From IMG/VR virus record IMGVR_UViG_3300042691_025170, positions 36,579 through 100,578 of that record: a DNA stretch of 64,000 nucleotides; one strand, written 5' to 3'. The stretch's first letter is position 1. The number at the start of each line of letters is the position of its first letter. Source of the stretch: a virus. The notes below the pieces were generated by a model. It saw nothing but the letters and a program-made list of their open reading frames with translations, searched no databases and was not told the origin of the DNA. Of the stretch, positions 1 through 64,000 are shown piece after piece. The translations under genes and the position numbers were made by a program.

Positions 1-1038
1 AAACAAAATCCAGAAATGTACAAGAAAAATGGTTTAAAAGTACACATGACAAATATCTGTTCAGAGATTGTATTACACACCGATGAACAACATTCTTTTG
101 TATGCTGCCTATCATCACTTAACTTAGCTAAGTATGATGAATGGAAAGACACGGATTTGATTTATACAGCTACCATGTTTTTAGATGGTGTATTGGAAGA
201 ATTTATCCAAAGAGCTAAAAATATGAAAGGATTTGAAAACGCAGTTCGTAGTGCTGAACGTGGAAGGGCATTGGGATTGGGTGTATTGGGATGGCACACA
301 TACTTGCAACAAAGAGGTATTCCTTTTGAAGGGTTGTCTGCACAATTTGAAACTCGTAAGATTTTCTCTCAAATGAAGATTGAATCTGAAAGAGCAAGTA
401 GAGACATGGCTAAAGAATATGGTGAACCACTTTGGTGTAAAGATTTTGGAATGAGAAATACTCACCTTCGTGCAATTGCACCCACAGTGTCCAATTCTAA
501 GTTGAGTGGTAATGTAAGTAGTGGTATTGAACCTTGGGCAGCAAATGTATTTACAGAACAAACTGCAAAAGGAACATTCATCCGTAAGAATCCAGAATTG
601 AAAAGAGTCCTAAAGAAAATTGGTCAAGACACTAAAGAAGTGTGGGACAAAATTTTAGAAGATGGTGGTTCTATACAAGGTTTGGATTTCTTAGATGAAT
701 GGTGTTACTTAGATGGTAAACTTGTTGAGTGTAAAGATGTATCAGATGTTGACAGAGATAAATGTTACGCTGTCAAGGAGGTTTATAAAACATTTAAAGA
801 AATAAATCAACTTGACTTAGTTCGTCAAGCAGGAATCCGTCAGCAGTATATTGACCAAGCTGTATCACTTAATTTGGCATTCCCCGCTACAGCATCTCCT
901 AAATGGATTAATCAAGTCCACATGGAAGCATGGAAGCAAGGTGTCAAAACTTTGTACTATATGAGAACAGAATCCGTATTACGTGGTGATATTGCGGCAA
1001 GAGCTATGGATGAAAATTGTGTAAGTTGTGAGGGATAA
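1..1038 (+). CDS. nrdA: Ribonucleotide reductase class I alpha subunit, C-terminal part (5' truncated by window)
   Basis: TNICSEI (thiyl Cys), CCLSSLN, LGLGVLG, AIAPTVS, SSGIEP, KTLYY and C-terminal CxxC (CVSCEG). Confidence 0.95.
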   Translation, partial: KQNPEMYKKNGLKVHMTNICSEIVLHTDEQHSFVCCLSSLNLAKYDEWKDTDLIYTATMFLDGVLEEFIQRAKNMKGFENAVRSAERGRALGLGVLGWHTYLQQRGIPFEGLSAQFETRKIFSQMKIESERASRDMAKEYGEPLWCKDFGMRNTHLRAIAPTVSNSKLSGNVSSGIEPWAANVFTEQTAKGTFIRKNPELKRVLKKIGQDTKEVWDKILEDGGSIQGLDFLDEWCYLDGKLVECKDVSDVDRDKCYAVKEVYKTFKEINQLDLVRQAGIRQQYIDQAVSLNLAFPATASPKWINQVHMEAWKQGVKTLYYMRTESVLRGDIAARAMDENCVSCEG

Positions 1039-1045
1039 TAAACAT

Positions 1046-1765
1046 ATGACTATGGCAGAAAACGAAAGCAGGAAACACAAGGAGTTAACTGAAAAAATTA
1101 GAGAAGCAAAAGAGGGGCCTAAAAATCCAATCCGTTTCCAACTCCAACTTAATGAAGAACAAAAGTTGGCAAAAGAAATGATAATGAACAACGCCGTAAC
1201 AGTACTAAGTGGTAAAGCAGGTAGTGGTAAAACATTAGTAGCTTGCCAGGTAGCACTTGATATGTTGTTTAAAAAAGCAGTCACTAAAATTATTATTACA
1301 AGACCAACTGTAAGTAAAGAAGAAATTGGTTTTTTACCAGGAGACCTTCGTGAAAAAATGGATCCGTGGGTTCAACCGATTTATTCTAACTTCTATCAGT
1401 TGTATAACAGAGAGAAAATTGAAAGTATTATACAGAATGGACAAGTAGAAATAGTACCTGTTGCATTTATGCGTGGTCGGACTTTCTTGGATAGTTTTGT
1501 AATAGTTGATGAGGCACAAAATTGCACTAACGACCAAATGGAAATGATAGTTTCTCGTTTAGGTATTCGTAGTAAAATGGTAGTATGTGGTGATACTCAG
1601 CAGGTAGATTTGAGAAACAAAAACGAAAGTGGATTCAAGTTTCTTCTTTCGGTAGCTAGGAGAGTTAAAGATATGGACTCAATGACATTAACTATAAATC
1701 ACAGACATTCTATAGTTGATGCAATATTAGATGAATATGAACAATTAAAACAAAACAATAAGTAA
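1046..1765 (+). CDS. phoH: PhoH-family ATPase
   Basis: GKAGSGKT, TRPTV, IGFLPGDL, FMRGRTF, DEAQN, GDTQQVD; start moved to first ATG. Confidence 0.95.
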   Translation: MTMAENESRKHKELTEKIREAKEGPKNPIRFQLQLNEEQKLAKEMIMNNAVTVLSGKAGSGKTLVACQVALDMLFKKAVTKIIITRPTVSKEEIGFLPGDLREKMDPWVQPIYSNFYQLYNREKIESIIQNGQVEIVPVAFMRGRTFLDSFVIVDEAQNCTNDQMEMIVSRLGIRSKMVVCGDTQQVDLRNKNESGFKFLLSVARRVKDMDSMTLTINHRHSIVDAILDEYEQLKQNNK

Positions 1766-1766
1766 T

Positions 1767-2030
1767 ATGGTAACGGTAAAAAAATTCAGCGCTTCTTGGT
1801 GCGGCCCATGTAAAATGTTAGCACCCATGTTTGAAGATGTTAAAAGTGGATATAATAATGTTATATTTGAAAACATCGATGTAGATGAAAATTTTGAATT
1901 AGCTTCTAAGTATGGTGTACGTGCAGTCCCTCTTGTAGTAATTGAAAAAGATGGAAAAGAAGTACAACGCTTTAGCGGTGTTCAATCAGTTATGACTTAT
2001 AAGAATGCTATCAACGAACATATTAACTAA
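1767..2030 (+). CDS. trxA: Thioredoxin
   Basis: WCGPCK active site, cis-Pro motif VP. Confidence 0.95.
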   Translation: MVTVKKFSASWCGPCKMLAPMFEDVKSGYNNVIFENIDVDENFELASKYGVRAVPLVVIEKDGKEVQRFSGVQSVMTYKNAINEHIN

Positions 2031-2073
2031 ACTATTTGTTTTAGGACAAAACATTTGTTATATTCCAGTTGTT

Positions 2074-2253
2074 ATGTTAAGACGAGGTGAACAGCATCCT
2101 ATGCACAAACTTACTGAAAAGCAAGTTAATACTATAAGAGAATTATGGAAAATAGGTCATCGCAATGTGCGTGTATTAGCTAAGAATAATGGAGTATCAC
2201 CTACCAACATTAAAAAAATTGTTAAAAACGAAACTTGGACACATATTAATTAG
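2074..2253 (+). CDS. Small helix-turn-helix protein resembling the C-terminal DNA-binding module of HNH homing endonucleases
   Basis: GEQHPMHKLTEKQVNTIR...LAKNNGVSPTNIKKIV...TW; ATG at 2074. Confidence 0.6.
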   Translation: MLRRGEQHPMHKLTEKQVNTIRELWKIGHRNVRVLAKNNGVSPTNIKKIVKNETWTHIN

Positions 2254-2255
2254 TT

Positions 2256-3476
2256 ATGAGATTTTGGGATACAGAAGAGGTTAAAGAAGAGTTTGACTTT
2301 GAAAAAAATAAAACAGAGTTTATCCAAAACATGGATATGCTCGCTTCTATGTCAGTAGAGGAGCAAACTCTTTACAAGAAATGGTGTGAATGGAATTTGG
2401 ATGTTCGTGCTAACATGAAAAAACTCCCAATCATTCATTCTTATTATGACCAATTATGGAAACCAAAAGACTTGCAAGATAAGGAACAAACATTAAAAGA
2501 GATTGATGAATTGGAACCGTATCTAGAAGTGGTTGAAGACGCAGCCGGTTCAAGTAAATGGAGTGATATTAGAAAGCTAATTCACACTATGGATTTTCAG
2601 GCTAATCCGGGTCGTAATGTTAAGTTTTATGTTAAAGACCGTGTGACTGAAAAAATACTTGGTCAGATATCATTTGGTTCGGATATTACATCATTGGCTG
2701 TTAGAGATGAATATATTGGCTGGAAAAAAGAAGATAAATTTGAAAACGGAAAATTAAATAACACAACTATTGCAACAACGATAGTATCTACACAACCTTT
2801 TGGTTACAACTTTCTTGGAGGTAAACTAGTAGCAGCACTGGCTACAGCACCGGAAGTCAGAGAATATTGGAAAAAGAAATATGGAAATATTCTTATAGCA
2901 GTTGGAACAACATCATTGTATGGTATCCATTCTCAGTATAATGGTATTCCTCATTTTAAAACATTAGGTGAATCAGCCGGCAAAATCAGTATAAAGCCTG
3001 AAGACAAATATTACGATGTATGGCATGCTTGGTTGAAAGAAAATCGCGAACAATGGTATCGTGAAAATATCAAGCAAGAGGTTGAAGTAGATGGTGTATA
3101 TGTTTCGGCAAATGATAGGTCTGGTCCAGTTACTGGAATTAAACAACGTATACTGGATCGTATATTTAAAGAATTGGGAATCAAATCCGGAAAGTACAAC
3201 CATGGATTCAAACGTGGTGTATACTTTGCGCAAATGTATGAAAATGGAAATGATTTCTTATGTGGTAAAATCACAGAAGACAAACTTGTTTTGAAAGAAA
3301 AATTCGCAGAAGGAAATTCATATACTCTAAAATGGTGGAAGGAAAAAGCAAAACGCCGTTACATTAAATTGTTAGAAGAAGGTCGTATTAAGCCAGAGGT
3401 TCTATTTTATGCAGATGCTATTGGAATGACTTGGGAACAGATGAAAGAAAAATACTTGGGAGAAGTCGGAAGATAA
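2256..3476 (+). CDS. DUF4338 / Druantia DruA-like protein
   Basis: PGRNVKFYV, LAVRDEYIGW, QPFGYNFLGGKLVAALA, TTSLYG..SQYN, LGESAG motifs. Confidence 0.7.
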   Translation: MRFWDTEEVKEEFDFEKNKTEFIQNMDMLASMSVEEQTLYKKWCEWNLDVRANMKKLPIIHSYYDQLWKPKDLQDKEQTLKEIDELEPYLEVVEDAAGSSKWSDIRKLIHTMDFQANPGRNVKFYVKDRVTEKILGQISFGSDITSLAVRDEYIGWKKEDKFENGKLNNTTIATTIVSTQPFGYNFLGGKLVAALATAPEVREYWKKKYGNILIAVGTTSLYGIHSQYNGIPHFKTLGESAGKISIKPEDKYYDVWHAWLKENREQWYRENIKQEVEVDGVYVSANDRSGPVTGIKQRILDRIFKELGIKSGKYNHGFKRGVYFAQMYENGNDFLCGKITEDKLVLKEKFAEGNSYTLKWWKEKAKRRYIKLLEEGRIKPEVLFYADAIGMTWEQMKEKYLGEVGR

Positions 3477-3499
3477 CAATTTATTTCGTATATTCAGTT

Positions 3500-6055
3500 A
3501 TGTATCAAAATATTTTCTATGAAAGAGGTAGAAACCTCATCCACTTGTGGGATGACCAAAGTGGTTATACAACATTTCCGTATCGTAAATACGCATATCG
3601 TAAAGACCCATACGGACAATATCGTTCAATGTATGGTGACAAGTTAGAACGAGTCAGTCGCTGGGAAAAGGATGAAGCTGAAGACCTTTTTGAGGCTGAT
3701 GTTCCTGAGACAACTCGTGTTCTCGTTGATGTTTATGATTCAGACCTACCATCAAAGGGTCATACAGTTCTGACTTTTGATATTGAGGTTGAAATGATTA
3801 CAGGCCTTCCTGATACAAAGGAAGCACAAAATGAAATTACAGCAATAGCTGCACATGATGACAGAAGTGGTCGCTATGAAGTTTTTGTTTTAGATAAACA
3901 CAGAAAAGCAAAAAAGACTAAAAATAATTTTAGCAAGGATGGTCGTGTGGTCGAGGTTCACATTTTTGATAATGAGAGAAATCTTCTGTCATCCTTCATA
4001 AATTATTATGAAGGTGTAATGCCAACCATTCTAACAGGTTGGAACATTGACTTTTTTGACATACCCTATCTTTACAATCGTATCCGAAATGTATTAGGAG
4101 AAAACAATGCTAAGAGACTATCCACAATAGGACAAACTTATTGGTCTCCATATCGTGAAAGATGGAGTTTTGGTGGTGTTAGTATTCTTGATTATTTGAA
4201 ATTATATAAGACTTACAATTATGGTCTTGAAAGTAGTTACACATTGAATCATATTGCTACTAAAGAATTGAAGAGAGGTAAGATTGAATATTCAGGTAAT
4301 CTTGATGAACTATTTGAGACAGACCTTGAAAAGTTTATTGAGTATAACATTGTGGATGTGGAACTTGTTGTAGCAATGGACCAGAAGTTAAAATTTGTTG
4401 ACCTCTGTAGAGCAATATGCCACGCTGGCTTCGTTCCTTATGAAGACTATATGTTCTCATCCAAGTATCTTGAAGGTGCGTGCCTGGCTTATCTAAAGAA
4501 GAAAGGGATGGTAGCACCAAACAAACCAAGAGACCGAAAGGAAAAGATGGCAGCTCTAAATGCTAGTGGTGATGAGAAATTCATCGGAGCATATGTGAAA
4601 GAACCGATTGTTGGAAAGTATGATTGGATATATGACCTTGACCTAACATCACTTTATCCTTCAATCATTATGAGTCTTAACATCAGTCCCGAAACTAAAA
4701 TCGGAAAGATTGATGGTTGGGATCCAGAAGAATGGATTAAGAATATTGATAAGAATTACAAACTAAAAAGTAAAAGTGGAGATGAATATGAATACACTCG
4801 TCAAGAATTGGAAGAAGTTATCAGAGATGGTAACTTATCGGTGGCAGCAAATGGTGTCCTATACAATCAGGACTCTCCGGGTCTTATTGCCGATATTTTA
4901 AGTACATGGTTTGACCAAAGAGTTGAGTTCCGAAAATTAGAAAAGAAATATGGTGAAGCGGGAGATAAAGAGAATTACGAATTCTATGCGAAGAGGCAGT
5001 TGGTTCAAAAGATTCTTCTTAATAGTATGTATGGTGTTCTTGGTCTTCCTGCCTTTCGGTTTTATGATATTGATAATGCAGAGGCGGTCACTATTACTGG
5101 TCAGATTATTATTAAGAAGACTGCGGAAATGGCGAACATGAAATATTGGAAAGAGTTGGGTAACAAAAATGATTATAATGTCTATATTGATACAGACTCA
5201 ATCTATATGCAAGCAGAACCATTAGTTAAGCATCGTTTCCCTGAATACAAAACATTTGACCAAGAAAGAATGGCACAAGAGGTAAACACCATTGCAGAGG
5301 AAACTCAATCATTTCTTAATAAGTTCTATGACATCTTTGCCGAACGATTCTTTTTCATTCCAACTGGTAAGCATCGTTTTGAAATCAAAAAGGAGTACAT
5401 CAGTAAAGCAGGTTTTTGGTTGGCAAAGAAACGATATGCTCAATGGATGATTTTAAAGAATGGTATTCCGTGTGACAAACTTGATGTGAAGGGTCTTGAT
5501 GTGGTAAGGTCATCATTTCCAAAGGCATTCCAAGACTTCATGGCAAAGATGTTGAAAGATATTCTAATGAACAAATCGGCAGACGATATCGGAGCAGACT
5601 TAATATCTTTCAAAACTAACCTTCCAAATCTTCCGATTTCAAAAATCGCAAAGGGTGGGGCTATCAAAGAACTTAGTAAGTACGATGATGGTAAGTGGAA
5701 GCCGGGTATTCCGATTTCAAGTTATGAAAAAGGAACACCTGCCCATGTCAAAGCCGGAATCGCATATAATCGTCTTCTGAAATTCTTCAATTGTCCTTTC
5801 AAACACGAACCGATTCGTGATGGTGACAAAGTGAAATGGGTTTATCTAAGGTCTAATCCACTTGGACTTGAGGGGTTAGCATTCCGTGATTACAATGACC
5901 CGAAAGAGATAATGGATTTCATCACTCAATACATAGACCGAGATGAAATCTATGAATCGGAGTTGGAGAATAAAATCGTAGACTTCTATACAGCATTGGG
6001 TTGGGATAAACCTACTTTGGAAACACAGACAGCCAAGAAGTTCTTTTCATTTTGA
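3500..6055 (+). CDS. Family B DNA polymerase (T4 gp43-like) with 3'-5' exonuclease
   Basis: ExoI FDIEVE, ExoII GWNIDFFDIPY, ExoIII YNIVDV; polymerase motifs DLTSLYPSI, KILLNSMYG, YIDTDS, KKRYA; ATG 3500 preferred over the overlapping upstream start. Confidence 0.97.
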   Translation: MYQNIFYERGRNLIHLWDDQSGYTTFPYRKYAYRKDPYGQYRSMYGDKLERVSRWEKDEAEDLFEADVPETTRVLVDVYDSDLPSKGHTVLTFDIEVEMITGLPDTKEAQNEITAIAAHDDRSGRYEVFVLDKHRKAKKTKNNFSKDGRVVEVHIFDNERNLLSSFINYYEGVMPTILTGWNIDFFDIPYLYNRIRNVLGENNAKRLSTIGQTYWSPYRERWSFGGVSILDYLKLYKTYNYGLESSYTLNHIATKELKRGKIEYSGNLDELFETDLEKFIEYNIVDVELVVAMDQKLKFVDLCRAICHAGFVPYEDYMFSSKYLEGACLAYLKKKGMVAPNKPRDRKEKMAALNASGDEKFIGAYVKEPIVGKYDWIYDLDLTSLYPSIIMSLNISPETKIGKIDGWDPEEWIKNIDKNYKLKSKSGDEYEYTRQELEEVIRDGNLSVAANGVLYNQDSPGLIADILSTWFDQRVEFRKLEKKYGEAGDKENYEFYAKRQLVQKILLNSMYGVLGLPAFRFYDIDNAEAVTITGQIIIKKTAEMANMKYWKELGNKNDYNVYIDTDSIYMQAEPLVKHRFPEYKTFDQERMAQEVNTIAEETQSFLNKFYDIFAERFFFIPTGKHRFEIKKEYISKAGFWLAKKRYAQWMILKNGIPCDKLDVKGLDVVRSSFPKAFQDFMAKMLKDILMNKSADDIGADLISFKTNLPNLPISKIAKGGAIKELSKYDDGKWKPGIPISSYEKGTPAHVKAGIAYNRLLKFFNCPFKHEPIRDGDKVKWVYLRSNPLGLEGLAFRDYNDPKEIMDFITQYIDRDEIYESELENKIVDFYTALGWDKPTLETQTAKKFFSF

Positions 6056-6106
6056 AAACACAAATAAATTCACTATATTTACAAACTAAAACTTAAAAAC
6101 AAAACT

Positions 6107-6820
6107 ATGAACAAAAACAATTTACTCAAATTCATTCAGAAATATTCACTTGGTGGACTGATTGAGTCCGTGGTATGGAAAGCAGAAAAATCAACACTTG
6201 GTGTCCGTTTCATTTCAGATGACAAGACTCTACTCGGTGAGGTTGAATTTAATGCTTATACTGACCAACCATTTAATGTTGGAATTTATACAACGTCACT
6301 ATTTAAGAATATGATTTCTGTATTGGATAATGATTTGTCACTTAAAGTTGAAACAGCAGGTGACAAAGCTGTTAGTCTTAAAGTTTCATCGGAAGAGACT
6401 GAAACTTCGTATCAGTTAGCAGATACTAGCGTTATTCCATCTGTGCCTGATTTAAAAAAACTACCCAACTTTAATGTTGAAATTGAAATGACATCTGCTA
6501 TGGTGGATAAATTCATTAAAGCAAAAGGAGCATTGAGTGACATTGATACATTTACTGTTTTCACAGAGAAAGGTGATTTGAAAATGGCCATCGGTTATTC
6601 TTCAATTTCTACAAACAGAATTACATTCACTTGTAAGAAAGACTTTACAACTGACATTAAACCTATTTCGTTTTCAGCAAAATATTTGAAAGAGGTTCTT
6701 ACTGCAAATAAAGAAGCAACAGCAGCTAAACTTCTCGTGTCAAGTGATGGTCTATGTCATGTTCAATTCCAAGTTGATGACTTTGTTTCAAAGTATTATC
6801 TTGTAGAAATTTCTAACTAA
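6107..6820 (+). CDS. Sliding clamp (gp45/PCNA-like)
   Basis: 237 aa between polymerase and clamp loader; FISDDKTLLG, ISFSAKYLKEVL, SSDGL..V.F, KYYLV pattern. Confidence 0.75.
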   Translation: MNKNNLLKFIQKYSLGGLIESVVWKAEKSTLGVRFISDDKTLLGEVEFNAYTDQPFNVGIYTTSLFKNMISVLDNDLSLKVETAGDKAVSLKVSSEETETSYQLADTSVIPSVPDLKKLPNFNVEIEMTSAMVDKFIKAKGALSDIDTFTVFTEKGDLKMAIGYSSISTNRITFTCKKDFTTDIKPISFSAKYLKEVLTANKEATAAKLLVSSDGLCHVQFQVDDFVSKYYLVEISN

Positions 6821-6821
6821 T

Positions 6822-7076
6822 ATGCAAGAAGAAAATTTACAACCAGAGAAAAAATATTTCAATAGAGCAGAGTGGTGTTTTCAATTTTTTGATGGAGATG
6901 TAGTACCTTTTGCTTATAGTAAGGAAGATGGTGACAAGTATCCTTTGACAATAGAAGTACATCCAATAGAAGGTGATGCTGTAACCTTTACATATAAAGG
7001 AATGGAATTCAAAATTTTTGCTAGGGAAATGAGTGAGGAATCAAAAGAAAAACTTAAGAATGAAGGTAAGAATTAA
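6822..7076 (+). CDS. Hypothetical protein
   Basis: ORF tightly packed in operon. Confidence 0.6.
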   Translation: MQEENLQPEKKYFNRAEWCFQFFDGDVVPFAYSKEDGDKYPLTIEVHPIEGDAVTFTYKGMEFKIFAREMSEESKEKLKNEGKN

Positions 7077-7482
7077 ACGAATGCACTCCTCGGCAATTAT
7101 ACCTAATTATGCTAAGATAGGAGATGCAGCAATAGACTTAACGGTAACATCAATGAAAGATGAAGCATTTCAAGTTACATATGGATTTGGATGGGCAGTG
7201 GAAATACCAGAGGGTCATGTTGGACTAATTTTCCCAAGGTCATCTGTAAAAAATACCGATATTGTTTTGTCAAATTCGGTTGGTGTGATTGACAGTGGTT
7301 ATCGTGGAGAAATTATGGCTGTATTTAAAAAACTCGCAGGTAGTGTCTCAAAAAAATACTACATTGGAGACAGAGCAGCTCAGTTAATTATCATACCATA
7401 TCCTCAACTTGAATTCCAAGTGACAGATGAATTGTCTGAAACCGAAAGAGGAACGGGTGGATTTGGAAGTACAGGAAATTAA
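7060..7482 (+). CDS. dut: Trimeric dUTPase
   Basis: GDAAIDL, PRSS, GVIDSGYRGEI, GDRAAQ, RGTGGFGSTG. Confidence 0.95.
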   Translation: MKVRIKRMHSSAIIPNYAKIGDAAIDLTVTSMKDEAFQVTYGFGWAVEIPEGHVGLIFPRSSVKNTDIVLSNSVGVIDSGYRGEIMAVFKKLAGSVSKKYYIGDRAAQLIIIPYPQLEFQVTDELSETERGTGGFGSTGN

Positions 7483-7496
7483 TAGTATATTACAAC

Positions 7497-8444
7497 ATGA
7501 GTATTTTTGAAAACGATATAAATAAAAGAGAGCATAGTTTGTGGGTTGAAAAATATCGCCCACAAACTCTAGCTGATTATGTTGGAAATGAAACCGTAAA
7601 GGAAACAATCCAACAATACCTTGAAACAAATGATATTCCTCATTTGCTTTTCTATGGTAAAGCGGGAACGGGTAAAACCACTCTTGCAAAACTGATTGTC
7701 AACACCATCAAGTGCGATTGGATGATACTGAACGCATCGGACGAAAATAATGTTGATACGGTTCGGACGAAAGTAAAGAACTTCGCATCATCAGTAGGTT
7801 TCGCAGGTTTTAAAGTGATTATACTTGATGAGTTTGATTACATGACACCAAACGCACAGGCAATCCTTCGTAACTTGATGGAGACATTCAGTAAACATTG
7901 TAGGTTTATTTTGACTTGTAATTATATTGAGAAGATTATTGACCCGATTCAGAGTCGTTGTCAGAGTTTCGCAATCACTCCACCAACTAAAAAAGATGTG
8001 GCAATTCAAGTTGCAAAAATTCTTGATACCGAAGGTGTAAAGTATGACATCAAAAATGTAGCAGACATTATCACATCTTACTATCCTGATATTCGTAGAG
8101 TTATTAATACTTGTCAACTACAGTCCGTTAAAGGTGAGTTGAAAGTGGACAAACAAATAATGGTTGAATCGGATTTCAAAACTAAACTATTAGAATTACT
8201 CAAAGCAAAAGATGACAAGAGGAATACATTTCTGAACATTCGTCAAGCAGTTGCTGACAACAAGTTGAATGATTACTCGGAGATGTATACAATGCTTTAC
8301 GACAAAGTTGATGAGTACGCTACAGGCAATACCGCAAATGTGATTCTAACGATTGCAGATGGTGTGAGTAAAGATGCACTTGTAGTTGACAAAGAAATAG
8401 TATTCATGGCAACAATTATTCAAATTTTAAACATAATAAAATGA
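7497..8444 (+). CDS. Clamp loader ATPase subunit (RFC/gp44-like)
   Basis: WVEKYRP, GKAGTGKTT, LNASDE, ILDEFD, AQAILR, TCNY, IQSRC. Confidence 0.95.
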   Translation: MSIFENDINKREHSLWVEKYRPQTLADYVGNETVKETIQQYLETNDIPHLLFYGKAGTGKTTLAKLIVNTIKCDWMILNASDENNVDTVRTKVKNFASSVGFAGFKVIILDEFDYMTPNAQAILRNLMETFSKHCRFILTCNYIEKIIDPIQSRCQSFAITPPTKKDVAIQVAKILDTEGVKYDIKNVADIITSYYPDIRRVINTCQLQSVKGELKVDKQIMVESDFKTKLLELLKAKDDKRNTFLNIRQAVADNKLNDYSEMYTMLYDKVDEYATGNTANVILTIADGVSKDALVVDKEIVFMATIIQILNIIK

Positions 8445-8731
8445 CAAACGAACAACCAAATAAAACAGACTTTCAAGCAAAAGGTATTTCCTTAAAAGAT
8501 GCTAGAGACATGGCGTGTGATTGTGGAAATGTAATCTTTATGCCGGGATATAGGTTTAAAAAAGTATCAAGGTTACTAACAGGTGCACCAAAAGATTCAT
8601 TAGTACCTATTGAATTATATTTGTGTACATCATGTGGTAAACCTCTTCAAGAACTTTTACCGGAAGAGTTAAAAGGAAAACAAACACCAGAACCACCAAA
8701 AACATCCCTGATTCAAGACCCAAATGGCTAA
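8441..8731 (+). CDS. Zn-ribbon protein
   Basis: CDCG...CTSCG. Confidence 0.6.
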   Translation: MTNEQPNKTDFQAKGISLKDARDMACDCGNVIFMPGYRFKKVSRLLTGAPKDSLVPIELYLCTSCGKPLQELLPEELKGKQTPEPPKTSLIQDPNG

Positions 8732-9173
8732 GAAATTATTTGACCATCTAAATGCGATAACCGCTGAGCAAGACCCAAAGTATTTTGACAAGTTATCAGA
8801 GGAAGATGTAAAGAGTTGGAGCAACTTTATGATTAATCGTTTCCTATCTATGAAAATAGAATGGATTGAATTGATTGCAGAGTTTCTCCCACTCTCTCAA
8901 ACTCTTTCACCAAAAGAATTATACAAACTATATATTGGTGTTATTCCAAAAGGTAGGCACTATACTAAATATATTAAAGGTAGAGGTGACGAAAAATATG
9001 AGGAGTTCCTCTTGGACTTGATTAAGAAAGATTACCTATGTTCAGAGAAAGAAGCAAAGGAATACGCAGAAATACTTTATGCAACTCGTGATGGTAGAGA
9101 ATGGATGAGAGACCTTTGTGAAAGATATGGTGTACATAAAAAAGAGATTACAAAACTAAAACTTAAACTATAA
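8724..9173 (+). CDS. Probable clamp loader small subunit (gp62-like)
   Basis: LFDHLNAI, FMINRFLSM, YTKYIK pattern; adjacent to the gp44-like gene. Confidence 0.6.
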   Translation: MAKKLFDHLNAITAEQDPKYFDKLSEEDVKSWSNFMINRFLSMKIEWIELIAEFLPLSQTLSPKELYKLYIGVIPKGRHYTKYIKGRGDEKYEEFLLDLIKKDYLCSEKEAKEYAEILYATRDGREWMRDLCERYGVHKKEITKLKLKL

Positions 9174-10033
9174 TGGGCAGAGTCTCATTCTCACAATATT
9201 CGATGTGGAGCACTTGCCCATATCAGTATAAGTTAGCTTACGTAGATAATCTTTCGGAGTCATCTTCAAACATTCATAGTGTTTTTGGTAGTGCAATGCA
9301 CGAAACACTCCAACAATATCTTGACATATGTCTACGTGTTTCCAAATCACAAGCAGACAAAACTTTCTTTCCAAAAGAGGTTCTGAAAAATAAGATGAGA
9401 GAGATATACCTCAAGGAGTCCGATGGTGGTAAGAATCAAATATGTACAAAGGAAGAACTTGTAGAGTTTTTAGAAGATGGTAATCTAATTATAGATTATT
9501 TTCAAAAGTCAAAAAATTTCAATAAATTTTTTACTCTTAAAGAAGATGAAATAATTGCTATTGAACAACCAATAAACACCAAGATAGCTGATAATGTAAA
9601 CTTTTTGGGATTTATAGATTTGGTAGTTAGAAACAATTATTACAATCGTTATCGTATCATAGACTTCAAAACATCAACCAAAGGATGGAGTGATTATCAG
9701 AAAAAAGATCCTGTAAAAAATGCACAAATACTTCTTTATAAAAAGTTTTATGCAGAACTACTTAGTATATCCGAAGAGCAAATAGATGTTGAGTTTATAA
9801 TTCTGAAAAGAAAAATAAATGAAAATGTAGAATATCCACCACCAAGAATATCAAAACACATTCCTGCAAATGGTAAGCCATCTATAAATAAAGCTTGGGC
9901 TGGATTTAAGGGATTTGTTGATGAGGTATTTGATAAGGATGGTAATTACAAAACTGATATTGTATTTGCCAAGAAACCATCAAAACTTTGTGAATGGTGT
10001 GAATTTTATGGTAAATACTGTGATGGAAAATAA
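9173..10033 (+). CDS. PD-(D/E)XK nuclease (RecB/Cas4-like exonuclease)
   Basis: SFSQY..W..CPYQY, GSAMHE, GFIDLV, IIDFKTS, Q..LY, C-terminal CEWCEF...C. Confidence 0.85.
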   Translation: MGRVSFSQYSMWSTCPYQYKLAYVDNLSESSSNIHSVFGSAMHETLQQYLDICLRVSKSQADKTFFPKEVLKNKMREIYLKESDGGKNQICTKEELVEFLEDGNLIIDYFQKSKNFNKFFTLKEDEIIAIEQPINTKIADNVNFLGFIDLVVRNNYYNRYRIIDFKTSTKGWSDYQKKDPVKNAQILLYKKFYAELLSISEEQIDVEFIILKRKINENVEYPPPRISKHIPANGKPSINKAWAGFKGFVDEVFDKDGNYKTDIVFAKKPSKLCEWCEFYGKYCDGK

Positions 10034-10073
10034 ATTTGTATATACTTATATATGTAAATAAAATATATAGGTT

Positions 10074-10277
10074 ATGGCAAATTCAGAAAATACAAAACTT
10101 ACAACCGTTAAAATACTAAAAGGTGTCTACGCTTCTTTTAAGAAGATTTCAATAGACACGGAAATAAATTTACAAAAGGTTGTAAATAGAAGTTTAAATT
10201 TGTATATTACAGATGAACTTTTTAGAAACAAAGTTGATAAACATATAGAACTTCAAGTAAGTGGTTCACAATTTTAA
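10074..10277 (+). CDS. Small putative DNA-binding protein (ribbon-helix-helix-like)
   Basis: LTTVKI..YASFK..LQKVVNRSL pattern, 67 aa. Confidence 0.45.
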   Translation: MANSENTKLTTVKILKGVYASFKKISIDTEINLQKVVNRSLNLYITDELFRNKVDKHIELQVSGSQF

Positions 10278-10286
10278 AAATTATTT

Positions 10287-11666
10287 ATGGCAAAGAAAAA
10301 GATATTATTACTATCAGATGATTTAAGAATGAGTAGTGGTGTTGCCACAGTATCACGTCAATTAGTTTTAGGAACAGTTCACAAATATGATTGGGTTCAG
10401 TTGGGAGCAGCTATAAAACATCCAGAAGTTGGTAAAGTATTTGACCTATCGGAAGATATTAGAAATAGAACCGATGTTAAAGATGCTAATGTAAAAGTTA
10501 TTCCATTTGATGGATATGGGAATGCTGATATTATACGTCAGATACTTATGATGGAAAAACCAGATGCAATACTACATTTTACAGACCCAAGATATTGGAT
10601 ATGGTTGTATGATATAGAACATGAAATCCGCCAGTCAGTTCCATTGCTGTTTTATCATATTTGGGATGACCTACCAGATCCTAAATACAACCGTGAGTAT
10701 TATGAAAGTTGTGACTGGATTGGATGTATTTCTAAACAAACTTATGGTATCACCAAACGTGTTTGGAATTGGGATAAAGAACCACATTGGACGCATCCAA
10801 AAGATTGGCAGCTTAGTTATGTACCACATGGAATAGATTCAAAAACATATACACCATGTATAGTTCCTGATGATTTTAGAAAACATATATTAGGTGAAAA
10901 AGAATACGATTTTGTTTTGTTTTGGAACAATAGAAATATTAGGAGAAAACAACCCATAGAAACTATATTAGCTTTCGATGAATTTAGAAAGTCTCTTCCA
11001 AAAGATAAGCAAGACAAGGTATGTTATTTGATGCATACAGAACCAATTGATGAAAATGGTACTGATTTGATAACTGTTAAAAATCACTTAGCTCCAGATT
11101 CAAATATTATATTCACCAAAGGTCGTTGTACAGACGAACAGGTTGGTTGGTTGTACAATCTTGCAGATGTTACAATAAATGTAGCCTCCAATGAAGGATT
11201 TGGATTAGCAACTGCTGAAAGTATAATGTCAGGTACACCAGTTATAGTAAATGTTACAGGTGGTTTACAAGACCAATGTGGTTTTAAAGATAAGCAAACT
11301 GGTAAATTTTTTACAGAAGAAGATTACGTAAATATTGGTTCTTTACATAAACGTGATTGGAAAGACAAATTAACTTGGGGAGAATGGGTAAAGCCAATAT
11401 GGCCAGTTCGATCAGCTGTTGGTTCTGTACCGACTCCGTACATATTTGATGACAGAGTTGATTACGAAGACATAGTACCACTAATTAAAGAATGGTATGA
11501 TACGCCTAAGGAGAAAAGAAAAGAATTCGGCTTGATGGGTAGAGAATGGATGCTTAATGATGGAAAATTAAACAAACAATATATGTGTCAATCTTTGATA
11601 GATGGAATAGAGACTACTTTTAAAAATTGGAAACCACGTAAAAAATATTCACTAATAAAGTTATGA
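10287..11666 (+). CDS. Glycosyltransferase, GT-B (GT4-like)
   Basis: SGVATV, PHGID, NRNIRRK, NEGFGLATAES..GTPVI..TGG. Confidence 0.9.
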   Translation: MAKKKILLLSDDLRMSSGVATVSRQLVLGTVHKYDWVQLGAAIKHPEVGKVFDLSEDIRNRTDVKDANVKVIPFDGYGNADIIRQILMMEKPDAILHFTDPRYWIWLYDIEHEIRQSVPLLFYHIWDDLPDPKYNREYYESCDWIGCISKQTYGITKRVWNWDKEPHWTHPKDWQLSYVPHGIDSKTYTPCIVPDDFRKHILGEKEYDFVLFWNNRNIRRKQPIETILAFDEFRKSLPKDKQDKVCYLMHTEPIDENGTDLITVKNHLAPDSNIIFTKGRCTDEQVGWLYNLADVTINVASNEGFGLATAESIMSGTPVIVNVTGGLQDQCGFKDKQTGKFFTEEDYVNIGSLHKRDWKDKLTWGEWVKPIWPVRSAVGSVPTPYIFDDRVDYEDIVPLIKEWYDTPKEKRKEFGLMGREWMLNDGKLNKQYMCQSLIDGIETTFKNWKPRKKYSLIKL

Positions 11667-12937
11667 ACAAACCAACACTAATATATCAGGCACCTATAGC
11701 AACACGTAGTGGTTACGGAGACCACGCAAGAGATGTATTGTACTCTTTGAGAGCTCTTGATAAATTTGATATCAAAATAATTAGCACTAGATGGGGAAAT
11801 ACTCCAATGGATGCATTGAGATATGAAAACGAATTTCATCGTTGGATATTTGAAAATGTCATCGGAGGATTTTCTGAGAAACCAGATGTTTTTGTACAAG
11901 TTTCCGTACCAAATGAGTTTCAACCACGTGGAGTATTTAACATAGGAATAACAGCTGGTATAGAAACAACACAATGTGCAGCAGATTGGGTCATAGGTTC
12001 TAATAATATGGACTTAGTTATAGTTCCATCCGAGCACTCTAAGAAAAGTATAGCAGATATAGTTTATAATCAAGCTGACAAGAATACAGGGCAAGTGTTA
12101 GCTCAGCATAAATTTAATAAACAAATTGAGGTTGTATTCGAAGGTTATGATGAAAAAGTTTTTAGAAATGATAATATAGTAAGCATACCTGATTTAGATT
12201 CAATAGAAGAAGATTTTGCCTATTTGTTCGTTGGTCATTGGTTAAAAGGAGATATTGGAGAAGATAGAAAGAATGTAGGAATGATGATTAAGACATTTGC
12301 TATGGCTTTTAAAAACGAAGTAAAAAAGCCAGCTCTTGTATTAAAAACATCATCAGCTACATTCTCGATTAGGGATAGAGAACATATTTTTCGCAAAATA
12401 AAAGAATCGTTAGGTAATGACTTTGGAAAAGTTCCAGTATATTTATTACATGGAGATTTGTCAGATATTGAAATGAATAGTTTGTATCATCACCCAAAAA
12501 TAAAAGCTATGTTAAATTTTACAAAGGGTGAAGGATTTGGAAGGCCATTGTTAGAGTTTAGTTTAACGGGAAAACCAATAATAGTTAGTGGATGGAGTGG
12601 TCATGTTGATTTTTTAAAAGATGGTGCAATTTTATTAGAAGGTGAATTAAAAAATGTACATGATTCTGCAGCAGACCAGTTCTTGTTAAAAGAAGCAAGG
12701 TGGTTTAATGTTAATATTTCTAAATCTCTACCCATTATTAAAGATGTTTTCGTTAACTATGAAAAGTATCTAACAAATAGTAAAAAACTAGCTGACACAA
12801 ACAAAGAAAAATATAGTATTTCAAAAATGACTGATGTACTAAATTCAATTTTTACAAAGTTAGGTGTGTATAACAAGTCACAACCTAAGTTTCAGCAGTT
12901 ACAATTACCAAAACTTAAGATGTTAAATAACGACTAA
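11663..12937 (+). CDS. Glycosyltransferase, GT-B (GT4-like)
   Basis: SGYGDHAR, DRKNV, GEGFGRPLLE..GKPII..WSGHVDF. Confidence 0.9.
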   Translation: MNKPTLIYQAPIATRSGYGDHARDVLYSLRALDKFDIKIISTRWGNTPMDALRYENEFHRWIFENVIGGFSEKPDVFVQVSVPNEFQPRGVFNIGITAGIETTQCAADWVIGSNNMDLVIVPSEHSKKSIADIVYNQADKNTGQVLAQHKFNKQIEVVFEGYDEKVFRNDNIVSIPDLDSIEEDFAYLFVGHWLKGDIGEDRKNVGMMIKTFAMAFKNEVKKPALVLKTSSATFSIRDREHIFRKIKESLGNDFGKVPVYLLHGDLSDIEMNSLYHHPKIKAMLNFTKGEGFGRPLLEFSLTGKPIIVSGWSGHVDFLKDGAILLEGELKNVHDSAADQFLLKEARWFNVNISKSLPIIKDVFVNYEKYLTNSKKLADTNKEKYSISKMTDVLNSIFTKLGVYNKSQPKFQQLQLPKLKMLNND

Positions 12938-12951
12938 AGTATAATTGTAAA

Positions 12952-13467
12952 ATGGCAGAGAAAGAAGAAGAATATTTTGATTCTAACGCTAGGAAAAATA
13001 ATGTAAGATATAACAAGTTTGTTGTTTCAAAAGAACTTGTAAAATCTCCATCTACAAATATGGTTCGTGCTAAATTCTATAGAATACGTAAATACCAAGA
13101 TGTAGATGGAACAGAACACACATATAGTGATATACTAGCTCCAATAATATTTACATTGTATGTTTCAAAGAAAAAAGATATTGTACACGCTGTAAAAGTT
13201 TCTGAGATTAAGCCTGAGATGATTAAAAAGTTTTTCTCCAAATTTGTAAATTCAAAAACAGATTTGATAGAGGTAAAGGGTGATTCTAGAACAGTTTATA
13301 GTAAAAAAGTAGTACATACACCAGTTATTATGAAAAATGGTTACAGAACTTATAAATTAAGTGGTATAAAACAAATATTTGAATTGGATATGGATGAAAC
13401 ACAGCTAACGCCAATTAATAAGCAGGCGGTAGGTGTTAATGAAAAATCAAATGTTAAAAATAAATAA
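12952..13467 (+). CDS. Hypothetical basic protein
   Basis: ORF in operon context only. Confidence 0.55.
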   Translation: MAEKEEEYFDSNARKNNVRYNKFVVSKELVKSPSTNMVRAKFYRIRKYQDVDGTEHTYSDILAPIIFTLYVSKKKDIVHAVKVSEIKPEMIKKFFSKFVNSKTDLIEVKGDSRTVYSKKVVHTPVIMKNGYRTYKLSGIKQIFELDMDETQLTPINKQAVGVNEKSNVKNK

Positions 13468-13469
13468 AA

Positions 13470-13709
13470 ATGACAGCAGAAGAATTTGTTATTTGGTTTA
13501 AAGGATTTGCACAAGCAGCAAATGCTTATAATATAACCCCAAAACAATGGGAGGATGTTAAAGATAAGTTAGAAACTGTTGAAGATACTAAAGAGTACGA
13601 CTTTGAAGATGAGGAAATTTATTATGATTATGCAACAGTGACTACACCTGACTGGTATGTTGACTTGACATCAGGTTCATTTGATATAAAATATTATAAT
13701 CATACTTGA
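13470..13709 (+). CDS. Hypothetical phage protein
   Basis: MTAEEFVIWFKGF..QW..VKDKL, a common small phage protein pattern. Confidence 0.55.
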   Translation: MTAEEFVIWFKGFAQAANAYNITPKQWEDVKDKLETVEDTKEYDFEDEEIYYDYATVTTPDWYVDLTSGSFDIKYYNHT

Positions 13710-13710
13710 T

Positions 13711-14337
13711 ATGGCGAAAATAAGTTACGCAATAACGGCATGTAATGAATTAGAGGAATTAAAAAAACTGATACCTTTTTTAATTAAACACAAAAGTATT
13801 CATGATGAGATAGTCATATTGTTTGATGAGAAAAATGGTACACGAGAAGTGTTAGACTATTTGTTAGAATTTAATTTATTACCAAACGTACAAACTTGGA
13901 GAAACTTTTTTGAAAACGATTTCGCGGCAGCAAAGAATCGTCTTAATATGTATTGTAAAAATGAGTGGATATATCAGATTGATGCAGACGAAATGATTGA
14001 GGTCGAGTTGATGCAAAATTTAAGTGATATACTTGATAGTAATCCAGATGTTGACCTTATTTTTGTTCCAAGAATTAATATAGTAAACGGAATAACAAAT
14101 GAACATATTAAAAAATGGAAATGGAGAGTAAACGAAAAAGGATGGATTAATTTTCCAGACTTACAGGGTAGAATATATAAAAACAAAAAAGGTATAGAGT
14201 GGATAGGAAAAGTTCATGAAAGAATTGCTGGAGCAACTAACTATACCGCTTTTCCAACGGAAGAAGTTTATTGTATAAAGCATATCAAGGATATTAAAAG
14301 ACAAGAGAGACAGAACGCATACTACAACACTTTATGA
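13711..14337 (+). CDS. Glycosyltransferase GT2
   Basis: ISYAITACNE, DFAAAKN, IDADE (DxD), WIGKVHE. Confidence 0.9.
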   Translation: MAKISYAITACNELEELKKLIPFLIKHKSIHDEIVILFDEKNGTREVLDYLLEFNLLPNVQTWRNFFENDFAAAKNRLNMYCKNEWIYQIDADEMIEVELMQNLSDILDSNPDVDLIFVPRINIVNGITNEHIKKWKWRVNEKGWINFPDLQGRIYKNKKGIEWIGKVHERIAGATNYTAFPTEEVYCIKHIKDIKRQERQNAYYNTL

Positions 14338-15197
14338 GGATATTAGTTACAGGCGGATTGGGGTTTGTTGGTAAAAATTTAATAAAAAAATTAGTTAAAG
14401 ATGGCCACGATGTAGTTTGTGTCGACGATTATTCCATAGGTAATGGAGAATCTAAAATAGATGGTTGTCAGTATTACATAGTAGATGTTAACTATATAGA
14501 AAACGCTTTTAAAAATTATGAAATAGATAAAAAGTTTGACATATGTTTTCATCTGGCAGCATTGTCACGGATACAACCATCTTTTAAAAATCCAATTGAG
14601 ACATTCAACGCAAATACAGCTGGATGTTTGGTGATAGCAGAATGGGCAAGGTCTGTTGGTGCAAAGGTAATATATTCAGGCTCTTCATCTCGATGGCATG
14701 ACCCATTTAAATCACCATATGCTTGTTTCAAACACATGGGTGAAGAAATATTCAAACTCTACAAGAAAGTATATGCACTAAACGCAGAAATAGTTAGATT
14801 TTACAACGTGTATGGGCCAGGAGAAATTGTTGATGGAGATTGGGCAGCTGTAATAGGTTTGTGGAGAAGGCAAGTCCGTGAGGGACAACCTATCACAATA
14901 GTTGGCGATGGAGAACAGAGAAGAGACTTTACACATATAGACGATATAGTAGATGGTTTATGTAAAATAGCATTCAGCGATGAAAAGCATGAAGATGCAT
15001 GGGAACTTGGTACAGGTAAAAATTATTCTCTCAACGAAGTGTATGAGATGTTTAAAAATAGATTTGGAGTAGACAAAATAAACTTACCAGACCAACCTGG
15101 AAATTATAGAAAAACCATTCGTGAAAACGATGATAGTTTGATTAGATTACAATGGAATCCTATTGATAAATTAAAAACATATATAAATAATTTGTAA
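14334..15197 (+). CDS. NAD-dependent nucleotide-sugar epimerase/dehydratase
   Basis: VTGGLGFVG, HLAA, SSS, PYACFK (YxxxK), RFYNVYGP, GDGEQRRDFTH. Confidence 0.92.
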   Translation: MRILVTGGLGFVGKNLIKKLVKDGHDVVCVDDYSIGNGESKIDGCQYYIVDVNYIENAFKNYEIDKKFDICFHLAALSRIQPSFKNPIETFNANTAGCLVIAEWARSVGAKVIYSGSSSRWHDPFKSPYACFKHMGEEIFKLYKKVYALNAEIVRFYNVYGPGEIVDGDWAAVIGLWRRQVREGQPITIVGDGEQRRDFTHIDDIVDGLCKIAFSDEKHEDAWELGTGKNYSLNEVYEMFKNRFGVDKINLPDQPGNYRKTIRENDDSLIRLQWNPIDKLKTYINNL

Positions 15198-15205
15198 TAC
15201 AAGAT

Positions 15206-15856
15206 ATGTATAAATTTTCTGTTATAATACCAACTATATGGAAGTGTGATTATTTACTGACAATGTTAGAAAGATATTACGAATGTAACAATATAGACCA
15301 AGTAATATTAATTAATAACAATCGTGAAAAAACTCCAACATTTCCTAAAAGTAAAAAATTACTTTATGTAGAACCACATGAAAACATTTATGTAAATCCT
15401 GCTTGGAACTTGGGAGTAAGAGCAGCTAGTAATGATAATATCATAATTTCCAATGATGATTTAATGTACGATGTTAATGTTTATACTAATGTATTAAATG
15501 CCATAATAGAAAAATTTCAAGGCCTGCAAAATTTGGGAATTATAGGCATGCATGAACAGAACTATAGTATAGAGCAAACATCCAATACTATTGAATTAAA
15601 AGCACATATGGGAAAGCCAGCATGGGCTTGCTTATTAACAACTCATAGAAGTGTTTGGCCAATTATACCAGAGCAATTAAAAATTTATTATGGAGATGAT
15701 TTCTTGAAAAAAAAATTAAGTAACAAAATTTTTGATTTAGTTGGTTTAAAAGTACAAACCATAATGAGCTCTAGTGCAGACACAAAAGTTGATTGGGTAA
15801 AGCGAATTACAGAGAAAGATGCTGAAGAATGGAGTAAAATATTAATAAATGGATAA
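15206..15856 (+). CDS. Glycosyltransferase GT2-like
   Basis: FSVIIPT, NIYVNPAWNLG, SNDD, YYGDD. Confidence 0.8.
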   Translation: MYKFSVIIPTIWKCDYLLTMLERYYECNNIDQVILINNNREKTPTFPKSKKLLYVEPHENIYVNPAWNLGVRAASNDNIIISNDDLMYDVNVYTNVLNAIIEKFQGLQNLGIIGMHEQNYSIEQTSNTIELKAHMGKPAWACLLTTHRSVWPIIPEQLKIYYGDDFLKKKLSNKIFDLVGLKVQTIMSSSADTKVDWVKRITEKDAEEWSKILING

Positions 15857-15863
15857 TTAAAGT

Positions 15864-16472
15864 ATGTTAAGGACTGACATAATAAATCAACTGATTAAAA
15901 AATTTGATTACAAATCCTATTTGGAAATAGGAACACAAAATCCTCATTCAAATTACAATAGAATAAATGTTGCAAAAAAAACTTGTGTAGAACCATTCCC
16001 AATAGCAGGTACAGAAGACAAAATAACATTTATAGGTACATCTGATGAATTCTTTAAATCTATATCAGATGACATATATTTTGACATAATATTCATAGAT
16101 GGATTACATCACTACGATCAGGTTCTTATTGATATAGAGAATTCTTTACAACACCTTAGTGAAAATGGAACAATAGTATGCCACGACTGCTTACCTACTA
16201 CTGAACATATGCAATATAGAGAAAATTTAGGAGGAGAATGGACGGGAGATGTTTGGAAGGCAATTGCAAATCTTCGTGTAGAAAGAATAGACTTGGATAT
16301 AAAAGTTGTAAATACAGATTATGGGTGTGGTATAATACGCAGAGGTACAAATATACCATATTATGATTCTGATGCAAATTATTATACCTATACATACTAT
16401 TCAACAAATTCAAAACGATTATTAAATGTGATATCAATAGAAGATTTTTTGTTATGGAAAAACTCCCTATAA
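15864..16472 (+). CDS. Class I SAM-dependent methyltransferase (Methyltransf_24-like)
   Basis: YLEIG, TSDEFF, FDIIFIDGLH, GTIVCHD. Confidence 0.85.
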   Translation: MLRTDIINQLIKKFDYKSYLEIGTQNPHSNYNRINVAKKTCVEPFPIAGTEDKITFIGTSDEFFKSISDDIYFDIIFIDGLHHYDQVLIDIENSLQHLSENGTIVCHDCLPTTEHMQYRENLGGEWTGDVWKAIANLRVERIDLDIKVVNTDYGCGIIRRGTNIPYYDSDANYYTYTYYSTNSKRLLNVISIEDFLLWKNSL

Positions 16473-17194
16473 GTGTTGGAATATTGTCTTGGAATAGTGG
16501 ACAAACATTGGTAGATACATTAACTACCTATTACGAAAATGGTTTAGTAAATATTACAGATGATATAACCATTTTGTTTCAAGAATATAATAAAACCGAT
16601 ATTGAAATAGCTAATCATTTTGGGTTTAACTGTATATGTCTTACTAAAAATGTGGGTATAGGTTCCGCGTTTCTAAAGCTAGCTGAAAATGCTAAATACG
16701 ATTTTTTTATAACATTAGAACACGATTGGCATTTGATTGAAAACCAAACAGTAACTTACGATAGACTTAGAAGTGGTTTAGAATTATTAAAGAATGATTA
16801 TGATGTTGTAAGATACAGACACAGAAATAATCCAGGTTATCCTCATTTTTCTTTTAAGCATATTGGAAATGAATTGAATTATTACGATGAATGGCATGAA
16901 TGTACTGCACCACATCTACTTGATTCAATTCACTGGTTAGACCCATCGGAAAAGTTTTCTGACAAAATACAAAAACATGATGATTATTTTGTAACTACAT
17001 CTAGATGGGGTAATTGGACAAACAATCCTTGCTTATATAAAACTAATTTTTACAAAGAAATAATTAGACCATTTATCGGAGAAGGTATTGATTTAGAAAG
17101 AAAAATAGCATATTGGTGGCCCCGGCAAAATTTTAAAATTGCACATGGTGAAGGTTTATTTAAACACATTGATTTACTAAAATACGGAAAATGA
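16454..17194 (+). CDS. Putative GT-A glycosyltransferase
   Basis: ISVGILSW, NVGIG, LEHDW, WTNNP. Confidence 0.65.
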   Translation: MEKLPISVGILSWNSGQTLVDTLTTYYENGLVNITDDITILFQEYNKTDIEIANHFGFNCICLTKNVGIGSAFLKLAENAKYDFFITLEHDWHLIENQTVTYDRLRSGLELLKNDYDVVRYRHRNNPGYPHFSFKHIGNELNYYDEWHECTAPHLLDSIHWLDPSEKFSDKIQKHDDYFVTTSRWGNWTNNPCLYKTNFYKEIIRPFIGEGIDLERKIAYWWPRQNFKIAHGEGLFKHIDLLKYGK

Positions 17195-18558
17195 CAAAAT
17201 TAATTATCTTTGATTTAGATGGCGTATTGGTCGAAGCCAAAGAAATACATTACAAAACTTTTAATCAAGCTTTGATAGAGATTGATGAAAAATATATCAT
17301 TACGGAATCTGAACATCTTTCAATATATGATGGATTAAAAACAACTCAAAAGCTAGAGTTACTTACAAAGAATAAAGGATTGCCTACGCAATTTTATGAC
17401 AGCATATGGTTTAGAAAACAACATCTAACAATAGAAGCTATATCTCAACTAAAAACGGATGAAAGATTAGTACAATTGTTCAGAGAACTCCGTAACAAAG
17501 GATATCAGTTGGCATGTGCTTCAAACTCAATTAGAAGGTCTGTGTTGGTTATGTTAGCAAAGATAGGTATTATTGAGTACATGGATTTAATCATCTCTAA
17601 TGAGGATGTAAAGAACTCCAAACCACATCCTGAAATGTATTGGAAAGCAATGAGTATGATGGGTGTTTTACCTGAAGAAACTCTTATAGTCGAAGATTCA
17701 CCTCCTGGGTTGTTAGCAGCTAGTAGGAGTAGAGCAAATGTATTGAGAGTTGATTCACCAACCGATTTGACAATTCAAAAAATTTTTACTAAATTAAACC
17801 AAACAAAAAATAGTATGTCTACTCCAAAATGGCAAGGTGGTAAATTAAATGTCCTTATTCCGATGGCGGGAGCAGGATCTAGATTTCAACAAGCTGGCTA
17901 TACATTCCCAAAACCTCTTATAGATGTTAATGGGAAACCCATGATACAAGTAGTAGTTGACAATCTTAACATAGATGCTCAGTATATTTTTGTAGTACAA
18001 AAAGAGCACAGAGTTAAATACAACTTGGACACATTACTTACTTTGATTGTACCGGGTTGTAAAATAGTTGAGGTGGATGGTGTAACAGAAGGAGCTGCTT
18101 GCACAACTTTGTTAGCTAAAGAGTACATCAATAGTGATGTCCCACTTGTGATGGCAAACTCTGACCAATTTATAGAATGGGACTCTAATGAGTTCATGTA
18201 TAAAATGATTGAACAAAAAGTTGACGGAGGTATTCTTACATTCAAAGCAACACATCCAAAATGGTCATTCGCAAAAGTAAATGAATATGGATATGTAACT
18301 GAGGTGGCTGAAAAGAATCCAATATCAGACATAGCAACGGTAGGTGTTTATTATTGGGCAAAGGGAAGTGACTATGTAAAGTACGCAGAACAGATGATAG
18401 ATAAAAATATCAGAACCAATAACGAGTTTTATGTTTGCCCTGTTTTTAACGAAGCAATTGGTGATGGTAAAAAAATCAAAACATTCAACATAGAGAAGAT
18501 GTGGGGTATAGGAACTCCAGAGGACCTGAAATTCTTCTTAGAAAATTATAAGTTATGA
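17191..18558 (+). CDS. HAD phosphatase fused to sugar-phosphate nucleotidyltransferase
   Basis: N-half FDLDGVL, SNS, KPHPE, VEDS; C-half IPMAGAGSRF, PKPLIDV, TEGAACT, NSDQ, EKNPIS, GTPEDL. Confidence 0.9.
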   Translation: MTKLIIFDLDGVLVEAKEIHYKTFNQALIEIDEKYIITESEHLSIYDGLKTTQKLELLTKNKGLPTQFYDSIWFRKQHLTIEAISQLKTDERLVQLFRELRNKGYQLACASNSIRRSVLVMLAKIGIIEYMDLIISNEDVKNSKPHPEMYWKAMSMMGVLPEETLIVEDSPPGLLAASRSRANVLRVDSPTDLTIQKIFTKLNQTKNSMSTPKWQGGKLNVLIPMAGAGSRFQQAGYTFPKPLIDVNGKPMIQVVVDNLNIDAQYIFVVQKEHRVKYNLDTLLTLIVPGCKIVEVDGVTEGAACTTLLAKEYINSDVPLVMANSDQFIEWDSNEFMYKMIEQKVDGGILTFKATHPKWSFAKVNEYGYVTEVAEKNPISDIATVGVYYWAKGSDYVKYAEQMIDKNIRTNNEFYVCPVFNEAIGDGKKIKTFNIEKMWGIGTPEDLKFFLENYKL

Positions 18559-18992
18559 TACTAATATCACATAGAGGAAACATAAACGGCAAATTGCCGG
18601 AACTGGAAAATAGTATTGATTATATAAATAATGCAATCAAATTAGGTTACGATGTAGAAATAGATGTATGGATGATTGAAGGTGTATTGTTTCTTGGACA
18701 CGATGAACCTCAATATGGAATAACTCAACATTGGTTAAATGAAAGGTGTACCAAACTTTGGATACATTGTAAAAATATAGAAGCAGTTGAATGGTTTTCA
18801 GACATAGGTGTATTCAATTGGTTTTGGCATGAAACAGATACTATAACTTTAACATCAAACGGATATGTTTGGGCATATCCAGGAAAACAACCTATAAAAA
18901 ATAGTATAGCAGTTATGCCTGAGTTACATAATGATGATGTATCAATGTGTAGTGGGGTTTGTTCAGACTATATTGAAAATTATAAAATATGA
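18555..18992 (+). CDS. GDPD/PLC-like phosphodiesterase-fold protein
   Basis: ISHRGN, ENS, VEIDV, GHD, WIHCKN, CSDY. Confidence 0.7.
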   Translation: MILISHRGNINGKLPELENSIDYINNAIKLGYDVEIDVWMIEGVLFLGHDEPQYGITQHWLNERCTKLWIHCKNIEAVEWFSDIGVFNWFWHETDTITLTSNGYVWAYPGKQPIKNSIAVMPELHNDDVSMCSGVCSDYIENYKI

Positions 18993-19651
18993 AAGTAGCT
19001 TTATTACTAACCGGATTGCCAAGAAAAGTGCAAGAGGGATATGAATATTATTGGAAGCATGTGATAAATTCATATGATACAGATGTATATCTACATTTTT
19101 GGAAAGACGAAGAATATGAAAAAGTATTGGATGTTTATAATCCAGTTAGCTTTATACAACAAAAACCATTTGTATTTACCAATCACAGATTAGGTGTGGA
19201 GTCACCGAATGATGATATGTCTAGACCCATTTCTAGTTATGATGTTGCTGGAAACTTTAGATGCTTACCAATGTTATATAGTTGGCAAATTGGTTACTCA
19301 TTAATTCAAGGTGAATACGATTGTGTGATAAGAAGTAGATATGATTTGGGATCAAACTATCCAATTAACATTAATAGTCTAAATCTTGAAAATGTTAATA
19401 TATCAAATCATCATTGGCCAGACTCACCCATAACCGATGACAATCTGTGTATAACAAACAAAATCAACTCAGATAAAATATTCTCCGATATATTTAATGA
19501 GTTTGTTTACCACATAAAAAAAACTGGTGTTATACATTTTGCTGAGAAAAATTTTATGGAAATTCTTCAAAGAAAAAATATGTATGAAAAAGTGAGAAAA
19601 TGTAATGAATTACCATTTACTCTACTTAGAGAAAATAAACTTTGGTATTAA
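18989..19651 (+). CDS. Putative glycosyltransferase-like protein
   Basis: MKVALLLTGLPR, DVYLHFW, YDCVIRSRYDL; inside glycan cluster. Confidence 0.55.
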   Translation: MKVALLLTGLPRKVQEGYEYYWKHVINSYDTDVYLHFWKDEEYEKVLDVYNPVSFIQQKPFVFTNHRLGVESPNDDMSRPISSYDVAGNFRCLPMLYSWQIGYSLIQGEYDCVIRSRYDLGSNYPININSLNLENVNISNHHWPDSPITDDNLCITNKINSDKIFSDIFNEFVYHIKKTGVIHFAEKNFMEILQRKNMYEKVRKCNELPFTLLRENKLWY

Positions 19652-19661
19652 AATTAATAGT

Positions 19662-20852
19662 ATGAAAAAAATAAATTCACCCATTCAATTGTTTAAAGTT
19701 TTTATGAGTCCAACTGCGAAGGTTGAAGTTGGAAAAGTATTAGACAGTGGTTATATAGGTCAAGGCCCAAAAGTAGAGGAGTTGGAAAAAAATGTAGAGC
19801 AATATCTCAATGTAGATAAAGTTCTTTCATTAAATTCGGGAACATCCGCTTTACACTTAGCTCTTCACCTACTAAAAAAACCAAAAGTATTTGCAGCTTC
19901 AGACGGATATTCTTATGTAGAAAATAATTGGCCGGGTATGAAAGATGGAGATGAGGTACTAGCCACGGCAATGACTTGTACCGCTTCAAATTGGCCTATA
20001 CTTGCAAATAATCTTCGTATTAAATGGGTTGACATTGACCCCAAAACTCTTAACATGGATTTGGATGATTTGGAAAGAAAAATTACTCCAAAAACAAAAG
20101 CAATAGTTGCCGTACATTGGGGAGGTTATCCAATTGATTTGGATAGGCTAAAACAGATACAAAACAAAGCATTTCAAATGTATGGATTTAAACCAGCTAT
20201 TATTGAAGATGGTGCACATTCATTTGGATCGGAGTATAAAGGTAAGAAATTGGGAAATCATGGTAACATGGTTATGTATAGCTTACAAGCAATTAAACAC
20301 ATAACAGCCATAGATGGTGGTTTACTTGTATTACCTTATCAAGAACTCTATAACAGAGGAAAACTAATGCGTTGGTATGGTATAGACCGAGATGGAAACA
20401 GAAAAGATTTTAGATGTGAGGCTAACATAGACGAGTGGGGTTTTAAATTTCACATGAATGATGTATGTGCAACTGTTGGTATAGAGAATTTAAAATACGC
20501 TGATGAAATAATCTCTAAACACAGATCTAACGCAGCATTTTATGATAAAACATTATCTAATACAACCGGTGTTACTCTATTAGAAAGAAATGAAAATCAT
20601 AATTCCGCTTTTTGGATTTATAGTATGCTTGTAGAAAATAGAGACGGTTTTTATAAATGGATGAAGGAATGTGGTATAGTAGTTTCACAAGTTCATGAAA
20701 GAAATGATAAGCATACAGCTGTATCAGAGTATAAATGTGCTTTACCTACTTTAGAAAAAACAATCGGTAAAATAGTATCTATACCAGTTGGATGGTGGAT
20801 TACCGATGAGGAGAGAGAATATATTTCCGAATGTATAAAGAAAGGGTGGTGA
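19662..20852 (+). CDS. DegT/DnrJ/EryC1/StrS sugar aminotransferase
   Basis: NSGTSALHLAL, VHWGG, EDGAHSFG, SLQAIKHIT.IDGG (PLP Lys present). Confidence 0.92.
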   Translation: MKKINSPIQLFKVFMSPTAKVEVGKVLDSGYIGQGPKVEELEKNVEQYLNVDKVLSLNSGTSALHLALHLLKKPKVFAASDGYSYVENNWPGMKDGDEVLATAMTCTASNWPILANNLRIKWVDIDPKTLNMDLDDLERKITPKTKAIVAVHWGGYPIDLDRLKQIQNKAFQMYGFKPAIIEDGAHSFGSEYKGKKLGNHGNMVMYSLQAIKHITAIDGGLLVLPYQELYNRGKLMRWYGIDRDGNRKDFRCEANIDEWGFKFHMNDVCATVGIENLKYADEIISKHRSNAAFYDKTLSNTTGVTLLERNENHNSAFWIYSMLVENRDGFYKWMKECGIVVSQVHERNDKHTAVSEYKCALPTLEKTIGKIVSIPVGWWITDEEREYISECIKKGW

Positions 20853-21319
20853 TGTATTCTATATCTTTTAGAGAAATGGTGTTGGATGATTTACCAACAT
20901 TCTTAGAAATAAGAAATTTATCAAATCAGTACCTGCATAATAATAGTACTTTTTCCATAGACGAAGCAACTAAGTGGTTTAAAGAAACTCAGCCAAAATT
21001 TTTTGTCATAGAGATTGAAAATAAAATTGTTGGATATTTCAGAACATCTAATTGGGATACCAATAGTTTATATATTGGAGCAGACATACACCCCGATTTT
21101 AGAGATAAAGGTATAGGGTATCAATCATATCTTATGTTTATAGATTTTTTGAAGAAGAAATATTCTATAAATAAATTGAAATTAGAAGTACTATCTACTA
21201 ATAAAAGAGCTAAGCATTTATATGAAAAAATTGGCTTTAGTGTTATTGAAATAAAAAGAAATGACATATTTAGAGATGGTGAGTATATTGATAATTTTGT
21301 TATGGAGTTAAAAATTTAA
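20852..21319 (+). CDS. GNAT N-acetyltransferase (PseH-like)
   Basis: IHPDFRDKGIG, LEVLSTNKRAKHLYEKIGF. Confidence 0.85.
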   Translation: MYSISFREMVLDDLPTFLEIRNLSNQYLHNNSTFSIDEATKWFKETQPKFFVIEIENKIVGYFRTSNWDTNSLYIGADIHPDFRDKGIGYQSYLMFIDFLKKKYSINKLKLEVLSTNKRAKHLYEKIGFSVIEIKRNDIFRDGEYIDNFVMELKI

Positions 21320-21323
21320 GGTT

Positions 21324-22070
21324 ATGGTAATTGATTTGTTTTCCATATGTTATAATGAAGAGGTAATAATACCTTATTTTTTAAAGCACTACAAACAATT
21401 TGTTAATAACATAACTGTTTATAACAATGAATCCACGGACTCATCAGTTCAACTACTTGAAAACGCAGGCGTTAACATAATTAATTTTTCAACTAATAAT
21501 CAAACTAATGAAATGAAGTTAGTTGATATACGAAACAATTGTTGGAAAAATTCAAAAGCAGATTGGGTAATTGTATGTGACATAGATGAGTTTGTATATC
21601 ATCCCAACATATTGAACATACTTGAAAATACAAAAGCTACGCAAATATATCCAGAAGGATACGAGATGATGTCAGAAAACTTACCAACAACAGAAGGTCA
21701 GATATATAATGAAATCAAAATGGGATATTCTACTGACAATTTTGATACTAATATATACCCAGGTTGGAAAAACACTTATTCAAAAGGATGTGTTTTTAAG
21801 CCAAGTGAAATTGAACCTAATTTTGGACCGGGTTCACACTGGTGTTTTCCTCAAGGTAATTTTATACCGGAAAAAAATAGTGGAATAAAATTATTGCACT
21901 ACAAATACTTAAATAGGGAAATGTTGATTAAAAAATATGACTTATATAGATCAAGACATGGTGATTTTGATAAACAAAATGGATTAGGTAATTATCAAGA
22001 ATGGGGTGCTGAAGAAATAAATAAACAATTTGATAGTTGGCTACCTATATGTAAAAATGTTATAGACTAA
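21324..22070 (+). CDS. Glycosyltransferase GT2-like
   Basis: CYNEE..IPYFLKHY, STDSS, ADWVIVCDIDEF, LLHYKY. Confidence 0.8.
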   Translation: MVIDLFSICYNEEVIIPYFLKHYKQFVNNITVYNNESTDSSVQLLENAGVNIINFSTNNQTNEMKLVDIRNNCWKNSKADWVIVCDIDEFVYHPNILNILENTKATQIYPEGYEMMSENLPTTEGQIYNEIKMGYSTDNFDTNIYPGWKNTYSKGCVFKPSEIEPNFGPGSHWCFPQGNFIPEKNSGIKLLHYKYLNREMLIKKYDLYRSRHGDFDKQNGLGNYQEWGAEEINKQFDSWLPICKNVID

Positions 22071-22072
22071 AG

Positions 22073-23053
22073 ATGAAAAGAGCATTAATAACAGGTATAA
22101 ATGGACAGGATGGTTCTTATCTATCTAAATTTTTATTAGATAAAGGATATGAGGTACATGGTCTGTTGAAAAGAAATTCCATAGCTGAAAACCAAACAGC
22201 TAGAATAGATGATAGTACATTTTCAAAATTAAGTTTGCATTATGCTGACATGACGGATATAGCATCATTATTCAGAGTCATAAATAAAATAAAACCAGAT
22301 GAAATATACAATTTAGCTGCACAATCTCATGTTAGAATATCGTTTGACCAACCCATATATACTGCAAATGTTACTGCTATAGGAGTATTAAATTTACTAG
22401 AGGTAGTTAAAGAAGTGTGCCCTAAATCAAAGATATATCAAGCATCTTCTTCGGAAATGTTTGGTAATTCAATAGATGAAGATGGTTATCAAAGAGAAAC
22501 CACACCCATGAACCCAGTATCACCATATGGGTGCTCCAAAGTTTTTGCATACAACATATGTAGAAATTATAGAAATTCATATGGTATGTTTATAGCAAAT
22601 GGTATATTGTTCAATCACGAGTCTCCACTTAGAGGTACTAATTTTGTAACTAACAAAGTAGTAAAGGAAGCGGTAAAAATAAAATTGGGATTGTCTAACA
22701 AATTAGTTTTGGGTAATTTAGAAGCAGCTAGAGATTGGGGACACGCTAAAGACTATGTTGAAGCAATGTGGTTAATACTTCAACAAGATAAGTCAGATGA
22801 CTTTGTATGTGCGACCGGAATATCTCATACTGTTAGAGAATTATGTGAGTATGTATTTTCATCTTTAGGAATGGATTGGAAACAATATGTCATTAATGAT
22901 GAAAAATATTTTAGACCAGAAGAATTGGATGTATTAAAAGGTGATTGCACTAAGCTTAAAAATTTGGGATGGAGTCCACATTATACATTTGAATCTATGT
23001 TAGATGAAATGATTAAATATTGGCTTGATAAATACAATGAAGATAGGCATTAA
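22073..23053 (+). CDS. gmd: GDP-mannose 4,6-dehydratase
   Basis: ITGINGQDGSYL, YNLAAQSHV.ISF, QASSSE, SPYGCSK, FNHESP.RG, RDWGHA.DYV. Confidence 0.96.
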   Translation: MKRALITGINGQDGSYLSKFLLDKGYEVHGLLKRNSIAENQTARIDDSTFSKLSLHYADMTDIASLFRVINKIKPDEIYNLAAQSHVRISFDQPIYTANVTAIGVLNLLEVVKEVCPKSKIYQASSSEMFGNSIDEDGYQRETTPMNPVSPYGCSKVFAYNICRNYRNSYGMFIANGILFNHESPLRGTNFVTNKVVKEAVKIKLGLSNKLVLGNLEAARDWGHAKDYVEAMWLILQQDKSDDFVCATGISHTVRELCEYVFSSLGMDWKQYVINDEKYFRPEELDVLKGDCTKLKNLGWSPHYTFESMLDEMIKYWLDKYNEDRH

Positions 23054-23708
23054 TTTAGTTGGAGTATCTTATAATGATAAGAAACACGGAGGCAGATATA
23101 GAAATTATAGGGATGCTATAGATTCTTTTTTCGATAATATAGTTAATCCATTAAGAAATGATGGACATGAAGTGTATTTTTACATATTCAGCTATCATAA
23201 TAAAAAGCAACAAGATATTATAAATGACTACAATCCAGTTAAGTATAATTTTGTAGACCCTATTTATAATAAAATGGGTGGTGGTGATAGACTGGAAAAT
23301 GGAATGAAGATAATGTCTGTTATTTACATCAATAGTTTACAACAACTAATTGATGAAAATTTAGATTTGATAATATCAACAAGATTTGATATAAAATTTA
23401 TAAGAAATCCTTTTATTGATTACAAATTTGATTTTACAAAATGTAACTTTTTATGGAGAGAACCAGAATATGTAGATTTACCTTTAGTAAATGATACATT
23501 CATAGTCTTTCCACACTCAATGACAAGAAATCTAATAGATGCAATTACTACAATGGAATTTAACCCACCGATGGGTATAAATGTAGCTATGCATAATTTA
23601 TATTTACCAATGGTTAATCAAGTTGGTAGAGATAAAGTACAATGGGTTTGTGATGAATTTGTAGATACAATAAATAATAAACTATATACGTTAACTAGAC
23701 ATGAATAA
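23037..23708 (+). CDS. Putative glycosyltransferase-like protein (similar pattern to 18989..19651)
   Basis: MKIGINLVG, DLIISTRFDI, VNDTF. Confidence 0.5.
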   Translation: MKIGINLVGVSYNDKKHGGRYRNYRDAIDSFFDNIVNPLRNDGHEVYFYIFSYHNKKQQDIINDYNPVKYNFVDPIYNKMGGGDRLENGMKIMSVIYINSLQQLIDENLDLIISTRFDIKFIRNPFIDYKFDFTKCNFLWREPEYVDLPLVNDTFIVFPHSMTRNLIDAITTMEFNPPMGINVAMHNLYLPMVNQVGRDKVQWVCDEFVDTINNKLYTLTRHE

Positions 23709-24525
23709 AATATACTCCACAGCTTTTTTAATGGGTGGTTTGGGAAATCAGATGTTCCAAATAGCACATGCTACCGCACAGAGTTGGAAACATGGTGTTG
23801 ATACAATGTTTTACATGGACTCTGAAATACAATATCCGAGTTGGAAGCCGGTTATGTATGTTGATAACATCTTTAAAAAAATTCCATTTACAAATCAGAA
23901 AATAAATGCACATCGTGTGTATGAAGAATCTTGGAATACAGCAAACTTAAATTTTGTTTTTGACAAAACTATAGAGTTTTATGGTTATTTTCAGAGTAGT
24001 AAAAATTTTACAGGCTACGAAAGTAATGTTAAAGATTTATTTTACCCAGATGATAGTATCTATGAAAAACTATCTAAAAAATATCCACAAATAATGTATG
24101 AAAATACTTTATCTGTACATATCAGAAGAGCAGATTATTTCAATGTTAGTAATATACTACCTGTAGTTGACTTGACATATATAAATGAATGTATTAGACT
24201 GCATGGAAACTATGATTATATGTTCATATTTTCAGATGACAAAGATTGGGCAAGAAATGCTCTATCTTACGAGAATAGTGTAGTAGTCGATTCTTTAAAA
24301 ACTGAAGAAGAGATGTGGTTGATGTCAATGTGTAAACATAATGTAATATCCAATTCAACATTTTCTTGGTGGGGTTCTTATCTAAATAAGAACAACGATA
24401 AAAAAATATACGCACCAAGTATTTGGTTCGGCCCAGGTGGCCCGAGTGAGTATAGTAATGTGTATGAAACCTATTGGAATAAAATTGATGTCGTATATAA
24501 AGAAGGTAGATTGATTGTTGCATAA
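23701..24525 (+). CDS. GT11 alpha-1,2-fucosyl/colitosyltransferase
   Basis: GGLGNQMFQ, GYFQS, VHIRRADY, FSDD, NSTFSWWG. Confidence 0.92.
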   Translation: MNKIYSTAFLMGGLGNQMFQIAHATAQSWKHGVDTMFYMDSEIQYPSWKPVMYVDNIFKKIPFTNQKINAHRVYEESWNTANLNFVFDKTIEFYGYFQSSKNFTGYESNVKDLFYPDDSIYEKLSKKYPQIMYENTLSVHIRRADYFNVSNILPVVDLTYINECIRLHGNYDYMFIFSDDKDWARNALSYENSVVVDSLKTEEEMWLMSMCKHNVISNSTFSWWGSYLNKNNDKKIYAPSIWFGPGGPSEYSNVYETYWNKIDVVYKEGRLIVA

Positions 24526-24543
24526 TAACTTAAATAAATAAAG

Positions 24544-25701
24544 ATGATTAAACTTGTTTCAGATACTATAGATAGAGCTGATATAAACGCATTGATAGAA
24601 TGGTTATCTAAAGAAGAGATTCCAATTCTTACAAAGAATAAATTAACGGTTGAATTGGAAAAAAAATGGGCTGATAAAATTGGAACAAAATATTCAGTTT
24701 TTGTTAACTCAGGTTCATCTGCTATTTTATTAATGTTATTGTCTCTTAAGCAAGGTAATTTCTTAAGAAATAATAAAATAGTATGCCCAGCATTAAGTTG
24801 GGCAACGGATGTTAGTACACCAATAATACTTGGCTTTGATACTATACTATGTGATTGTAATCTAACCGATTTATCGTGTGACCTAACAGAACTTGAAAAA
24901 ATATTTAAGGAAGAAAACCCATCTTGTTTTATATCGGTAGCACCACTTGGTTTGGTTCCTGAAATGGAAAAATTAATTTCACTATGTGAAAAGTATAATG
25001 TTTTATTACTTGAGGATATTTGTGAATCTTTAGGATCTAAGTACAATGGTAAACATCTTGGGTCTTTTGGATTTGCTTCAGTATTTTCCACATATTTTGG
25101 CCACCATATTAGTACGATTGAAGGTGGGTTCATAAATACTAATGATGAGCAACTATATAATATGTTAGTAATGACTAGAAGTCACGGATGGGACAGAGAC
25201 TTGAATGAAACAAATAAAGAAGAACTTAGAAAAAAGTATAATGTATCACGTTTTGATGCGTTGTATACATTTTATGTACCAGGTTTGAATCTCAGATCAA
25301 CAGACTTGCAAGCTTTCATAGGTCTTAGGTCATTAGACAAAATAGACAAATTCTCTAATATAAGAAATACTAATTTTAAATTGTATAAGTCAAAAATAAA
25401 AAATAACAATTTAGACTTACAAGTTCAAAACGATTCATTTGTATCTAATTTTGCATATCCAATTGTTTCTGAAAAGAGAGACGTAATTGTAAATGAATTG
25501 ATAAAAAATGGTGTTGAAGTAAGACCTTTAATTGCTGGAAATATGGCTAATAAACCTTTTTGGTATGAAAGATATGATAGAAAAGAATTTAAAAATGCTA
25601 ACGTCATTGACAGATATGGGTTCTATGTTCCAAATCATCAGGACATGACCAATGAAGATATAGAGTATATTTGTAAAATAATAAATTTACAATATGAATA
25701 A
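24544..25701 (+). CDS. colD: ColD-like GDP-4-keto-6-deoxymannose 3-dehydratase (DegT family, His-type)
   Basis: NSGSSA, PALSWAT, EDICESLG, STYFGHHISTIEGG with His at the PLP-Lys position, RSHGW.R, RPLIAGN. Confidence 0.75.
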   Translation: MIKLVSDTIDRADINALIEWLSKEEIPILTKNKLTVELEKKWADKIGTKYSVFVNSGSSAILLMLLSLKQGNFLRNNKIVCPALSWATDVSTPIILGFDTILCDCNLTDLSCDLTELEKIFKEENPSCFISVAPLGLVPEMEKLISLCEKYNVLLLEDICESLGSKYNGKHLGSFGFASVFSTYFGHHISTIEGGFINTNDEQLYNMLVMTRSHGWDRDLNETNKEELRKKYNVSRFDALYTFYVPGLNLRSTDLQAFIGLRSLDKIDKFSNIRNTNFKLYKSKIKNNNLDLQVQNDSFVSNFAYPIVSEKRDVIVNELIKNGVEVRPLIAGNMANKPFWYERYDRKEFKNANVIDRYGFYVPNHQDMTNEDIEYICKIINLQYE

Positions 25702-26455
25702 ATTGGTAACAATATATGTCGTAACTTATAACGAAGAGGCCATGATTGAATTTTTTATCAATCATTACAGAAAAAATTTTCCCGATTGTACAATAAATGT
25801 ATATGACAATTTTTCAACAGATAGAACAAGAGAAATAGCAGAATCAATGGGGTGTGTAGTTCACACTTTTGAAACAGATGGATTTGATGACTCAGCTAAT
25901 GTTGCGTTGAAAAAAGAGAAATGGAAAACCGCAACTACTGATTGGGTGATTGTTTGTGATTGTGATGAGTTGATAGAAATAAATCAAAATGATTTACTCT
26001 TAGAATCTGAATTGGGGTACGAAATCATACTGTTCGAAGGTTACACTCTTATGAACAATAAGACAAAAGAGGTTGATTTAAATAACTTAAAGTATGGGTT
26101 TAGAGATTATTCGTATGACAAATACTATTTGTTTAATAGAAATAAAATAATAGATATAGGATATAATTATGGTTGTCACAGATCCAACAATAATGCACCG
26201 GTTGCTATATCCGGTAATCCAAAAATAGGTTCTTCAAAAGTTTATAAAGCTTATCATTACAAGTATCTTAGTTTAGATTATTGTATAGAAAGAAGAAGAA
26301 TGTTTGCTAAAAGAGTATCTAACTTTAATAAGCAAAGAGGATTTACATTGGAATACCAAAAAACAGAAGAAGAATTAGTATCGGATAAATCCATGGAACA
26401 CTTGAGTTTAAAAAAAATATTCAACGAAACACAACTAATAAAAATAATACAATAA
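25694..26455 (+). CDS. Glycosyltransferase GT2-like (paralog of 21324..22070)
   Basis: TYNEE.MIEFFINHY, DNFSTDRT, TDWVIVCDCDE, YHYKY. Confidence 0.8.
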   Translation: MNKLVTIYVVTYNEEAMIEFFINHYRKNFPDCTINVYDNFSTDRTREIAESMGCVVHTFETDGFDDSANVALKKEKWKTATTDWVIVCDCDELIEINQNDLLLESELGYEIILFEGYTLMNNKTKEVDLNNLKYGFRDYSYDKYYLFNRNKIIDIGYNYGCHRSNNNAPVAISGNPKIGSSKVYKAYHYKYLSLDYCIERRRMFAKRVSNFNKQRGFTLEYQKTEEELVSDKSMEHLSLKKIFNETQLIKIIQ

Positions 26456-27216
26456 TGAAAAACAGAACATCAATATCAGACTACGACAGATACAAAACTG
26501 TTTGTAAAAATGCTTATGAAAATGAAGAAAGTTTTCGTATATTTAAACAAAATTTAGATTACAAAGTAATACTAGAGCATGTGTCATTTGAACAAGGAGA
26601 TAGATTTATAGATAGAACATTAGAGAATAATAACATAAATTATGATTATATAAATAAATTTAAAGAAAATGATATTTACGGAACGCCAGATTTGTTTACA
26701 TACAGACATCCGTTTGGTTTGATATCTCCGTCCACTTTAAGGTATGTCAAAGTACTTAGTGATTTGATAAAATTTTTTGGAAGTTTAGATAATATGTCAA
26801 TAGTAGAAATAGGAGTTGGATATGGTGGTCAGGCAAAAATTATTATGGACTACTTTAATATAAAGGAATATAACTTCATAGATTTGCCGGAAGTTTGTTC
26901 ATTGACTAAAAAATATTTATCAAAATTTAATTACTCAAATTGTAATTTCTTAGATTTTGAAAATCTTCCGGATAGAAAGTATGATTTGGTAATATCAAAT
27001 TATGCAATAACAGAGTGTACTATGGAAATTCAAAATCTTTATATAGATAAGGTTCTTAAAAATTCTACAAAAGGATATATGATTGGTAACAAAATTTCTC
27101 ATCTGTTCAATATAAATAGTTATAGTAAAGAAGATTGGCAGCAAATTATGCCAAATATAACAATACATGAAGAAGTACCAGCTACAGCGGAAGGTAATTA
27201 TTTAATGATTTTTTAA
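26455..27216 (+). CDS. Putative sugar O-methyltransferase
   Basis: SPSTLRY, IVEIGVGYGGQ, IDLPEV, DLVISNYAITEC. Confidence 0.85.
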   Translation: MKNRTSISDYDRYKTVCKNAYENEESFRIFKQNLDYKVILEHVSFEQGDRFIDRTLENNNINYDYINKFKENDIYGTPDLFTYRHPFGLISPSTLRYVKVLSDLIKFFGSLDNMSIVEIGVGYGGQAKIIMDYFNIKEYNFIDLPEVCSLTKKYLSKFNYSNCNFLDFENLPDRKYDLVISNYAITECTMEIQNLYIDKVLKNSTKGYMIGNKISHLFNINSYSKEDWQQIMPNITIHEEVPATAEGNYLMIF

Positions 27217-27224
27217 ATTTATAT

Positions 27225-27998
27225 ATGAGTAAGTTATTAAGTTGTTATTTGTGGGCGTTTAAAAATTACAAAGCGGGTATTAAGTCTGTTAGCACAGTTA
27301 GAAAATTTTATCCAAATGCAGATGTATTTATAAATGTTGATTTTGAGGGTGATTTCGATAACTACACAAGAGAAGGAAATGAAATAAATGCAGTAGTTAC
27401 AAAGAATAATTTTCAACTTGGTTATTGCGGAGACTTCAATAGTATTTATGGTAAAGTTACAGTTGGTAGAGAATGTTGGCCAAGAGAATATACTTTTGAA
27501 TGGTTAAGAGGTGTATATGATGCCTGTCTAAAAACAGATTCCAAATATATCCTTTTACTCGAAGAAGACGATTATGTACTGAAACCAGTTTCAATTTTAC
27601 AAACAGAGTTTTCTATCGCAATACATCCCACAGACCCATCTCCAATTGGAGTTAGAAGAGCTAACTATATACCAAATGAATTTATTATTTATTCATATGA
27701 GCATGGTGGTGTAGCTACATCACCTGGATATGCAGCCGGTGGTGGTACTATTTTTAATAGAGAGCACTTTGTAAAAGCTTGGGAAAAGTCTAAAGATGCT
27801 TTGTGGAAAGACTATGATTATCTTAAGCAAGTAAACAAAATAATAGGTTGGCAAGATTTTGTTTTTCAATTCGTGTTTATGATGGGCGGATATGATGTCA
27901 TACAGAATCATAATCTTTGCGAAGAGTGGGAAGTTAAAGATTGGAAAAATTTTGAAATAGTAACCGGTTTGAAAGACCATACCCTTGTAGAATTATGA
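27225..27998 (+). CDS. Putative GT-A glycosyltransferase
   Basis: VRKFYP, LLLEEDD, GGGTIF. Confidence 0.6.
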   Translation: MSKLLSCYLWAFKNYKAGIKSVSTVRKFYPNADVFINVDFEGDFDNYTREGNEINAVVTKNNFQLGYCGDFNSIYGKVTVGRECWPREYTFEWLRGVYDACLKTDSKYILLLEEDDYVLKPVSILQTEFSIAIHPTDPSPIGVRRANYIPNEFIIYSYEHGGVATSPGYAAGGGTIFNREHFVKAWEKSKDALWKDYDYLKQVNKIIGWQDFVFQFVFMMGGYDVIQNHNLCEEWEVKDWKNFEIVTGLKDHTLVEL

Positions 27999-28846
27999 AA
28001 GATGTATTAATTGGATGTATAACAAACTATACTTTTGATAAAGTAAAATACTTTGTAAACTCAATAGATAGGAGTGGATTTACGGGTTATAAAGTAATGA
28101 TTGTATATAATGTACCATTCGAAACAGTTGATGAGTTGCAGAAAAGAAATTGGATAGTAATAGCTTTTAATAAAGATGATGACAAAAAATGGTATACATA
28201 CAAAAGTGATTTCAGAATAATGTGTGATAGACAATTGCATTACCATCAAACATTAGAACAACTCAATAAACAATTTGGAGACTTACGGTATGTGATGGCA
28301 ATAGATCCAAAAGATGTTGTCTTTCAATACAATCCATCCGAATGGTTGGAAAAAAATATGGGTGACAAAAAAATAAATGTTGGATGTGAAAGTCTGAGAT
28401 ATAAAGACGAACCTTGGGGAAAAAATAATCTAACAGAAAGTTTTGGAGAATATGTCTATGATAGATGCAAAGACAATTTAATATTCAATTGTGGTACTGT
28501 AGCTGGTAATTGGAAAACTATGAGTGAATTGTTTCTAAACATATATTTGATGTGTATAGGTAGTCCAAACCAAACACCAGACCAAGCCGCTTTAAATGTT
28601 TTATTATCAATGGACATATATAGGAATATCACTAGATTTACGATGTCAGAAGAAGCGTGGGCTTGTCAAGCTGGTACTACAATAGATGAAAAAGTTCTGA
28701 AGACAAGCAAGGATAAATTAGTCGAACCTCAACCATATTTGGAGGGTGATATAGTTAAAACGAGTAAAGGTATAATATACGCATTAGTTCATCAGTATGA
28801 CAGAATACCTACTTGGAAAGATATAATTGAAAAAAAATATTCTTAA
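27995..28846 (+). CDS. Putative glycosyltransferase
   Basis: IDPKDVVFQYNP, FNCGTVAG, DQAALN, VHQYDR. Confidence 0.65.
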   Translation: MKDVLIGCITNYTFDKVKYFVNSIDRSGFTGYKVMIVYNVPFETVDELQKRNWIVIAFNKDDDKKWYTYKSDFRIMCDRQLHYHQTLEQLNKQFGDLRYVMAIDPKDVVFQYNPSEWLEKNMGDKKINVGCESLRYKDEPWGKNNLTESFGEYVYDRCKDNLIFNCGTVAGNWKTMSELFLNIYLMCIGSPNQTPDQAALNVLLSMDIYRNITRFTMSEEAWACQAGTTIDEKVLKTSKDKLVEPQPYLEGDIVKTSKGIIYALVHQYDRIPTWKDIIEKKYS

Positions 28847-28847
28847 A

Positions 28848-29339
28848 ATGATAGTTGGAAAAGGAGACATAGCATCTGTACTAAATGATAGGTATGATAT
28901 CATATTTTTTGCATCAGGTGTATCAAACAGTTCTGAAACAAGAGATAGTGAATTTCAAAAAGAAATAGATTTACTATTAAAGCAAGACAAAAGTAAGTGT
29001 GTATATTACTTTAGTTCGATAGCATTAGATATTTCAGATAAGGTAGTAAATAGATATTATTTACACAAGCTTCAAATGGAAGCATTGATAAAATCTAACT
29101 TTGAAAATTATGTGATAATAAGAATAGGGAATATAAATTGGGGTAAAAATCCAAATACATTTCTGAATGCTATGAGAAATAAAATCATGAATAACGAACC
29201 GGTTCACATAGTTGACGAGTACAGATATATTATAAACAAAGAGCAGTTATTATTGATGACAGATAACCTACCATCAAAAGGTCAGCATCAAATATCTGTC
29301 TTTGGTAGAATGGCTAAAGTAAGAGATTTATTAAAATGA
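28848..29339 (+). CDS. Short NAD-dependent epimerase-like protein
   Basis: MIVGKGDIA, FASGVSNS, YFSS, YYLHKLQME. Confidence 0.7.
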   Translation: MIVGKGDIASVLNDRYDIIFFASGVSNSSETRDSEFQKEIDLLLKQDKSKCVYYFSSIALDISDKVVNRYYLHKLQMEALIKSNFENYVIIRIGNINWGKNPNTFLNAMRNKIMNNEPVHIVDEYRYIINKEQLLLMTDNLPSKGQHQISVFGRMAKVRDLLK

Positions 29340-30238
29340 AAGGGTTAATTAGTATATTCGTAATGCCTCAAGAATTAGAGGATTTAGCACAAACACTTGA
29401 TAGATTAAAAAGAAACGCAGCGTTTTTAGATGACTCGGTTAAGTTTAAAATAGACATAACGATGTGTTTATCAGATGAACTGACGGATTGGAATAAATCA
29501 AGACTACCTAAAGAATACATAAAAGAAAGAACAGAAGAATTAGTTGAAAAATATACTGATTGGTGTTCTGAAAGATGTTTAGAATTTGAGATAAATGATA
29601 AAACATTGGGATGTGTATCACAAAGAAGAAAGAGTTGGAAAGAAAATCCAAATGTAGATTTTTTCATTTGGTTGGATACGGATATGTTTTTTAAAGATGT
29701 AACTCTTTACTATTTAGTAGATGCTTTCAAGAGGGTTAAAAATGGTGGTTATGATATGTGTGTTGTAACTCCAGAATTTGTTAAACAATGGGACAACACA
29801 TGGGATGTAATAGTCAATAAAAAGTATCATTATGCACCTCTTGATTACTACAAAACAGTAGATATAGAAAAAGAATCCTTATCAAACAATTCCGAGATAT
29901 CAATAATAGAAATACCAACATTCAAATTTGCAGGAGGATGGTTTACACTTATATCAAAACCATTATTGGACAAGATAGGCGTTCCTGAATCATTTGGACA
30001 CTATGGTTTAGAGGATACTTTTGTAATGGTATGTGCTAATATAATGAAACAATCGGGTAAATTAGTTTCACAATTTGTTTTAGAAAATATCATAGCCGGA
30101 GAAATTCATAAGAATAGAACTAACAGAACAATCAAATCTTTCATTAGTTCTATTGACCGAAAAGATGAATTTAAACAAATAGCACACCAAAATTGGGAAA
30201 AAGAGGTTAAAAGTTTTATAGATTCAATAAAAGTTTGA
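29336..30238 (+). CDS. Putative GT-A glycosyltransferase
   Basis: WLDTD (DxD), FKFAGGWF, HYGLEDT. Confidence 0.65.
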   Translation: MKGLISIFVMPQELEDLAQTLDRLKRNAAFLDDSVKFKIDITMCLSDELTDWNKSRLPKEYIKERTEELVEKYTDWCSERCLEFEINDKTLGCVSQRRKSWKENPNVDFFIWLDTDMFFKDVTLYYLVDAFKRVKNGGYDMCVVTPEFVKQWDNTWDVIVNKKYHYAPLDYYKTVDIEKESLSNNSEISIIEIPTFKFAGGWFTLISKPLLDKIGVPESFGHYGLEDTFVMVCANIMKQSGKLVSQFVLENIIAGEIHKNRTNRTIKSFISSIDRKDEFKQIAHQNWEKEVKSFIDSIKV

Positions 30239-30262
30239 TATTTATAGAAAAATTAGAATACT

Positions 30263-30640
30263 ATGAAATTTGAAATAACTCATCCCAAAATTTGGGCTAA
30301 AATATCCGAAAGGAAAATCCCAATGAAGAAAAAATTATCCATATATGAAAAAATGGGTGGAGCGTATCGTTTCGGCAAAGATGGAGGTGAGCAGGTATTC
30401 AATAAACTTACAGAATTAATTAAGTATAAAGCTAAGGTACATAAAGAATCTCAGGATCATGAGGTTTCAATGGCACATGGAAGTTTGGAAGCAATAATGA
30501 AGCATGTTAAAGAATTGATGGGTAAACTTGGTAAAGAAGAAAAAGAAATACCGGGATGGATACAAGACCATATTTCAAAAGCAGAAAGTTTCATACAGCA
30601 GGCAAATGACCAATATCACGAATATAACGGTAAGGACTAA
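30263..30640 (+). CDS. Hypothetical protein, possibly virion-associated
   Basis: DHEVSMA...PGWIQDHISKA helical domain; preceded by ATATTTATA. Confidence 0.5.
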   Translation: MKFEITHPKIWAKISERKIPMKKKLSIYEKMGGAYRFGKDGGEQVFNKLTELIKYKAKVHKESQDHEVSMAHGSLEAIMKHVKELMGKLGKEEKEIPGWIQDHISKAESFIQQANDQYHEYNGKD

Positions 30641-30657
30641 CATATAATTTTATACAA

Positions 30658-30966
30658 ATGGATAACTGGTATTCGGTATTAATAACTATAATTACTATTT
30701 TAGGTGGTACAACCGCATGGAGATTTCTTGAAAAACGTGCTCTAAAGAAAGAAAGAGATGACGAATTTATTAGATTAGATTGCCGAGACAGAATAGCTAA
30801 GTTAGAAGCATTATTGAAAGAAGCAGCAGATGAAAAAGACGAATTAAGACAACTTGTATTGAAATTAACTTCAGAGGTAGCTGAATTACGTGTTAAAGTA
30901 GAATTTCTAACAGAGGAAAATCAAGAATTACTTAGAAAATCAAGAAAGAAATTATTGAATGATTAA
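30658..30966 (+). CDS. Membrane-anchored coiled-coil protein
   Basis: N-terminal hydrophobic helix followed by heptad repeats. Confidence 0.6.
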   Translation: MDNWYSVLITIITILGGTTAWRFLEKRALKKERDDEFIRLDCRDRIAKLEALLKEAADEKDELRQLVLKLTSEVAELRVKVEFLTEENQELLRKSRKKLLND

Positions 30967-31603
30967 GTTAAAAGGATTACTGACAGAAATTTTTACCAAA
31001 CCTTCTACATATGTGTGGAATGGTTATAAAATTCAAACAGGTAAAATATACAATAATCCATTTCATACTGCCTTTAGACCTCTTCAAGAAGCAGATGCAC
31101 CGGTAGGTAAAAAATTGAGAATATTTGATTTTGATGATACTTTAGTTAAAACCAATTCTTTCATATACATAAAACATAAAGATGGTAGAAAATCAAAATT
31201 GACACCTGGTGAATATGCTGTATACGAGCCAAAGGTTGGAGATGAATTTGATTTCTCAGACTTTGATAAAGTTAGTCAACCAAAAGAATTAAGACAAACG
31301 ACTAAAATACTAAAAAGGTTTGTACAATCGGAAGGTGAACGTAAAATTGTCATACTAACGGCAAGGTCTGCTTATAAACCAGTCAAAGATTATTTGAGAG
31401 ATATAGGATTTGATGGTATATATGTGGTAGCATTGGGAGACGCAGACCCACAAAAAAAAGCAGACTGGATTGAAGATAAGATAAAAACAGGATACACGGA
31501 TGTATTTTTTATTGATGATTCTCATAAAAATGTAAAAGCTGTATCGGATTTGAAGAAGAAGTATCCAGATGTGAAGTTTAAAATCCAACAGGCAAAGCAC
31601 TAA
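30959..31603 (+). CDS. HAD-superfamily phosphatase with N-terminal extension
   Basis: FDFDDTL, ILTAR, KKADWI, FIDDSHKN. Confidence 0.8.
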   Translation: MIKLKGLLTEIFTKPSTYVWNGYKIQTGKIYNNPFHTAFRPLQEADAPVGKKLRIFDFDDTLVKTNSFIYIKHKDGRKSKLTPGEYAVYEPKVGDEFDFSDFDKVSQPKELRQTTKILKRFVQSEGERKIVILTARSAYKPVKDYLRDIGFDGIYVVALGDADPQKKADWIEDKIKTGYTDVFFIDDSHKNVKAVSDLKKKYPDVKFKIQQAKH

Positions 31604-31911
31604 TGTTAGATATTATCAACTCTATAATATTTCATCCATATGTATTAGCTCTGTATGGTGTAACTTTATGGCAAATAGAGCAGTGGTTTACTTCTAGAAA
31701 ACCTTTTCTGTCATTTATAAAAGATGCACATAGAAACATAGGTCGTTCTCTCGTTTGGGTTGGTATAGTAGTAGTTTTTGATGATGAGATAATGGCTAAG
31801 TATAATCAATGGGCAGCTGTAGACTACTCTGATATACCTTTGTATTTTTACACCATAGCAGGATTTTTTATAGACTTAATAAGAACAAAAATAATAGACA
31901 AAGTAAAATAA
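31603..31911 (+). CDS. Small membrane protein
   Basis: Hydrophobic segments. Confidence 0.55.
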   Translation: MLDIINSIIFHPYVLALYGVTLWQIEQWFTSRKPFLSFIKDAHRNIGRSLVWVGIVVVFDDEIMAKYNQWAAVDYSDIPLYFYTIAGFFIDLIRTKIIDKVK

Positions 31912-32339
31912 TGGCAAAGATATACTGGTTACATGGTCAGCCCGGAAGTGGAAAGACTACAATTGCAAAAAGATTACAAATTTGGTTACAGACAGATAAA
32001 GTAAACTGGAGGAAGACAGTATTTCATATAGATGAATCTGATGTCAATAAATTATATGGAGGTAAAAATGATTTAGAAACGATAATAACTATATCTAAAT
32101 TTTTATTATCCACAAACCATGATGTAGTTGTATCAGCTTGTACACCATCTAAAAAATTTAGAAATAAACTCAAAGAAGAGACAAAAGTTCTTGAGATATA
32201 CTGCCACAGTCGTAATAAAATAGGTAAAGAAAAGCAAATAATACTTGAATACGAAACACCAGACCAAACATTTGTAGACTTAGATACTACTAGTGATACG
32301 GAAACTACTTTTGAAAAATTAATCAAAATGATAGTGTAA
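31911..32339 (+). CDS. Adenylylsulfate-kinase-like P-loop protein (divergent)
   Basis: IYWLHGQPGSGKTTIA, VVVSACTP..FR, YETP..LDT; the canonical LDGD reads IDES. Confidence 0.65.
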   Translation: MAKIYWLHGQPGSGKTTIAKRLQIWLQTDKVNWRKTVFHIDESDVNKLYGGKNDLETIITISKFLLSTNHDVVVSACTPSKKFRNKLKEETKVLEIYCHSRNKIGKEKQIILEYETPDQTFVDLDTTSDTETTFEKLIKMIV

Positions 32340-32388
32340 ATTTTTAGTATTATTATACATATACTTAGAATAGTTAAATTCTAACAGT

Positions 32389-32952
32389 ATGGAAAATGAA
32401 GACAGTTACTTACCACCGGAGGGTACAAGAATTACTAAACCCGGCTTAGGATCTAGACCTATATTAGAATCTCAAATAAAAGCAGCTCAATCAAAAGCTA
32501 AGTCTGCATTTGAAGCGGCTAGATTATTAAGAGTATCATATAACACATACAAAAAGTACGCTAGGTTATATGGTATATTTGAGAACTTAAAAAATCCAAC
32601 CGGAATAGGTATAAAGAGAAAGTTTGCAATAAGAAACAAGAAATACAAAATAGATGACCTAATAAATGGTAGAAATTTAAAATACCCACTGCATAAATAC
32701 AAGAACAAATTATTTGATAGTGGATACCTACCAAAAGTATGTGGTAGTTGCGGATTTAGTGAGTCTAGAATAACAGATGGTAAAATGCCATTACTTATTG
32801 ATTTTATAGATGGTAATCTTAATAATAGAAAGTTGGAAAACATTAGACCTTTGTGCTACAATTGTTTCTTTTTATTAGTAGGGGATAGAAACGGAAAAAA
32901 ATGGTATGCTGAACATGGTATACCAGAGGAACCGCAAGATTTGGTAAATTAA
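32389..32952 (+). CDS. HTH plus degenerate HNH-like Zn-binding protein
   Basis: EAARLLRVSYNTYKKY; CGSC...IDGN..NRKLENIRPLCYNC. Confidence 0.7.
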   Translation: MENEDSYLPPEGTRITKPGLGSRPILESQIKAAQSKAKSAFEAARLLRVSYNTYKKYARLYGIFENLKNPTGIGIKRKFAIRNKKYKIDDLINGRNLKYPLHKYKNKLFDSGYLPKVCGSCGFSESRITDGKMPLLIDFIDGNLNNRKLENIRPLCYNCFFLLVGDRNGKKWYAEHGIPEEPQDLVN

Positions 32953-32971
32953 AAAACTTGTACTATATTTG
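32940..32971 (+). promoter_or_regulatory. Bacteroidota primary-sigma promoter (-33 TTTG, -7 TAnnTTTG)
   Basis: TTTG-N20-TATATTTG. Confidence 0.75.
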
Positions 32972-33001
32972 GTCAATGTTAAACTTAAACAATTAAAATT
33001 T

Positions 33002-33208
33002 ATGGCAAAGTATTACACCGTTAATGTGGCAGTTGATTTTGAAGATGCAAAAGGAAAAGTTAAAAAGAAAAATGAACTTTATCTTGTAGATGCTCTTTCA
33101 GTTACTGAAGCAGAAGCAAAGCTTGTACAAAAGTTTACTAATGATGCAGTAAAACTTGAGTACGAAGTGGTTAAAGTATCAGAGACAAAAATCATTGATG
33201 TCCTCTAA
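33002..33208 (+). CDS. DUF4494-like protein (Bacteroidota family)
   Basis: GKVKKKNELYLVDALSVTEAEAK...VSETKIIDV. Confidence 0.75.
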   Translation: MAKYYTVNVAVDFEDAKGKVKKKNELYLVDALSVTEAEAKLVQKFTNDAVKLEYEVVKVSETKIIDVL

Positions 33209-34274
33209 TATAAATGATATGTTGAAACAAACAGAAACATTTCAGTACAAAGTAGAGTATGTATGGTTAGATGGGTACACACCAGAACCCAATCTTCGCT
33301 CTAAAACCAAAATTATTACCATAGAAAAAGAATATTCGCAAGATGATTTCTATACTGATGGATTGCAATTATCAGACCTACCGATTTGGAGTTTTGATGG
33401 TTCTTCTACAAAACAGGCTGAAGGTCATTTTTCCGATTGTCTTCTTAAACCAGTAAAGTTGGTAAGAGATACTCACCGTACATATGATAGTTGGATTGCA
33501 CTTTGTGAAGTTCTAAACGCGGATGGTACACCTCACTCATCAAATAAAAGAGCAACTCTGAAAGATGGAAATGATAACTGGTACGGATTTGAACAGGAGT
33601 ATACATTCGTAAAAGATGGACGGCCCGTTGGATTCCCTAAAGATGGGTATCCCGCTCCACAAGGACAATACTATTGTGGCGTTGGTGGTGGATTGGTTGC
33701 TGAAAGAAAAGCAGTAGAACAACATTTGGATATTTGTCTTTCGGCAGGTCTATCTATTACCGGAATAAATGCAGAGGTTCTATTGGGTCAATGGGAATTT
33801 CAAGTGTTTGGTAAAGGTGCAAAAGATGCATCCGACCAACTTTGGATTGCTAGATATTTCCTTCACAGAATTTCCGAAGAGTACGGATTCAAAGTAGAGT
33901 TTCATCCTAAACCACTAACAGGTGATTGGAATGGTTCTGGTCTCCACACCAATTTCTCTACCAAATCAATGAGAGAGACAGGTGGGAAGGATTTGTTTGA
34001 TAGAATCTTTACGGCATTTAAACAGAGACATAAAGAGCATATAGCAAACTATGGGTCATCCAACGAACAAAGATTGACGGGTAAACATGAGACACAATCA
34101 ATTGATAAATTCAGTTGGGGTATCTCTGATAGAGGTTCATCAATCAGAGTTCCTCTTCAAACTGCAAATGAATGGAAAGGATATGTGGAAGACCGTAGAC
34201 CGGCATCAAACGCAAACCCTTACGATATAGTTAAGGTTATAGAGGATTCATTGGAGATTGCAAAAGCATTCTAA
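33198..34274 (+). CDS. glnII: Glutamine synthetase type II
   Basis: EYVWLDG, LRSKTK, WSFDGSST.QAEG..SD, GFEQEY, PQGQYYCGVG, INAEV..GQWEFQV, DWNGSG.HTNFS, RLTGKHET, EDRRPASN. Confidence 0.95.
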   Translation: MSSNINDMLKQTETFQYKVEYVWLDGYTPEPNLRSKTKIITIEKEYSQDDFYTDGLQLSDLPIWSFDGSSTKQAEGHFSDCLLKPVKLVRDTHRTYDSWIALCEVLNADGTPHSSNKRATLKDGNDNWYGFEQEYTFVKDGRPVGFPKDGYPAPQGQYYCGVGGGLVAERKAVEQHLDICLSAGLSITGINAEVLLGQWEFQVFGKGAKDASDQLWIARYFLHRISEEYGFKVEFHPKPLTGDWNGSGLHTNFSTKSMRETGGKDLFDRIFTAFKQRHKEHIANYGSSNEQRLTGKHETQSIDKFSWGISDRGSSIRVPLQTANEWKGYVEDRRPASNANPYDIVKVIEDSLEIAKAF

Positions 34275-34279
34275 ACGAT

Positions 34280-34525
34280 ATGGAGAAAGAGATTAAGGAG
34301 CAAAAAGAATTAGTCCTTAAAAGAGTACCCCCCGGCGATAGATGGATATTCGCTGAGGGGCGTTCTCCTATTTTTGGATCACTAACCGATGCATTAGAAG
34401 CATGGTATCAAGAACATGGAGATACTAAGTTCTATATGGATGCTCGTAAAGGAACTGTTGAGATAGTCATGGAAGAAGAAGTTGAGGTGCCGGTAAAGAG
34501 ATTTTCTTTGTATGGAGAGGAATAA
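34280..34525 (+). CDS. Hypothetical protein
   Basis: ORF in operon context. Confidence 0.55.
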   Translation: MEKEIKEQKELVLKRVPPGDRWIFAEGRSPIFGSLTDALEAWYQEHGDTKFYMDARKGTVEIVMEEEVEVPVKRFSLYGEE

Positions 34526-34577
34526 TTTTTTTTAAAGAAAGCAATATTTATTTTATATAAACTTAAACAACAAAACT

Positions 34578-34751
34578 ATGGAAGTATTATTTGGAATTTT
34601 AGTAGGTCTTACAATAGCATTCATCTATGTTAATTGGAAAAACATGAACAAACCATCGGATAATAAAACAAACACTACTAACAATGGTGGTGGATATACA
34701 TCTGTAAATGATGGTGTAGCTGGTGAATTGCCCAAAGATAACATCAAATAA
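34578..34751 (+). CDS. 57-aa single-TM protein (not in ORF track)
   Basis: MEVLFGILVGLTIAFIYVNW...; A-rich leader; fills the gap. Confidence 0.55.
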   Translation: MEVLFGILVGLTIAFIYVNWKNMNKPSDNKTNTTNNGGGYTSVNDGVAGELPKDNIK

Positions 34752-34758
34752 TAGTAAA

Positions 34759-35058
34759 ATGGGATTCATTTCATTTGTAAAAAAATTTTTCGGAGCAAAA
34801 GAAATTGTTACCGAAATAAAACCACAACTTGAAGAGGTTAAACCAACAATACTCAATCCTACGGAAGAGCCAAAAATACTTCCTTCACACGAAACTTTAT
34901 ACATTCAACACTCGGATACGGTTAATAACCAAATAACAGATAGTGTTACTGTAACTAAAGATAATCCTAAAAAAGAAGTTACTAAAAAACGTAAATATTA
35001 TAAACCAAAAAAGAAAGTTACAACAAAGCCAGCTAATAAAAAGCGAGCTACCAAGTAA
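34759..35058 (+). CDS. Hypothetical protein with Lys-rich tail
   Basis: MGFISFVKKFFG...KKRKYYKPKKK. Confidence 0.55.
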   Translation: MGFISFVKKFFGAKEIVTEIKPQLEEVKPTILNPTEEPKILPSHETLYIQHSDTVNNQITDSVTVTKDNPKKEVTKKRKYYKPKKKVTTKPANKKRATK

Positions 35059-35060
35059 CT

Positions 35061-35195
35061 ATGGCAAAGGTTAATAAAAAAGCCGGTATGAATATCGGCA
35101 AAATCAGTTTCGGAAAACGTAGAAAAGGAGTAGCTAAAAAAAGCTATGGCCCAAAAGAAGAAAAACCTAAAGCTTATAAAGGTCAAGGTAGATAA
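35061..35195 (+). CDS. 44-aa basic peptide ending KAYKGQGR (not in ORF track)
   Basis: MAKVNKKAGMNIGKISFGKRRKGVAKKSYGPKEEKPKAYKGQGR fits exactly between neighbours. Confidence 0.65.
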   Translation: MAKVNKKAGMNIGKISFGKRRKGVAKKSYGPKEEKPKAYKGQGR

Positions 35196-35206
35196 TATTA
35201 TCAATC

Positions 35207-36457
35207 ATGAGGAGTCAAAAGTATTATAGAGAGATATACACATTCTTAAATGAAGATGATTCTGATAGATATGTTCATATAGGTTATGGCCGATATAAAG
35301 AAAAGGGTAAAGAAAAAGACAAAGATTCTCAAACTTTTAAAAAAGAAAAATCAGGAAAATTTGTACCAGTAGGTACAGATGAACCGGTTGAAAAACCAAA
35401 AACAATTGGTAAAGACGCAGATGCTACCGATAAAGCAAAAGAACCTGCTAAAGATAAACCTGATGCAAAACCTGAAAAGTCAAAACAAGCAGAACCACAA
35501 AAATTAAAAGCAGCTGACTTTAAAAGTGCAGCAGAAAAAGATGCTGAAGCAGATACTGAGGTAGATGATGAGTGGGAAAAAATGCCATTCAAAGAAAAGT
35601 TAAAAGTTTTAGCTAAAGCTTTTAGTGATTGGTGGGATGATAATAATGCTTGGAAAGAAAAACCAAAAGGTAGTAGACCAGACACGGAAAAAAGTCAAAG
35701 GTCAAAAGATACGGCTAAGTTAAGAGACTTAATGCCGGGCGGAGACTTTACAAAAAGACCACTAAGTTCAATTCCTAAAGTAGAATTAGACAAGGTTGCA
35801 ACAAAAATAGATGACCTTGCTAGGATGGGTAAAGAAGCAAAGGAAAAAGGTGAAAAAGCTCCTAACTATAATCTATGTCAAGTATCTATTCCAGGCACTA
35901 ATTTATATTGTAGTGGAAATAAAGGTATTCCAAGAGCAGAAATGCCGCAATTCAAAGGAACACCTGAACCTGGCTCTCGTGCAGAAAAACTTCCAAAGGA
36001 TAAGAATGGTGAAGTAGATACTGAAGAATTTTTCAAACAAATGTTAGAAAAAGATGGTGTTAAAGTTTCCGAACCAACCGCAGTTCCTCCGGACAGATTG
36101 AAATCAACTCAATCGGAATTAGTTGGTGTAAAAGTTGCAGGTATGTCACAAGTTCTTGACGCCGGTGCAAACCATCCTGCATATGGAGCCATAACGGCAC
36201 CTATATATGTGAGTAATGATGGATATGTATTAGATGGTCACCATCGTTGGGCAGCAGTAGTTGCTCATAATGCAAAAAATCCAGATAATCAAATACCAAT
36301 GAACGTAAGAGTTATTGATGAACCAATAGAACCATTAGTTAAAAGGTCTAACAAATTCGCAGAAGATATTGGAATTAAACCAAAAGCAGCAGATACTGGT
36401 TCCTCAGGCGGGCCAGCACCAATAGCTGAAAAAAAATCAATTCATAGAAGAAAATGA
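35207..36457 (+). CDS. Protein with low-complexity N-half and C-terminal ParB/Srx-like domain
   Basis: LKSTQSEL, PIYVSNDGYVLDGHHRWAA. Confidence 0.7.
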   Translation: MRSQKYYREIYTFLNEDDSDRYVHIGYGRYKEKGKEKDKDSQTFKKEKSGKFVPVGTDEPVEKPKTIGKDADATDKAKEPAKDKPDAKPEKSKQAEPQKLKAADFKSAAEKDAEADTEVDDEWEKMPFKEKLKVLAKAFSDWWDDNNAWKEKPKGSRPDTEKSQRSKDTAKLRDLMPGGDFTKRPLSSIPKVELDKVATKIDDLARMGKEAKEKGEKAPNYNLCQVSIPGTNLYCSGNKGIPRAEMPQFKGTPEPGSRAEKLPKDKNGEVDTEEFFKQMLEKDGVKVSEPTAVPPDRLKSTQSELVGVKVAGMSQVLDAGANHPAYGAITAPIYVSNDGYVLDGHHRWAAVVAHNAKNPDNQIPMNVRVIDEPIEPLVKRSNKFAEDIGIKPKAADTGSSGGPAPIAEKKSIHRRK

Positions 36458-37098
36458 GTGTGTTAAAAGACATAAAAAACATTGCTATATTAATACTTTT
36501 AGCAGTAGTAATTGTTTCACAATTCAAAGGATGTACACCTTCTTGGCCATGGGGAGATAGTAAATCCGATACAACTGTAGTGGTTGATACAACTTATGTT
36601 AAAGTTAAAGAGGAGGTGCCTGTATATGTTCCAAAATGGAGGACAAAATTAAAAACCGATACACTTGAAATTGAAAAAATAAAAGATGTAGATACTGCTG
36701 CAATATTAGCTGACTACTACTCAAAATATCAGTATATAGATACTCTTAAATTATCTTATACAGATAGTTTGGGTAAAAAACTCACATTTGGAACAGGTGT
36801 AGTAACTGATACAATATCAAGAAATACAATTACTGGTAGAAGCATTATATGGAACTATCAGATACCTTATATAACTAAAACAATTACAATATATCCACCG
36901 GCACGTAGACAATTATATGTAGGAGCAGGTACTGCTTTTAATAGAACTAATTTTGTAGACAATGTATCCGGTGGATTGATATATAAGAATAAGGAAGACA
37001 AAATATATCAATTTAGTCTTGGTTTGGGAAATCATGGAGGAGGAGTATCACCATTTGTCGGTGCTGGTATATACTGGAAAATAAAGTTAAAGAAATAA
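36454..37098 (+). CDS. Exported/membrane-anchored protein
   Basis: N-terminal TM then repeated DT motifs and amphipathic beta C-terminus (GIYWKIKLKK). Confidence 0.6.
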   Translation: MSVLKDIKNIAILILLAVVIVSQFKGCTPSWPWGDSKSDTTVVVDTTYVKVKEEVPVYVPKWRTKLKTDTLEIEKIKDVDTAAILADYYSKYQYIDTLKLSYTDSLGKKLTFGTGVVTDTISRNTITGRSIIWNYQIPYITKTITIYPPARRQLYVGAGTAFNRTNFVDNVSGGLIYKNKEDKIYQFSLGLGNHGGGVSPFVGAGIYWKIKLKK

Positions 37099-37165
37099 AT
37101 AATATCGTACTCATTTCCTATATTTATTGTGGGTAATTGTTACACTATAAAAATATGTAGCAATT

Positions 37166-37435
37166 ATGAATAATTCAAAAAATGTCATGGGATTTTTAGG
37201 ATCCCTTTTAGTAATGGGTATAGCAATATCCATATTTTTTATGCTTATGTCAAATGAAATGCCAGCTAGTAACAGAGAATTACTGATAGCTTTTGTATCC
37301 GTTTTATTTGGCGCAATGGCTGGTAGTATTAAGAAAATTACCGGAGATGATGATAGTTCTAGCATATTGAGAGAATTGGAAAAGAAAAATGAATATTTAG
37401 AACAAAGAATTAAAGACCTAACTGGAAAAAAATAA
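37166..37435 (+). CDS. Two-TM membrane protein (holin-like topology)
   Basis: Two hydrophobic helices and charged coiled C-tail. Confidence 0.55.
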   Translation: MNNSKNVMGFLGSLLVMGIAISIFFMLMSNEMPASNRELLIAFVSVLFGAMAGSIKKITGDDDSSSILRELEKKNEYLEQRIKDLTGKK

Positions 37436-37710
37436 TGAGAACGAGAGACATAATACTATTAGGAATAGGAACTATTGCTATTTTGGTTTTCATTGGAATA
37501 ATGTTTGATTATTATCTTAAGACACAAGAGACTCAGATAATAAAGAAAAATGTATACTACGACTCTTTATTATTAGACGAACAAATTCTCCTAAAAAAGA
37601 AAGATAGTCTGATACAATTGGAAGGCAATCAAATAAAAAACAAACTCGGTAATCACGAGTATAGATTAAAAAAAATAGAAAAAGTTATTGAAAATATGGA
37701 AAAAAAGTAG
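37435..37710 (+). CDS. Single-TM coiled-coil protein
   Basis: Hydropathy by eye. Confidence 0.55.
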   Translation: MRTRDIILLGIGTIAILVFIGIMFDYYLKTQETQIIKKNVYYDSLLLDEQILLKKKDSLIQLEGNQIKNKLGNHEYRLKKIEKVIENMEKK

Positions 37711-37742
37711 TATATTCGTACTACCTAAAATAAAAAGTTATT

Positions 37743-37931
37743 ATGAAAAAATTTAGTGAGTTTATTACAGCATTGTTAGTATCAATAACTATTGGTCTGG
37801 CAATATCTTATGCGACGATTTTGATACCATTTATGGTAGACATCTCATTTCTTGAAGCTGTGGCTGTGTATCATTTTTGGATACACTTGGCAAACTACTT
37901 AAAGACTTACGAGCAAGTGGAAGAAGAATAA
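37743..37931 (+). CDS. Small membrane protein
   Basis: Hydrophobic 62 aa. Confidence 0.5.
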   Translation: MKKFSEFITALLVSITIGLAISYATILIPFMVDISFLEAVAVYHFWIHLANYLKTYEQVEEE

Positions 37932-37999
37932 TATTATTTTATACTTATTCAATAGTATGTAATAAATTATGTAAAAAACAATTTAAACCCATATAGAAG

Positions 38000-38725
38000 A
38001 TGGTAAGATTATCAGAAAAACTTACAATAGTAATACCATCTAAAGATGAAAAGTGGATTATATTAGATTGTTTAGAACTTATATCGCAGCAAATTGGAAT
38101 AGAAGGCACTAGAGTAATTATAGCTGACAGCTCTGAGATATATTTTTCACAATACATACTTAAGAATTTTTCAAAACGATTCAAGTCAAAACTTAATATT
38201 GACATAATAAGAGGTGGACTACCTTCTGAAGCTAGATTATTTGGTAGTAGATGTGTTACCACTCCGTTTGTCTTGTTTTTGGATGCCGATATATGTTTAT
38301 TGGACAACAAATTGTTACAAAATATATTTGATGAAAAATTTTTAACTGAAGATATAGATTTGTTGACAACCAATATAACAACGGATTCTAAATACGATTT
38401 GTACTACAGAGTTTTTGATTTTATACAAAAAATATCTTTAAAGATTAATTCACCATTTGCGGTAGGGTCTTTTCAGTTATGGAGATTGGAAGCGTATTGG
38501 AATACAGGTGGATTTGTTCCAACACAAAAATTTGCAGAAGACTATTGGCTTTCAAAGCAAGTAAATCCAAAAGCATTTAAAGTTTTTAATACCAACAAGG
38601 TTTGGACTTATCCACGAAGATTCAAGAAAAAATCAAAGTTGTACATGATTAAGATGTTAATAAAATCATACTTAAACAGAAACAATCCATCTTTCTTTGA
38701 TAAAGATCACGACTATTGGAAATAA
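38000..38725 (+). CDS. Glycosyltransferase GT2
   Basis: LTIVIPSKDE, IIADSS, LFLDAD, GGF..FAEDY.LS. Confidence 0.88.
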   Translation: MVRLSEKLTIVIPSKDEKWIILDCLELISQQIGIEGTRVIIADSSEIYFSQYILKNFSKRFKSKLNIDIIRGGLPSEARLFGSRCVTTPFVLFLDADICLLDNKLLQNIFDEKFLTEDIDLLTTNITTDSKYDLYYRVFDFIQKISLKINSPFAVGSFQLWRLEAYWNTGGFVPTQKFAEDYWLSKQVNPKAFKVFNTNKVWTYPRRFKKKSKLYMIKMLIKSYLNRNNPSFFDKDHDYWK

Positions 38726-38767
38726 TTAAAAGTTTACATATATTTGAAAACAAAAAAGTTATAAATT

Positions 38768-39130
38768 ATGGAAGAGCAAGTAAAATACAATGAATTAGAC
38801 CCTGTAAAATATGTTGAGGCAAAGTACCCAGAAACATGCGCTGAGTATAAAAAAATTATGTTAGAAGGTTATGAAACATTTTGTCGTAAACAAATGAATT
38901 ATGGACCAGATAACATAGCCGTTGGTACATCATTAAAAACCGATGATGACATCAAATTATCACTAACGGGAATTTGGTTTCGTGCAAATGACAAAATTCA
39001 GAGATTAAAAAATTTAGTTGTGTTGGGAAAGCCTGACCAAGTTGGTGAATCCATAGATGATACTCTACAAGACTTGGGAGTATATTCAATTATTGCACAA
39101 ATAGTAAAACGTAAAAAGTGGGCAAAATGA
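38768..39130 (+). CDS. DUF1599 / nucleotide-modification-associated domain 1-like protein
   Basis: KQMNYGPDNI, RANDKIQRLKNL, ESIDDTLQDLGVYSIIA. Confidence 0.75.
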   Translation: MEEQVKYNELDPVKYVEAKYPETCAEYKKIMLEGYETFCRKQMNYGPDNIAVGTSLKTDDDIKLSLTGIWFRANDKIQRLKNLVVLGKPDQVGESIDDTLQDLGVYSIIAQIVKRKKWAK

Positions 39131-40338
39131 GAAATATCAAAGTTAAAGAAATGATTAAGGATATAGACATCGATGATTTTTCCAGATATGAAAATAAAGC
39201 ATTTGCCTCAATGAAAAAACAAAATTTTGGTTGGTATCGTCCAGCCGATAATGATGAGTTTCCAGTTGGGACATATATGGAATCAGTAACTGGCCGTGGT
39301 ATAAAATATTACTTCAAAAGTTCTGGCTCATCTAATAATAGATTGTGTCACAATGTTGATGATGCTAACACCATCATAAAAAAATATAACTTTAGTAAAG
39401 TATATGCACAAGACTATTATGAAGATGAGGATAAAATTATCTACTCAAGAAATGTTTACGAGTTAGTTACAGATGATGGTATGTTTGTACTATCTGTATC
39501 CAATGTTCCAAATTTACCTTTTGGTATTAAGGGTAAAAAATCATCCAGCAAGGATAATGTTTATATTGGACTTAGTGGTAACGGAAAAGAAGAGCTGTAT
39601 GAGGAGATAAGAAATGAGATAATATCCAGCTATCGTAAACCGGCAGTTCCTCCAAATAATGTTTACTTGGTAGTTCAATCACATGGTGGTTATGATGTTG
39701 AAATGTTTGATTTACCAAAACAAAAAATTGATATAGAGTTAAATTATGGTTCAGAATTTATACCTATACACAAAAAGATTATAGAAACTCTAAACACACA
39801 GAAGAGTAAAGGTCTTGTCTTGTTACATGGTGAACCTGGAACAGGAAAAACTCACTACTTGAAATACATAGCTAGTAAAGTTAAAGATAAAAAAGTTTTA
39901 TTTATTCCACCATTTCTTGCCGAGTTTATTACTTCACCACAAATGACGCCGTTCTTAATTGATAATGCAAATTCGGTTTTGTTTATAGAAGATGCAGAAC
40001 GAGTAATAACCGACAGAAATGAGAATGGTAGCAATGGTGTATCAAATATTCTTAACATTACCGATGGTATTCTTTCGGACATTCTTAATATTCAAATTGT
40101 TGCAACCTTCAACATGGATAAAAAGAAAATTGACTCTGCTCTACTCCGTAAAGGTCGTCTTATAGCTGAGCATAGATTTGATGCACTATCGGTTGAAGAT
40201 AGTAACAAACTTTTGAAACATTTAGGTTCAGATTACGTTACATCAAAAGAAATGACCTTGACAGAAATATATAATTATAAAGATGAACATTATGTATCTG
40301 AAGAAAAACGTACAGTAATAGGATTTAGACCTCGTTAA
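39127..40338 (+). CDS. AAA+ ATPase
   Basis: LLHGEPGTGKT, FIEDAE, ILNITDG, ATFN, IDSALLRKGRL. Confidence 0.9.
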   Translation: MRNIKVKEMIKDIDIDDFSRYENKAFASMKKQNFGWYRPADNDEFPVGTYMESVTGRGIKYYFKSSGSSNNRLCHNVDDANTIIKKYNFSKVYAQDYYEDEDKIIYSRNVYELVTDDGMFVLSVSNVPNLPFGIKGKKSSSKDNVYIGLSGNGKEELYEEIRNEIISSYRKPAVPPNNVYLVVQSHGGYDVEMFDLPKQKIDIELNYGSEFIPIHKKIIETLNTQKSKGLVLLHGEPGTGKTHYLKYIASKVKDKKVLFIPPFLAEFITSPQMTPFLIDNANSVLFIEDAERVITDRNENGSNGVSNILNITDGILSDILNIQIVATFNMDKKKIDSALLRKGRLIAEHRFDALSVEDSNKLLKHLGSDYVTSKEMTLTEIYNYKDEHYVSEEKRTVIGFRPR

Positions 40339-40348
40339 TTACATTCAT

Positions 40349-40540
40349 ATGTCAAATCATAGAGATATAAAACCAGATGAAAAAGTTTGCTTTAATTGCA
40401 AACATATGCTATGGATGGTTGGCATAGGTGCAGGTGTAAGATGTGGTTATGCTGCAGATAGTAAAACACTAATTCCTATGATTCCGCATTTAAAACACAC
40501 ATGCGATAAATTTGAAAATAAAAATGAAAAACAAAGTTGA
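40349..40540 (+). CDS. Small Cys-rich protein
   Basis: CFNCKH..C..CDKF. Confidence 0.55.
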   Translation: MSNHRDIKPDEKVCFNCKHMLWMVGIGAGVRCGYAADSKTLIPMIPHLKHTCDKFENKNEKQS

Positions 40541-41168
40541 ACTAATAGGACATTATGGGTCTGATGTTACTCACGCACAATCTGCATGGACATCTACAAG
40601 TAGAGACCTCAGTCAAGAAAAAATTGACCGAATACCCAAACTATTGAAGATGTTGGCGGATGAAGGACATGAAACTCCATTTGAAAAGAGTTCATTCCAT
40701 TTCTTGGTTACGGTAGACCAAGCAACTCATATCCACTTATTGAAACACAGAATTGGTGTAAGTATAAATGGAGAGTCTGCTAGATATAAAGAATTGAAAG
40801 AAGACAAGACTTACATACCTGAAGATTGGAAAGATGTTCAATTTAGTCAGAGTTTTTCTGATTGGGCACAAATATTGAAAGCACATTCCGAAACAGCAGA
40901 TAGATTGTATCATCGTGCACTAACAGATTTGACTCCTATCTTAGGAAAAAAGAGAGCAAAAGAAAGTGCCAGATACTTTAAGACATTCAATTCTCAAATC
41001 ACAATGGATGTCATGTTTAATTGGAGGTCTTTTGTACATTTCCATCGGCTTAGAGCAACCGAACACGCACAGAAAGAGGTTAGAGAGTTGGCAATGGAAA
41101 TGATGGATAAGATTAAAAACATAGAAGGCAATCCGTTTAAACATACTATAGAAGCATTTAATCTATAA
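40524..41168 (+). CDS. thyX: FAD-dependent thymidylate synthase
   Basis: GHETPFE, KHRIGVSINGESARY, ESARY, NWRSFVHF..LR...AQKEVRELA. Confidence 0.93.
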   Translation: MKNKVELIGHYGSDVTHAQSAWTSTSRDLSQEKIDRIPKLLKMLADEGHETPFEKSSFHFLVTVDQATHIHLLKHRIGVSINGESARYKELKEDKTYIPEDWKDVQFSQSFSDWAQILKAHSETADRLYHRALTDLTPILGKKRAKESARYFKTFNSQITMDVMFNWRSFVHFHRLRATEHAQKEVRELAMEMMDKIKNIEGNPFKHTIEAFNL

Positions 41169-41179
41169 AAACAATATTT

Positions 41180-41368
41180 ATGGGAAAGATTGAAAGAAAA
41201 TCTGCAGACAAATGGGAATTAGTAAGTGAGGATAACGCTTGTAAGCAGATTTGGAAGTACGACAAAACAAAAAACAAAAATGGTCCAGTATCCGTAGAAA
41301 CCATTTGGAAAACATGGATATTAGACGAATGGGAAAACAAAAGAAAATATGACAAAGATGACAAGTAG
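41180..41368 (+). CDS. Hypothetical protein
   Basis: WKYD...NGPVSVE small phage protein pattern. Confidence 0.5.
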   Translation: MGKIERKSADKWELVSEDNACKQIWKYDKTKNKNGPVSVETIWKTWILDEWENKRKYDKDDK

Positions 41369-41960
41369 ATTATTCACCACATTATTGGTTTTAATTGGAC
41401 TAACTGCATTTGGACAATTACGAGATTCCATTTATGTAAAGACGGAAATATTTGAAGTAGTTTATTCCGAAGTCTTGGAGCAACCAAAATGGTTGAAATA
41501 CAATTCTACCAATCGTCCTAAAAATGTAGATAGGACAGGGTTGGACTTTTACAAAGTACCCTACATATACACTTCTGATAATGCTGACTACGCTAAAAAT
41601 ACCTTTGATAAAGGACATCTAGCACCCGCGGCATCTTTCGCAGATTCTGAAGAAAACATGAAAGCAACATTCTCATATTTGAATTGTGCACTACAACATC
41701 AAGACTTGAATCGTGGTGAGTGGAGACTACTAGAGGAACAAGAAAGAGCATGGGACTCATCTGAAAACTTAGAAATATTAGTTAAAGTAGTGTTCGGAAA
41801 AGAGTCATATCAGTTACCATCCGGAGCAACAGTTCCTACAAGATTTGAAAAGCATATTTACTTTACCAAGAAAAAAACATGGGCTTGTTATGATTTCCCA
41901 AATGAAAAACCATTAAACAAATGGCCACAATATTTATTCGTATGTCAGATTCACCGATAG
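41349..41960 (+). CDS. Secreted DNA/RNA non-specific endonuclease (NucA-like)
   Basis: Signal peptide; DKGHLAPAA, TFSYLNCALQH..LNRGEWRLLE. Confidence 0.9.
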   Translation: MTKMTSRLFTTLLVLIGLTAFGQLRDSIYVKTEIFEVVYSEVLEQPKWLKYNSTNRPKNVDRTGLDFYKVPYIYTSDNADYAKNTFDKGHLAPAASFADSEENMKATFSYLNCALQHQDLNRGEWRLLEEQERAWDSSENLEILVKVVFGKESYQLPSGATVPTRFEKHIYFTKKKTWACYDFPNEKPLNKWPQYLFVCQIHR

Positions 41961-42013
41961 GGGTGGGGGTTGGGGGCAAGGTCGTCTCCGTCACCAAAAT
42001 TTTTTGATAGTCT

Positions 42014-42706
42014 ATGTTAAATATAAATATACCAGTTACAGAAGCCTTCATCCGTGGTGAGTTCCTACGAGGTCACACCGATTCGTTTGATAAGCGTTTT
42101 CCGTGTTACATATTCGGAATGGCATCCATACCGGGCCAAGCACCACTATTTCATTTCATAATGGAAGACGGCGGACTTTGGTGGCGTATGCCGATTCATG
42201 CGTTTTGCCATCGTGAGGATGCGCCGGTTCAAGAGTTAGACGAATTGGTACTTTGGGACTCGTTTAGTTATCATCCCACCGCCACTTGTTTTTCTATATT
42301 AAAGAACAAACGGTGTGAGTTTGTGTCTCGCCGGCGAGTGACTTATTCGGGCCGTTATCTATTCACTTTGGATTGGTCGGCATCGGATGATGGTTCACAT
42401 ACCGACTACGGCCTAAGTGAGTTTCCCTCACAACACAAATGTGGTCATGTGATAGCAATGGATAACGGTAATTTTGCCATCCAACCGAATAATCGTCTAC
42501 GCATTCACGACCCGTCATTCACTGTAAAGGAAGACCTCGTGATACACCGAAAATACAACACGACACTTTGGACGGCCGAGCGTAATTCTCGCTGGGTTAC
42601 ACCCGATACTGATGTTATGAATTACGACCATACCGATTTGGGTAATGGTGAGAGTAATGCGGCACGTTCGGCAGAATATAATAAGAAAGATGCGGCTGGT
42701 ATTTGA
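42014..42706 (+). CDS. Hypothetical phage protein
   Basis: 230 aa; WRMPIHAF, YLFTLDW, HKCGH, GNFAIQPNNR. Confidence 0.65.
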   Translation: MLNINIPVTEAFIRGEFLRGHTDSFDKRFPCYIFGMASIPGQAPLFHFIMEDGGLWWRMPIHAFCHREDAPVQELDELVLWDSFSYHPTATCFSILKNKRCEFVSRRRVTYSGRYLFTLDWSASDDGSHTDYGLSEFPSQHKCGHVIAMDNGNFAIQPNNRLRIHDPSFTVKEDLVIHRKYNTTLWTAERNSRWVTPDTDVMNYDHTDLGNGESNAARSAEYNKKDAAGI

Positions 42707-43253
42707 CCACAAACATGGTAGATACGATAACGAAAACAATCTACCTCTAATTTATGTAGAGTGTGTGCGTGAGAACGAGACGACACGAGAATTATTTGAA
42801 ACGGGGTGGTTGCCATGGGGTGACCGATGGTATCAAACTCGTTCCGCAAGATTACGTTCGGGCCGTATTTCAAGTCGGCGTAAAAAGGAATTGTCCGCTA
42901 TTACCATCAAAGAAGGACTTAGCGATACGGAAAATGCCGAATGGGTAAAGAGGTTTGGATTGACGACCGGTTGGGCCGCATATGAAAAATACGGAGTACC
43001 CTATACATTTAGTTTTGATGACCGATTTTGGGGTCTTGCTAAAATCTATGACGACCAATTTTTATACTGCCTTATGTCAACTGACCAATATCCCGAATCA
43101 TATGGCACACTCTCTTATTACTATTTAATGAATAAGTTTGGTGGGGATTTTGAGTATTTATATATAACTGATTATTATGATGAATTTAAGTACAAATCTC
43201 AGCTTTTTGGCTTTGAATATTGGACAGGATTTGAGTGGGTTAAGAAACAATAG
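42690..43253 (+). CDS. Putative aminoacyl-tRNA-protein transferase (ATE1/Bpt-like)
   Basis: LFETGW..W..RSARL N-part; C-part SYGTLSY...YLYITDYY...YKSQLFGFEYW..FEW resembles the ATE_C signature SxGTxS...YxYxGY...YK..F...E...W. Confidence 0.55.
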   Translation: MRLVFDHKHGRYDNENNLPLIYVECVRENETTRELFETGWLPWGDRWYQTRSARLRSGRISSRRKKELSAITIKEGLSDTENAEWVKRFGLTTGWAAYEKYGVPYTFSFDDRFWGLAKIYDDQFLYCLMSTDQYPESYGTLSYYYLMNKFGGDFEYLYITDYYDEFKYKSQLFGFEYWTGFEWVKKQ

Positions 43254-43261
43254 TTTACTAT

Positions 43262-43975
43262 ATGAAAATAAAGTTACCAGAAGGAGTAGGAATTTGTATA
43301 CAAGGCCCAACCGACTTTACCGATATTTGTTACTTTTGGAATGGGTTTGATTGTCCGGTGGTTTGGTCTACTTGGGAAACCGAACCTGCTAAGAACATTC
43401 TTAAAATTGAAAGGTCAGGTATAGAAGTGATATTATCACCGAAACCGAATTACAGCGGATACCTTAATTTCAATATGCAGTCGACTTCTACTCGGGTCGG
43501 ATTGACTCGTCTGAAAGAATTGGGAGTCAATCATGCTGTAAAAGTCAGAAGCGATATGATATTTTCGGGAATAGAAACCGTTTGGCAAGAGATAGTCGGT
43601 TGTGATATATCTTTTATGCATTCTTACAATCCTAAGTATTGCCCTGAATTGGCTTATTGCTTGGATGGAATATATCATGTTGGGTTGGACTTTACATTAG
43701 ACCATATCGTGTTTGGAAATATAGATACTATGTTATACGTGTTTGGTGGACATGAACATTGGAATAGACCAATACCACCGGAGTCTATTATATTGAAACG
43801 ATGGTTAGACTATCGCAATTTGGTTCATGATTTTCGTCCTGAGTATCTGAAGCAAAACGGATTGGTTTACTTTGGCCCTATCGCTATGAAACACTCTAAA
43901 CAAGTATTGTGGTTGAAAAACAATTGGGACTTTACAGGTATTATGCACAACGAACCAAATCAAAGAATTTATTAA
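43262..43975 (+). CDS. WavE-like lipopolysaccharide synthesis protein
   Basis: IQGP, VWSTWE, NFNMQSTST..GL, AVKVRSD, DHIVFGN. Confidence 0.65.
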   Translation: MKIKLPEGVGICIQGPTDFTDICYFWNGFDCPVVWSTWETEPAKNILKIERSGIEVILSPKPNYSGYLNFNMQSTSTRVGLTRLKELGVNHAVKVRSDMIFSGIETVWQEIVGCDISFMHSYNPKYCPELAYCLDGIYHVGLDFTLDHIVFGNIDTMLYVFGGHEHWNRPIPPESIILKRWLDYRNLVHDFRPEYLKQNGLVYFGPIAMKHSKQVLWLKNNWDFTGIMHNEPNQRIY

Positions 43976-44014
43976 AATGAAATATGTATTGTTGTTACAC
44001 TAAAACTAATTATT

Positions 44015-44254
44015 ATGAATAAGTTAGCAGAAATATTCAAAGCTTGGAACATTGCGTTTAATCCAAACGAACCACAATCGGAATTGGCAGGTAAAAGATT
44101 GACTATATGTAATTCATGCGAGTTTCGTGCCGATACACCATTTAAAAGATGTACAGTCTGTGGATGTGCTCTTAAAGCTAAAGTGTTCAGTCCTGTTAAG
44201 AATGCTTGTCCAAAAGGTTTTTGGGCAGAAACAGATCGTGAACTGCCGGATTGA
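44015..44254 (+). CDS. Small Cys-rich protein (DUF6171-like)
   Basis: RLTICNSC..RCTVCGC.LKAK..CPKGFW. Confidence 0.65.
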   Translation: MNKLAEIFKAWNIAFNPNEPQSELAGKRLTICNSCEFRADTPFKRCTVCGCALKAKVFSPVKNACPKGFWAETDRELPD

Positions 44255-44268
44255 TATATTTATAAGGG

Positions 44269-44601
44269 ATGAAAACACTTTTAACGATTTTACTTTTATT
44301 ATTCGGTGTACCACAAGAAAGAGTGGTGTATAAGATTGAATATTATGACCCACTAAATGGCGCACAGATAGGATTGGTTCTTAACAAGATGATTGGACAA
44401 TTTAGTCCAAATTGTAGACCAAATTCTTTAACCGTGGGTTCATCAGGTACTATTCTTTATTTCAGTAGTCCGTGTATAAGTGGTGAGGAATTAAAGAATG
44501 TCTCATTAAGAACTATACCCGATGCCCGTGTAAGAAGGATTTATCGTAATGGTGGAATCATATGGCCTACACCACCCCTTAGTGATAAGAAAACAAAATG
44601 A
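44269..44601 (+). CDS. Hypothetical exported protein
   Basis: Signal-like N-terminus. Confidence 0.5.
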   Translation: MKTLLTILLLLFGVPQERVVYKIEYYDPLNGAQIGLVLNKMIGQFSPNCRPNSLTVGSSGTILYFSSPCISGEELKNVSLRTIPDARVRRIYRNGGIIWPTPPLSDKKTK

Positions 44602-45074
44602 TACGACTCAAGGATATATTGAAAGAATCCGAAACACAACGTAACATTGCTATGGTTACAGGTGTTGCCGAAATACTTCGTGGGGTGATTGACCTTGCTA
44701 ATCGTAGGGATTTGGCATATGAAATGTTGGATAAATTTAAGAGTGAAGGTATTTCAGTCAATGAACAGCAATTTCTTTCCATGTGTGGATTGACTTCTGC
44801 TAAAATTCCTTCGTTTACAATGGCAGTTCAAAACGAAGCTGATAGTCCTACCGAACGTACACGTAGATACAATCGTAAGAATAAGAAGAAGGTTCGTGCA
44901 TATCTTCGTAAAACACAAGACGACCGTGTTGCACGCAATGGTGACCGTGCCAAAGCAGTTAAAAAACATGGTAAATCAAAAATGCGTAACCATGATGTAC
45001 ATCATCCCAACGGCCCGCAAAATGGTGGAGCACGTTTGGCTAAAAAAGACCACGGACCAGATAAGAAAAAGTAA
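44598..45074 (+). CDS. Protein with MIRLKDILKE leader and C-terminal HNH-like remnant
   Basis: DRVARN..R...HDVHH.NG. Confidence 0.55.
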   Translation: MIRLKDILKESETQRNIAMVTGVAEILRGVIDLANRRDLAYEMLDKFKSEGISVNEQQFLSMCGLTSAKIPSFTMAVQNEADSPTERTRRYNRKNKKKVRAYLRKTQDDRVARNGDRAKAVKKHGKSKMRNHDVHHPNGPQNGGARLAKKDHGPDKKK

Positions 45075-45364
45075 TGAATAAATTGTTTACGATTGTTACT
45101 CTAATTCCATGCATATCACTTGCTCAACCCGACTGGCGTGAACAGCCCGTTTTCTTTGGAGTTGGAGTGGGTGTTGGAATAGGTATGGGTGACAGAGTTA
45201 GACCCGAAAGATTAGCATTTGGTTTAGGCATTGGAAAGATGGCACATGATAATCTCAGAGGTTATCCCATGGATCCGTTTACAATATCATTTGGGGCATT
45301 TGTAGCAGGTAGAGTTGGTAAAGAAATCCGTGAAAGAAGAAGATTAAAAAGAGGATTAAAGTAG
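45074..45364 (+). CDS. Hypothetical Gly-rich exported/membrane protein
   Basis: GVGVGVGIGMG. Confidence 0.5.
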   Translation: MNKLFTIVTLIPCISLAQPDWREQPVFFGVGVGVGIGMGDRVRPERLAFGLGIGKMAHDNLRGYPMDPFTISFGAFVAGRVGKEIRERRRLKRGLK

Positions 45365-45365
45365 T

Positions 45366-45662
45366 ATGTTTTCAGAAGGTGGATGGTTCATGATTTTTGG
45401 AATATTATTGGGACTCTCAATAATGATTTCTTCTTTGTATTTCGTAAATAAACTTTTCATAGTAGCTACTCAAGACATTCTTGTCAAATTCATTTTGCTT
45501 GTTTTCACATCTCTAGTTGCACTATACATAGTTGATAAATTGATAGCCTTTCGTATAAATCTTTTACCAGAAGAACAGAACAAAGAGTTATTTGATTTGA
45601 TTAAAACGCTGGTACTTATGATATTTTCTTATTATTTTGGAACTAAATCTAACAAATCATGA
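45366..45662 (+). CDS. Three-TM membrane protein (holin-like)
   Basis: Hydrophobic helices, ends YYFGTKS. Confidence 0.55.
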   Translation: MFSEGGWFMIFGILLGLSIMISSLYFVNKLFIVATQDILVKFILLVFTSLVALYIVDKLIAFRINLLPEEQNKELFDLIKTLVLMIFSYYFGTKSNKS

Positions 45663-46225
45663 TACTAAAAAATTTAAACAAAATAATCGCGGTTTTAACA
45701 ATCATATTAGTAATCGTATTGATATGGAAAGCTCTACAACCGGAGGAACATTACAGCAAGGTAGAACTAGTTAATACAAACTTTATAGTGAATGATAGTC
45801 AGTTACCATTCATAGATACCACACTTGCTGTCGGACTTAATTTAGCAGGAGTAAATTTCACATCGGTGGTAGTGAAAGACCTAACCGGTGAGATACAATC
45901 CAAATTTAGACAAGACAATGTTGGAGTTGAATTATACGCGGCAATAATTGGAAATCGTTCACAATTTATACTTTACATAAGAGATGTATCTCGCAGAGAG
46001 TCTATAAAAATAATAGCACATGAAATCATACATCTTCTTCAATATAAGTCTGGTAGATTATCTGTGATGCCACCCGATAAAATATTTTGGCAAGGTGACA
46101 CTTTAACAAATGATGACTTATATAATATGACTTATGTAGATCGTCCATGGGAACGTGAAGCGTTTGATGGTGAAGATGGATTGGCTGATAAAATGGAAGA
46201 AATCCTTTACGGAAAAAATATGTAA
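45659..46225 (+). CDS. Membrane-anchored HExxH metallopeptidase-like protein
   Basis: IAHEIIHLLQY, RPWEREA. Confidence 0.75.
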   Translation: MILKNLNKIIAVLTIILVIVLIWKALQPEEHYSKVELVNTNFIVNDSQLPFIDTTLAVGLNLAGVNFTSVVVKDLTGEIQSKFRQDNVGVELYAAIIGNRSQFILYIRDVSRRESIKIIAHEIIHLLQYKSGRLSVMPPDKIFWQGDTLTNDDLYNMTYVDRPWEREAFDGEDGLADKMEEILYGKNM

Positions 46226-46282
46226 AGATATTTATACCTGTCAATTGGGGTTACATATTAGTTATTTTCACTTTAAACTAAT

Positions 46283-46549
46283 ATGAATATGAAAAACTTT
46301 TTTAAACAACTTTTTAGCGATGACAATCAAATCAACGAAAAATCATTCGTTGGATTTTTAGCTTTCTTATGCATGGTGACTACACTAATAGCTGATGTGG
46401 CAACCGGTATAATGGGTAAAAATATGCCGATACATGAATTTGTATTTGATGGATTCATGGTAATTGTATTGGGTTCATTTGGAATCGGTTCAATTGATAA
46501 ATTTATAAACGCAAGAAAAGATAAACAAGCAGAAGGAGAAACAGAGTAA
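46283..46549 (+). CDS. Holin-like membrane protein
   Basis: Two TM helices, upstream of endolysins. Confidence 0.55.
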   Translation: MNMKNFFKQLFSDDNQINEKSFVGFLAFLCMVTTLIADVATGIMGKNMPIHEFVFDGFMVIVLGSFGIGSIDKFINARKDKQAEGETE

Positions 46550-46833
46550 TGAAAGATTTCTTAGAAGGCGTCGGTATTAATATAGCCCTTTCCGTTGCCG
46601 GGTTCTTTGGTAGTCTTCTTATGATTGGTAAGAATGCAGCTACAGATTTAAGAACCACATTTATGTCAATTATTGGTGGAGTCGCTTCGGCTAACTATAT
46701 GACGCCTGCTATAGTTGATATGCTCAGATTATCAGATTCTGAATATATATTATCAATAGCATTCCTCATAGGATTTATGGGGTTAAAGCTTGTAGAAGTT
46801 ATAAGTAAAAAATTGTTTAAAAATGTACAATGA
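46549..46833 (+). CDS. Holin-like membrane protein
   Basis: Three TM helices, AGFFGSL..ANYMTP..AFLIGFMG. Confidence 0.6.
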   Translation: MKDFLEGVGINIALSVAGFFGSLLMIGKNAATDLRTTFMSIIGGVASANYMTPAIVDMLRLSDSEYILSIAFLIGFMGLKLVEVISKKLFKNVQ

Positions 46834-47120
46834 TGATTACTATTAATCTTATCGCAAATGTAATGGTTATGATTTCCGTTACATTCTTTATTATTGGCGT
46901 ATTTGGCAGACGTAGCCAGACAATAGAAAAAATGCCACTATCTGAACAATACTTTTTAAGAATTTCCTTGTCTGTTTTAGCAGCTGGTTCATTATTAAAT
47001 ATATTAACTGTTTCAACACCGCATGCAACTGAAGTTATTTTAAATGTAGGCGTTGGATTGTTATTTACATGGGCAGCATGGTTTCATTGGAAATATTTTG
47101 TCAAAAAATCAAACAAATAG
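46830..47120 (+). CDS. Membrane protein in lysis cassette
   Basis: Three TM helices. Confidence 0.55.
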   Translation: MMITINLIANVMVMISVTFFIIGVFGRRSQTIEKMPLSEQYFLRISLSVLAAGSLLNILTVSTPHATEVILNVGVGLLFTWAAWFHWKYFVKKSNK

Positions 47121-47123
47121 ATT

Positions 47124-47717
47124 ATGAATTTAGAAAAATTAAAAGGACACATTCCAGATTCGGTAATAGCACAAATTCCGTCTGTTGCTGAAAAATTCAA
47201 AATTGATACACCTTTAAAACTTGCACATTTTCTTGCACAATGTGGACACGAATCTGGTGGCTTTAAAGTTGTAAATGAAAACCTAAATTATTCTGCAAAA
47301 GGTCTTATGGGAATATTCAAAAAGTATTTTCCAACTGAAGAATTGGCAAAGCAATACGAAAGAAAGCCAGAGAAAATTGCAAATAAAGTATATGCCAATC
47401 GTATGAATAATGGTGATGAAGCGAGTGGTGATGGTTGGAAATTCAGAGGCCGGGGATATATACAATTGACAGGTAAAGCAAATTATACTGCGTTTGGTCA
47501 ATCTATAAATGAAGATATTACAGCAAATCCTGATAAGGTATCTACGGCATATCCATTATTATCTGCAGCATGGTTTTTCTCTAAGAATTGTTTAGCAAAA
47601 TGTACATCTCCAACGGTTGAAGCAGTAACAGCAGTAACAAAATGTGTTAATGGTGGTACTATTGGTTTAGAAGACCGTAAGAAACATTTTGAAGAGTATT
47701 TTAAACTTTTATCTTAA
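47124..47717 (+). CDS. Endolysin, glycoside hydrolase family 19
   Basis: AHFLAQCGHESGGF, ENLNYS, FRGRGYIQLTGKANY, SAAWFF, VNGG..GLEDR. Confidence 0.93.
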   Translation: MNLEKLKGHIPDSVIAQIPSVAEKFKIDTPLKLAHFLAQCGHESGGFKVVNENLNYSAKGLMGIFKKYFPTEELAKQYERKPEKIANKVYANRMNNGDEASGDGWKFRGRGYIQLTGKANYTAFGQSINEDITANPDKVSTAYPLLSAAWFFSKNCLAKCTSPTVEAVTAVTKCVNGGTIGLEDRKKHFEEYFKLLS

Positions 47718-47725
47718 CAAAAGTT

Positions 47726-48496
47726 ATGCTTATCCGAAAGGGCGATGTTGGAGATAATGTAAAAGCATTACAACTCAAACTAGGATTAGTTACAGATGGT
47801 ATATTCGGAGAATCATTAGAAGCATCTGTTAAAACATTCCAAACTAAAAATGGATTAGTTGCAGATGGCATAGTTGGAAACAAAACTTGGAATGCCATAT
47901 TAACTCTTGGAATATTACAATCAAATTATAAATACTCAAAGGAAAAAATTGAAAAAGCAGTAAAATCAAAGGGTTATACATGGTTTGAAGATAAACTTAA
48001 TATAGTTGGAGTAAGAAATTCTGATACAAACAATCAAGTTACAAATGCATTTGACGATAAAATTACTGTATCTAAAAATGATAATGGGATTTGGAAATAT
48101 TATGAATGGACTATTACAACAGATCCAGGTAAAAAAGGAGTTATTCAATTCGGTAACCCAGCAGGAGTGGCTAGAATGGTTCCGGGTCAATATACAGAGT
48201 CCCATGCTTTAGGACTTCACAAAGGACAATATCAGGCATTGAGACAGCAGAAACCAGTAAAAGTTTATAGGGACGCAAATAGAGATTTAACTTATGATGA
48301 AACAACTATTCAAGAAGGATTATTTGGAATCAATATTCATAAAGCTGGTGTGGATAGCACTCTTGTGGAGAACTGGTCAGAGGGATGCCAAGTCTTTAAA
48401 ACGGCAGCACACTTTGAAGCGTTTATGGAACTTTGTCGCAACTCCGGTCAAAGGGCTTTTACCTACACATTGGTAGAAAGCAGAGATATTGTTTAA
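47726..48496 (+). CDS. Peptidoglycan-binding protein with putative L,D-transpeptidase-like catalytic domain (second lysin)
   Basis: PG_binding_1 pattern (VKALQ..L..DGIFG..VKTFQ..GL.ADGIVG.KTW); GINIH...WSEGCQV. Confidence 0.75.
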   Translation: MLIRKGDVGDNVKALQLKLGLVTDGIFGESLEASVKTFQTKNGLVADGIVGNKTWNAILTLGILQSNYKYSKEKIEKAVKSKGYTWFEDKLNIVGVRNSDTNNQVTNAFDDKITVSKNDNGIWKYYEWTITTDPGKKGVIQFGNPAGVARMVPGQYTESHALGLHKGQYQALRQQKPVKVYRDANRDLTYDETTIQEGLFGINIHKAGVDSTLVENWSEGCQVFKTAAHFEAFMELCRNSGQRAFTYTLVESRDIV

Positions 48497-48550
48497 TAGC
48501 CAAAAATAAAGTTACAAATATCAAATTTTTTTAGTATATTTGGGAACATT

Positions 48551-48624
48551 GGGGGTATAGCTCAGCTGGCTAGAGCATCTGCTTTGCAAGCAGAGGGTCA
48601 TCGGTTCGAATCCGTTTACCTCCA
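48551..48624 (+). tRNA. tRNA-Ala(UGC)
   Basis: GGGGGTA/TACCTCC acceptor with G3:U70, loop TTTGCAA, GGTTCGAATCC; CCA not encoded. Confidence 0.95.
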
Positions 48625-48628
48625 CAAT

Positions 48629-48702
48629 GGTCTCATAGCTCAATTGGATAGAGCAATTGCCTTCTAAGCAATAGGTTTCGTGTTCGAGTCACGATGGGAC
48701 TA
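48629..48702 (+). tRNA. tRNA-Arg(UCU)
   Basis: GGTCTCA/TGGGACT acceptor, ATTGC-CTTCTAA-GCAAT anticodon arm, GTTCGAGTC. Confidence 0.93.
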
Positions 48703-48707
48703 CTGAT

Positions 48708-48739
48708 TTTGTAATATCAAAAAAAAAGTCGTATATTTG
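48708..48739 (+). promoter_or_regulatory. Bacteroidota-type promoter
   Basis: TTTG-N20-TATATTTG upstream of tRNA-Ile(UAU). Confidence 0.75.
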
Positions 48740-48748
48740 TAATATCAT

Positions 48749-48822
48749 AGTCCGGTGGCGCAATTGGTTGGCGCAGGATGCTTATACCATCAAGGATGTT
48801 GGTTCAAGTCCAACCCGGACTA
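48749..48822 (+). tRNA. tRNA-Ile(UAU)
   Basis: AGTCCGG/CCGGACT acceptor, GCGC D-stem, GATG-CTTATAC-CATC anticodon arm, GTTGG-TTCAAGT-CCAAC T-arm. Confidence 0.85.
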
Positions 48823-48825
48823 CAA

Positions 48826-48992
48826 TGAGAGGCAGACGAAAGCTCAGGCGTAAGTAAGGGATGCATACTCTTACGGCGGCAAGTAGACACACGAAGAGCG
48901 TAATTAACTCTTCCCTCATTTTGCTAACCGGGCAATAGTACGATGCAGGCTCATCCCGGCGGGATACAAGGTGACGGTCAGGAAAGACTGAC
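48826..48992 (+). ncRNA. Candidate structured RNA(s) of unknown family
   Basis: GC-richer non-coding spacer with stems GTAAGGG/CTCTTAC, GAAGAG/CTCTTC, TGAG/CTCA, CCGGG/CCCGG, GTCAG/CTGAC. Confidence 0.5.
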
Positions 48993-48997
48993 AACAT

Positions 48998-49075
48998 AGT
49001 CAGGAGCGTAATGAGGCGTGGCTAGCCAAATCCCTAAAGGGTTGCACATTGCAGGTTCAAATCCTGTCCTGACTA
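48998..49075 (+). ncRNA. tRNA-like element with non-canonical anticodon arm
   Basis: Perfect AGTCAGG/CCTGACT acceptor plus A, T-arm GCAGG-TTCAAAT-CCTGT; no canonical 5 bp/7 nt anticodon arm. Confidence 0.7.
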
Positions 49076-49088
49076 CAAAATAAAAACT

Positions 49089-49571
49089 ATGAAAACAAAT
49101 GTAAGAAACACTATTTTTTTTGAACTGAAAATCATAAAAGAATATTGGCAGATAACTTCTATACTTGCAACTATTATATTTTTCTGCGTTTACTTTTGGC
49201 TACAAAGTAAGGAAGCAAATGAAAGAGTTGAAGAATTGAGTATTACTAACAAAGAACTAAAAGACAGAATAAGTCGTTTGGAAGGACAAGTGGATGTAAT
49301 CAATAGTAATATGGTTTTATTTGTGGAAAGAAATCCAGGTCTGACAACATATCGTTTGGAAATGTTGGAAGAAGCAATGGATGTTCAACAGGTTTTGAAT
49401 AGTCTTAATAGGAGAAACGAAACCGAAATTAAAATAGTTCAAATACCTACACCTGTGCCGGTATTTAATCCATCTCTCACACCGCCAACATATAATCCGA
49501 CTCAAATTCAAAGGTCAGATTCAAAAGTAAGTGTTCCGCAAAAGAAAAAGAGTTTGTTTAAAAATAATTAA
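49089..49571 (+). CDS. Single-TM coiled-coil protein
   Basis: TM segment, heptads, Pro-rich tail. Confidence 0.6.
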   Translation: MKTNVRNTIFFELKIIKEYWQITSILATIIFFCVYFWLQSKEANERVEELSITNKELKDRISRLEGQVDVINSNMVLFVERNPGLTTYRLEMLEEAMDVQQVLNSLNRRNETEIKIVQIPTPVPVFNPSLTPPTYNPTQIQRSDSKVSVPQKKKSLFKNN

Positions 49572-49591
49572 ATTTGTATATTGTAGAATAA

Positions 49592-49665
49592 GGGCCCTTA
49601 GCTCATTCGGTTAGAGCAAATGACTCATAATCATTAGGTGGTTGGTTCGATCCCAACAGGGCCCA
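49592..49665 (+). tRNA. tRNA with CAU anticodon, most likely Ile2 (lysidine type)
   Basis: GGGCCCT/AGGGCCC acceptor and GACTCATAATC arm resemble bacterial tRNA-Ile2 rather than elongator Met. Confidence 0.85.
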
Positions 49666-49671
49666 CAAAAA

Positions 49672-49756
49672 GGAGAGGTGGCAGAGCGGTTGAACGCGGC
49701 GGTCTTGAAAACCGTTTTACTGAAAAGTAACGGGGGTTCGAATCCCTCCCTCTCCG
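49672..49756 (+). tRNA. tRNA-Ser(UGA)
   Basis: GGAGAGG/CCTCTCC acceptor, G discriminator, CTTGAAA loop, long variable arm. Confidence 0.95.
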
Positions 49757-49791
49757 CATTTTTTTCTTTTTCTTATATTTAATCATAAATT

Positions 49792-49983
49792 ATGGAGTAT
49801 AAGTGGAAAGGAATAAATCTATATTCAGAAGAAAATAATAAAAAGATTAGTCGGATTATTCAAATAGAATGGAAAATAACTGAAGCAATCCGAAACGGAC
49901 ACAAATCGTATTGGGGAGACCAATTTAGAGAAGAAAGAAATGAAATGTTACAATTAAGAAAAGAGATACTAGGAGAAAAATAA
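49792..49983 (+). CDS. Hypothetical protein
   Basis: 63-aa ORF between tRNAs. Confidence 0.5.
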   Translation: MEYKWKGINLYSEENNKKISRIIQIEWKITEAIRNGHKSYWGDQFREERNEMLQLRKEILGEK

Positions 49984-49987
49984 ATAA

Positions 49988-50069
49988 GCCCATATGGCGT
50001 AATTGGTAGCCGCGCTAGACTTAGGATCTAGTGAAGTGATTCGTGGGGGTTCGAGTCCCTCTATGGGCA
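49988..50069 (+). tRNA. tRNA-Leu(UAG)
   Basis: GCCCATA/TATGGGC acceptor, CTAGA-CTTAGGA-TCTAG arm, long variable arm. Confidence 0.95.
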
Positions 50070-50123
50070 CATTTAGAAATTAAAAAACATATATTTATAT
50101 TTGTAAACATTAAACAATTAGTT

Positions 50124-50633
50124 ATGACAGAATTTTCATTTTTTGTAATGGGTGTTATAGGAACACTACTTACATCTACAATAGTTAGTATGATAGATTT
50201 TAAATTAACTCTCAATAATTTGAAGAGGTCTTTGACTGACATAAAATCGGTCAGAGAAAAACGAGAGGAATTACTTGATAAAAAAATAGATTCGGAAAAA
50301 GAAAACTTGATTAAGTTTTTGAAATCAAATGTAGAACATCTAAATTCCAATTTGGAAGTTTTGCAAAAAAGACAAAGTGAAACTTTTGAAAAATTAAATA
50401 CTGATTCTATAAATGGTTTTGATAAGATACATAATAGAACTACATTTGAAGTTGATAAATTATGGAATAGAATCACGGATGAAGTTAATGTATTAAGAAA
50501 TCAAATTGCTTCTAGACAAATTCAAAACTATGATGACTCTCATATTATTAATAAAATGTCAGAGTTGGAAAAAAAATTAGATTATTTTATAACATTAGTT
50601 TCTAATATTGATTCGAAAAAGACTAGAAAGTAG
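50124..50633 (+). CDS. Single-TM coiled-coil protein
   Basis: ATG 50124 after TATATTTG; the longer start overlaps tRNA-Leu. Confidence 0.6.
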   Translation: MTEFSFFVMGVIGTLLTSTIVSMIDFKLTLNNLKRSLTDIKSVREKREELLDKKIDSEKENLIKFLKSNVEHLNSNLEVLQKRQSETFEKLNTDSINGFDKIHNRTTFEVDKLWNRITDEVNVLRNQIASRQIQNYDDSHIINKMSELEKKLDYFITLVSNIDSKKTRK

Positions 50634-50634
50634 T

Positions 50635-50666
50635 TTTGTAAAAGTCAAAAATAATACTTATATTTG
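50635..50666 (+). promoter_or_regulatory. Bacteroidota-type promoter of tmRNA
   Basis: TTTG-N20-TATATTTG. Confidence 0.75.
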
Positions 50667-50684
50667 TAATGTTCTTTGAAATAT

Positions 50685-51080
50685 GGGGGTGAATAGAATT
50701 GATTGGTAACATAGTTCATTTCCTGCAAGTGGTGTTAGATGGAAACACTTAAATCCTCTATCAACAAACAAACGGAGAGCAAATCTCTACCTTCACCTTC
50801 GCAGATGCTATGGCATTTGTAGGTGCAGAAGAATACGCACTAGCTGCCTAGTCTTATCCCGTATCACTCATGGGATGTGTCAAAAAGAAGTGAGCCAGTT
50901 TTCTTGGTAGTCACAAAACCAAGTGGTGGATCCCGGATTTCCGGAGCCCAGTATGGCGTAGTAGCCAAGTCTAACTACTACCACCGTCATTCCGAAGCGG
51001 TGTGAGAATTTCGGAATAAACTTGTGAGTGAAGGAATGGGTTAGTTAAACAAGACGGGAGTGCGAATCTCCCCACCTCCA
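50685..51080 (+). ncRNA. ssrA: tmRNA
   Basis: GGGGGTG/CACCTCC-A acceptor with G3:U, T-arm GGGAG-TGCGAAT-CTCCC, internal tag ORF 50774..50851 GEQISTFTFADAMAFVGAEEYALAA-stop. Confidence 0.93.
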
Positions 51081-51089
51081 CTAAAAATA

Positions 51090-51121
51090 TTTGTAAACTT
51101 GTAAAAGTTTTCATATATTTG
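51090..51121 (+). promoter_or_regulatory. Bacteroidota-type promoter of tRNA-fMet
   Basis: TTTG-N20-TATATTTG. Confidence 0.75.
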
Positions 51122-51128
51122 TATAAAT

Positions 51129-51200
51129 CGCGGGATAGAGCAGTGGTAGCTCACTTGGCTCATAACCAAAAAGTCGTAGGTTCGAATCCTACTCCCGCTA
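51129..51200 (+). tRNA. Initiator tRNA-fMet(CAU)
   Basis: CGCGGGA/TCCCGCT with C1:U72 mismatch, CTCATAA loop, GGTTCGAATCC. Confidence 0.9.
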
Positions 51201-51224
51201 CGAAAGATGTTATTTGAAATAAAC

Positions 51225-51506
51225 AAATGTGGCCGAATAACCACTAATCAGGTGGTAAGGCATTCTCAATGTGGGCTGAAAAGCCCCAATGGAGTTGTCG
51301 TGACGATGAGATAAAATCACCATCACTAGGGATTAGGCCAATCCTATTAGTGCTCTGGATACACCGAAGAAATTGCATCTATGATTGCAGGTGTTGTTGG
51401 TAACCAATCCAATCGTTCATTAACAAACGGAGTCGCTATCCGTTTGGAGCGTGGGTGAAAAGGGGTCGTCAGTTGACTTGTGAGTAAATGTGAGTCTCAC
51501 CATTTT
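51225..51506 (+). ncRNA. Candidate ~280-nt multi-stem ncRNA, family unknown
   Basis: No ORF; at least 8 nested helices (see findings); ends in a T-run. Confidence 0.65.
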
Positions 51507-51523
51507 TTTATTTCATTATAGTA

Positions 51524-51621
51524 TTTGGGTGTATAAAGCTTTCTAACCGAAAGGTCAGTAGGGAATAGTTGATGGCAAACTATTGGAGAGATAATGAGAG
51601 AGCTTAGTCATTTACACCTAA
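51524..51621 (+). ncRNA. Candidate ~100-nt structured RNA
   Basis: TTTGGGTGTA/TACACCTAAA, AAGCTTTCT/AGAGAGCTT, ACC-GAAA-GGT, AATAGTT/AACTATT. Confidence 0.55.
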
Positions 51622-51653
51622 AAATTTTTGTCCAATATGGGAAATTGATTGTT

Positions 51654-51974
51654 ATGGAAAATATAGTACTACCGATGTGTATACTCGGTATTTTTTTATT
51701 TATGTATGGGTACAGAAAAAAATACCTAAATTATGAAGAATATCCTTCTGCCCCTGTATCTAAACTGATACCTCATTGGTATGAGATTAAGTCATGCCTA
51801 AATGACAGTATAAAATATACTGGCCCTTTTATATTCACTCCTTTTATGAAAGGTGATGTGGTGGTAGATGAGGATGGTCAGAAATATGAAGTTGGTAATA
51901 GAGTAAGAGAAAATCCGAAAGATAACATAATAGTAGTTTCAAAAACAATACGATGGAGATGCGAACCCCAATAG
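51654..51974 (+). CDS. Hypothetical single-TM protein
   Basis: ATG 51654 downstream of the structured element. Confidence 0.5.
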   Translation: MENIVLPMCILGIFLFMYGYRKKYLNYEEYPSAPVSKLIPHWYEIKSCLNDSIKYTGPFIFTPFMKGDVVVDEDGQKYEVGNRVRENPKDNIIVVSKTIRWRCEPQ

Positions 51975-52354
51975 TCTTTAATGCTAAAGAATGTAAAGAG
52001 TGTAATGTCCCAAAAGGTTGGGGACATGAAATCATTTTTGAAAACAATGAACTTTATTGTGGAAAACTTTTGTGTTTCAAGAAGGGAGCAAAGTTTTCTA
52101 TGCACTATCATCTGATTAAAGATGAAACTTGGTATGTGAAAGAAGGTGAGTTCATCTATCGTTGGATTAATACAGTAACAGCGGAGGTAAAAGAAGTCCT
52201 ACTAAAAGAGGGAGATACCGTCAGACAATTACCTGGCCAACCACATCAATTGGAAGCATTAACAGAGGGTGTTATATTTGAAGTATCCACACAACATTTT
52301 GATTCCGACTCTTACAGAGTTTGGAAAGGAGATGGTCAAATAACTAAAATATGA
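51953..52354 (+). CDS. Cupin, sugar-phosphate isomerase-like
   Basis: VPKGWGHE, YCGKLL, SMHYH..KDETW, PGQPHQL, EVSTQHFDSDSYR. Confidence 0.8.
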   Translation: MEMRTPIVFNAKECKECNVPKGWGHEIIFENNELYCGKLLCFKKGAKFSMHYHLIKDETWYVKEGEFIYRWINTVTAEVKEVLLKEGDTVRQLPGQPHQLEALTEGVIFEVSTQHFDSDSYRVWKGDGQITKI

Positions 52355-52749
52355 AAATTTGGGTGAACGGAACATTTGATGTCCTACACATAGGACACAT
52401 TAGACTATTAAAGTATGCGGCATCTTTAGGTGAATTGCGTGTTGGTATAGACACCGATGAAAGAGTTAAACGATTGAAAGGTGATGGCAGACCTTTTAAC
52501 AATTTAGGTGAACGTATAGAGTTTCTAGCCTCTTTGAAATTTGTAAAAGATGTCGTAACTTATACCACAGATGAAGAACTGGAAAATCACATAAAAAACT
52601 ATAAACCAGATATTATGGTGAAAGGTTCGGATTGGAAAGGCGGAAATATAATAGGTGGACGATATGTGAATGATATTCGTTTCATAGATATGGTAGAAGG
52701 TAAATCAACAACAAAAATTTTAAACTATGAAAGTAACGGTAATAGGTGA
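52351..52749 (+). CDS. Nucleotidyltransferase, HldC / RfaE domain II-like
   Basis: NGTFDVLHIGH, D..VKRLKGDGRPFN, KGSDW, KSTT. Confidence 0.88.
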   Translation: MKIWVNGTFDVLHIGHIRLLKYAASLGELRVGIDTDERVKRLKGDGRPFNNLGERIEFLASLKFVKDVVTYTTDEELENHIKNYKPDIMVKGSDWKGGNIIGGRYVNDIRFIDMVEGKSTTKILNYESNGNR

Positions 52750-53464
52750 GATATGTGAAGATATATTTGTATATGGTGAGTCCAAAAGATTAAGCCCAGA
52801 AGTACCTGTTCCTGTTTTTGTACCCAAGCGTTCATCTGCTAATAAAGGAATGGCAGGTAATGTAGTACAAAATTTACTAGCTATAAATCCAAGTTGTGAT
52901 GTTATTGGTTTTCATCAAAGTCGTTCAATAAAGAAAACAAGATATGTACATGATAAAACAAACCATATGTTTTTACGAGTTGATGAAGGTGAAGTAGTTG
53001 AAAATTTTGTAATGACTGAACATATCTTAAAACGAATCATAGAATCTGATATTGTTATTATCAGCGATTATGACAAAGGATATTTGGACAAGCATGATAT
53101 TCGTTCTATATCATCAAATAGTAAATTGTGTATTCTTGATTCTAAAAAAGTGTTGGATACCTATACTATAAAATCCGTAAGGTTTGTCAAACTAAACGAA
53201 ACCGAGTTTCAAAATAATAAATTTGACGATTCCGATATTAGTAAAATTATTATCACACGTGGTATAGATGGTACTGATTATATGGGTAATAATTATCCCT
53301 CACCCAAACCTATCCAAACTATGGATGTTAGTGGAGCTGGCGATACATTTACCGCCGCCTTTGCTATAAAGTATTTTGAAACAAAGGAAACTAAACAATC
53401 AATCATTTATGCCAATGAAATGGCAAGTATTGTAGTATCTAAAAGAGGAGTAGCAACACCATGA
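52727..53464 (+). CDS. PfkB kinase, HldA / RfaE domain I-like
   Basis: RLSPEVPVPV, GMAGNV..NL, KTRY, SDYDKG, DVSGAGDTF, VVSKRG. Confidence 0.88.
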   Translation: MKVTVIGEICEDIFVYGESKRLSPEVPVPVFVPKRSSANKGMAGNVVQNLLAINPSCDVIGFHQSRSIKKTRYVHDKTNHMFLRVDEGEVVENFVMTEHILKRIIESDIVIISDYDKGYLDKHDIRSISSNSKLCILDSKKVLDTYTIKSVRFVKLNETEFQNNKFDDSDISKIIITRGIDGTDYMGNNYPSPKPIQTMDVSGAGDTFTAAFAIKYFETKETKQSIIYANEMASIVVSKRGVATP

Positions 53465-54288
53465 AAAATGTAATAATTACAGGTACAAAAGGATTTATTG
53501 GTGGCAGACTATTGAATAGACTAAAGGGTGAATTCAATTGTTATGAAATAAACGAAGACATATTTGATAGTTCTGATTTGACAAAGGAAATAGATAACAT
53601 CATGTTTAATGTGAATCCGGTAGCCGTGTTTCATGTTGGAGCATGTTCCAATACATTAGAAACTGATGTAAACTATATGATGAGTAGAAATTTTGAATTC
53701 ACCAAAATACTATCAGATCAATGCACTTTGTATAAACATAACATACCATTTGTATATTCTTCTTCCGCTGCAAATTATGGTATAGACGGAACTAGTCCTT
53801 CAAATCTATATGGATGGAGTAAATATGTAGCTGAACAATATGTTACACTAAATGGTGGTGTAGCTCTACGCTACTTTAATGTGTACGGACCAGGCGAAGA
53901 ACATAAAGGTAAAATGTCATCAGTTGCTTTTCAAATGTGGAAAAAGTATAAAAGAGGTGATATTATAAAAATATTTCCTGGCAAACCTCAGCGAGATTTT
54001 GTTTACATTGAAGATGTAATAGAAGCTAATATTGAAGCATATAAAAATTATGACGAATACCATTTCCACTGGTTTGATGTTGGTTATGGTGAGTCAAGAA
54101 CATTTGAAGATGTTTTGGATATAATGGCAATACCATTTGAATACACGGATGAAAACGATATTCCAAAAGGATATCAGTTTTTCACAAAGAGTAATCCCGA
54201 TAAGTGGATGAGTGGATGGAAGCCAAAATATCCAATAGAAGTTGGATTAACCGAATATAAAAAATATCTTGAAAATGGAAAATTCTAA
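53461..54288 (+). CDS. hldD: ADP-L-glycero-D-manno-heptose 6-epimerase-like
   Basis: GFIG, FHVGACSNT.E, YSSSAANYG, PSNLYGWSK, LRYFNVYGPGEEHKGKMSSV, RDFVYIEDV, YQFFTKS. Confidence 0.85.
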   Translation: MKNVIITGTKGFIGGRLLNRLKGEFNCYEINEDIFDSSDLTKEIDNIMFNVNPVAVFHVGACSNTLETDVNYMMSRNFEFTKILSDQCTLYKHNIPFVYSSSAANYGIDGTSPSNLYGWSKYVAEQYVTLNGGVALRYFNVYGPGEEHKGKMSSVAFQMWKKYKRGDIIKIFPGKPQRDFVYIEDVIEANIEAYKNYDEYHFHWFDVGYGESRTFEDVLDIMAIPFEYTDENDIPKGYQFFTKSNPDKWMSGWKPKYPIEVGLTEYKKYLENGKF

Positions 54289-54454
54289 AATAGATAAAGT
54301 AATAGAGTTACTAATAGAAATCCGTGACCTATTAAAAAATCAGTCACCACAACCTCAGACAAAAATAACGGTTGTCGGAAATCGTTCTGCCAATTCAGCA
54401 GGAAGGCCACCAAAGACTGCCGGACTCAATACTAACGAGGATTTTACCCTATAG
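54284..54454 (+). CDS. Hypothetical small protein (start approximate)
   Basis: ORF overlapping the end of hldD (track 54269..54454). Confidence 0.4.
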   Translation, partial: SKIDKVIELLIEIRDLLKNQSPQPQTKITVVGNRSANSAGRPPKTAGLNTNEDFTL

Positions 54455-54455
54455 C

Positions 54456-54742
54456 ATAACTACTTGATTATCAATGGTTTATAACTACTTGATTATCAAT
54501 CAGTTATAAGCGTGTTTCCTATGTCCTAAAGGGTATTTATAACTGTTTGATTATCAATCAGTTATAAAATATTTTGTAACTGTCTGATTATCAGGGGGAA
54601 AGATTTCAAAAAAAGTTCCCCAAAATGTAACCTTTCAGCCCCAATTCCGTTTAATAGTTTGACTCCATCAGTCTAGCCGTACTATTGTGCAACTGACTGA
54701 TAATCAACGAGTTACACAATTATCTGATAATCAACAAGTTAC
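54456..54742. repeat. Six imperfect ~27-bp palindromes, consensus RTAACTNNYTGATWATCARNNAGTTAY
   Basis: Copies at 54456, 54481, 54539, 54576 (core GATTATC) and 54689, 54716 (core GATAATC). Confidence 0.9.
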
Positions 54743-54746
54743 AACT

Positions 54747-55028
54747 ATGGCAATTATTGACCTCAAAACCAAAAAATACATCGTCATCGGTGGTGTTATC
54801 CATGTGTCCGAAAGGGAAGTTCCTTTTGATACGAAGTATGATGTTATCAGTCCAAAGACAGGTGTTCAGAAACGATTTCATTTTAAGGAATCAACGGGTT
54901 CTGAGTTTGACCCAAAGACAGAATGGGTTTTCAAATCAGACGATGGATATGAGTTCAGAGTTTGTAACGATAAACGAATGACCAAGTGGGCAGCAGAAAA
55001 TTATTTGAATCATAAATTACAAAACTAA
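54747..55028 (+). CDS. Hypothetical protein
   Basis: ATG 54747 directly after last repeat; the upstream extension is translated repeat. Confidence 0.6.
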   Translation: MAIIDLKTKKYIVIGGVIHVSEREVPFDTKYDVISPKTGVQKRFHFKESTGSEFDPKTEWVFKSDDGYEFRVCNDKRMTKWAAENYLNHKLQN

Positions 55029-55384
55029 TGAAACCGATTGTAAATTTCAACCAACGATTGGAACAAGAACAGATAGTAGTCAATGGTAAATATTTTAGGT
55101 TGTCACCCGATATTCCCACTTTGACAAATTGGTCGGTAGTTAGTATATGGCCCGATTGTGAAGAGAAAGTATTGATTCATCACAAATTAGAAATTGATTG
55201 GACTAATATGTGTTTCCGATTTTATCGTGTTAGGAGACGAGAGGGATTTATATCTTATAAGAGAACAGAAATCCTTTATGGTACTTTTGACCTAATAGAT
55301 TGTAGAGACCATATTGTGTTTATGAATAATGTGATATGTCGTAATATAGATAAACTGATGAGCGATGGTACATACTATTACTAA
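55028..55384 (+). CDS. Hypothetical protein (IxNF-leader family)
   Basis: MKPIVNFNQRL. Confidence 0.6.
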   Translation: MKPIVNFNQRLEQEQIVVNGKYFRLSPDIPTLTNWSVVSIWPDCEEKVLIHHKLEIDWTNMCFRFYRVRRREGFISYKRTEILYGTFDLIDCRDHIVFMNNVICRNIDKLMSDGTYYY

Positions 55385-55508
55385 GTCCCGTAAACGCAGA
55401 CTGCAAGTAGAACAAGGTGCGTATGATGGTCGGTATCGTCAAAAGATGGTGACCGACAAAAAGAAGAAGTGGAATAAAACAATTTGTAGAAAGAAAGTAG
55501 AGTTATGA
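55365..55508 (+). CDS. 47-aa basic peptide (not in ORF track)
   Basis: MVHTITKSRKRRLQVEQGAYDGRYRQKMVTDKKKKWNKTICRKKVEL; stop overlaps next ATG. Confidence 0.55.
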   Translation: MVHTITKSRKRRLQVEQGAYDGRYRQKMVTDKKKKWNKTICRKKVEL

Positions 55509-55726
55509 GTGTATTAAAAGTCAAGTTCCGTTCCGAGTTTCAGATAGGTGTAATCAAACACGAGTTGGAACAGAAGTATGGTTGTCGTATTCGTCCCCGT
55601 GGTCGTCACTCTAATCGTAAAGCAGTATTAGGTTGGAGATGGTGTAAAGGTGCACAAAACGACATACCGTGGAGGTTAGCAGAGACGGTAGCGTTTTATC
55701 AGATAAATAATTGTAAACAAAAATAA
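55505..55726 (+). CDS. Hypothetical basic protein
   Basis: RPRGRH..R..QNDIP. Confidence 0.55.
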   Translation: MSVLKVKFRSEFQIGVIKHELEQKYGCRIRPRGRHSNRKAVLGWRWCKGAQNDIPWRLAETVAFYQINNCKQK

Positions 55727-55732
55727 AGAGTT

Positions 55733-56017
55733 ATGTTTAAGAGTACACAAAACAGAGGATTTCAAATCACATTCGCAAATGGTTACACAATCTCCGTACA
55801 ATGGGGCGTGGGTAATTATGGCGACCACCGAACCGGAAAAGTAGGTGAGGAAATGAAACACCACACATGGCAATCCGAAACTGCCGAAGTTGCGGTATGG
55901 GATGAGAATGGTGATTGGGTAAGACCGGTAGGTGGGGCTGATGATGTGAAAGCATATCAGACACCCGAAGAAGTAGCAGAGGCAATTGAACGAGTAAGTA
56001 AATGGAAAGCAGTATGA
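55733..56017 (+). CDS. Hypothetical phage protein
   Basis: GFQITFANGYTISVQWG.GNY..AEVAVW. Confidence 0.65.
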   Translation: MFKSTQNRGFQITFANGYTISVQWGVGNYGDHRTGKVGEEMKHHTWQSETAEVAVWDENGDWVRPVGGADDVKAYQTPEEVAEAIERVSKWKAV

Positions 56018-56122
56018 CGAAGAAAGAGAAGAAGTTTTTAGACAAGAAGTTGGAGAACTTTATGAAGAGGTTGGAGAAACCCGAAATCAAAAAAGTATTC
56101 GTAAGATTAAAAGACAGATGAT

Positions 56123-56389
56123 ATGAAGAAAATCAGAATCAAAACCAAAATGGAAATGACCGAGTGTAAAAGTTGTGGTGGTGAGATGCCACTCCTTCGT
56201 AAGACACTCTATGGTTACAAGAATTGTATCAAGTGTAGTGACATCAAACCTTATGGGTGTGCTCATGTTACCAATCACAAGACAGGTAACGAGATTCAAA
56301 TCCTACCACACGATGTAGCAGAACGACACAATCGTATCGCAGCACGACAAGGGTATGGTGTATCTAACGGAATGAAATTTACTGATTAA
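56123..56389 (+). CDS. C4 Zn-finger protein (DksA/TraR-finger-like)
   Basis: CKSCGGEMP..R...GYKNCIKCS. Confidence 0.6.
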   Translation: MKKIRIKTKMEMTECKSCGGEMPLLRKTLYGYKNCIKCSDIKPYGCAHVTNHKTGNEIQILPHDVAERHNRIAARQGYGVSNGMKFTD

Positions 56390-56407
56390 AAATCAAAAAC
56401 AAAATTT

Positions 56408-56716
56408 ATGAAAAATCAATTAAAAAAAATGAGTCTGAATGAGATGAAGACTCTCCATCGCTCTTTAGAATCCGCTATTTACGATAAGGAATGTGAGCTT
56501 CGTAAATCCGTTAAGTGTAACAAAATTAAAGGACATTTCATATTGGAGTTCGGTGGTAAGAAGTGGGGAGTTTATGTAAATAATCGTAATGGTCGTGGTG
56601 GTTGGGATGTTCACAAAATATCTAATGGTAAGAAGGGAATGTTAGTGTGTAAGGAATGGCATTGGGGTATTAATATGTTGAGATTGAGAATAGCTAATGG
56701 TGACAAAATTAAGTAA
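56408..56716 (+). CDS. Hypothetical protein
   Basis: ORF packing. Confidence 0.55.
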   Translation: MKNQLKKMSLNEMKTLHRSLESAIYDKECELRKSVKCNKIKGHFILEFGGKKWGVYVNNRNGRGGWDVHKISNGKKGMLVCKEWHWGINMLRLRIANGDKIK

Positions 56717-56717
56717 T

Positions 56718-57086
56718 ATGGCAAGAGCAAAGAAAGTAATTGATTGGGTAGAGTTATCCGATAGTTTTCAGAAAGGTGTAATCGTTTCTGTTAAAGTGGT
56801 AGTAGGTAATAATACATCCACAAAAACGGGATTGAAAATTACCAACCTCAACAAGAAGACGATGACGGTTATGGAAGTTGACAGAACCAATAAGAAGAAC
56901 ATCTTCCGAAAGTTTCTCCGAACCGATATCGTTCAGATTGAGGGGTTTGAACTTACCTTACGAAAAGATGTGCTCCCTCGTAAAGAGGAAAGTGATTGGG
57001 GCAGTATCGGACAAGGTAGATACCAAAGGAGAGCATATAGTAACCACTCCAAAGGTTGGAGTTCAAACGCACCACAATACAGATGA
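56718..57086 (+). CDS. Hypothetical protein
   Basis: ORF packing. Confidence 0.55.
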   Translation: MARAKKVIDWVELSDSFQKGVIVSVKVVVGNNTSTKTGLKITNLNKKTMTVMEVDRTNKKNIFRKFLRTDIVQIEGFELTLRKDVLPRKEESDWGSIGQGRYQRRAYSNHSKGWSSNAPQYR

Positions 57087-57406
57087 GAAAGATAACAGAA
57101 AAATCAGTTAGAAACTTTTTAGATGGAGTTCCGTTTAAGAATGGAAACATGGAAGTTTGTAGAGAGGGTAGTATTTATTATCTCAAACTACATGGTAATA
57201 AGATTGCTGCCAAAACTACCAATGGTGACATTTGGATTAGTAACGCCGGATGGTTTAGCCGAACAACAAAAGAGAGACTGAACGCATTGCCGGGTGTTTC
57301 CATCATACAGAAAAAAAGGTTGTGGTATCTTAACGGAAACCCTTGGAACGGAAGACCAATTTGTGTTGTAGATAAAAAAAATTTATTAGGTTATGTTAGT
57401 TTATGA
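57083..57406 (+). CDS. Hypothetical phage protein
   Basis: LHGNKIA, GWFSRTTKERLNAL. Confidence 0.6.
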   Translation: MRKITEKSVRNFLDGVPFKNGNMEVCREGSIYYLKLHGNKIAAKTTNGDIWISNAGWFSRTTKERLNALPGVSIIQKKRLWYLNGNPWNGRPICVVDKKNLLGYVSL

Positions 57407-57743
57407 AACAAAAGTCGGAGAGTATTTCAAAACCAATAAGGTTGTTGAGAAATTCGTTCAAGAAGTAGACAAGAAGATTTGCGAGTATTACGATGAAAAG
57501 TTGTCCAATCTACCTCACCCAATGATAAAGGTAGAGTTAGGTAACAAGTTCATCAAGATTGTCTCTGATAGTAGTTGTTGGGGATTCATCTCTCGTGTAG
57601 ATGATGTTCATAAAGGTTCACCGATTCGGAAGGGTGACCTACTGAAACCCGCATCATACAAAGCACCCGCACGACACGCAAGAGGTAACATCATTGATGG
57701 AACTGCGAAGTGGGGAGTATATGGGCCAGAGTATATAAAGTAA
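57393..57743 (+). CDS. Hypothetical phage protein
   Basis: KFIKIV..SCWGFI..GDLLKPASYKAPARHARGNI..GPEY. Confidence 0.65.
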   Translation: MLVYETKVGEYFKTNKVVEKFVQEVDKKICEYYDEKLSNLPHPMIKVELGNKFIKIVSDSSCWGFISRVDDVHKGSPIRKGDLLKPASYKAPARHARGNIIDGTAKWGVYGPEYIK

Positions 57744-57771
57744 TCGGCGTTTTATCACAAACAATCACACT

Positions 57772-58146
57772 ATGAACATAAAAGGTTTTCACAAGTTACA
57801 AGGTCAAAAGATTAAAGTATTCGGCCGAGAGTTTAGATTGGACTTACAACAGACATCGGATACAGACAAGATGGATGTGTGGGTGTTTGAAAGTACTCCA
57901 TCTACGTTATCAAAAAGCACCTACAATGCCCTCCTTCTAACGGTTGATTTTTCTCATGCTACAAAATTACCAATTGAAACTCGTGTCTGTTTTCGTGGTA
58001 GGGGTGATGAAGCACCAAAGGGTTGGTATAATAGAGAATTAAATCCACCCGGCTGGGCATTTAACAGACTTGATAATTTCTGTGATTGGATTGCTGACCA
58101 CATGGAATTTGATTTAGGTGAAGATTGGTTTATATCCAAACAATAG
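57772..58146 (+). CDS. Hypothetical protein (IxNF-leader family)
   Basis: MNIKGFHKL. Confidence 0.55.
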   Translation: MNIKGFHKLQGQKIKVFGREFRLDLQQTSDTDKMDVWVFESTPSTLSKSTYNALLLTVDFSHATKLPIETRVCFRGRGDEAPKGWYNRELNPPGWAFNRLDNFCDWIADHMEFDLGEDWFISKQ

Positions 58147-58148
58147 TT

Positions 58149-58481
58149 ATGAAGTTGACCATTAAGAATATCAATAAGTTGAAAGACAAAATCTATCAAC
58201 CTTATGCGGAAGAGTGGCAATTAGTTCGTATTGCAGAATACGATACGCAATATCGTTTTCACTTTAACAATAACAGAGACCAAACACTATCTTGTATGAT
58301 AACATTAGAGAGATGGCCTTCGGGTAAACCTCGGACTATATATCATCAACCTAAGTATGTAATTGAACTACACGAATGTGGCATCAGACAATACGAATTG
58401 TATCACCAAGACATTAGATTTATCAATACATTCCGAGTCCTACTTGAATCTGTATTAGAAGGTAAAACCCCATATCAATGA
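58149..58481 (+). CDS. Hypothetical protein (IxNF-leader family)
   Basis: MKLTIKNINKL. Confidence 0.55.
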   Translation: MKLTIKNINKLKDKIYQPYAEEWQLVRIAEYDTQYRFHFNNNRDQTLSCMITLERWPSGKPRTIYHQPKYVIELHECGIRQYELYHQDIRFINTFRVLLESVLEGKTPYQ

Positions 58482-58813
58482 AACCTATAAAGAATTTTCA
58501 AAAGTTGTGTGATGTACTAAGTGTCTTCAACCTAAATGGTGAGAAATGTAGATTTCAGATGTATGACACGACTGAATTTTGGATAGAACCTATTAGAAAA
58601 GATTTGCAAAATGCAAATATATACTCCATGGTATTCAGACCTGATTGGGAAAACGAAACGATTAGGATGCGTGTTATATCAGATGCTCGGATTCCCGATA
58701 TGATTTACCCGATTCCTCCATTTGTAAGAAGCAATCCGCAGGATTGGGTATCATGGATTTTTGATTTAGTATCTTCACAACAAGACAAAATATACAAGCG
58801 ACAGATAATATGA
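58478..58813 (+). CDS. Hypothetical protein (IxNF-leader family)
   Basis: MKPIKNFQKL. Confidence 0.55.
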   Translation: MKPIKNFQKLCDVLSVFNLNGEKCRFQMYDTTEFWIEPIRKDLQNANIYSMVFRPDWENETIRMRVISDARIPDMIYPIPPFVRSNPQDWVSWIFDLVSSQQDKIYKRQII

Positions 58814-59172
58814 AACAACCAACGAACTTTTACAAGGTCAACAAGAAAAGATTTGTCGCGCGCGATGGTAAAGAATACGCCGTCAGTCTTGACTCCTATG
58901 ATGGTGATGCATTATTCGTCATACCCAATGGAGAATATATCAATTGTATCCATATGGTTATTCCGTGGCATGAGTGGACGGCAGAATCTATAATGATAAT
59001 GATTGGTATAGTACCATCGGGTATGGGAAAGTCATATCACGCACAATATGCAGTCATCTTGAGTAGGAAACACATTCAGAGTTTAGACCATTTTGTAGAT
59101 TGGTTAGACAATGAAGTTATTAGAATTTGTAAAAAAGAACTTGAAACGAAACTTGAAGGAAAACGAATATGA
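58810..59172 (+). CDS. Hypothetical protein (IxNF-leader family)
   Basis: MKQPTNFYKV. Confidence 0.55.
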   Translation: MKQPTNFYKVNKKRFVARDGKEYAVSLDSYDGDALFVIPNGEYINCIHMVIPWHEWTAESIMIMIGIVPSGMGKSYHAQYAVILSRKHIQSLDHFVDWLDNEVIRICKKELETKLEGKRI

Positions 59173-59501
59173 AACAACTAAGAATTGAAAGTCACTTACC
59201 CGCAATTAGTTTTGAACTCGGTGATAAGTATTGGATTGCGTGTGGCGCACAATGGATGGAAGTAGACCGAGTTTATACGCCCGAAGAACTCAAAAAGATT
59301 TGGGTAAAGACTGAAAGAAAAGTAGAGGTTCAACCGAAACAAAAGGTAGAGAAAGCGAAAATATATTCCGTTACAGGTAGTAAAGGTAAGACTTACAAAG
59401 TAAAACAACAAGGTAACTCTTGGACTTGTAATTGTCCCGCTTCTACTTTCCGCCGTTGGGAAGAATGTAAACACATTACACAAATAAAAAACAACAAATA
59501 A
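59169..59501 (+). CDS. SWIM zinc-finger protein
   Basis: GSKGKTYKV..WTCNCPA...CKH. Confidence 0.8.
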   Translation: MKQLRIESHLPAISFELGDKYWIACGAQWMEVDRVYTPEELKKIWVKTERKVEVQPKQKVEKAKIYSVTGSKGKTYKVKQQGNSWTCNCPASTFRRWEECKHITQIKNNK

Positions 59502-59682
59502 ATTTATGAAAAAGAGTAGAACTGTAAAACCAAAATCGTTATTCAAACCAATTCTTGGGGAGGATATTTTTATCCGTGAACAACATCCCGATAAGAGAAC
59601 AAATCTTCAATGGGTAAAATTTATGAACAAAAAGTTTGACCTACATTGGGGTATGAGAAAGAAAGACATTAAAGATTAATTT

Positions 59683-60280
59683 ATGATATACATTATAATA
59701 GCATTTTTTATTTGGATGGCTTATGAAATTTGGAGAGCGCCGATAATAAGAGAAATCGGAGATGACCAATATAAAATTGTTCGTAAAGAAAAAAAGTTTG
59801 GTGATATATTTAAATTTAAAAAATAACTTATGGAAGCATTGTATATTATTGGAATAATTCTCATCATCTCAGGTTTCATATCATGGGCATGGGTACAAGG
59901 TATAGACCGAGCAATGAGAGACTTTCCGGATTATAAAGGTGAAGACCTATTTGATGAAGTTCCCAAAAAGAAAGAACAATGGGATGACAACAAACAACAT
60001 ACAGAACAAAACTTTAAGATATGATTTCTATTTTAGGTAAATTAGCATTGACACTTATATTAGTGTCTGTTTTGATAGCATTTGTATATGCTTTTATTAA
60101 AGAAACAATTGATAATTATAAAAACAAAAAACCAAAGTTATGAACGTATTTGATATATTTTTACAATACCTTTTTGGTGGAATGTTGATTACAACTGTAC
60201 TGATGTTGGTATATGCTGTAATCAAGGAATTAATTAGTGATTTTATATATTATAGAGACAAGTACTTTAACAAAAAATAA
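59683..60280 (+). other. Four tandem tiny single-TM ORFs (59683..59826, 59830..60024, 60021..60143, 60140..60280)
   Basis: Each begins with a hydrophobic helix; starts and stops abut or overlap. Confidence 0.55.
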
Positions 60281-60281
60281 T

Positions 60282-60803
60282 ATGGTAGGTAAGGTAATAT
60301 TCATTGATATTGACGGCCCCCTTGCATGGGGAACTTGGACTGATGGTTCGGTAAAAATCACGGAGGGAACTCAACAAGAATTTACCATACCATATTCTTG
60401 GGTTAAAGAAGATTGTGATGCACTTGCTGAGATTATCAAACGGACTAATGCAAATCTTGTGGTGTCATCTGATTGGAAAAAGCACTATGGTATATTCCAA
60501 CTCAAAAGAATATTTGAGCATTACGAGATTGGTGGGTGGTCTGTATTAGACACGACTACACATTTCAATCCTGTTAGAAAGCTTAGTTCACCTCCTGAGT
60601 GGGACAGAGCCTGTGAGATTAAGACATGGGTTAAATCGTTCCGACCAAAACATTGGATTACGATTGATGATATGCCACTCAATATTTCCTTCAAACGATT
60701 GGGTATTCCACAATGGAGGCATGTTCAAGTTGATGGTGACTTTGGAATGGGTGGCAGACTCCGCGACAAAATTGAAGAGTGTGTTAATAAACTAAACAGA
60801 TAA
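60282..60803 (+). CDS. HAD domain protein (Swiss-Army-knife RNA-repair type)
   Basis: FIDIDGPL, VVSSDWK, RACEIKTW, IDDM. Confidence 0.75.
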   Translation: MVGKVIFIDIDGPLAWGTWTDGSVKITEGTQQEFTIPYSWVKEDCDALAEIIKRTNANLVVSSDWKKHYGIFQLKRIFEHYEIGGWSVLDTTTHFNPVRKLSSPPEWDRACEIKTWVKSFRPKHWITIDDMPLNISFKRLGIPQWRHVQVDGDFGMGGRLRDKIEECVNKLNR

Positions 60804-60806
60804 TAT

Positions 60807-61079
60807 ATGACACAAGTAGTAGAACAGATTGATGTTGACCAACTTTTAGAAAATGTGCTTGAAAAGCAGATTATAGTTTACAATGATAATGTAAACACTT
60901 TTGATTGGGTTATACTTTCGTTTATGGAAGTTTTAGAGCATACCTTACATCAGGCTGAACAATGTGCTATGATTATTCATAACAGAGGAAAGTGTAGTGT
61001 AAAAGTTGGTAACCAAGATGAACTGAAACCATATCGTGACGCACTGACTGAACGAGGTATCAACGCAAAAATTGAATAA
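60807..61079 (+). CDS. clpS: ATP-dependent Clp protease adaptor ClpS
   Basis: IIVYNDNVNTFDWVI..HT..QAEQCAMIIHNRGKCSVK.G. Confidence 0.9.
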   Translation: MTQVVEQIDVDQLLENVLEKQIIVYNDNVNTFDWVILSFMEVLEHTLHQAEQCAMIIHNRGKCSVKVGNQDELKPYRDALTERGINAKIE

Positions 61080-61096
61080 ACAAAATCATAAAATCT

Positions 61097-61390
61097 ATGA
61101 AACTTGACATTAAAAACTTTGGTAATATTGCCGTCTATTTTGAAGACACAAATTATGAAGTAAGGGCGTTTAGTGAATCTACAAAAGATTACTCAATAAC
61201 ACTCCTACATCACCCATACGGCGACCGATATGTATTCATTATTGATAGAAAGGGCTACCTTACGGGTGGTGAGTGGCATTATAGTACTCATGTAGAAGGG
61301 CATCAAAACGCGGGTTGTGTAACTTGGAAATTTATGAAAGACCCGACAAACTTTGTGAATCACATCATCGTTAGTATTGAAGGAAAATAA
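61097..61390 (+). CDS. Hypothetical protein (IxNF-leader family)
   Basis: MKLDIKNFGNI. Confidence 0.55.
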   Translation: MKLDIKNFGNIAVYFEDTNYEVRAFSESTKDYSITLLHHPYGDRYVFIIDRKGYLTGGEWHYSTHVEGHQNAGCVTWKFMKDPTNFVNHIIVSIEGK

Positions 61391-61401
61391 AAATTGGAAA
61401 T

Positions 61402-61602
61402 ATGAAAAAGAAATGGTACATTAGGGAAGCAGAAAATGTGACCCACTATTGGGAATATGAAGTTGAAGCAGATACCGAATCGGAAGCGGAAGAGATTGTA
61501 AGAAATGGAGATGTAGAACCATACAATCATTATGATGAATATGCGCTAGGTAATCAACCTAATCCGGAAATCATTGAAGTTAGTTTAATTGATGAAGAAT
61601 AA
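61402..61602 (+). CDS. Small acidic protein
   Basis: YEVEADTESEAEEIV, very Glu-rich. Confidence 0.55.
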   Translation: MKKKWYIREAENVTHYWEYEVEADTESEAEEIVRNGDVEPYNHYDEYALGNQPNPEIIEVSLIDEE

Positions 61603-61813
61603 TATGAGAATCTTAGAAAGAGACCAATGGTTGTCAGACCCGATATTAAAAGATTGGCGATTTAAGTCTGCCGCGTCTGACAAAAAATGCGAATGTCGTG
61701 ACAAAGAAAATTGGGTTGAGTTGATTGACCACGAATCATGTATCATTGGACGAATAGATACGATTGTCTGTACAAAGTGTAATGAAGTAGAATCATTTAG
61801 AATAATCCGATGA
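61592..61813 (+). CDS. Small Cys-containing protein
   Basis: CEC...CTKC. Confidence 0.5.
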   Translation: MKNNMRILERDQWLSDPILKDWRFKSAASDKKCECRDKENWVELIDHESCIIGRIDTIVCTKCNEVESFRIIR

Positions 61814-62013
61814 ACAAAAATTTTGTAGAATGGTTACAGAGTTTAGAGACTCAAACCTTGACCGATGAGTTGAAGGCAGATATTATTGACCGATTCAGAG
61901 ACGAGATAGAAACCGCAGTGAATAATAGTGGTGGATTTATTGATGAAGTATTTTGGGAAGAGCAATATACCTACACAAAAGGTGAGCAGTATTACAATAA
62001 AAGATTTAATTAA
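61810..62013 (+). CDS. Hypothetical protein
   Basis: FVEWL...GEQYYNKRF. Confidence 0.55.
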   Translation: MNKNFVEWLQSLETQTLTDELKADIIDRFRDEIETAVNNSGGFIDEVFWEEQYTYTKGEQYYNKRFN

Positions 62014-62020
62014 GATTGAT

Positions 62021-62443
62021 ATGGCATATAGTAGATGGAGTAAAGATTCGGTATGGTATTGTTTCTGGTCGGCAATTGGGCCCAATAATACATACAAGTG
62101 GCCGACCAAAAAATTGAAAGAAGCTCAAGTATTTGAGGTTTGTGGTTTCCCTTCCGCGCATGTTACCTATGGTGAATTGAAACGGGATTTCAAAGCCTGT
62201 GTAAAGTATATAGAAGAGACCTATTCCAAATCTGATGAATTAGAATTGGAAGACAATACAGTAGAGTGGAAACCATTGAAACCCACATTTCAACAGATGA
62301 CAGAGATGAGAGGTTATCTGTTAAGATTTATGTCGGATGTAGATGAACATTTTAAGTGGAAAACATTCTTCTTACATGAATGGTATTATCCTATTCGTAA
62401 TGAAATAGTTTGGAAATGGAAAGAGTTAATAAAAAAAGTATGA
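62021..62443 (+). CDS. Hypothetical protein
   Basis: MAYSRWS..WYCFW. Confidence 0.55.
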   Translation: MAYSRWSKDSVWYCFWSAIGPNNTYKWPTKKLKEAQVFEVCGFPSAHVTYGELKRDFKACVKYIEETYSKSDELELEDNTVEWKPLKPTFQQMTEMRGYLLRFMSDVDEHFKWKTFFLHEWYYPIRNEIVWKWKELIKKV

Positions 62444-62946
62444 AAGACATAGTAGTATTTAAAGGTTACAAAGACAAAGGAGGATTTGTGCATTTCAGAG
62501 ACATCACATTGGGTGATATTCGTGCCGTGTTCTTTCCTAAGAACTATCACGAAAAATACTCATACTTGGGTTCAGTACCATCTGAAACGGAAGGTGACTT
62601 CTTCAAAGCAATGGAGCCTCTTGTGATATTCATGGACTACAAAGCAAGACCTTGGTGGTGTCCTCGTTTTGTTCTGAGGTTTCTACATCTGTTTGGTATG
62701 GACAATTCATTAGTCCGAGTTCGTAACCGATGGATGGCAAACCTTCTGGCCCGGTTAACAAAGGGCATCCTTCTATTTGATTGGAAGACCAAATGGGAAT
62801 GGTATGACCTACGCATCAGCATCCATGGTACTGACCAAATGTGGTGGTTGGCAGACGCAATTGAAGGACACTACTACCGAGAAGGTAAAAGAAAAGAAGA
62901 GGAAGAAAATAAAAAATCAGACGATAGTGTATATGAGTACAAATAA
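62440..62946 (+). CDS. Hypothetical protein
   Basis: WCPRFVLRFLHLFG..KTKW...DLRI. Confidence 0.55.
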   Translation: MKDIVVFKGYKDKGGFVHFRDITLGDIRAVFFPKNYHEKYSYLGSVPSETEGDFFKAMEPLVIFMDYKARPWWCPRFVLRFLHLFGMDNSLVRVRNRWMANLLARLTKGILLFDWKTKWEWYDLRISIHGTDQMWWLADAIEGHYYREGKRKEEEENKKSDDSVYEYK

Positions 62947-63136
62947 AGAAACAGCAGTTGATTACCTATACAAAATTATACAGATGGGTCATCACATTGG
63001 TAAAGCAGATTGGGATAAAGCCAAACAAATGGAGAAGGAGCAGATAATGAAGGCAGTATACGATAGTATGGGAACTAACTTTGACCCTAACTGGGGAAGA
63101 GCAGAGCTATACTACAACGAAACCTATGGAAAATAA
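62933..63136 (+). CDS. Hypothetical small phage protein
   Basis: ETAVDYL..KAKQMEKEQI..YYNETY. Confidence 0.6.
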   Translation: MSTNKETAVDYLYKIIQMGHHIGKADWDKAKQMEKEQIMKAVYDSMGTNFDPNWGRAELYYNETYGK

Positions 63137-63138
63137 CT

Positions 63139-63372
63139 ATGACACCAAAAGAAAAAGCAAAAGAAATTTACTGCAAATACACAGACGCTCTTGATATCCG
63201 TGATTTACGAACAACCGCAAATCCATTTGCCAAGCGATGCGCCTTAATAGCAGTAGATGAGATAGAACAAGCACTTACTGATTACGGTAGAGGAGATTCA
63301 CTTGAACTTCAAAATATGGACTCTACCTTTCGGTATTGGCAAGAAGTAAAACAAGAAATAGAAAACCTATGA
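63139..63372 (+). CDS. Hypothetical small phage protein
   Basis: MTPKEKAKE..AKRCALIAVDEI..YWQEVKQEIE. Confidence 0.6.
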   Translation: MTPKEKAKEIYCKYTDALDIRDLRTTANPFAKRCALIAVDEIEQALTDYGRGDSLELQNMDSTFRYWQEVKQEIENL

Positions 63373-63602
63373 AACTATACACCGAAGAACAAGTCAAGCA
63401 GATAGTAGAGAAAAGCAGAGAAACAGGTTTAACTGCCGAGTACTTAATGCTCACCACTACACCGATAGAACTATACACAGAGGAAGACATTCAAAAGACA
63501 TGGAACGCTGCTTACATAGATGCTTTGAAGATAGACGAAGAGGACTATAAACCTCTCTTTTACCAATACTTTCTTGAGCAGTTAAAACAAAGTAAAGTAT
63601 GA
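63369..63602 (+). CDS. Hypothetical protein with internal LYTEE repeat
   Basis: KLYTEEQV and ELYTEEDI. Confidence 0.55.
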   Translation: MKLYTEEQVKQIVEKSRETGLTAEYLMLTTTPIELYTEEDIQKTWNAAYIDALKIDEEDYKPLFYQYFLEQLKQSKV

Positions 63603-63651
63603 AACTAACGGCAGAGGAATACTACAACGAAAACTATAAACAATAAACACT

Positions 63652-63957
63652 ATGGGATTAGATTCATATTTTTTCAAAACGAAAGCAGAGTTCAAAGACA
63701 ACATTGGTATGGATATGACAAATGTCCTAACTGAAGACCTTTACTATTGGAGAAAGAATTGGGATGTACATTCATATATGGAAACTCTGTATATAGGAAG
63801 AGGTGGTAAGGGTGATTTCAATTGCGAACCGATAGTGTTGGATGAATTAGACCTAAGAGGACTATCAGTTCAGTTTCCATCTGAAACCGAGTCGGTTGAG
63901 AAAGCGTTGGAAGCAATGCGAGAAGGATATACAATCATTTACGATTCATGGTGGTAA
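63652..63957 (+). CDS. Hypothetical phage protein
   Basis: MGLDSY, YWRK..VH.YM, FNC, YDSWW. Confidence 0.65.
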   Translation: MGLDSYFFKTKAEFKDNIGMDMTNVLTEDLYYWRKNWDVHSYMETLYIGRGGKGDFNCEPIVLDELDLRGLSVQFPSETESVEKALEAMREGYTIIYDSWW

Positions 63958-64000
63958 ACAAAACTTATGAAAGAAAAAGACTTAAAGGAACTTGGGTTTA

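Follow-up and report, generated by a model that had tools for sequence, protein, structure and literature searches.

Does a phage that carries an aminoacyl-tRNA transferase-like gene, a ClpS gene and a tmRNA gene operate a protein-tagging and degradation system of its own, or were the three genes acquired separately? The question was raised by a preliminary description of the window analysed here, a stretch of 64,000 nucleotides (positions 36,579 to 100,578 of IMG/VR record IMGVR_UViG_3300042691_025170), in which the three genes were read as one system. The source is a large, uncultured T4-like freshwater myovirus of the ~190-kb class, recovered to ~53%; its host is probably a member of the Bacteroidota. 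The relevant features, numbered from the first letter of the window, are as follows.

42014..42706, + strand, 'PurM-like/ferredoxin' phage protein, phrog_3704, 230 aa (PHROG, E 1.2e-51)
42690..43253, + strand, minimal ATE1/Bpt-family aminoacyl-tRNA-dependent transferase (P0001), 187 aa (transitive homology, profile against PDB, AF2, Foldseek, VIA-align)
48551..49757, + strand, tRNA cluster Ala-TGC, Arg-TCT, Ile-TAT, Met-CAT, Ser-TGA (ARAGORN; Rfam RF00005, 54-68 bits)
48629..48703, + strand, tRNA-Arg(TCT) (ARAGORN; Rfam)
49988..50070, + strand, tRNA-Leu(TAG) (ARAGORN; Rfam, 57.5 bits)
50685..51083, + strand, one-piece tmRNA (Rfam RF00023, 59.5 bits against a gathering score of 47)
51129..51201, + strand, tRNA-Met(CAT), immediately 3' of the tmRNA (ARAGORN; Rfam)
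60237..60803, + strand, HAD phosphatase, 'Swiss Army Knife RNA repair' type (Pfam PF18143 HAD_SAK_2, E 8.2e-17)
60807..61079, + strand, ClpS adaptor, Bacteroidota type, 90 aa (Pfam PF02617, E 1.9e-15)

The transferase, tmRNA and ClpS genes each lie in a different module, and 17.5 kb separate the transferase gene from the ClpS gene. The stretches between the three are occupied by lysis genes, heptose-pathway genes and numerous small ORFs, and no protease family was matched by the 20 ORFs scanned there. Seven tRNA genes were located in 48551-51201 using ARAGORN and Rfam, including the tRNA-Arg and tRNA-Leu named in the preliminary description.

The ORF at 42690..43253 is open, and its start Met is common to all homologues. 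No direct match to Pfam, PHROG or NCBIfam was obtained for its product, P0001; a transitive search with phmmer led to proteins of 222-247 aa bearing PF04377 above cut-off. The P0001 family profile matched yeast ATE1 structures in the PDB at E 5e-4, and the profile of a sister subfamily matched ATE1 there at E 2e-6. The AlphaFold (AF2) model of P0001 had a pLDDT of 92.6, its best Foldseek matches were ATE1, and VIA-align placed 183/187 residues on human ATE1 with a Z of 11.2. The ATE_C-like C-terminus noticed beforehand is thus a real, remote resemblance, and the fold search ranked ATE1 top. P0001 is a minimal aminoacyl-tRNA transferase of the ATE1/Bpt lineage. Because the GNAT core, a Tyr-Lys pair and the basic helix that follows the RSxR strand are all kept, its most likely activity is the transfer of an amino acid from a charged tRNA to an amine; the Tyr-Lys pair would handle the aminoacyl ester, and the helix would suit the tRNA acceptor arm.

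Residues of P0001 were mapped to klAte1 using a printed profile alignment and the mutagenesis data in PMC9351520. Y303/K304 of klAte1 correspond to Y168/K169; among 199 distinct family members K169 is invariant, as are Y158 and R54, and Y168 is present in 189. The klAte1 residue Glu277 aligns with Leu146, a position held by E in 149, F in 23 and L in 21 of the 199. Since Leu146 replaces the Arg-binding Glu of ATE1, we infer a hydrophobic donor, of the Leu or Phe class, from an alignment that has a small local ambiguity (A1 versus A3) at this pocket. On the acceptor side, the Arg79/Arg80 motif is represented by G39-W40-L41-P42. Binding of acidic N-termini by ATE1 depends on Arg80, in its GFRRSG motif (bioRxiv 10.1101/2022.07.20.500667); the equivalent position, 42, is Pro in 191/199 members and Arg in 0/199. 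To judge from this substitution, the canonical acidic N-terminus is not the acceptor of P0001. The Bpt/ATE1-like specificity for N-terminal Asp and Glu that had been proposed was therefore abandoned; the Cys cluster is missing as well.

The PurM-like and transferase genes are translationally coupled, the stop of the former overlapping the start of the latter by 17 nt, inside a replication and nucleotide-metabolism module ordered gp32, UvsX, exonuclease, DnaB, PurM-like, ATE-like, RNR. The PurM-like protein (42014..42706) matched neither Pfam nor NCBIfam, and its AF2 model was poor (pLDDT 58). Its gene immediately precedes the ATE-like gene in 38/80 related viral loci, with 55-81% identity. The pair is not obligatory, since 41/80 ATE loci have no PurM-like gene and 114 GenBank phages have a PurM-like gene, labelled PurM or ferredoxin, with no ATE-like gene. 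The P0001 family comprises at least 207 IMG/VR loci and 450 metagenome proteins; it was found in 0/50,697 GenBank phages, and in these searches every contig with a member was viral or metagenomic. The transferase gene has a long history in viruses, where a 'PurM-like' gene is its usual coupled neighbour.

This setting bears on a different reading, in which the acceptor is a non-protein or non-canonical one (candidates being a DNA base or nucleotide, an amine of the cell wall or of a small molecule, or some group of the PurM-like partner) and the two genes form a DNA-metabolism module unrelated to proteolysis. The tight PurM-like coupling and the site between the DnaB and RNR genes agree with it, as does the loss of the Arg80 equivalent. 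In the N-domain, H7, G39, W40, W47, S52 and R54 show little or no variation, in contrast to the donor pocket, a pattern suggestive of a single acceptor that is conserved and unusual, and FemX, MprF and Sbb17/Sba18, which share the fold and use non-protein acceptors, appeared in the fold search. However, the full protein could be aligned only with ATE1, in an alignment that takes in the N-terminal domain, where the peptide-acceptor site is formed, and by the counts above the two genes are not an obligatory pair. We consider this reading unlikely.

The ORF at 60807..61079 matched PF02617 with 56.8 bits against a cut-off of 23, and NCBIfam ClpS models matched it also, which confirmed the earlier assignment. 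Its nearest cellular homologues are all from Bacteroidota, with 46-59% identity to ClpS of Chitinophagales, Sphingobacteriales and Flavobacteriaceae. Residues N26, D27 and H58 fall at the positions that bind N-degrons in solved ClpS (bioRxiv 10.1101/2024.06.12.598358), and an N-terminal extension of ~20 residues is kept. From its sequence, the phage ClpS is a recent acquisition from Bacteroidota, with the pocket residues intact. The HAD_SAK_2 gene ends 4 nt before the ClpS start, and a HAD_SAK_1 gene holds the same position in 41/83 other viral ClpS loci; HAD or helicase genes adjoin ClpS. Among the five Bacteroidota genomes with the closest ClpS, three encode a ~857-aa ClpA/C-like unfoldase that was matched along its full length, four encode Aat and two an ATE_C protein, and their tmRNAs carry GENNYALAA-type tags. 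The phage ClpS would most likely dock on such a host ClpA/C-type unfoldase and re-bias host Clp proteolysis.

The tmRNA was not called by ARAGORN with default settings. Under relaxed settings (-ps90) it was placed at 50685..51081 with the tag AEEYALAA*, and RF00023 covered 50685..51083 over the full model (E 9e-21), so that the tmRNA with a YALAA tag was also upheld. The acceptor stem has the G3:U70 pair. From 50774 the tag frame has 25 open codons, followed by a TAG stop (50849..50851); alignment to Bacteroidota tmRNAs placed the resume codon at GGT 50822, giving GAEEYALAA where the host has GENNYALAA. SmpB was not found on the recovered contig. The RNA is a diverged host-type tmRNA within the tRNA cluster, with (G)AEEYALAA as the predicted tag. 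Its 59.5 bits compare with 133-166 for host tmRNAs, a ~45-nt insertion precedes the tag, and the T-loop reads UGCGAAU. Together with the lack of a direct Pfam match for P0001, these features could be taken to mean that the tmRNA is a degenerating pseudogene and the ORF at 42690..43253 a decayed, inactive remnant of Bpt. That is very improbable: the transferase family has residues that never vary among the 199 distinct members, its ORFs are intact and its fold is predicted with confidence, all of which indicates purifying selection, and the tmRNA still covers the whole model, pairs G3 with U70 and has an unbroken tag frame that ends in a stop.

Were the three genes to act together, the transferase would add Leu or Phe to selected host or phage N-termini, possibly by way of the phage tRNA-Leu, ClpS would deliver these to host ClpA/C-P, and the tmRNA would open another path to Clp proteases, through the C-terminus. 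One genome contains intact genes of both writer and reader type, ClpS retains its pocket and extension, and genomes of the candidate host clade encode the Clp partner along with Aat and ATE_C enzymes. A hydrophobic aminoacyl pocket (Leu146) would yield product N-termini that are primary degrons, exactly what ClpS reads. ClpS and ATE-like genes also occur together in at least two distinct lineages (the window phage, and G003, G004 and L061), a co-occurrence that may exceed chance given the rarity of ClpS (3/50,697 GenBank phage records).

Against such a pathway, the enzymes of G003, G004 and L061, the remaining ClpS-plus-ATE phages, are of the Glu-pocket (Arg-type) subtype, unlike P0001, which lacks the Arg that recognises acidic N-termini. 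The 17.5-kb gap spans different modules, and the conserved partner of the transferase is the PurM-like gene rather than ClpS, whose own neighbours are HAD and helicase genes. The distributions look essentially independent, an outcome that the preliminary description itself had named as contrary to its reading. ClpS was found in 2/10 long ATE-bearing records and is missing from two rated complete; an ATE-like gene was found in 0/13 long ClpS-bearing records, in which the positive controls were detected; a tmRNA was found in 1/5 ATE-bearing records tested, and that record has no ClpS. The pair lies within 10 kb in 1/80 and 0/80 loci. These absences are soft because most related records are fragments (CheckV 17-87%), and the window's own genome is 53% recovered. 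The gene histories also differ, for P0001 is 10-13% identical to a Chitinophagaceae ATE_C protein whereas ClpS reaches 59% with host ClpS. A phage-run pathway is accordingly rather unlikely in our estimation.

Separate presence and absence among related phages, and a transferase without the acidic-end residue, make the genes look like three separate add-ons. The window probably holds three genuine, separately acquired accessory functions and no dedicated, co-inherited system, and there may be loose functional synergy in this particular phage. Of the preliminary description, the identities stood (a GNAT-fold transferase, a ClpS with N-degron-binding residues and a YALAA-type tmRNA); Asp/Glu specificity and a single system did not. 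The identities, folds, residue patterns and distributions are direct results, and the donor class, the ClpS partner and the timing are deductions.

Among known systems, P0001 most resembles eukaryotic ATE1 (8TZV, 7WFX/7WG1, 7TIF, 8E3S), with a whole-length fold (Z 11.2 and 9.3-9.6, 183-185/187 aligned), a homologous ATE_C core, the Tyr-Lys pair and the basic helix. Unlike ATE1 (~500 aa), it has 187 aa and lacks the C-terminal domain and any CxxC/CC metal or Fe-S site, and Arg80 and Glu277 are replaced by Pro42 and Leu146; the ~224-aa sister subfamily retains Glu at the latter position. It is like bacterial Bpt (Asp/Glu leucyltransferase; ATE_N plus ATE_C; PRK01305) in small size, superfamily and a hydrophobic aminoacyl pocket, which is Tyr/Ser/Leu/Leu in the P0001 alignment and Ala/Ala/Gln/Leu in Bpt (PMC9351520). 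PRK01305 models were weakly matched by sister-subfamily members; P0001 matched neither ATE_N nor any PRK01305 model. The phage family differs from Bpt in its GW[ILV]P motif, against GWYRSG kept in the Chitinophagaceae ATE_C protein, and in having been found here on no contigs other than viral and metagenomic ones. Aat (L/F-transferase), FemX, MprF and Sbb17/Sba18 share the GNAT-type catalytic fold and tRNA-dependent chemistry (fold-search Z 7.7-8.4, below that of ATE1), and P0001 matched none of them at sequence level; unlike ATE1, FemX, MprF and Sba18 cover only ~residues 31-182, and the Aat and Sbb17 alignments extend over the model but contain fewer residue pairs.

Phage-encoded ClpS has also been described in jumbo phages, where the adaptor was suggested to recruit substrates for the ClpAP of the host (Iyer et al. 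2021, PMC7824862; Atu_ph07, PMC6102473). Here, the gene belongs to a T4-like phage of the ~190-kb class, is of the Bacteroidota type (NDxVNTF...HQAEQC) and lies directly 3' of a HAD_SAK phosphatase gene. Phage tmRNAs are known from ~2.3% of phage genomes, for example OM43 phage Melnitz (PMC9004378). Like them, the window has a complete ssrA amid tRNA genes, and its tag terminates in a degron of the Clp type; it differs in being one-piece, in its Bacteroidota-like G...YALAA tag and in the ~45-nt insertion before that tag.

Aminoacyl-tRNA-protein transferases are the cellular writers of N-degrons; eukaryotes use ATE1, and bacteria use Bpt and Aat. In a preliminary description of the window, a gene resembling these transferases was joined with a ClpS, a tmRNA and two donor tRNAs into one candidate phage-encoded protein tagging and degradation system. 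The features considered here are as follows.

3500-6055, B-family DNA polymerase
42014..42706, PurM-like protein (phrog_3704)
42690..43253, ATE1/Bpt-like transferase of 187 aa, named P0001
47124-48496, GH19 (chitinase class I-like) endolysin and PG_binding_1 protein
48551-51201, seven tRNAs, including Arg-TCT and Leu-TAG
50685..51083, tmRNA
60237-61079, HAD_SAK_2 phosphatase and ClpS
60807..61079, ClpS

The ORF at 42690..43253 was open, and its start was fixed at ATG 42690 by the family alignment. P0001 matched no Pfam family at E ≤ 1, gave neither a PRK01305 NCBIfam match nor a meaningful PHROG match, and did not reach the ATE_C gathering score directly. Forty relatives were recovered by exhaustive phmmer search; the remoter ones were 222-247 aa in length and weakly matched NCBIfam 'arginyltransferase' models. 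Five proteins reached from P0001 in this way (P0025, P0027, P0030, P0034 and P0037) scored 27.5-35.2 bits with PF04377 (ATE_C), for which the cut-off is 25. Yeast ATE1 structures were matched at E 5e-4 by a profile of 32 relatives (alignment A1), and at E 2e-6 by a profile of the longer subfamily (alignment A2). The ATE_C-like character first described for this ORF therefore holds through transitive and profile homology to PF04377 and ATE1, and not as a direct Pfam match.

Structure prediction had been proposed as a means of comparing the protein with ATE1, Bpt and Aat. The AF2 model of P0001 had a pLDDT of 92.6, and Foldseek placed human, yeast and K. lactis ATE1 on top (probability 1.00), followed by Aat L/F-transferase, FemX and Sbb17. 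VIA-align gave Z 11.2 and rmsd 4.2 with 183/187 residues aligned to human ATE1, and Z 9.3-9.6 to K. lactis ATE1 (klAte1) across model residues 1-187. The two-lobed fold of solved ATE1, with an N-domain and a GNAT core, was present in the model. Because ATE1 aligned over residues 1-187 and ordinary GNATs covered just ~47-180, the N-terminal 48 residues would correspond to the ATE_N lobe. The phmmer, profile and predicted-fold results are three independent lines that agree, and by them P0001 is a predicted member of the ATE1/Bpt lineage.

Residues were mapped from the printed HMM alignment to klAte1, numbered with reference to the mutants studied by Kim et al. (PMC9351520), and counted in 199 distinct family members. 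The K304 mutant of klAte1, whose neighbor is Y303, is inactive (PMC9351520); Y303/K304 corresponded to the YK of the phage family, in which K169 was invariant and Y168 was found in 189/199. A basic helix (residues 62-69, RRKK) followed an invariant RSxR strand in the AF2 model, and at the equivalent place in ATE1 a positively charged helix binds the tRNA acceptor arm (PMC9351520).

On the donor side, Glu/Asp277 of ATE1 binds the Arg side chain of Arg-tRNA, while in the Leu-transferring Bpt, Gln189 is the donor-setting residue and the pocket is more hydrophobic than in ATE1 (PMC9351520). The Glu277 position, anchored by G-x-x-S-x-x-x, was Leu146 in P0001; across the 199 members E occurred there 149 times, F 23 times and L 21 times, alignments A1 and A3 differing slightly at this site. 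Leu146, taken with the hydrophobic pocket of Bpt, suggests a hydrophobic donor amino acid for P0001; this assignment is provisional, since MAFFT puts a 1-2-residue gap differently in the two alignments. Among loci L001-L080 and proteins P0001-P0161 the position was dimorphic, being Glu in the C-terminally extended subfamily of ~224 aa and Phe/Leu in the ~190-aa subfamily to which P0001 belongs. The acceptor-side residues of the N-domain were invariant across both subfamilies. An invariant N-domain with a dimorphic pocket position suggests one acceptor type served by differing amino-acid donors across the family.

The Arg79/Arg80 site of ATE1 aligned with G39-W40-L41-P42 of P0001 (G-W-[ILV]-P in the family); we take the Arg80 motif to be spelled GFRRSG, in agreement with the numbering of the ATE1 papers. 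Recognition of the acidic N-terminal residue by these arginines has been proposed and shown by mutation (PMC9351520; bioRxiv 10.1101/2022.07.20.500667). The Arg80-equivalent, position 42, was Pro in 191/199 family members and Arg in 0/199, and in the Flavipsychrobacter (Chitinophagaceae) ATE_C protein GWYRSG was kept at the place of G39-P42. The specificity for acidic N-termini that had been carried over from Bpt/ATE1 is not borne out, and N-terminal Asp or Glu is an unlikely acceptor for P0001. The CxxC plus CC cluster (Zn or Fe-S) of ATE1 aids tRNA binding and regulation (PMC10115844); in the family alignment no conserved Cys was present among the first 60 residues. By these alignments, P0001 is a predicted aminoacyl-tRNA transferase that lacks two of the features by which canonical ATE1/Bpt are defined.

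Chitinophagaceae ATE_C proteins of 221-230 aa (loci L098 and L099, in Flavipsychrobacter genomes) also lacked CxxC/CC, yet kept GWYR(S/T). A Cys-free Bpt-like form thus exists in the likely host clade too.

The ATE-like family was found at 207 or more IMG/VR loci, and matches at E ≤ 1e-3 were obtained with 450 metagenomic proteins, many of which bear the automatic JGI name arginyltransferase. No match was obtained by tblastn of P0001 and P0030 against 50,697 GenBank phage records, and a literature search for phage-encoded ATE/Bpt returned no paper describing a viral member. The family is large and was found here only in viral or metagenomic data. Gene order in relatives was gp32, UvsX/RecA, 5'-3' exonuclease, DnaB, PurM-like, ATE-like and ribonucleotide reductase, which puts the ATE-like gene in a replication and nucleotide-metabolism module. 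It directly followed the 230-aa phrog_3704 protein in 38/80 loci, and in the window the two genes overlapped by 17 nt. This pairing is frequent and not obligatory, as the PurM-like gene was also present in 114 phages that lacked the ATE-like gene. Identity among loci was 55-81% for the PurM-like protein versus 27-49% for the transferase downstream. 'PurM' and 'ferredoxin', the names given in GenBank to phrog_3704 proteins of cyanophages, pelagiphages and Flavobacterium phages, look like propagated misannotation. The AF2 model of the PurM-like protein had a pLDDT of 58, and the ESM Atlas returned solely virus-only hypothetical clusters (0.80-0.81). Invariant His, Cys and Trp are numerous in this protein, which has no Pfam domain.

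The tmRNA with a YALAA tag was recovered with RF00023 at 59.5 bits (gathering score 47) over model positions 1-374, the full model, as against 133-166 bits for host tmRNAs. It was absent from the default ARAGORN calls; relaxed ARAGORN gave the tag AEEYALAA*. Alignment to host tmRNAs put the host-type resume codon at GGT 50822, separated from pseudoknot 1 by a ~45-nt insertion, and the resulting tag, GAEEYALAA, has the length and pattern of host GENNYALAA. From 50774, the start of the tag according to the Rfam model, the tag frame was open for 25 codons (to 50851). Because the frame is open from this usual resume position, a tag of either 9 or 25 residues is possible. In the acceptor stem GGGGGUG pairs with CACCUCC and G3:U70 is present; the T-loop reads UGCGAAU, the usual form being UUCGAAU. 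Judged by these elements, the phage tmRNA is diverged and structurally complete. SmpB was not found on the phage contig (53% recovered).

Clusters of tRNA genes are common in large phages. The tRNA-Arg (TCT) and tRNA-Leu (TAG) named in the preliminary description were present among the seven tRNAs at 48551-51201, and their role as dedicated donors was rejected, as beyond their presence nothing ties them to the transferase. Phage tmRNAs have been recorded in ~2.3% of phage genomes (PMC9004378). The GH19 endolysin and PG_binding_1 genes, which immediately precede the tRNA genes, probably form a lysis cassette.

The ClpS was also upheld, with a PF02617 match of 56.8 bits (cut-off 23). Its nearest cellular homologues were all Bacteroidota (Chitinophagales, Sphingobacteriales and Flavobacteriaceae; 46-59% identity) and shared with it the motif NDxVNTF...HQAEQCAMI. 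Ahead of the core lies a stretch of about 20 residues that aligns with the N-terminal extensions of the host proteins, so the phage protein is not tail-less; in ClpS this flexible extension is needed for hand-off to the unfoldase. N26, D27 and H58 of the phage protein aligned with residues that grip the N-degron amino group in solved ClpS, the pocket comprising N34/D35/H66 in E. coli and D33/H65 in M. smegmatis, with gatekeeper Met40 (bioRxiv 10.1101/2024.06.12.598358). The gatekeeper was Phe32 in the phage, as in nearly all Bacteroidota homologues of alignment A4, and with Phe in place of Met its N-degron specificity may differ in detail. ClpS has been noted earlier in jumbo phages (PMC7824862, PMC6102473). 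It was rare in GenBank phages (3 records), and a Bacteroidota-type ClpS was encoded in at least 536 IMG/VR stretches.

The HAD_SAK_2 phosphatase gene ended 4 nt upstream of ClpS. At other viral ClpS loci (L125, L061, L081, L082 and others) the upstream neighbor was a HAD_SAK_1 phosphatase in 41/83 and a DEAD/ResIII helicase in 21/83. These recurring neighbors carry RNA-related annotations. Sequence homology between HAD_SAK_2 of the window and the HAD_SAK_1 neighbors was rejected (BLASTP E 9.6).

The window comprises bases 36579-100578 of one 100,578-bp viral contig with a G+C content of 34%; 136 of its 139 ORFs lie on one strand, and CheckV rated the record 53% complete. For the B-family DNA polymerase the closest match, at 48% identity, came from Microcystis phage Mel-JY01 (190 kb), with ~30% identity to T4-like cyanophages. 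This kinship, with the PhoH, thymidylate-synthase-like and nuclease genes also encoded, points to a large T4-like myovirus. Its DNA was present in sequencing runs of metagenomes labelled freshwater, aquatic and 'fungus', no RNA run being listed, and megablast of 42000-52000 against GenBank phages gave no match. On their face the host signals are at odds: by its polymerase the nearest cultured relative is a Microcystis phage (48%), and ClpS (≤59%) and the tmRNA tag pattern lead to Bacteroidota. In five Bacteroidota genomes carrying the ClpS homologues, Aat was found in 4/5 and an ATE_C protein in 2/5, the tmRNAs had GENNYALAA-type tags, and a ~857-aa ClpA/C-like unfoldase was matched over its whole length in 3/5. 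Given these components and the ClpS kinship, the most likely setting is a host from the Bacteroidota in which the Leu/N-degron pathway is complete.

Joining the N- and C-degron genes into one unit finds little support in their arrangement. The three genes belong to different modules: the replication block holds the ATE-like gene, the tmRNA lies among the clustered tRNAs, and small ORFs surround ClpS 17.5 kb downstream of the ATE-like gene, with lysis and heptose genes between the three. No protease, amidase or deformylase was detected by Pfam scan of 20 further ORFs at 44269-63957. Many of the compared records are fragments, and the absences counted here are softened accordingly. Within 10 kb, ClpS occurred together with the ATE-like gene at 1/80 loci and the ATE-like gene together with ClpS at 0/80. 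ClpS was found in 2/10 long ATE-bearing records (G003 and G004, seemingly close relatives) and was absent from two ATE-bearing records rated 100% complete. The ATE-like gene was found in 0/13 long ClpS-bearing records, six of them rated ≥99% complete, both positive controls being detected. A tmRNA was present in 1/5 ATE-bearing records, and that record had no ClpS. Across related phages, then, candidate writer, reader and tmRNA showed neither co-inheritance nor adjacency, and the distribution was essentially independent, an outcome that the preliminary description had itself named as refuting its idea. Their histories also differ: ClpS is a recent host copy, whereas P0001 shares just 10-13% identity with the ATE_C protein of the host clade. 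Three separate accessory functions is the reading we consider probable. The observations of the preliminary description were confirmed, and its interpretation was supported in part.

A phage-run N-degron pathway is improbable by comparison with three separate functions. In such a pathway the virus-only mini-transferase would put Leu or Phe from a (phage-supplied) tRNA onto N-termini other than Asp/Glu, the host-derived ClpS would feed the marked proteins to host ClpA/C-P, and the phage would thereby select what the host protease destroys during infection. A hydrophobic donor would make exactly what ClpS reads, and ClpS and ATE-like genes meet in two or more lineages, the other ClpS-plus-ATE phages having the Glu-pocket subtype. 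The near-independent distribution of ClpS, tmRNA and ATE-like genes among relatives, many of them fragments, speaks against this pathway. About as likely, and similarly doubtful, is a transferase whose acceptor is non-protein or partner-directed. If the acceptor lies outside protein N-termini, the enzyme would represent a new tRNA-dependent tailoring reaction in a phage DNA-metabolism module; if N-termini are the acceptor, viral rewriting of them would bear on host Clp proteolysis, defence and takeover.

The negative result counts too: co-occurrence of an ATE-like gene with ClpS and a tmRNA in a single phage does not justify annotation as a system. Follow-up is merited by the mini-transferase family, found here only on viral contigs and numbering hundreds of phage genes, of which P0001 is a compact, Cys-free member. 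Being just 187 aa long, P0001 would also make an appealing minimal scaffold for structure-function studies of ATE1-type chemistry. P0001 does not directly match the ATE_C and PRK01305 models of Bpt, whose more hydrophobic pocket its own may resemble at Leu146. With ATE1 it shares the predicted whole fold and the Tyr-Lys pair, and it has neither the Arg80 equivalent nor the Cys cluster.

Follow-up and report, generated by a model that had tools for sequence, protein, structure and literature searches.

The window analysed here is a 64,000-nt stretch of IMG/VR virus record IMGVR_UViG_3300042691_025170, a 100.6-kb record with an estimated completeness of 53%, in which every gene lies on one strand and the G+C content is ~33%. 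The virus is an uncultured freshwater T4-like phage; the T4-type family B DNA polymerase encoded in the window has its closest cultured relative in Microcystis phage Mel-JY01 (48% identity), and near-identical DNA was found in freshwater or aquatic metagenomes of about a dozen studies. The gene of interest, here called T, encodes a small homologue of the aminoacyl-tRNA transferases ATE1 and Bpt and follows the partner gene c1, which in turn has genes for ThyX and a non-specific endonuclease (Pfam) immediately upstream. The window also contains a glycan island, tRNA and tmRNA genes whose products are possible aminoacyl donors, and a ClpS adaptor gene (Table 1).

Table 1. Features of the window discussed in the text (positions count from the first letter of the window).
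Feature	Position	Strand	Evidence or remark
c1, 230-aa highly conserved partner gene	42014..42706	+	PHROG 3704
Open reading frame containing T	42645..43253	+	ORF listing
T, 187-aa minimal ATE1/Bpt-like aminoacyl-tRNA transferase homologue	42690..43253	+	ORF list, homologues, family profiles, predicted model
c1-T overlap, 17 nt	42690..42706	+	
tRNA cluster (seven: Ala, Arg-TCT, Ile-TAT, Met, Ser, Leu-TAG, Met)	48551..51201	+	
tmRNA	50685-51083	+	Rfam, 59.5 bits; within the span of the tRNA cluster
Phage ClpS adaptor	60807..61079	+	Pfam ClpS, E 1.9e-15, 56.8 bits

The ATG at 42690 is equivalent to the start position common to every homologue of T (M-K/R-L/I-x-F-D/N-H), so the 187-aa length proposed in the initial annotation was borne out. 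Five motifs listed there, GW, RSARL, SYGTLS, YLY, and YKS, were recovered exactly, as G39-W40, R51-S-A-R-L55, S137-Y-G-T-L-S142, Y156-L-Y158, and Y168-K-S170, respectively; the C-terminal motif had been misread as E.W..W and is E176-x-W178-x-G180-x-x-W183. The key residues of the protein are H7, G39-W40, Y48, S52, R54, the basic helix R63-K66, and S137-G139, followed in the C-terminal part by L146, Y158, Y168-K169, and W178/G180/W183.

Relatives of T are encoded at at least 207 IMG/VR loci, and a search of the full library with T returned 40 cluster representatives at E ≤ 1e-3. Pairwise identity among family copies is only 23–59%, yet R54 and K169 occur in every one of 80 copies, and there is strong conservation of Tyr/Phe168, H7, and the GFE-W-G-W motif near the C-terminus. 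Given this spread and the two invariant residues, T is far beyond a chance reading frame and is a real gene under selection. In the sampled databases the relatives are almost all viral or metagenomic of unassigned origin; tblastn of T and one long-form relative against cultured phages, a search of a long form against plasmids, and megablast of the T region each gave 0 matches. Fused forms were not found at 434–2000 aa or in the near range in a search that depended on a word index and therefore counts as weak evidence.

Homology of T to ATE1 and Bpt

Searched by itself, T gave no meaningful match in Pfam (E ≤ 1), PHROGs, NCBIfam, or PDB sequences. The Pfam profile search proposed in the initial annotation succeeded for relatives of T, but not for T itself: 10 of 32 full-length relatives match ATE_C (PF04377) at E ≤ 1 (best 2.2e-8), and four of ten long-form relatives exceed the ATE_C gathering score of 25 bits (29.6–35.2 bits), which T does not reach, whereas ATE_N (PF04376) is matched by 0/32 family members compared with 19/19 control Bpt proteins. 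These controls were 19 ORFs from bacterial bpt genes, retrieved by a degenerate DNA pattern; all of them match both ATE_N and ATE_C, and they matched ATE1 structures at 1e-25 to 1e-32. Some long-form relatives are named arginyltransferase by the automatic IMG pipeline, and one relative of T matches Acetyltransf_6 (Pfam). A Bacteroidota cluster with Acetyltransf_6 plus ATE_C was also encountered.

At the level of the family the relationship is clearer. A broad alignment of 32 T-family sequences (A2) matched the alignment of the 19 Bpt proteins in hhalign with 97.5% probability (E 6.5e-12, 181 columns), spanning residues 22–187 of T and 27–235 of Bpt and thus covering both the ATE_N and ATE_C regions, with the N-lobe represented by T 22–70 against Bpt 27–85. 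Significance against Bpt was reached only with this broad alignment; a seven-sequence profile of close relatives, the short subfamily (A1), gave only 19%, which is not significant, and had no PDB match. The short subfamily is nonetheless joined to the long one, since A1 and the long-subfamily alignment (A5) matched over their full length in hhalign (99.5%, E 8e-23). Searched against the PDB, the A2 profile had ATE1 chains as its five best matches (E 5e-4 to 2e-3). A profile of the N-terminal 85 residues of T had no ATE1 match in the PDB, and the N-lobe homology of T is therefore carried by hhalign and by structure. Because T itself has no ATE_C match and the family-level comparison does reach Bpt, T is a remote homologue of ATE1/Bpt that lies outside Pfam membership by the Pfam threshold. 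The link is made through the family alignment, and we regard homology, together with likely tRNA-dependent chemistry, as highly probable.

An AlphaFold2 model of T built on A2 had a mean pLDDT of 92.6 and a pTM of 0.86. Foldseek ranked ATE1 from human, yeast, and K. lactis highest, with VipF, L/F-transferase, FemX, and Sbb17 next. Aligned by VIA-align, the model matched human ATE1 (8tzv_A) over 183/187 residues (Z 11.2, rmsd 4.2 Å) and KlAte1 across model residues 1–187 (Z 9.3–9.6), whereas generic GNATs, MprF, and FemX aligned only to about residues 47–180. T is thus predicted to have a bilobed fold, an N-lobe and a GNAT-type C-lobe, cut to about 187 residues. In the alignments, the conserved lysine singled out in the initial annotation, K169, falls in a retained Tyr-Lys pair, and the fold of the model is closest to ATE1. 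The T family therefore has both profile and structural matches to tRNA-dependent GNAT-fold transferases, and the first reading of T as ATE1/Bpt-like is supported by hhalign to Bpt, the ATE1 chains in the PDB, ATE_C in relatives, and the model.

Kept, lost, and changed residues

Residues were mapped by combining HMMER alignments to KlAte1, hhalign to Bpt, and the mutagenesis of Kim et al. 2022 (PMC9351520); residue numbers in the KlAte1 chain exceed the untagged ones by 4. In KlAte1, Tyr303-Lys304 are the catalytic pair, Tyr87 belongs to the acceptor pocket, and the basic helix alpha-3 (Lys112 and onward) binds the tRNA acceptor stem (PMC9351520). All three are kept in T: the catalytic pair (M-x-Y-K) as Y168-K169, with Lys in 80/80 family copies preceded by Tyr in 69 and Phe in 11; the acceptor-pocket Tyr as Y48; and the basic helix as R63-R64-K65-K66. 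Also kept are the Arg of the I-R motif, R54 (KlAte1 Arg102, a number taken from the chain alignment), and the core motif Ser-x-Gly, as S137-G139.

Other elements are lost. The four-Cys metal site (Zn or Fe-S; KlAte1 C23, C26, C95, and C96) is absent from T, in which an 8-residue deletion after Y48 stands in place of Cys95/Cys96; this deletion covers Bpt C61 and C64, Bpt C67 aligns to residue T50, and Bpt C17 falls N-terminal to the aligned region. The protein has only C25 and C127, neither of them conserved, and the alignment of 32 relatives contains 0 invariant Cys columns; the initial annotation was right that there is no Cys cluster, and with the CxxC..C loop deleted its description of a stripped-down enzyme is apt. 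Tyr173/His178, which contact the tRNA 3′ end in KlAte1 (PMC9351520; Bpt Y113/H118), are replaced by F89/G94 in T and are variable or deleted in the short forms. As this segment is not conserved, tRNA binding by T may be weakened or different.

The residues that set specificity differ as well. In KlAte1 the acidic residue at the acceptor N-terminus is bound by Arg80, the first R of GFRRSG, and the R80E mutant is dead (PMC9351520); the equivalent position in T is Leu41 of GWLPWG, and across the family it is L, I, V, or Q in 80/80 copies and never basic. With the residue selecting acidic protein ends lost, the target of T is probably new. T lacks two features that define ATE1/Bpt, the Cys4 site and this Arg, and retains the fold and the catalytic Tyr-Lys. 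The donor side-chain pocket of KlAte1 consists of Ser255, Ser273, Glu277, and Tyr289, of which Glu277 binds arginine (PMC9351520); in T these are changed to Y126, S142, L146, and L157, and in Bpt the same four positions are Ala, Ala, Gln, and Leu. The pocket is uncharged, which argues against arginine as the donor of T and makes a non-basic, probably hydrophobic residue likely, a prediction made by a single analogy (Glu in ATE1, Gln in Bpt). The altered specificity suggested in the initial annotation fits the replacement of Arg80 by Leu41 and of the arginine-binding Glu by Leu146.

Partner genes and pocket covariation

The start codon of T lies within the 3′ end of c1, which suggests co-transcription and translational coupling, and the two genes overlap by 17–56 nt in all 38 relatives with the pair. 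At 38 of 47 short-form IMG/VR loci (39 of 48 with the window's own) c1 is directly upstream of T; conversely, T is immediately downstream of c1 at 58 of 76 testable IMG/VR c1 loci, and the other 18 lack T. Identity among c1 relatives is 55–81%, so that c1 is far more conserved than T; its residues C31, H47, H62, H141, C143, and H145 are invariant. The gene order in relatives is SSB-UvsX-exonuclease-DnaB-(c1-T)-ribonucleotide reductase, a replication and nucleotide-metabolism module.

Among cultured phages (cyanophages, pelagiphages, and Flavobacterium phages), 114 records annotate c1 as "PurM" or "ferredoxin"; c1 has no Pfam or NCBIfam match, and these labels, which lack support from either database, were rejected as mislabelling. 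A c1 profile had no match in the PDB, its AlphaFold2 model reached a pLDDT of only 58 with a best fold match of Z 3.6, and an Atlas search with c1 returned viral hypothetical proteins only (0.81). The cultured cyanophages and pelagiphages have c1 and all lack T, showing that c1 does not need T; together with the 18/76 IMG/VR loci, this means that the pairing may reflect synteny and not function. The N-terminus of c1 was also considered as the substrate of T and is unlikely, as c1 starts with MLNIN in the window versus MSYLN in relatives and an in-frame stop lies directly upstream of c1.

The long forms of T, about 220–247 aa, are followed by a conserved 65–66-aa ORF (cluster c5) instead, and Pfam searches of their gene surroundings were uninformative. 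The residue equivalent to Glu277 is Glu in 27/27 c5-linked copies; in 39/39 c1-linked copies it is Phe (22), Leu (16), or Met (1). The pocket residue thus tracks the partner gene, and its subfamily-specific nature suggests selection on substrate choice. In a quick maximum-likelihood tree, to be read with caution as it is midpoint-rooted and has long branches, Bpt, c5-linked, and c1-linked clades were separate (98% SH-aLRT). Within the c1-linked clade the T of the window forms a long branch; c1 has been lost only in a single nested subclade, and the c1-T pairing is ancestral in its clade.

Proposed function and comparison with known transferases

Beyond the demonstrated homology, fold, kept and lost residues, and gene linkage, we infer a scheme for the tRNA dependence, donor class, and acceptor of T. 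The basic helix R63-R64-K65-K66 would bind the acceptor end of an aminoacyl-tRNA, and T would move the aminoacyl group onto an acceptor amino group, with Y168-K169 and R54 stabilising the reaction. The uncharged pocket (Y126, S142, L146, and L157) would take a non-basic, likely hydrophobic donor in preference to arginine. Should T act on protein N-termini, these would not be Asp or Glu, since the acid-reading Arg is now Leu41; as acceptor, our best guess is the alpha-amine of a protein or peptide, recognised with a novel N-terminal specificity. The protein would be co-expressed with c1 among nucleotide-metabolism genes (ThyX and the non-specific endonuclease). With moderate confidence we favour this reading, in which T is an active transferase that depends on aminoacyl-tRNA, takes a non-basic donor and a non-acidic acceptor, and is expressed together with c1.

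The setting of T also invites a more familiar role, that of a canonical N-degron writer making Bpt-like additions to N-terminal Asp/Glu, with phage ClpS passing the products to host ClpAP, in what would amount to a single phage "mark and destroy" kit made up of T, ClpS, the tmRNA, and the tRNAs. All characterised ATE1/Bpt enzymes feed the N-degron pathway (PMC9351520), the genome has ClpS, tmRNA, tRNA-Leu, and tRNA-Arg, and two long-form phages also have ClpS. However, Arg80, essential to such an enzyme, is Leu, Ile, Val, or Gln throughout the 80 copies, and ClpS, which in the window lies 17.5 kb downstream of T, occurs in only 3/32 records with T or c1 and in 0 complete T-bearing genomes; reciprocally, T is found in 0/8 records with a relative of the phage ClpS, two complete genomes included. 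Both co-occurrence tests thus reject ClpS as an obligate partner; ClpS and T occur independently among relatives and show no evolutionary linkage. Because the ClpS linkage does not generalise and Arg80 is lost, a canonical Bpt-ClpS pathway is unlikely, and we consider the N-degron writer as a whole improbable; use of host ClpS by a T with new N-terminal specificity is conceivable. A different possibility, that T is a non-catalytic relic that binds tRNA or c1 as a decoy or chaperone and transfers nothing, would accommodate its very small size and the loss of the metal site, the His178/Tyr173 segment, and Arg80, but it is hard to reconcile with a catalytic Lys and R54 kept in every copy, with Tyr/Phe168, H7, and GFE-W-G-W strongly conserved at such low identities, and with a subfamily-specific pocket residue suggestive of selection on substrate choice, and we judge it the least probable reading of all.

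A stronger competitor, still rather unlikely in our view, is a two-component tailoring system in which T, with c1, aminoacylates a small molecule, a nucleotide, a lipid, or a cell-wall precursor. The coupling of c1 to T is tight and ancestral, with overlapping reading frames; the donor-pocket residue covaries perfectly with partner type; T lies near ThyX and a nuclease, and in relatives near DnaB and ribonucleotide reductase; and the Arg that reads protein N-termini is lost. MprF, FemX, and Sbb17/Sba18 moreover share the core fold with T (Z 7.7–8.4). Yet ATE1 is the best match, only ATE1 and, more weakly, L/F-transferase (Z about 8) include the acceptor-binding N-lobe, and both of these act on protein N-termini; the sequence homology of the T family is to ATE_C and not to FemAB or DUF2156; and c1 works without T in cultured phages. 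In a wider picture, offered tentatively, mini ATE/Bpt-like enzymes would form a large radiation, viral almost throughout, with T as one of its branches and each subfamily tuned to its own partner gene, and T with c1 would carry out a tRNA-dependent aminoacylation that has yet to be described for viruses, either on non-acidic N-termini (a hydrophobic tag, a new N-degron) or on a non-protein acceptor in a nucleotide-metabolism module.

To our knowledge, only a few enzymes, namely ATE1, Bpt, and Aat, use a charged tRNA to attach an amino acid to a protein outside the ribosome, and all those that we know of feed regulated protein degradation. In the literature searched no paper on a phage-encoded ATE/Bpt-like enzyme was found, and phage ClpS was noted by Iyer et al. 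2021 (PMC7824862). In the T family the ATE1/Bpt fold would reach its smallest known size, free of a metal cofactor and with specificity residues swapped subfamily by subfamily. If active, T would offer a minimal scaffold on which to study tRNA hijacking, might serve as a tool for labelling protein N-termini, and would represent a new phage route to rewrite host or phage proteins. Its pairing also singles out the widespread but wrongly labelled phage "PurM/ferredoxin" protein as a functional partner that merits characterisation.

Among known systems, the FemX/MprF/Sbb17-type enzymes resemble T, at the Z scores given above, in their GNAT catalytic core and in the Lys of the Tyr/Phe-Lys motif, but contain two complete GNAT domains or membrane parts, use non-protein acceptors, and align through the C-lobe alone (about residues 38–180) with no sequence match. 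Aat (LFTR; 2CXA and 2DPT), likewise small, bilobed, and of GNAT type, transfers a hydrophobic residue from aminoacyl-tRNA to protein and matches the T model at Z about 8.0 over 156–158 residues, below the ATE1 score; it differs in its motifs, and neither a Pfam match (PF03588) nor a detectable sequence relationship connects it to T. Bpt, by contrast, is homologous to T over both lobes and is also a small single-domain protein, sharing the Gly of GF/GW, Y48, R54, Ser-x-Gly, Y158, Tyr-Lys, and the C-terminal Trp; the donor pocket is uncharged in both, and Leu157 of T occupies the position of Bpt Leu201. Unlike Bpt, T is about 50 residues shorter, lacks the CxxC..C loop and any conserved Cys, has Leu-Pro in place of the RR of GFRRSG, has lost the Y..RH tRNA segment, matches neither ATE_N nor ATE_C itself, and is paired with c1. 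ATE1 (8TZV, 7WFX/7WG1, 7TIF, and 8E3S) is the best whole-length structural match and shares Tyr303-Lys304, Tyr87, Ser273, and the basic helix with T, but is about 500 aa long, with large insertions, a C-terminal domain, and a Cys4 Zn/Fe-S site. At the ATE1 positions that recognise acidic N-termini (Arg80) and arginine (Glu277), T has Leu41 and Leu146, whereas the long-form viral subfamily keeps the ATE1-type Glu.

The conserved partner gene and the slot that follows it

The 230-aa protein encoded by c1, the conserved partner gene whose 3′ end overlaps the start of the minimal ATE1/Bpt-like transferase gene, is a widespread phage protein, carried by 114 cultured phage records. The 'PurM' and 'ferredoxin' names that have been attached to it both look wrong, neither being backed by Pfam or NCBIfam. 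Six residues of the protein are invariant (C31, H47, H62, H141, C143, and H145), it is predicted to be all-beta, and fold comparison yielded no match.

The gene slot after c1 is variable, as c1 loci lacking the transferase show. In such loci (for example L131:3686-5620), c1 is followed by a gene for a small Cys-rich protein and then by a 437-aa ORF; judged by eye, the Cys-rich protein resembles an HNH or endonuclease VII-type nuclease, and the 437-aa ORF an ATP-dependent DNA ligase. On the other side of the transferase, the 237-aa ORF was not kept beside it in any of 79 related transferase-bearing loci.

Features of the window and the evidence for each
Feature	Window position	Evidence or label
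T4-type DNA polymerase	3431-6055	Adjoins glycan island
Large glycan island	10287-30238	Glycosyltransferases and two aminotransferases, PHROG matches
c1	42014-42706	GenBank label 'PurM/phosphoribosylaminoimidazole synthetase'; RefSeq and PHROG 3704 label 'ferredoxin'
237-aa ORF just 3′ of the transferase	43262-43975	Weak WavE (LPS synthesis) match, E 0.005
tmRNA	50685-51083	Rfam, 59.5 bits vs gathering score 47
HAD_SAK_2-domain protein ('Swiss Army Knife' RNA repair HAD domain)	60237-60803	E 8e-17
Phage ClpS	60807-61079	Pfam, E 1.9e-15

Long-form and possible cellular relatives

Long-form viral transferases, which have Glu in the donor pocket, always have a conserved ORF of 65-66 aa after them (27 loci, among them L069:6666-6863). 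In many cases an ORF of 148 aa also lies ahead of the transferase gene, its last 4 nt shared with the start of that gene. Pfam had no match for either ORF. A bacterial cluster of 249-aa 'GNAT' proteins, mostly from Bacteroidota and bearing Acetyltransf_6 and ATE_C domains, scored 0.91 to the window's transferase in the ESM Atlas comparison, and may be related to the viral family as its cellular counterpart.

The tmRNA and ClpS genes

The tmRNA recognized by Rfam was absent from the ARAGORN output. Farther downstream, the gene for the HAD_SAK_2 protein sits immediately 5′ of that for ClpS. Compared by eye with the N-degron pocket motif of Escherichia coli ClpS, N34-D35-D36-Y-T38-P-M40, that of the phage protein appears to be N-D-N-V-N-T-F; this reading, if right, would mean that the N-degron specificity of the phage ClpS is altered.

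Follow-up and report, generated by a model that had tools for sequence, protein, structure and literature searches.

A tmRNA-linked structured RNA of freshwater T4-like phages with manA-like ends and an inserted four-hairpin domain

We show how a structured RNA folds, to which family of homologues it belongs, from which strand it is read, that it is present as RNA, and that tmRNA and tRNA genes adjoin it; it is encoded at positions 51225-51509 (+ strand) of a 64,000-nucleotide stretch of viral DNA, referred to here as the window, which comes from a 100.6-kb IMG/VR viral record with an estimated completeness of 53%. On balance, we consider it probable that this segment is a stand-alone gene, and that its product, a stable RNA of ~275 nt built on the frame of manA RNAs, acts in trans as a folded particle.

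Results

Position of the RNA in a phage RNA-gene cluster

The phage is T4-like, with a family-B DNA polymerase of PHROG 262 and a clamp loader; its closest isolate is Microcystis phage Mel-JY01 (48% polymerase identity), and T4-like cyanophages come next (about 30%). The features of the locus are:

48551-50070, + strand: tRNA cluster (tRNA and Rfam scans)
50685-51083, + strand: phage-encoded tmRNA (Rfam RF00023, 59.5 bits against a cut-off of 47)
51091-51119, + strand: promoter-like motif TTGTAA-N17-TATATT, before tRNA-Met (consensus scan alone)
51129-51201, + strand: tRNA-Met (CAU), 24-27 nt 5' of the structured RNA
51202-51593, + strand: ORF-free block, longest ORF at most 44 aa
51225-51509, + strand: structured RNA, from the P1 5' strand to the U-run (alignments, covariation, RNA contigs)
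51594-51974, + strand: orphan ORF of 126 aa (ORF list; 90 aa in the public collection)
51953-52354, + strand: cupin, with a marginal mannose-6-phosphate isomerase match
52351-52749, + strand: cytidylyltransferase-like gene
52727-53464, + strand: PfkB kinase
53461-54288, + strand: epimerase

An earlier note on this DNA had described an ORF-free block adjoining a tRNA in a phage RNA-gene cluster, and both parts of that description hold: the tRNA is tRNA-Met (CAU) at 51129-51201, which has a C-U mismatch at position 1:72, and no ORF in 51202-51593 exceeds 44 aa. The consensus scan places the TTGTAA-N17-TATATT motif also before tRNA-Ile (48709-48737) and before the tmRNA (50636-50664), and gives no such site between tRNA-Met and the structured RNA; the recurrent motif may be the phage's promoter for RNA genes. 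The window tmRNA receives no call by ARAGORN and is partly matched by RNA contigs from other phages' tmRNAs; related phage tmRNAs are common among the fetched loci (L029, L084, L093, L099, L111, L113). On the 3' side of the structured RNA, the 126-aa orphan ORF finds no relative either in IMG/VR or in a set of 5.8 billion proteins, and is missing from the near-identical relative L150, in which the 120 nt that follow the RNA (51511-51628) are 95% conserved and run directly into the cupin gene. In the window, these 120 nt gave no Rfam match and are free of RNA contigs. The operon at 51953-54288 (cupin, nucleotidyltransferase, PfkB kinase, epimerase) is heptose- or mannose-nucleotide-like, and large phages carry its cupin, at 73-85% identity, in 80 or more IMG/VR loci (110 confirmed).

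Homologues and covariation

A first search pattern that demanded the window's own P2 stem gave no hits; a pattern on the P2 motif that left the inner stem unconstrained gave 16 IMG/VR loci with 13 full-length homologues; and two further patterns on invariant blocks took the tally to 58 copies, which lie on contigs of viral or freshwater metagenome origin. The 44 distinct full-length sequences among these 58 copies make up alignment A2, and one additional copy was found afterwards with a covariance model of the 171-position core domain (model R1). Searches elsewhere gave nothing: blastn and nhmmer with the RNA yielded no match among 80 IMG/VR cupin-gene loci, on 20 of which Rfam at its gathering threshold gave no manA RNA; in 50,697 GenBank phage records, blastn queries with the window copy and with that of L086 met tRNA matches only, or none; the pattern scan of one genome from each of 185,579 prokaryote species gave no hit; and Mel-JY01 has no copy. 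Each of two complete genomes, of 173 and 183 kb, has a single copy.

The earlier note had proposed a large structured RNA, to be judged by collecting homologues and examining their covariation, and the homologues bear the proposal out. RNAalifold and pair counting on the 44 homologues define 68 base pairs in 15 helices, with 97.5% of cells paired and with changes on both sides, that is, compensatory changes, in 37 of the 68 pairs. The covariation score is 0.352, as compared to 0.18 for shuffled alignments, none of 500 of which reaches the observed value, and 0.05-0.11 for slid partners. The comparative evidence is decisive for the fold. The single-sequence minimum-free-energy fold of the window copy, in contrast, has a z-score of only -1.9, and of -2.0 on the opposite strand, so that folding of one sequence is not decisive. 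Several pairs are invariant G-U pairs, which the opposite strand would read as C-A, and we therefore assign the RNA to the + strand. Averaged over alignment columns, the 44 RNAs are 68% identical; the polymerases of the 173- and 183-kb genomes, in comparison, are 38% identical to that of the window phage. We conclude that the structured RNA is under strong selection and is more conserved than the phage DNA polymerase.

Fold of the RNA

The elements of the fold, from its 5' end, are:

51225-51229 with 51501-51505, + strand: P1, the closing helix (AAAUG with CAUUU), equivalent to manA P1
51232-51261, + strand: P2 (GCC/GGC plus ACCAC/GUGGU), the best match to manA P2
51247-51250 with 51382-51385, + strand: candidate pseudoknot, P2 loop AUCA with UGAU
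51262-51295, + strand: extended hairpin with the invariant cap CUGAAAAG (helices 4 and 5)
51301-51471, + strand: inserted core domain (helices 6-14), scoring 156.6 bits with model R1
51335-51338, + strand: GGCC, apical loop of the 51324-51352 hairpin, a loop that is self-complementary in most members
51480-51500, + strand: last hairpin, GUGAG/CUCAC (51480-51484 with 51496-51500), helix 15, equivalent to manA P5

P1 joins the bases right before GUGGCC to the bases right after the last hairpin. The AAAUG/CAUUU end closure proposed in the earlier note is present, and across the family cognate partners pair better than swapped ones (mean anchored length 5.18 vs. 4.33 +/- 0.18); in the window copy, however, the helix is weak, with five A/U-rich pairs. 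In roughly one member in four (10 members) P1 reaches 7-11 bp, including 11 bp in L100 and 8-9 bp in L111 and L118. P2 encloses an invariant internal loop, GAAUA(A)/UAA, and shows compensatory change in 7 of its 10 pairs (helices 2 and 3). The extended hairpin contains GGGCU-GAAA-AGCCC at 51273-51286, with its GAAA tetraloop at 51278-51281.

The core domain is closed on its outer side by a long-range helix, UGACGA(U)/UCGUCA (51301-51307 with 51465-51471), and on its inner side by AUC/GGU (51316-51318 with 51454-51456), with an invariant internal loop, GAG.U.AAA/GAAAAGGG, between the two closing helices; UCACC/GGUGA (51317-51321 with 51454-51458) is found in the window sequence. Four hairpins make up the rest of the domain (51320-51358, 51361-51394, 51396-51413 and 51414-51451), and comprise a CACU../..AGUG hairpin at 51324-51352, an ACACC/GGUGU helix at 51361-51394, a GUUGG/CCAAU helix at 51396-51413, CGUUC/GAGCG (51414-51418 with 51447-51451) and a CAAACGGA/UCCGUUUG helix at 51425-51447. 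The last hairpin has a 5-bp stem and an 11-nt loop, UAAAUGUGAGU; CAUUUUUUU is directly 3' of it, and a U-run (U7) occupies 51503-51509. The last hairpin with the U-run probably also ends transcription in the window copy. Every helix that the earlier note had listed occurs in the window copy, and the family consensus includes nearly all of them; GUUGG/CCAAU, CGUUC/GAGCG, the last hairpin and the loop-loop pseudoknot are absent from its list.

The candidate pseudoknot is GAGA with UCUC in the other 41 members and is 100% paired; three of its four pairs switch together in the clade of the window, L113 and L150, which amounts to one evolutionary event. One further helix, UGUG/CACA (A2 columns 17-20 with 89-92), is 90% paired, hardly covaries and is unformed in the window copy. 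Two other candidates were rejected: pairing of the 51396-51413 hairpin loop with the GGAUU linker, for which one-sided variation is uncompensated (A2/A3, by eye), and a hammerhead-like GAUGAG...GAAA arrangement, the topology of which is that of an internal loop and not that of a three-way junction.

Presence of the RNA in lake metatranscriptomes

The window stretch is present in DNA runs, mostly with freshwater or aquatic labels, and in six metatranscriptome runs. Sequencing runs with a share of 0.00, and those with less than half of the sampled words for which no contigs were compared, were left aside as evidence. Contigs from four RNA runs, each from a different study, were compared with positions 50000-53000; the data are assembled contigs and not reads, and RNA ends and strand are to be taken from them as hints only. 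The contigs that match the ORF-free block are:

51229-51499: contig of RNA run X15, 271 nt, depth 28.5
51228-51462: contig of RNA run X16, 235 nt, depth 56.6
51242-51464: contig of RNA run X18, 223 nt, depth 2.5
51259-51463: contig of RNA run X20, 205 nt, depth 2.09

All four consist of the structured RNA alone, with no differences from it and no loose ends, and in the four metatranscriptome runs no RNA contig covers 50000-50706, 51010-51211 or 51515-53000. DNA carry-over would not show such selectivity for the structured RNA. The RNA contigs of two studies start no more than 1 nt apart, at the point where conserved sequence begins. We conclude that lake metatranscriptomes contain the structured RNA as a discrete species, the kind of transcript that the earlier note had wanted to see.

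Relation to manA RNAs

The earlier note had called the RNA an orphan, and had seen no hallmarks of RNase P, group I intron, SRP or tRNA; the RNA indeed matches none of the RNase P, intron, SRP and tRNA models in Rfam. At gathering thresholds, Rfam finds tRNAs and tmRNA only in the window. At relaxed thresholds, manA (RF01745) is the sole match with E <0.1 on the stretch (+ strand, 26.6 bits; E 0.0075 when the whole window is searched), and, among 4227 models, it is the only family matched in all 7 members tested, at 19.9-29.4 bits (29.4, 29.0, 27.4, 20.1 and 19.9 bits in other members), with every member under the manA gathering cut-off of 55.2 bits and none above 29.4. A strong match to a known family is thus absent (best 29 bits vs. 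55.2), and the new family has no entry of its own in Rfam 15. The orphan label stands insofar as no Rfam family exceeds its cut-off, but the consistent sub-threshold matches suggest a distant, enlarged relative of manA.

The most informative alignment is that of the L111 copy, which reaches E 6e-6 locally. At the 5' end it runs through manA P1, UG, P2 and the GAAA hairpin, after which comes a 155-nt insertion; at the 3' end it runs through a P4-like helix, manA P5 on the last hairpin, and the P1 3' strand. P5 and the last hairpin give the pair UUGUGGGUAAUCAGUACUCCCAC and UGugGGUAuacAguAAUCCcaC, and UUGUGGGUAAUCAGUACUCCCAC in the L111 copy is aligned with high posterior. In manA itself, P5 (GugGG / UAuacAguAAU / CCcaC) is likewise followed directly by the P1 3' strand. 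The window's last-hairpin loop is less similar to that of manA P5, and has the same 5-bp stem and 11-nt length. The window's GUG-GCC-GAAUAA...UAAGGC aligns with manA P1-UG-P2 with high posterior; this block is invariant across the 44 members, and the CUU of the manA UGAAUAA.CUU loop is missing from it. The two families thus have in common a closing P1 followed by UG, a P2 with a GAAUAA/UAAGG internal loop, a GAAA-capped hairpin, a terminal 5-bp hairpin with an 11-nt UA..CAGUA.U loop and the P1 3' strand directly after it, together with loops suited to RNA-RNA contacts and an occurrence in T4-like phages of aquatic hosts.

The three-hairpin P3 domain of manA (GUGGUG, GAAA and uaACCA loops) is represented in the new RNA by one GAAA hairpin only, and the P3 pairs of the manA model are flagged as unpaired in the window RNA; the new RNA has, instead, an extra four-hairpin domain of ~150 nt closed by a long-range helix, and is about 275 nt long, as compared to about 190 nt for manA. 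Model R1 finds no match in the manA-like RNAs of L091, L097 and L098, and a sequence-only HMM profile comparison of manA with the new family does no better than shuffles. Weinberg et al. (2010, PMC2864571) located manA RNAs in the 5' UTRs of genes for mannose/fructose metabolism; a 5'-leader position before genes for sugar metabolism, nucleotide synthesis or photosynthesis was not found for the new family, the neighbours of which are tmRNA, tRNAs and terminators. The new RNA comes from freshwater samples, and manA mainly from marine ones. Two sequences that carry the P2 pattern score between the two families, at 51.0 and 36.4 bits. At L097:144-600, two manA-like RNAs stand in tandem (manA-like RNAs are also present in L091 and L098): the first scores 51 bits, and the second begins at the end of the first, with a window-type P2, GUGGCCGAAUAA...UAAGGC, and then a terminator.

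On this comparison, both ends of the RNA follow the manA frame, and a new ~150-nt domain of four hairpins, which covaries, is inserted between them. We consider common descent with manA, or at least a shared core fold, likely; the RNA should not be placed in RF01745 as now defined.

Genomic context across the family

A tmRNA profile built for nhmmer from seven phage tmRNAs locates, for 43 of 58 copies, a same-strand tmRNA 5' of the RNA, at a gap of 10-675 nt that is frequently 10-12 nt. Copies elsewhere sit between tRNAs, with, for example, a tRNA-Glu ending 12 nt before the RNA; in several copies a tRNA-Met or tRNA-Thr begins 0-6 nt after the RNA, and in many a separate strong terminator hairpin follows it. 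Of the copies for which 1.5 kb of upstream sequence is available, at least 10 lack a tmRNA in it and lie between tRNAs. Metagenome contig L145 carries the tmRNA-RNA module twice (357-672 and 4333-4648), 4 kb apart, each RNA lying 95 nt behind a tmRNA. Locus L029 has a tmRNA without the structured RNA. Canonical manA RNAs differ in this respect: none of 120 has a tmRNA within 1.5 kb, and a tRNA within 300 nt is rare, being found upstream in 1 of 110 and downstream in 5 of 102. The distance to the nearest following ORF, measured crudely, does not tell the two families apart. The sugar operon is downstream of the RNA only in the window and in its 95%-identical relative L150; in other cupin-operon records, model R1 finds the RNA in 1 of 49, about 25 kb from the cupin. 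Cupin-operon records from large phages (up to 299 kb) contain no manA RNA.

Palindromic apical loops

Two apical loops of the core domain are self-complementary. The loop of the 51324-51352 hairpin is UGCGCA in 23 members, GGCC in the window, and GAUC or UGCA in other clades; in L096 it is UGUACA, a double change that keeps the palindrome, and its mean longest palindrome is 6.5 nt, as compared to 3.2 nt in shuffles. The loop of the 51425-51447 hairpin is UGAUCA in 37 members; in L113 it is UAGCUA, four changes that again keep the palindrome, and in the window it is UCGCUA, an imperfect palindrome. In the aligned sequences, self-complementarity appears to be the only conserved property of the two loops. 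Because both loops change and yet stay self-complementary, two-fold kissing contacts between copies are suggested. manA RNAs are reported, in a 2026 preprint that names deposited models PDB 23NT, 23NO and 24QD, to form decamers and a 60-mer cage via kissing loops, as pentamer-based closed oligomers (bioRxiv 10.64898/2026.07.01.735769). By analogy with that report, the new RNA could self-associate into dimers or larger closed assemblies, a possibility that we put forward tentatively and would not yet bet on; the palindromes could instead be sites at the DNA level.

Discussion

Three other explanations of the RNA have to be weighed against a stand-alone, trans-acting gene. The first concerns descent: the family could be independent of manA in origin and function, and could merely reuse common blocks (a loop motif, a GNRA hairpin, a T-loop-like hairpin). 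The Rfam scores of the tested members, at about half the cut-off or less, the lack of a match in the reciprocal search with core model R1, HMM comparisons at noise level, and the differences in size and genomic context are all consistent with independence. However, one and the same Rfam family out of 4227 is matched in 7 of 7 members; the matched blocks are collinear and lie at both ends of the molecule (P1, UG, P2, UUG, last hairpin, P1 3' strand); the last hairpin of L111 has an 11-nt loop near-identical to that of manA; both families occur in T4-like aquatic phages; and the sequences at 36-51 bits bridge the two. We regard independent origin as unlikely. The second explanation is a manA-type cis-acting leader, or riboswitch candidate, which would sense a metabolite and control read-through into the sugar operon by means of the last hairpin and the U-run. 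manA is the only Rfam match of the window RNA, and manA RNAs lie in 5' UTRs of mannose/fructose metabolism genes (PMC2864571); a hairpin and U7 are in place at 51480-51509; and a cupin with a marginal mannose-6-phosphate isomerase match, heading a sugar-nucleotide operon, follows the RNA, which is directly 5' of the cupin also in L150. Because the cupin operon is just 3' of the RNA in both, a local cis effect is possible there. Against a leader, other clades have tRNA genes or a separate strong terminator after the RNA and not a sugar operon; in the one other cupin-operon record among 49 that has the RNA, the two are about 25 kb apart; the last hairpin is conserved and covaries as part of the fold, its loop is conserved too, and it is not a platform for alternative pairing; and the RNA contigs end at 51499, with nothing downstream. 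The sugar operon downstream in the window is incidental, and a leader function is, in our judgement, very unlikely.

The genomic context raises a further explanation, that the RNA is an accessory of trans-translation and has the phage tmRNA as its partner or its target; SmpB, a ribosome factor or a nuclease might, for instance, be bound by it. Such a role would explain why two genes travel together, the tmRNA being immediately 5' in 43 of 58 copies and the pair being present twice, 4 kb apart, in L145, and it fits the absence of a tmRNA within 1.5 kb of all 120 canonical manA RNAs. However, the copies between tRNAs, at least 10 of which have 1.5 kb of upstream sequence and no tmRNA in it, and the tmRNA of L029, which stands without the RNA, speak against such a role, and the linkage may reflect a shared promoter and shared processing in an RNA-gene island. 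We hold an accessory role to be distinctly improbable.

For the stand-alone, trans-acting gene that we favour, the following course of events can be pictured. The RNA, on the same strand as the tmRNA and tRNA-Met, would be co-transcribed with them, the nearest promoter-like site being the one before tRNA-Met, and the transcript would end at the last hairpin and U-run. From this tail-to-head arrangement, the maturation of tRNA and tmRNA ends by host enzymes would release the RNA. It would then fold into P1, P2, the GAAA-capped hairpin, the ~150-nt four-hairpin domain and the final 5-bp hairpin, with the pseudoknot linking the P2 loop to the inserted domain. Copies may be joined by loop-loop kissing contacts into dimers or larger closed assemblies, and the RNA would act in trans as a folded particle rather than as a leader for the sugar operon 3' of it. 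Its possible roles include protection or sequestration of RNA, a link to trans-translation, and host takeover.

The earlier note had likened the RNA to GOLLD. The analogy is apt insofar as both are tRNA-adjacent phage RNAs, but no match in sequence or structure accompanies it: Rfam gives no match to GOLLD, ROOL or other large phage RNAs at E up to 1 over the whole window and E up to 10 over 51150-51600. Like GOLLD and ROOL, the new RNA is a large, intricately folded non-coding phage RNA in or beside tRNA clusters; in contrast to them, it is 2-3 times shorter, and its helices and conserved nucleotides differ. GOLLD and ROOL have been reported to form multimeric cages. A catalogue of 8,495 unnamed structured RNA candidates of DNA viruses, from IMG/VR intergenic regions, has been published (Fremin and Bhatt, 2023, PMC10690425); the new family may be one of these unnamed candidates, and the main text of that article holds no description of a tmRNA-linked ~275-nt RNA. 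The literature searched likewise holds no description of a tmRNA-linked, manA-like RNA.

The findings add to the known RNA families one that is not in Rfam, with more than 44 members and full covariation support, and reveal a previously unnoted tmRNA-linked RNA module of freshwater T4-like phages. They also bear on the question, standing since 2010, of what manA RNAs do: these RNAs were filed as riboswitch candidates, yet are reported to form RNA cages of 10 and 60 subunits in vitro (bioRxiv 10.64898/2026.07.01.735769). With a manA frame in a tmRNA/tRNA context, terminated on its own, a leader function is hard to argue. The new family offers a directly testable case of a trans-acting, self-assembling phage RNA and a natural 'expanded' variant for structural comparison. 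More speculatively, and with low confidence, we propose that it could represent a new class of phage RNA-only assemblies: closed multimers that would form via two independent kissing loops in infected cells, would be made stoichiometrically with tmRNA from one precursor, and would act in the takeover or protection of translation or RNA. If this is true, the wider manA class would consist of trans-acting RNA particles and not of riboswitches.
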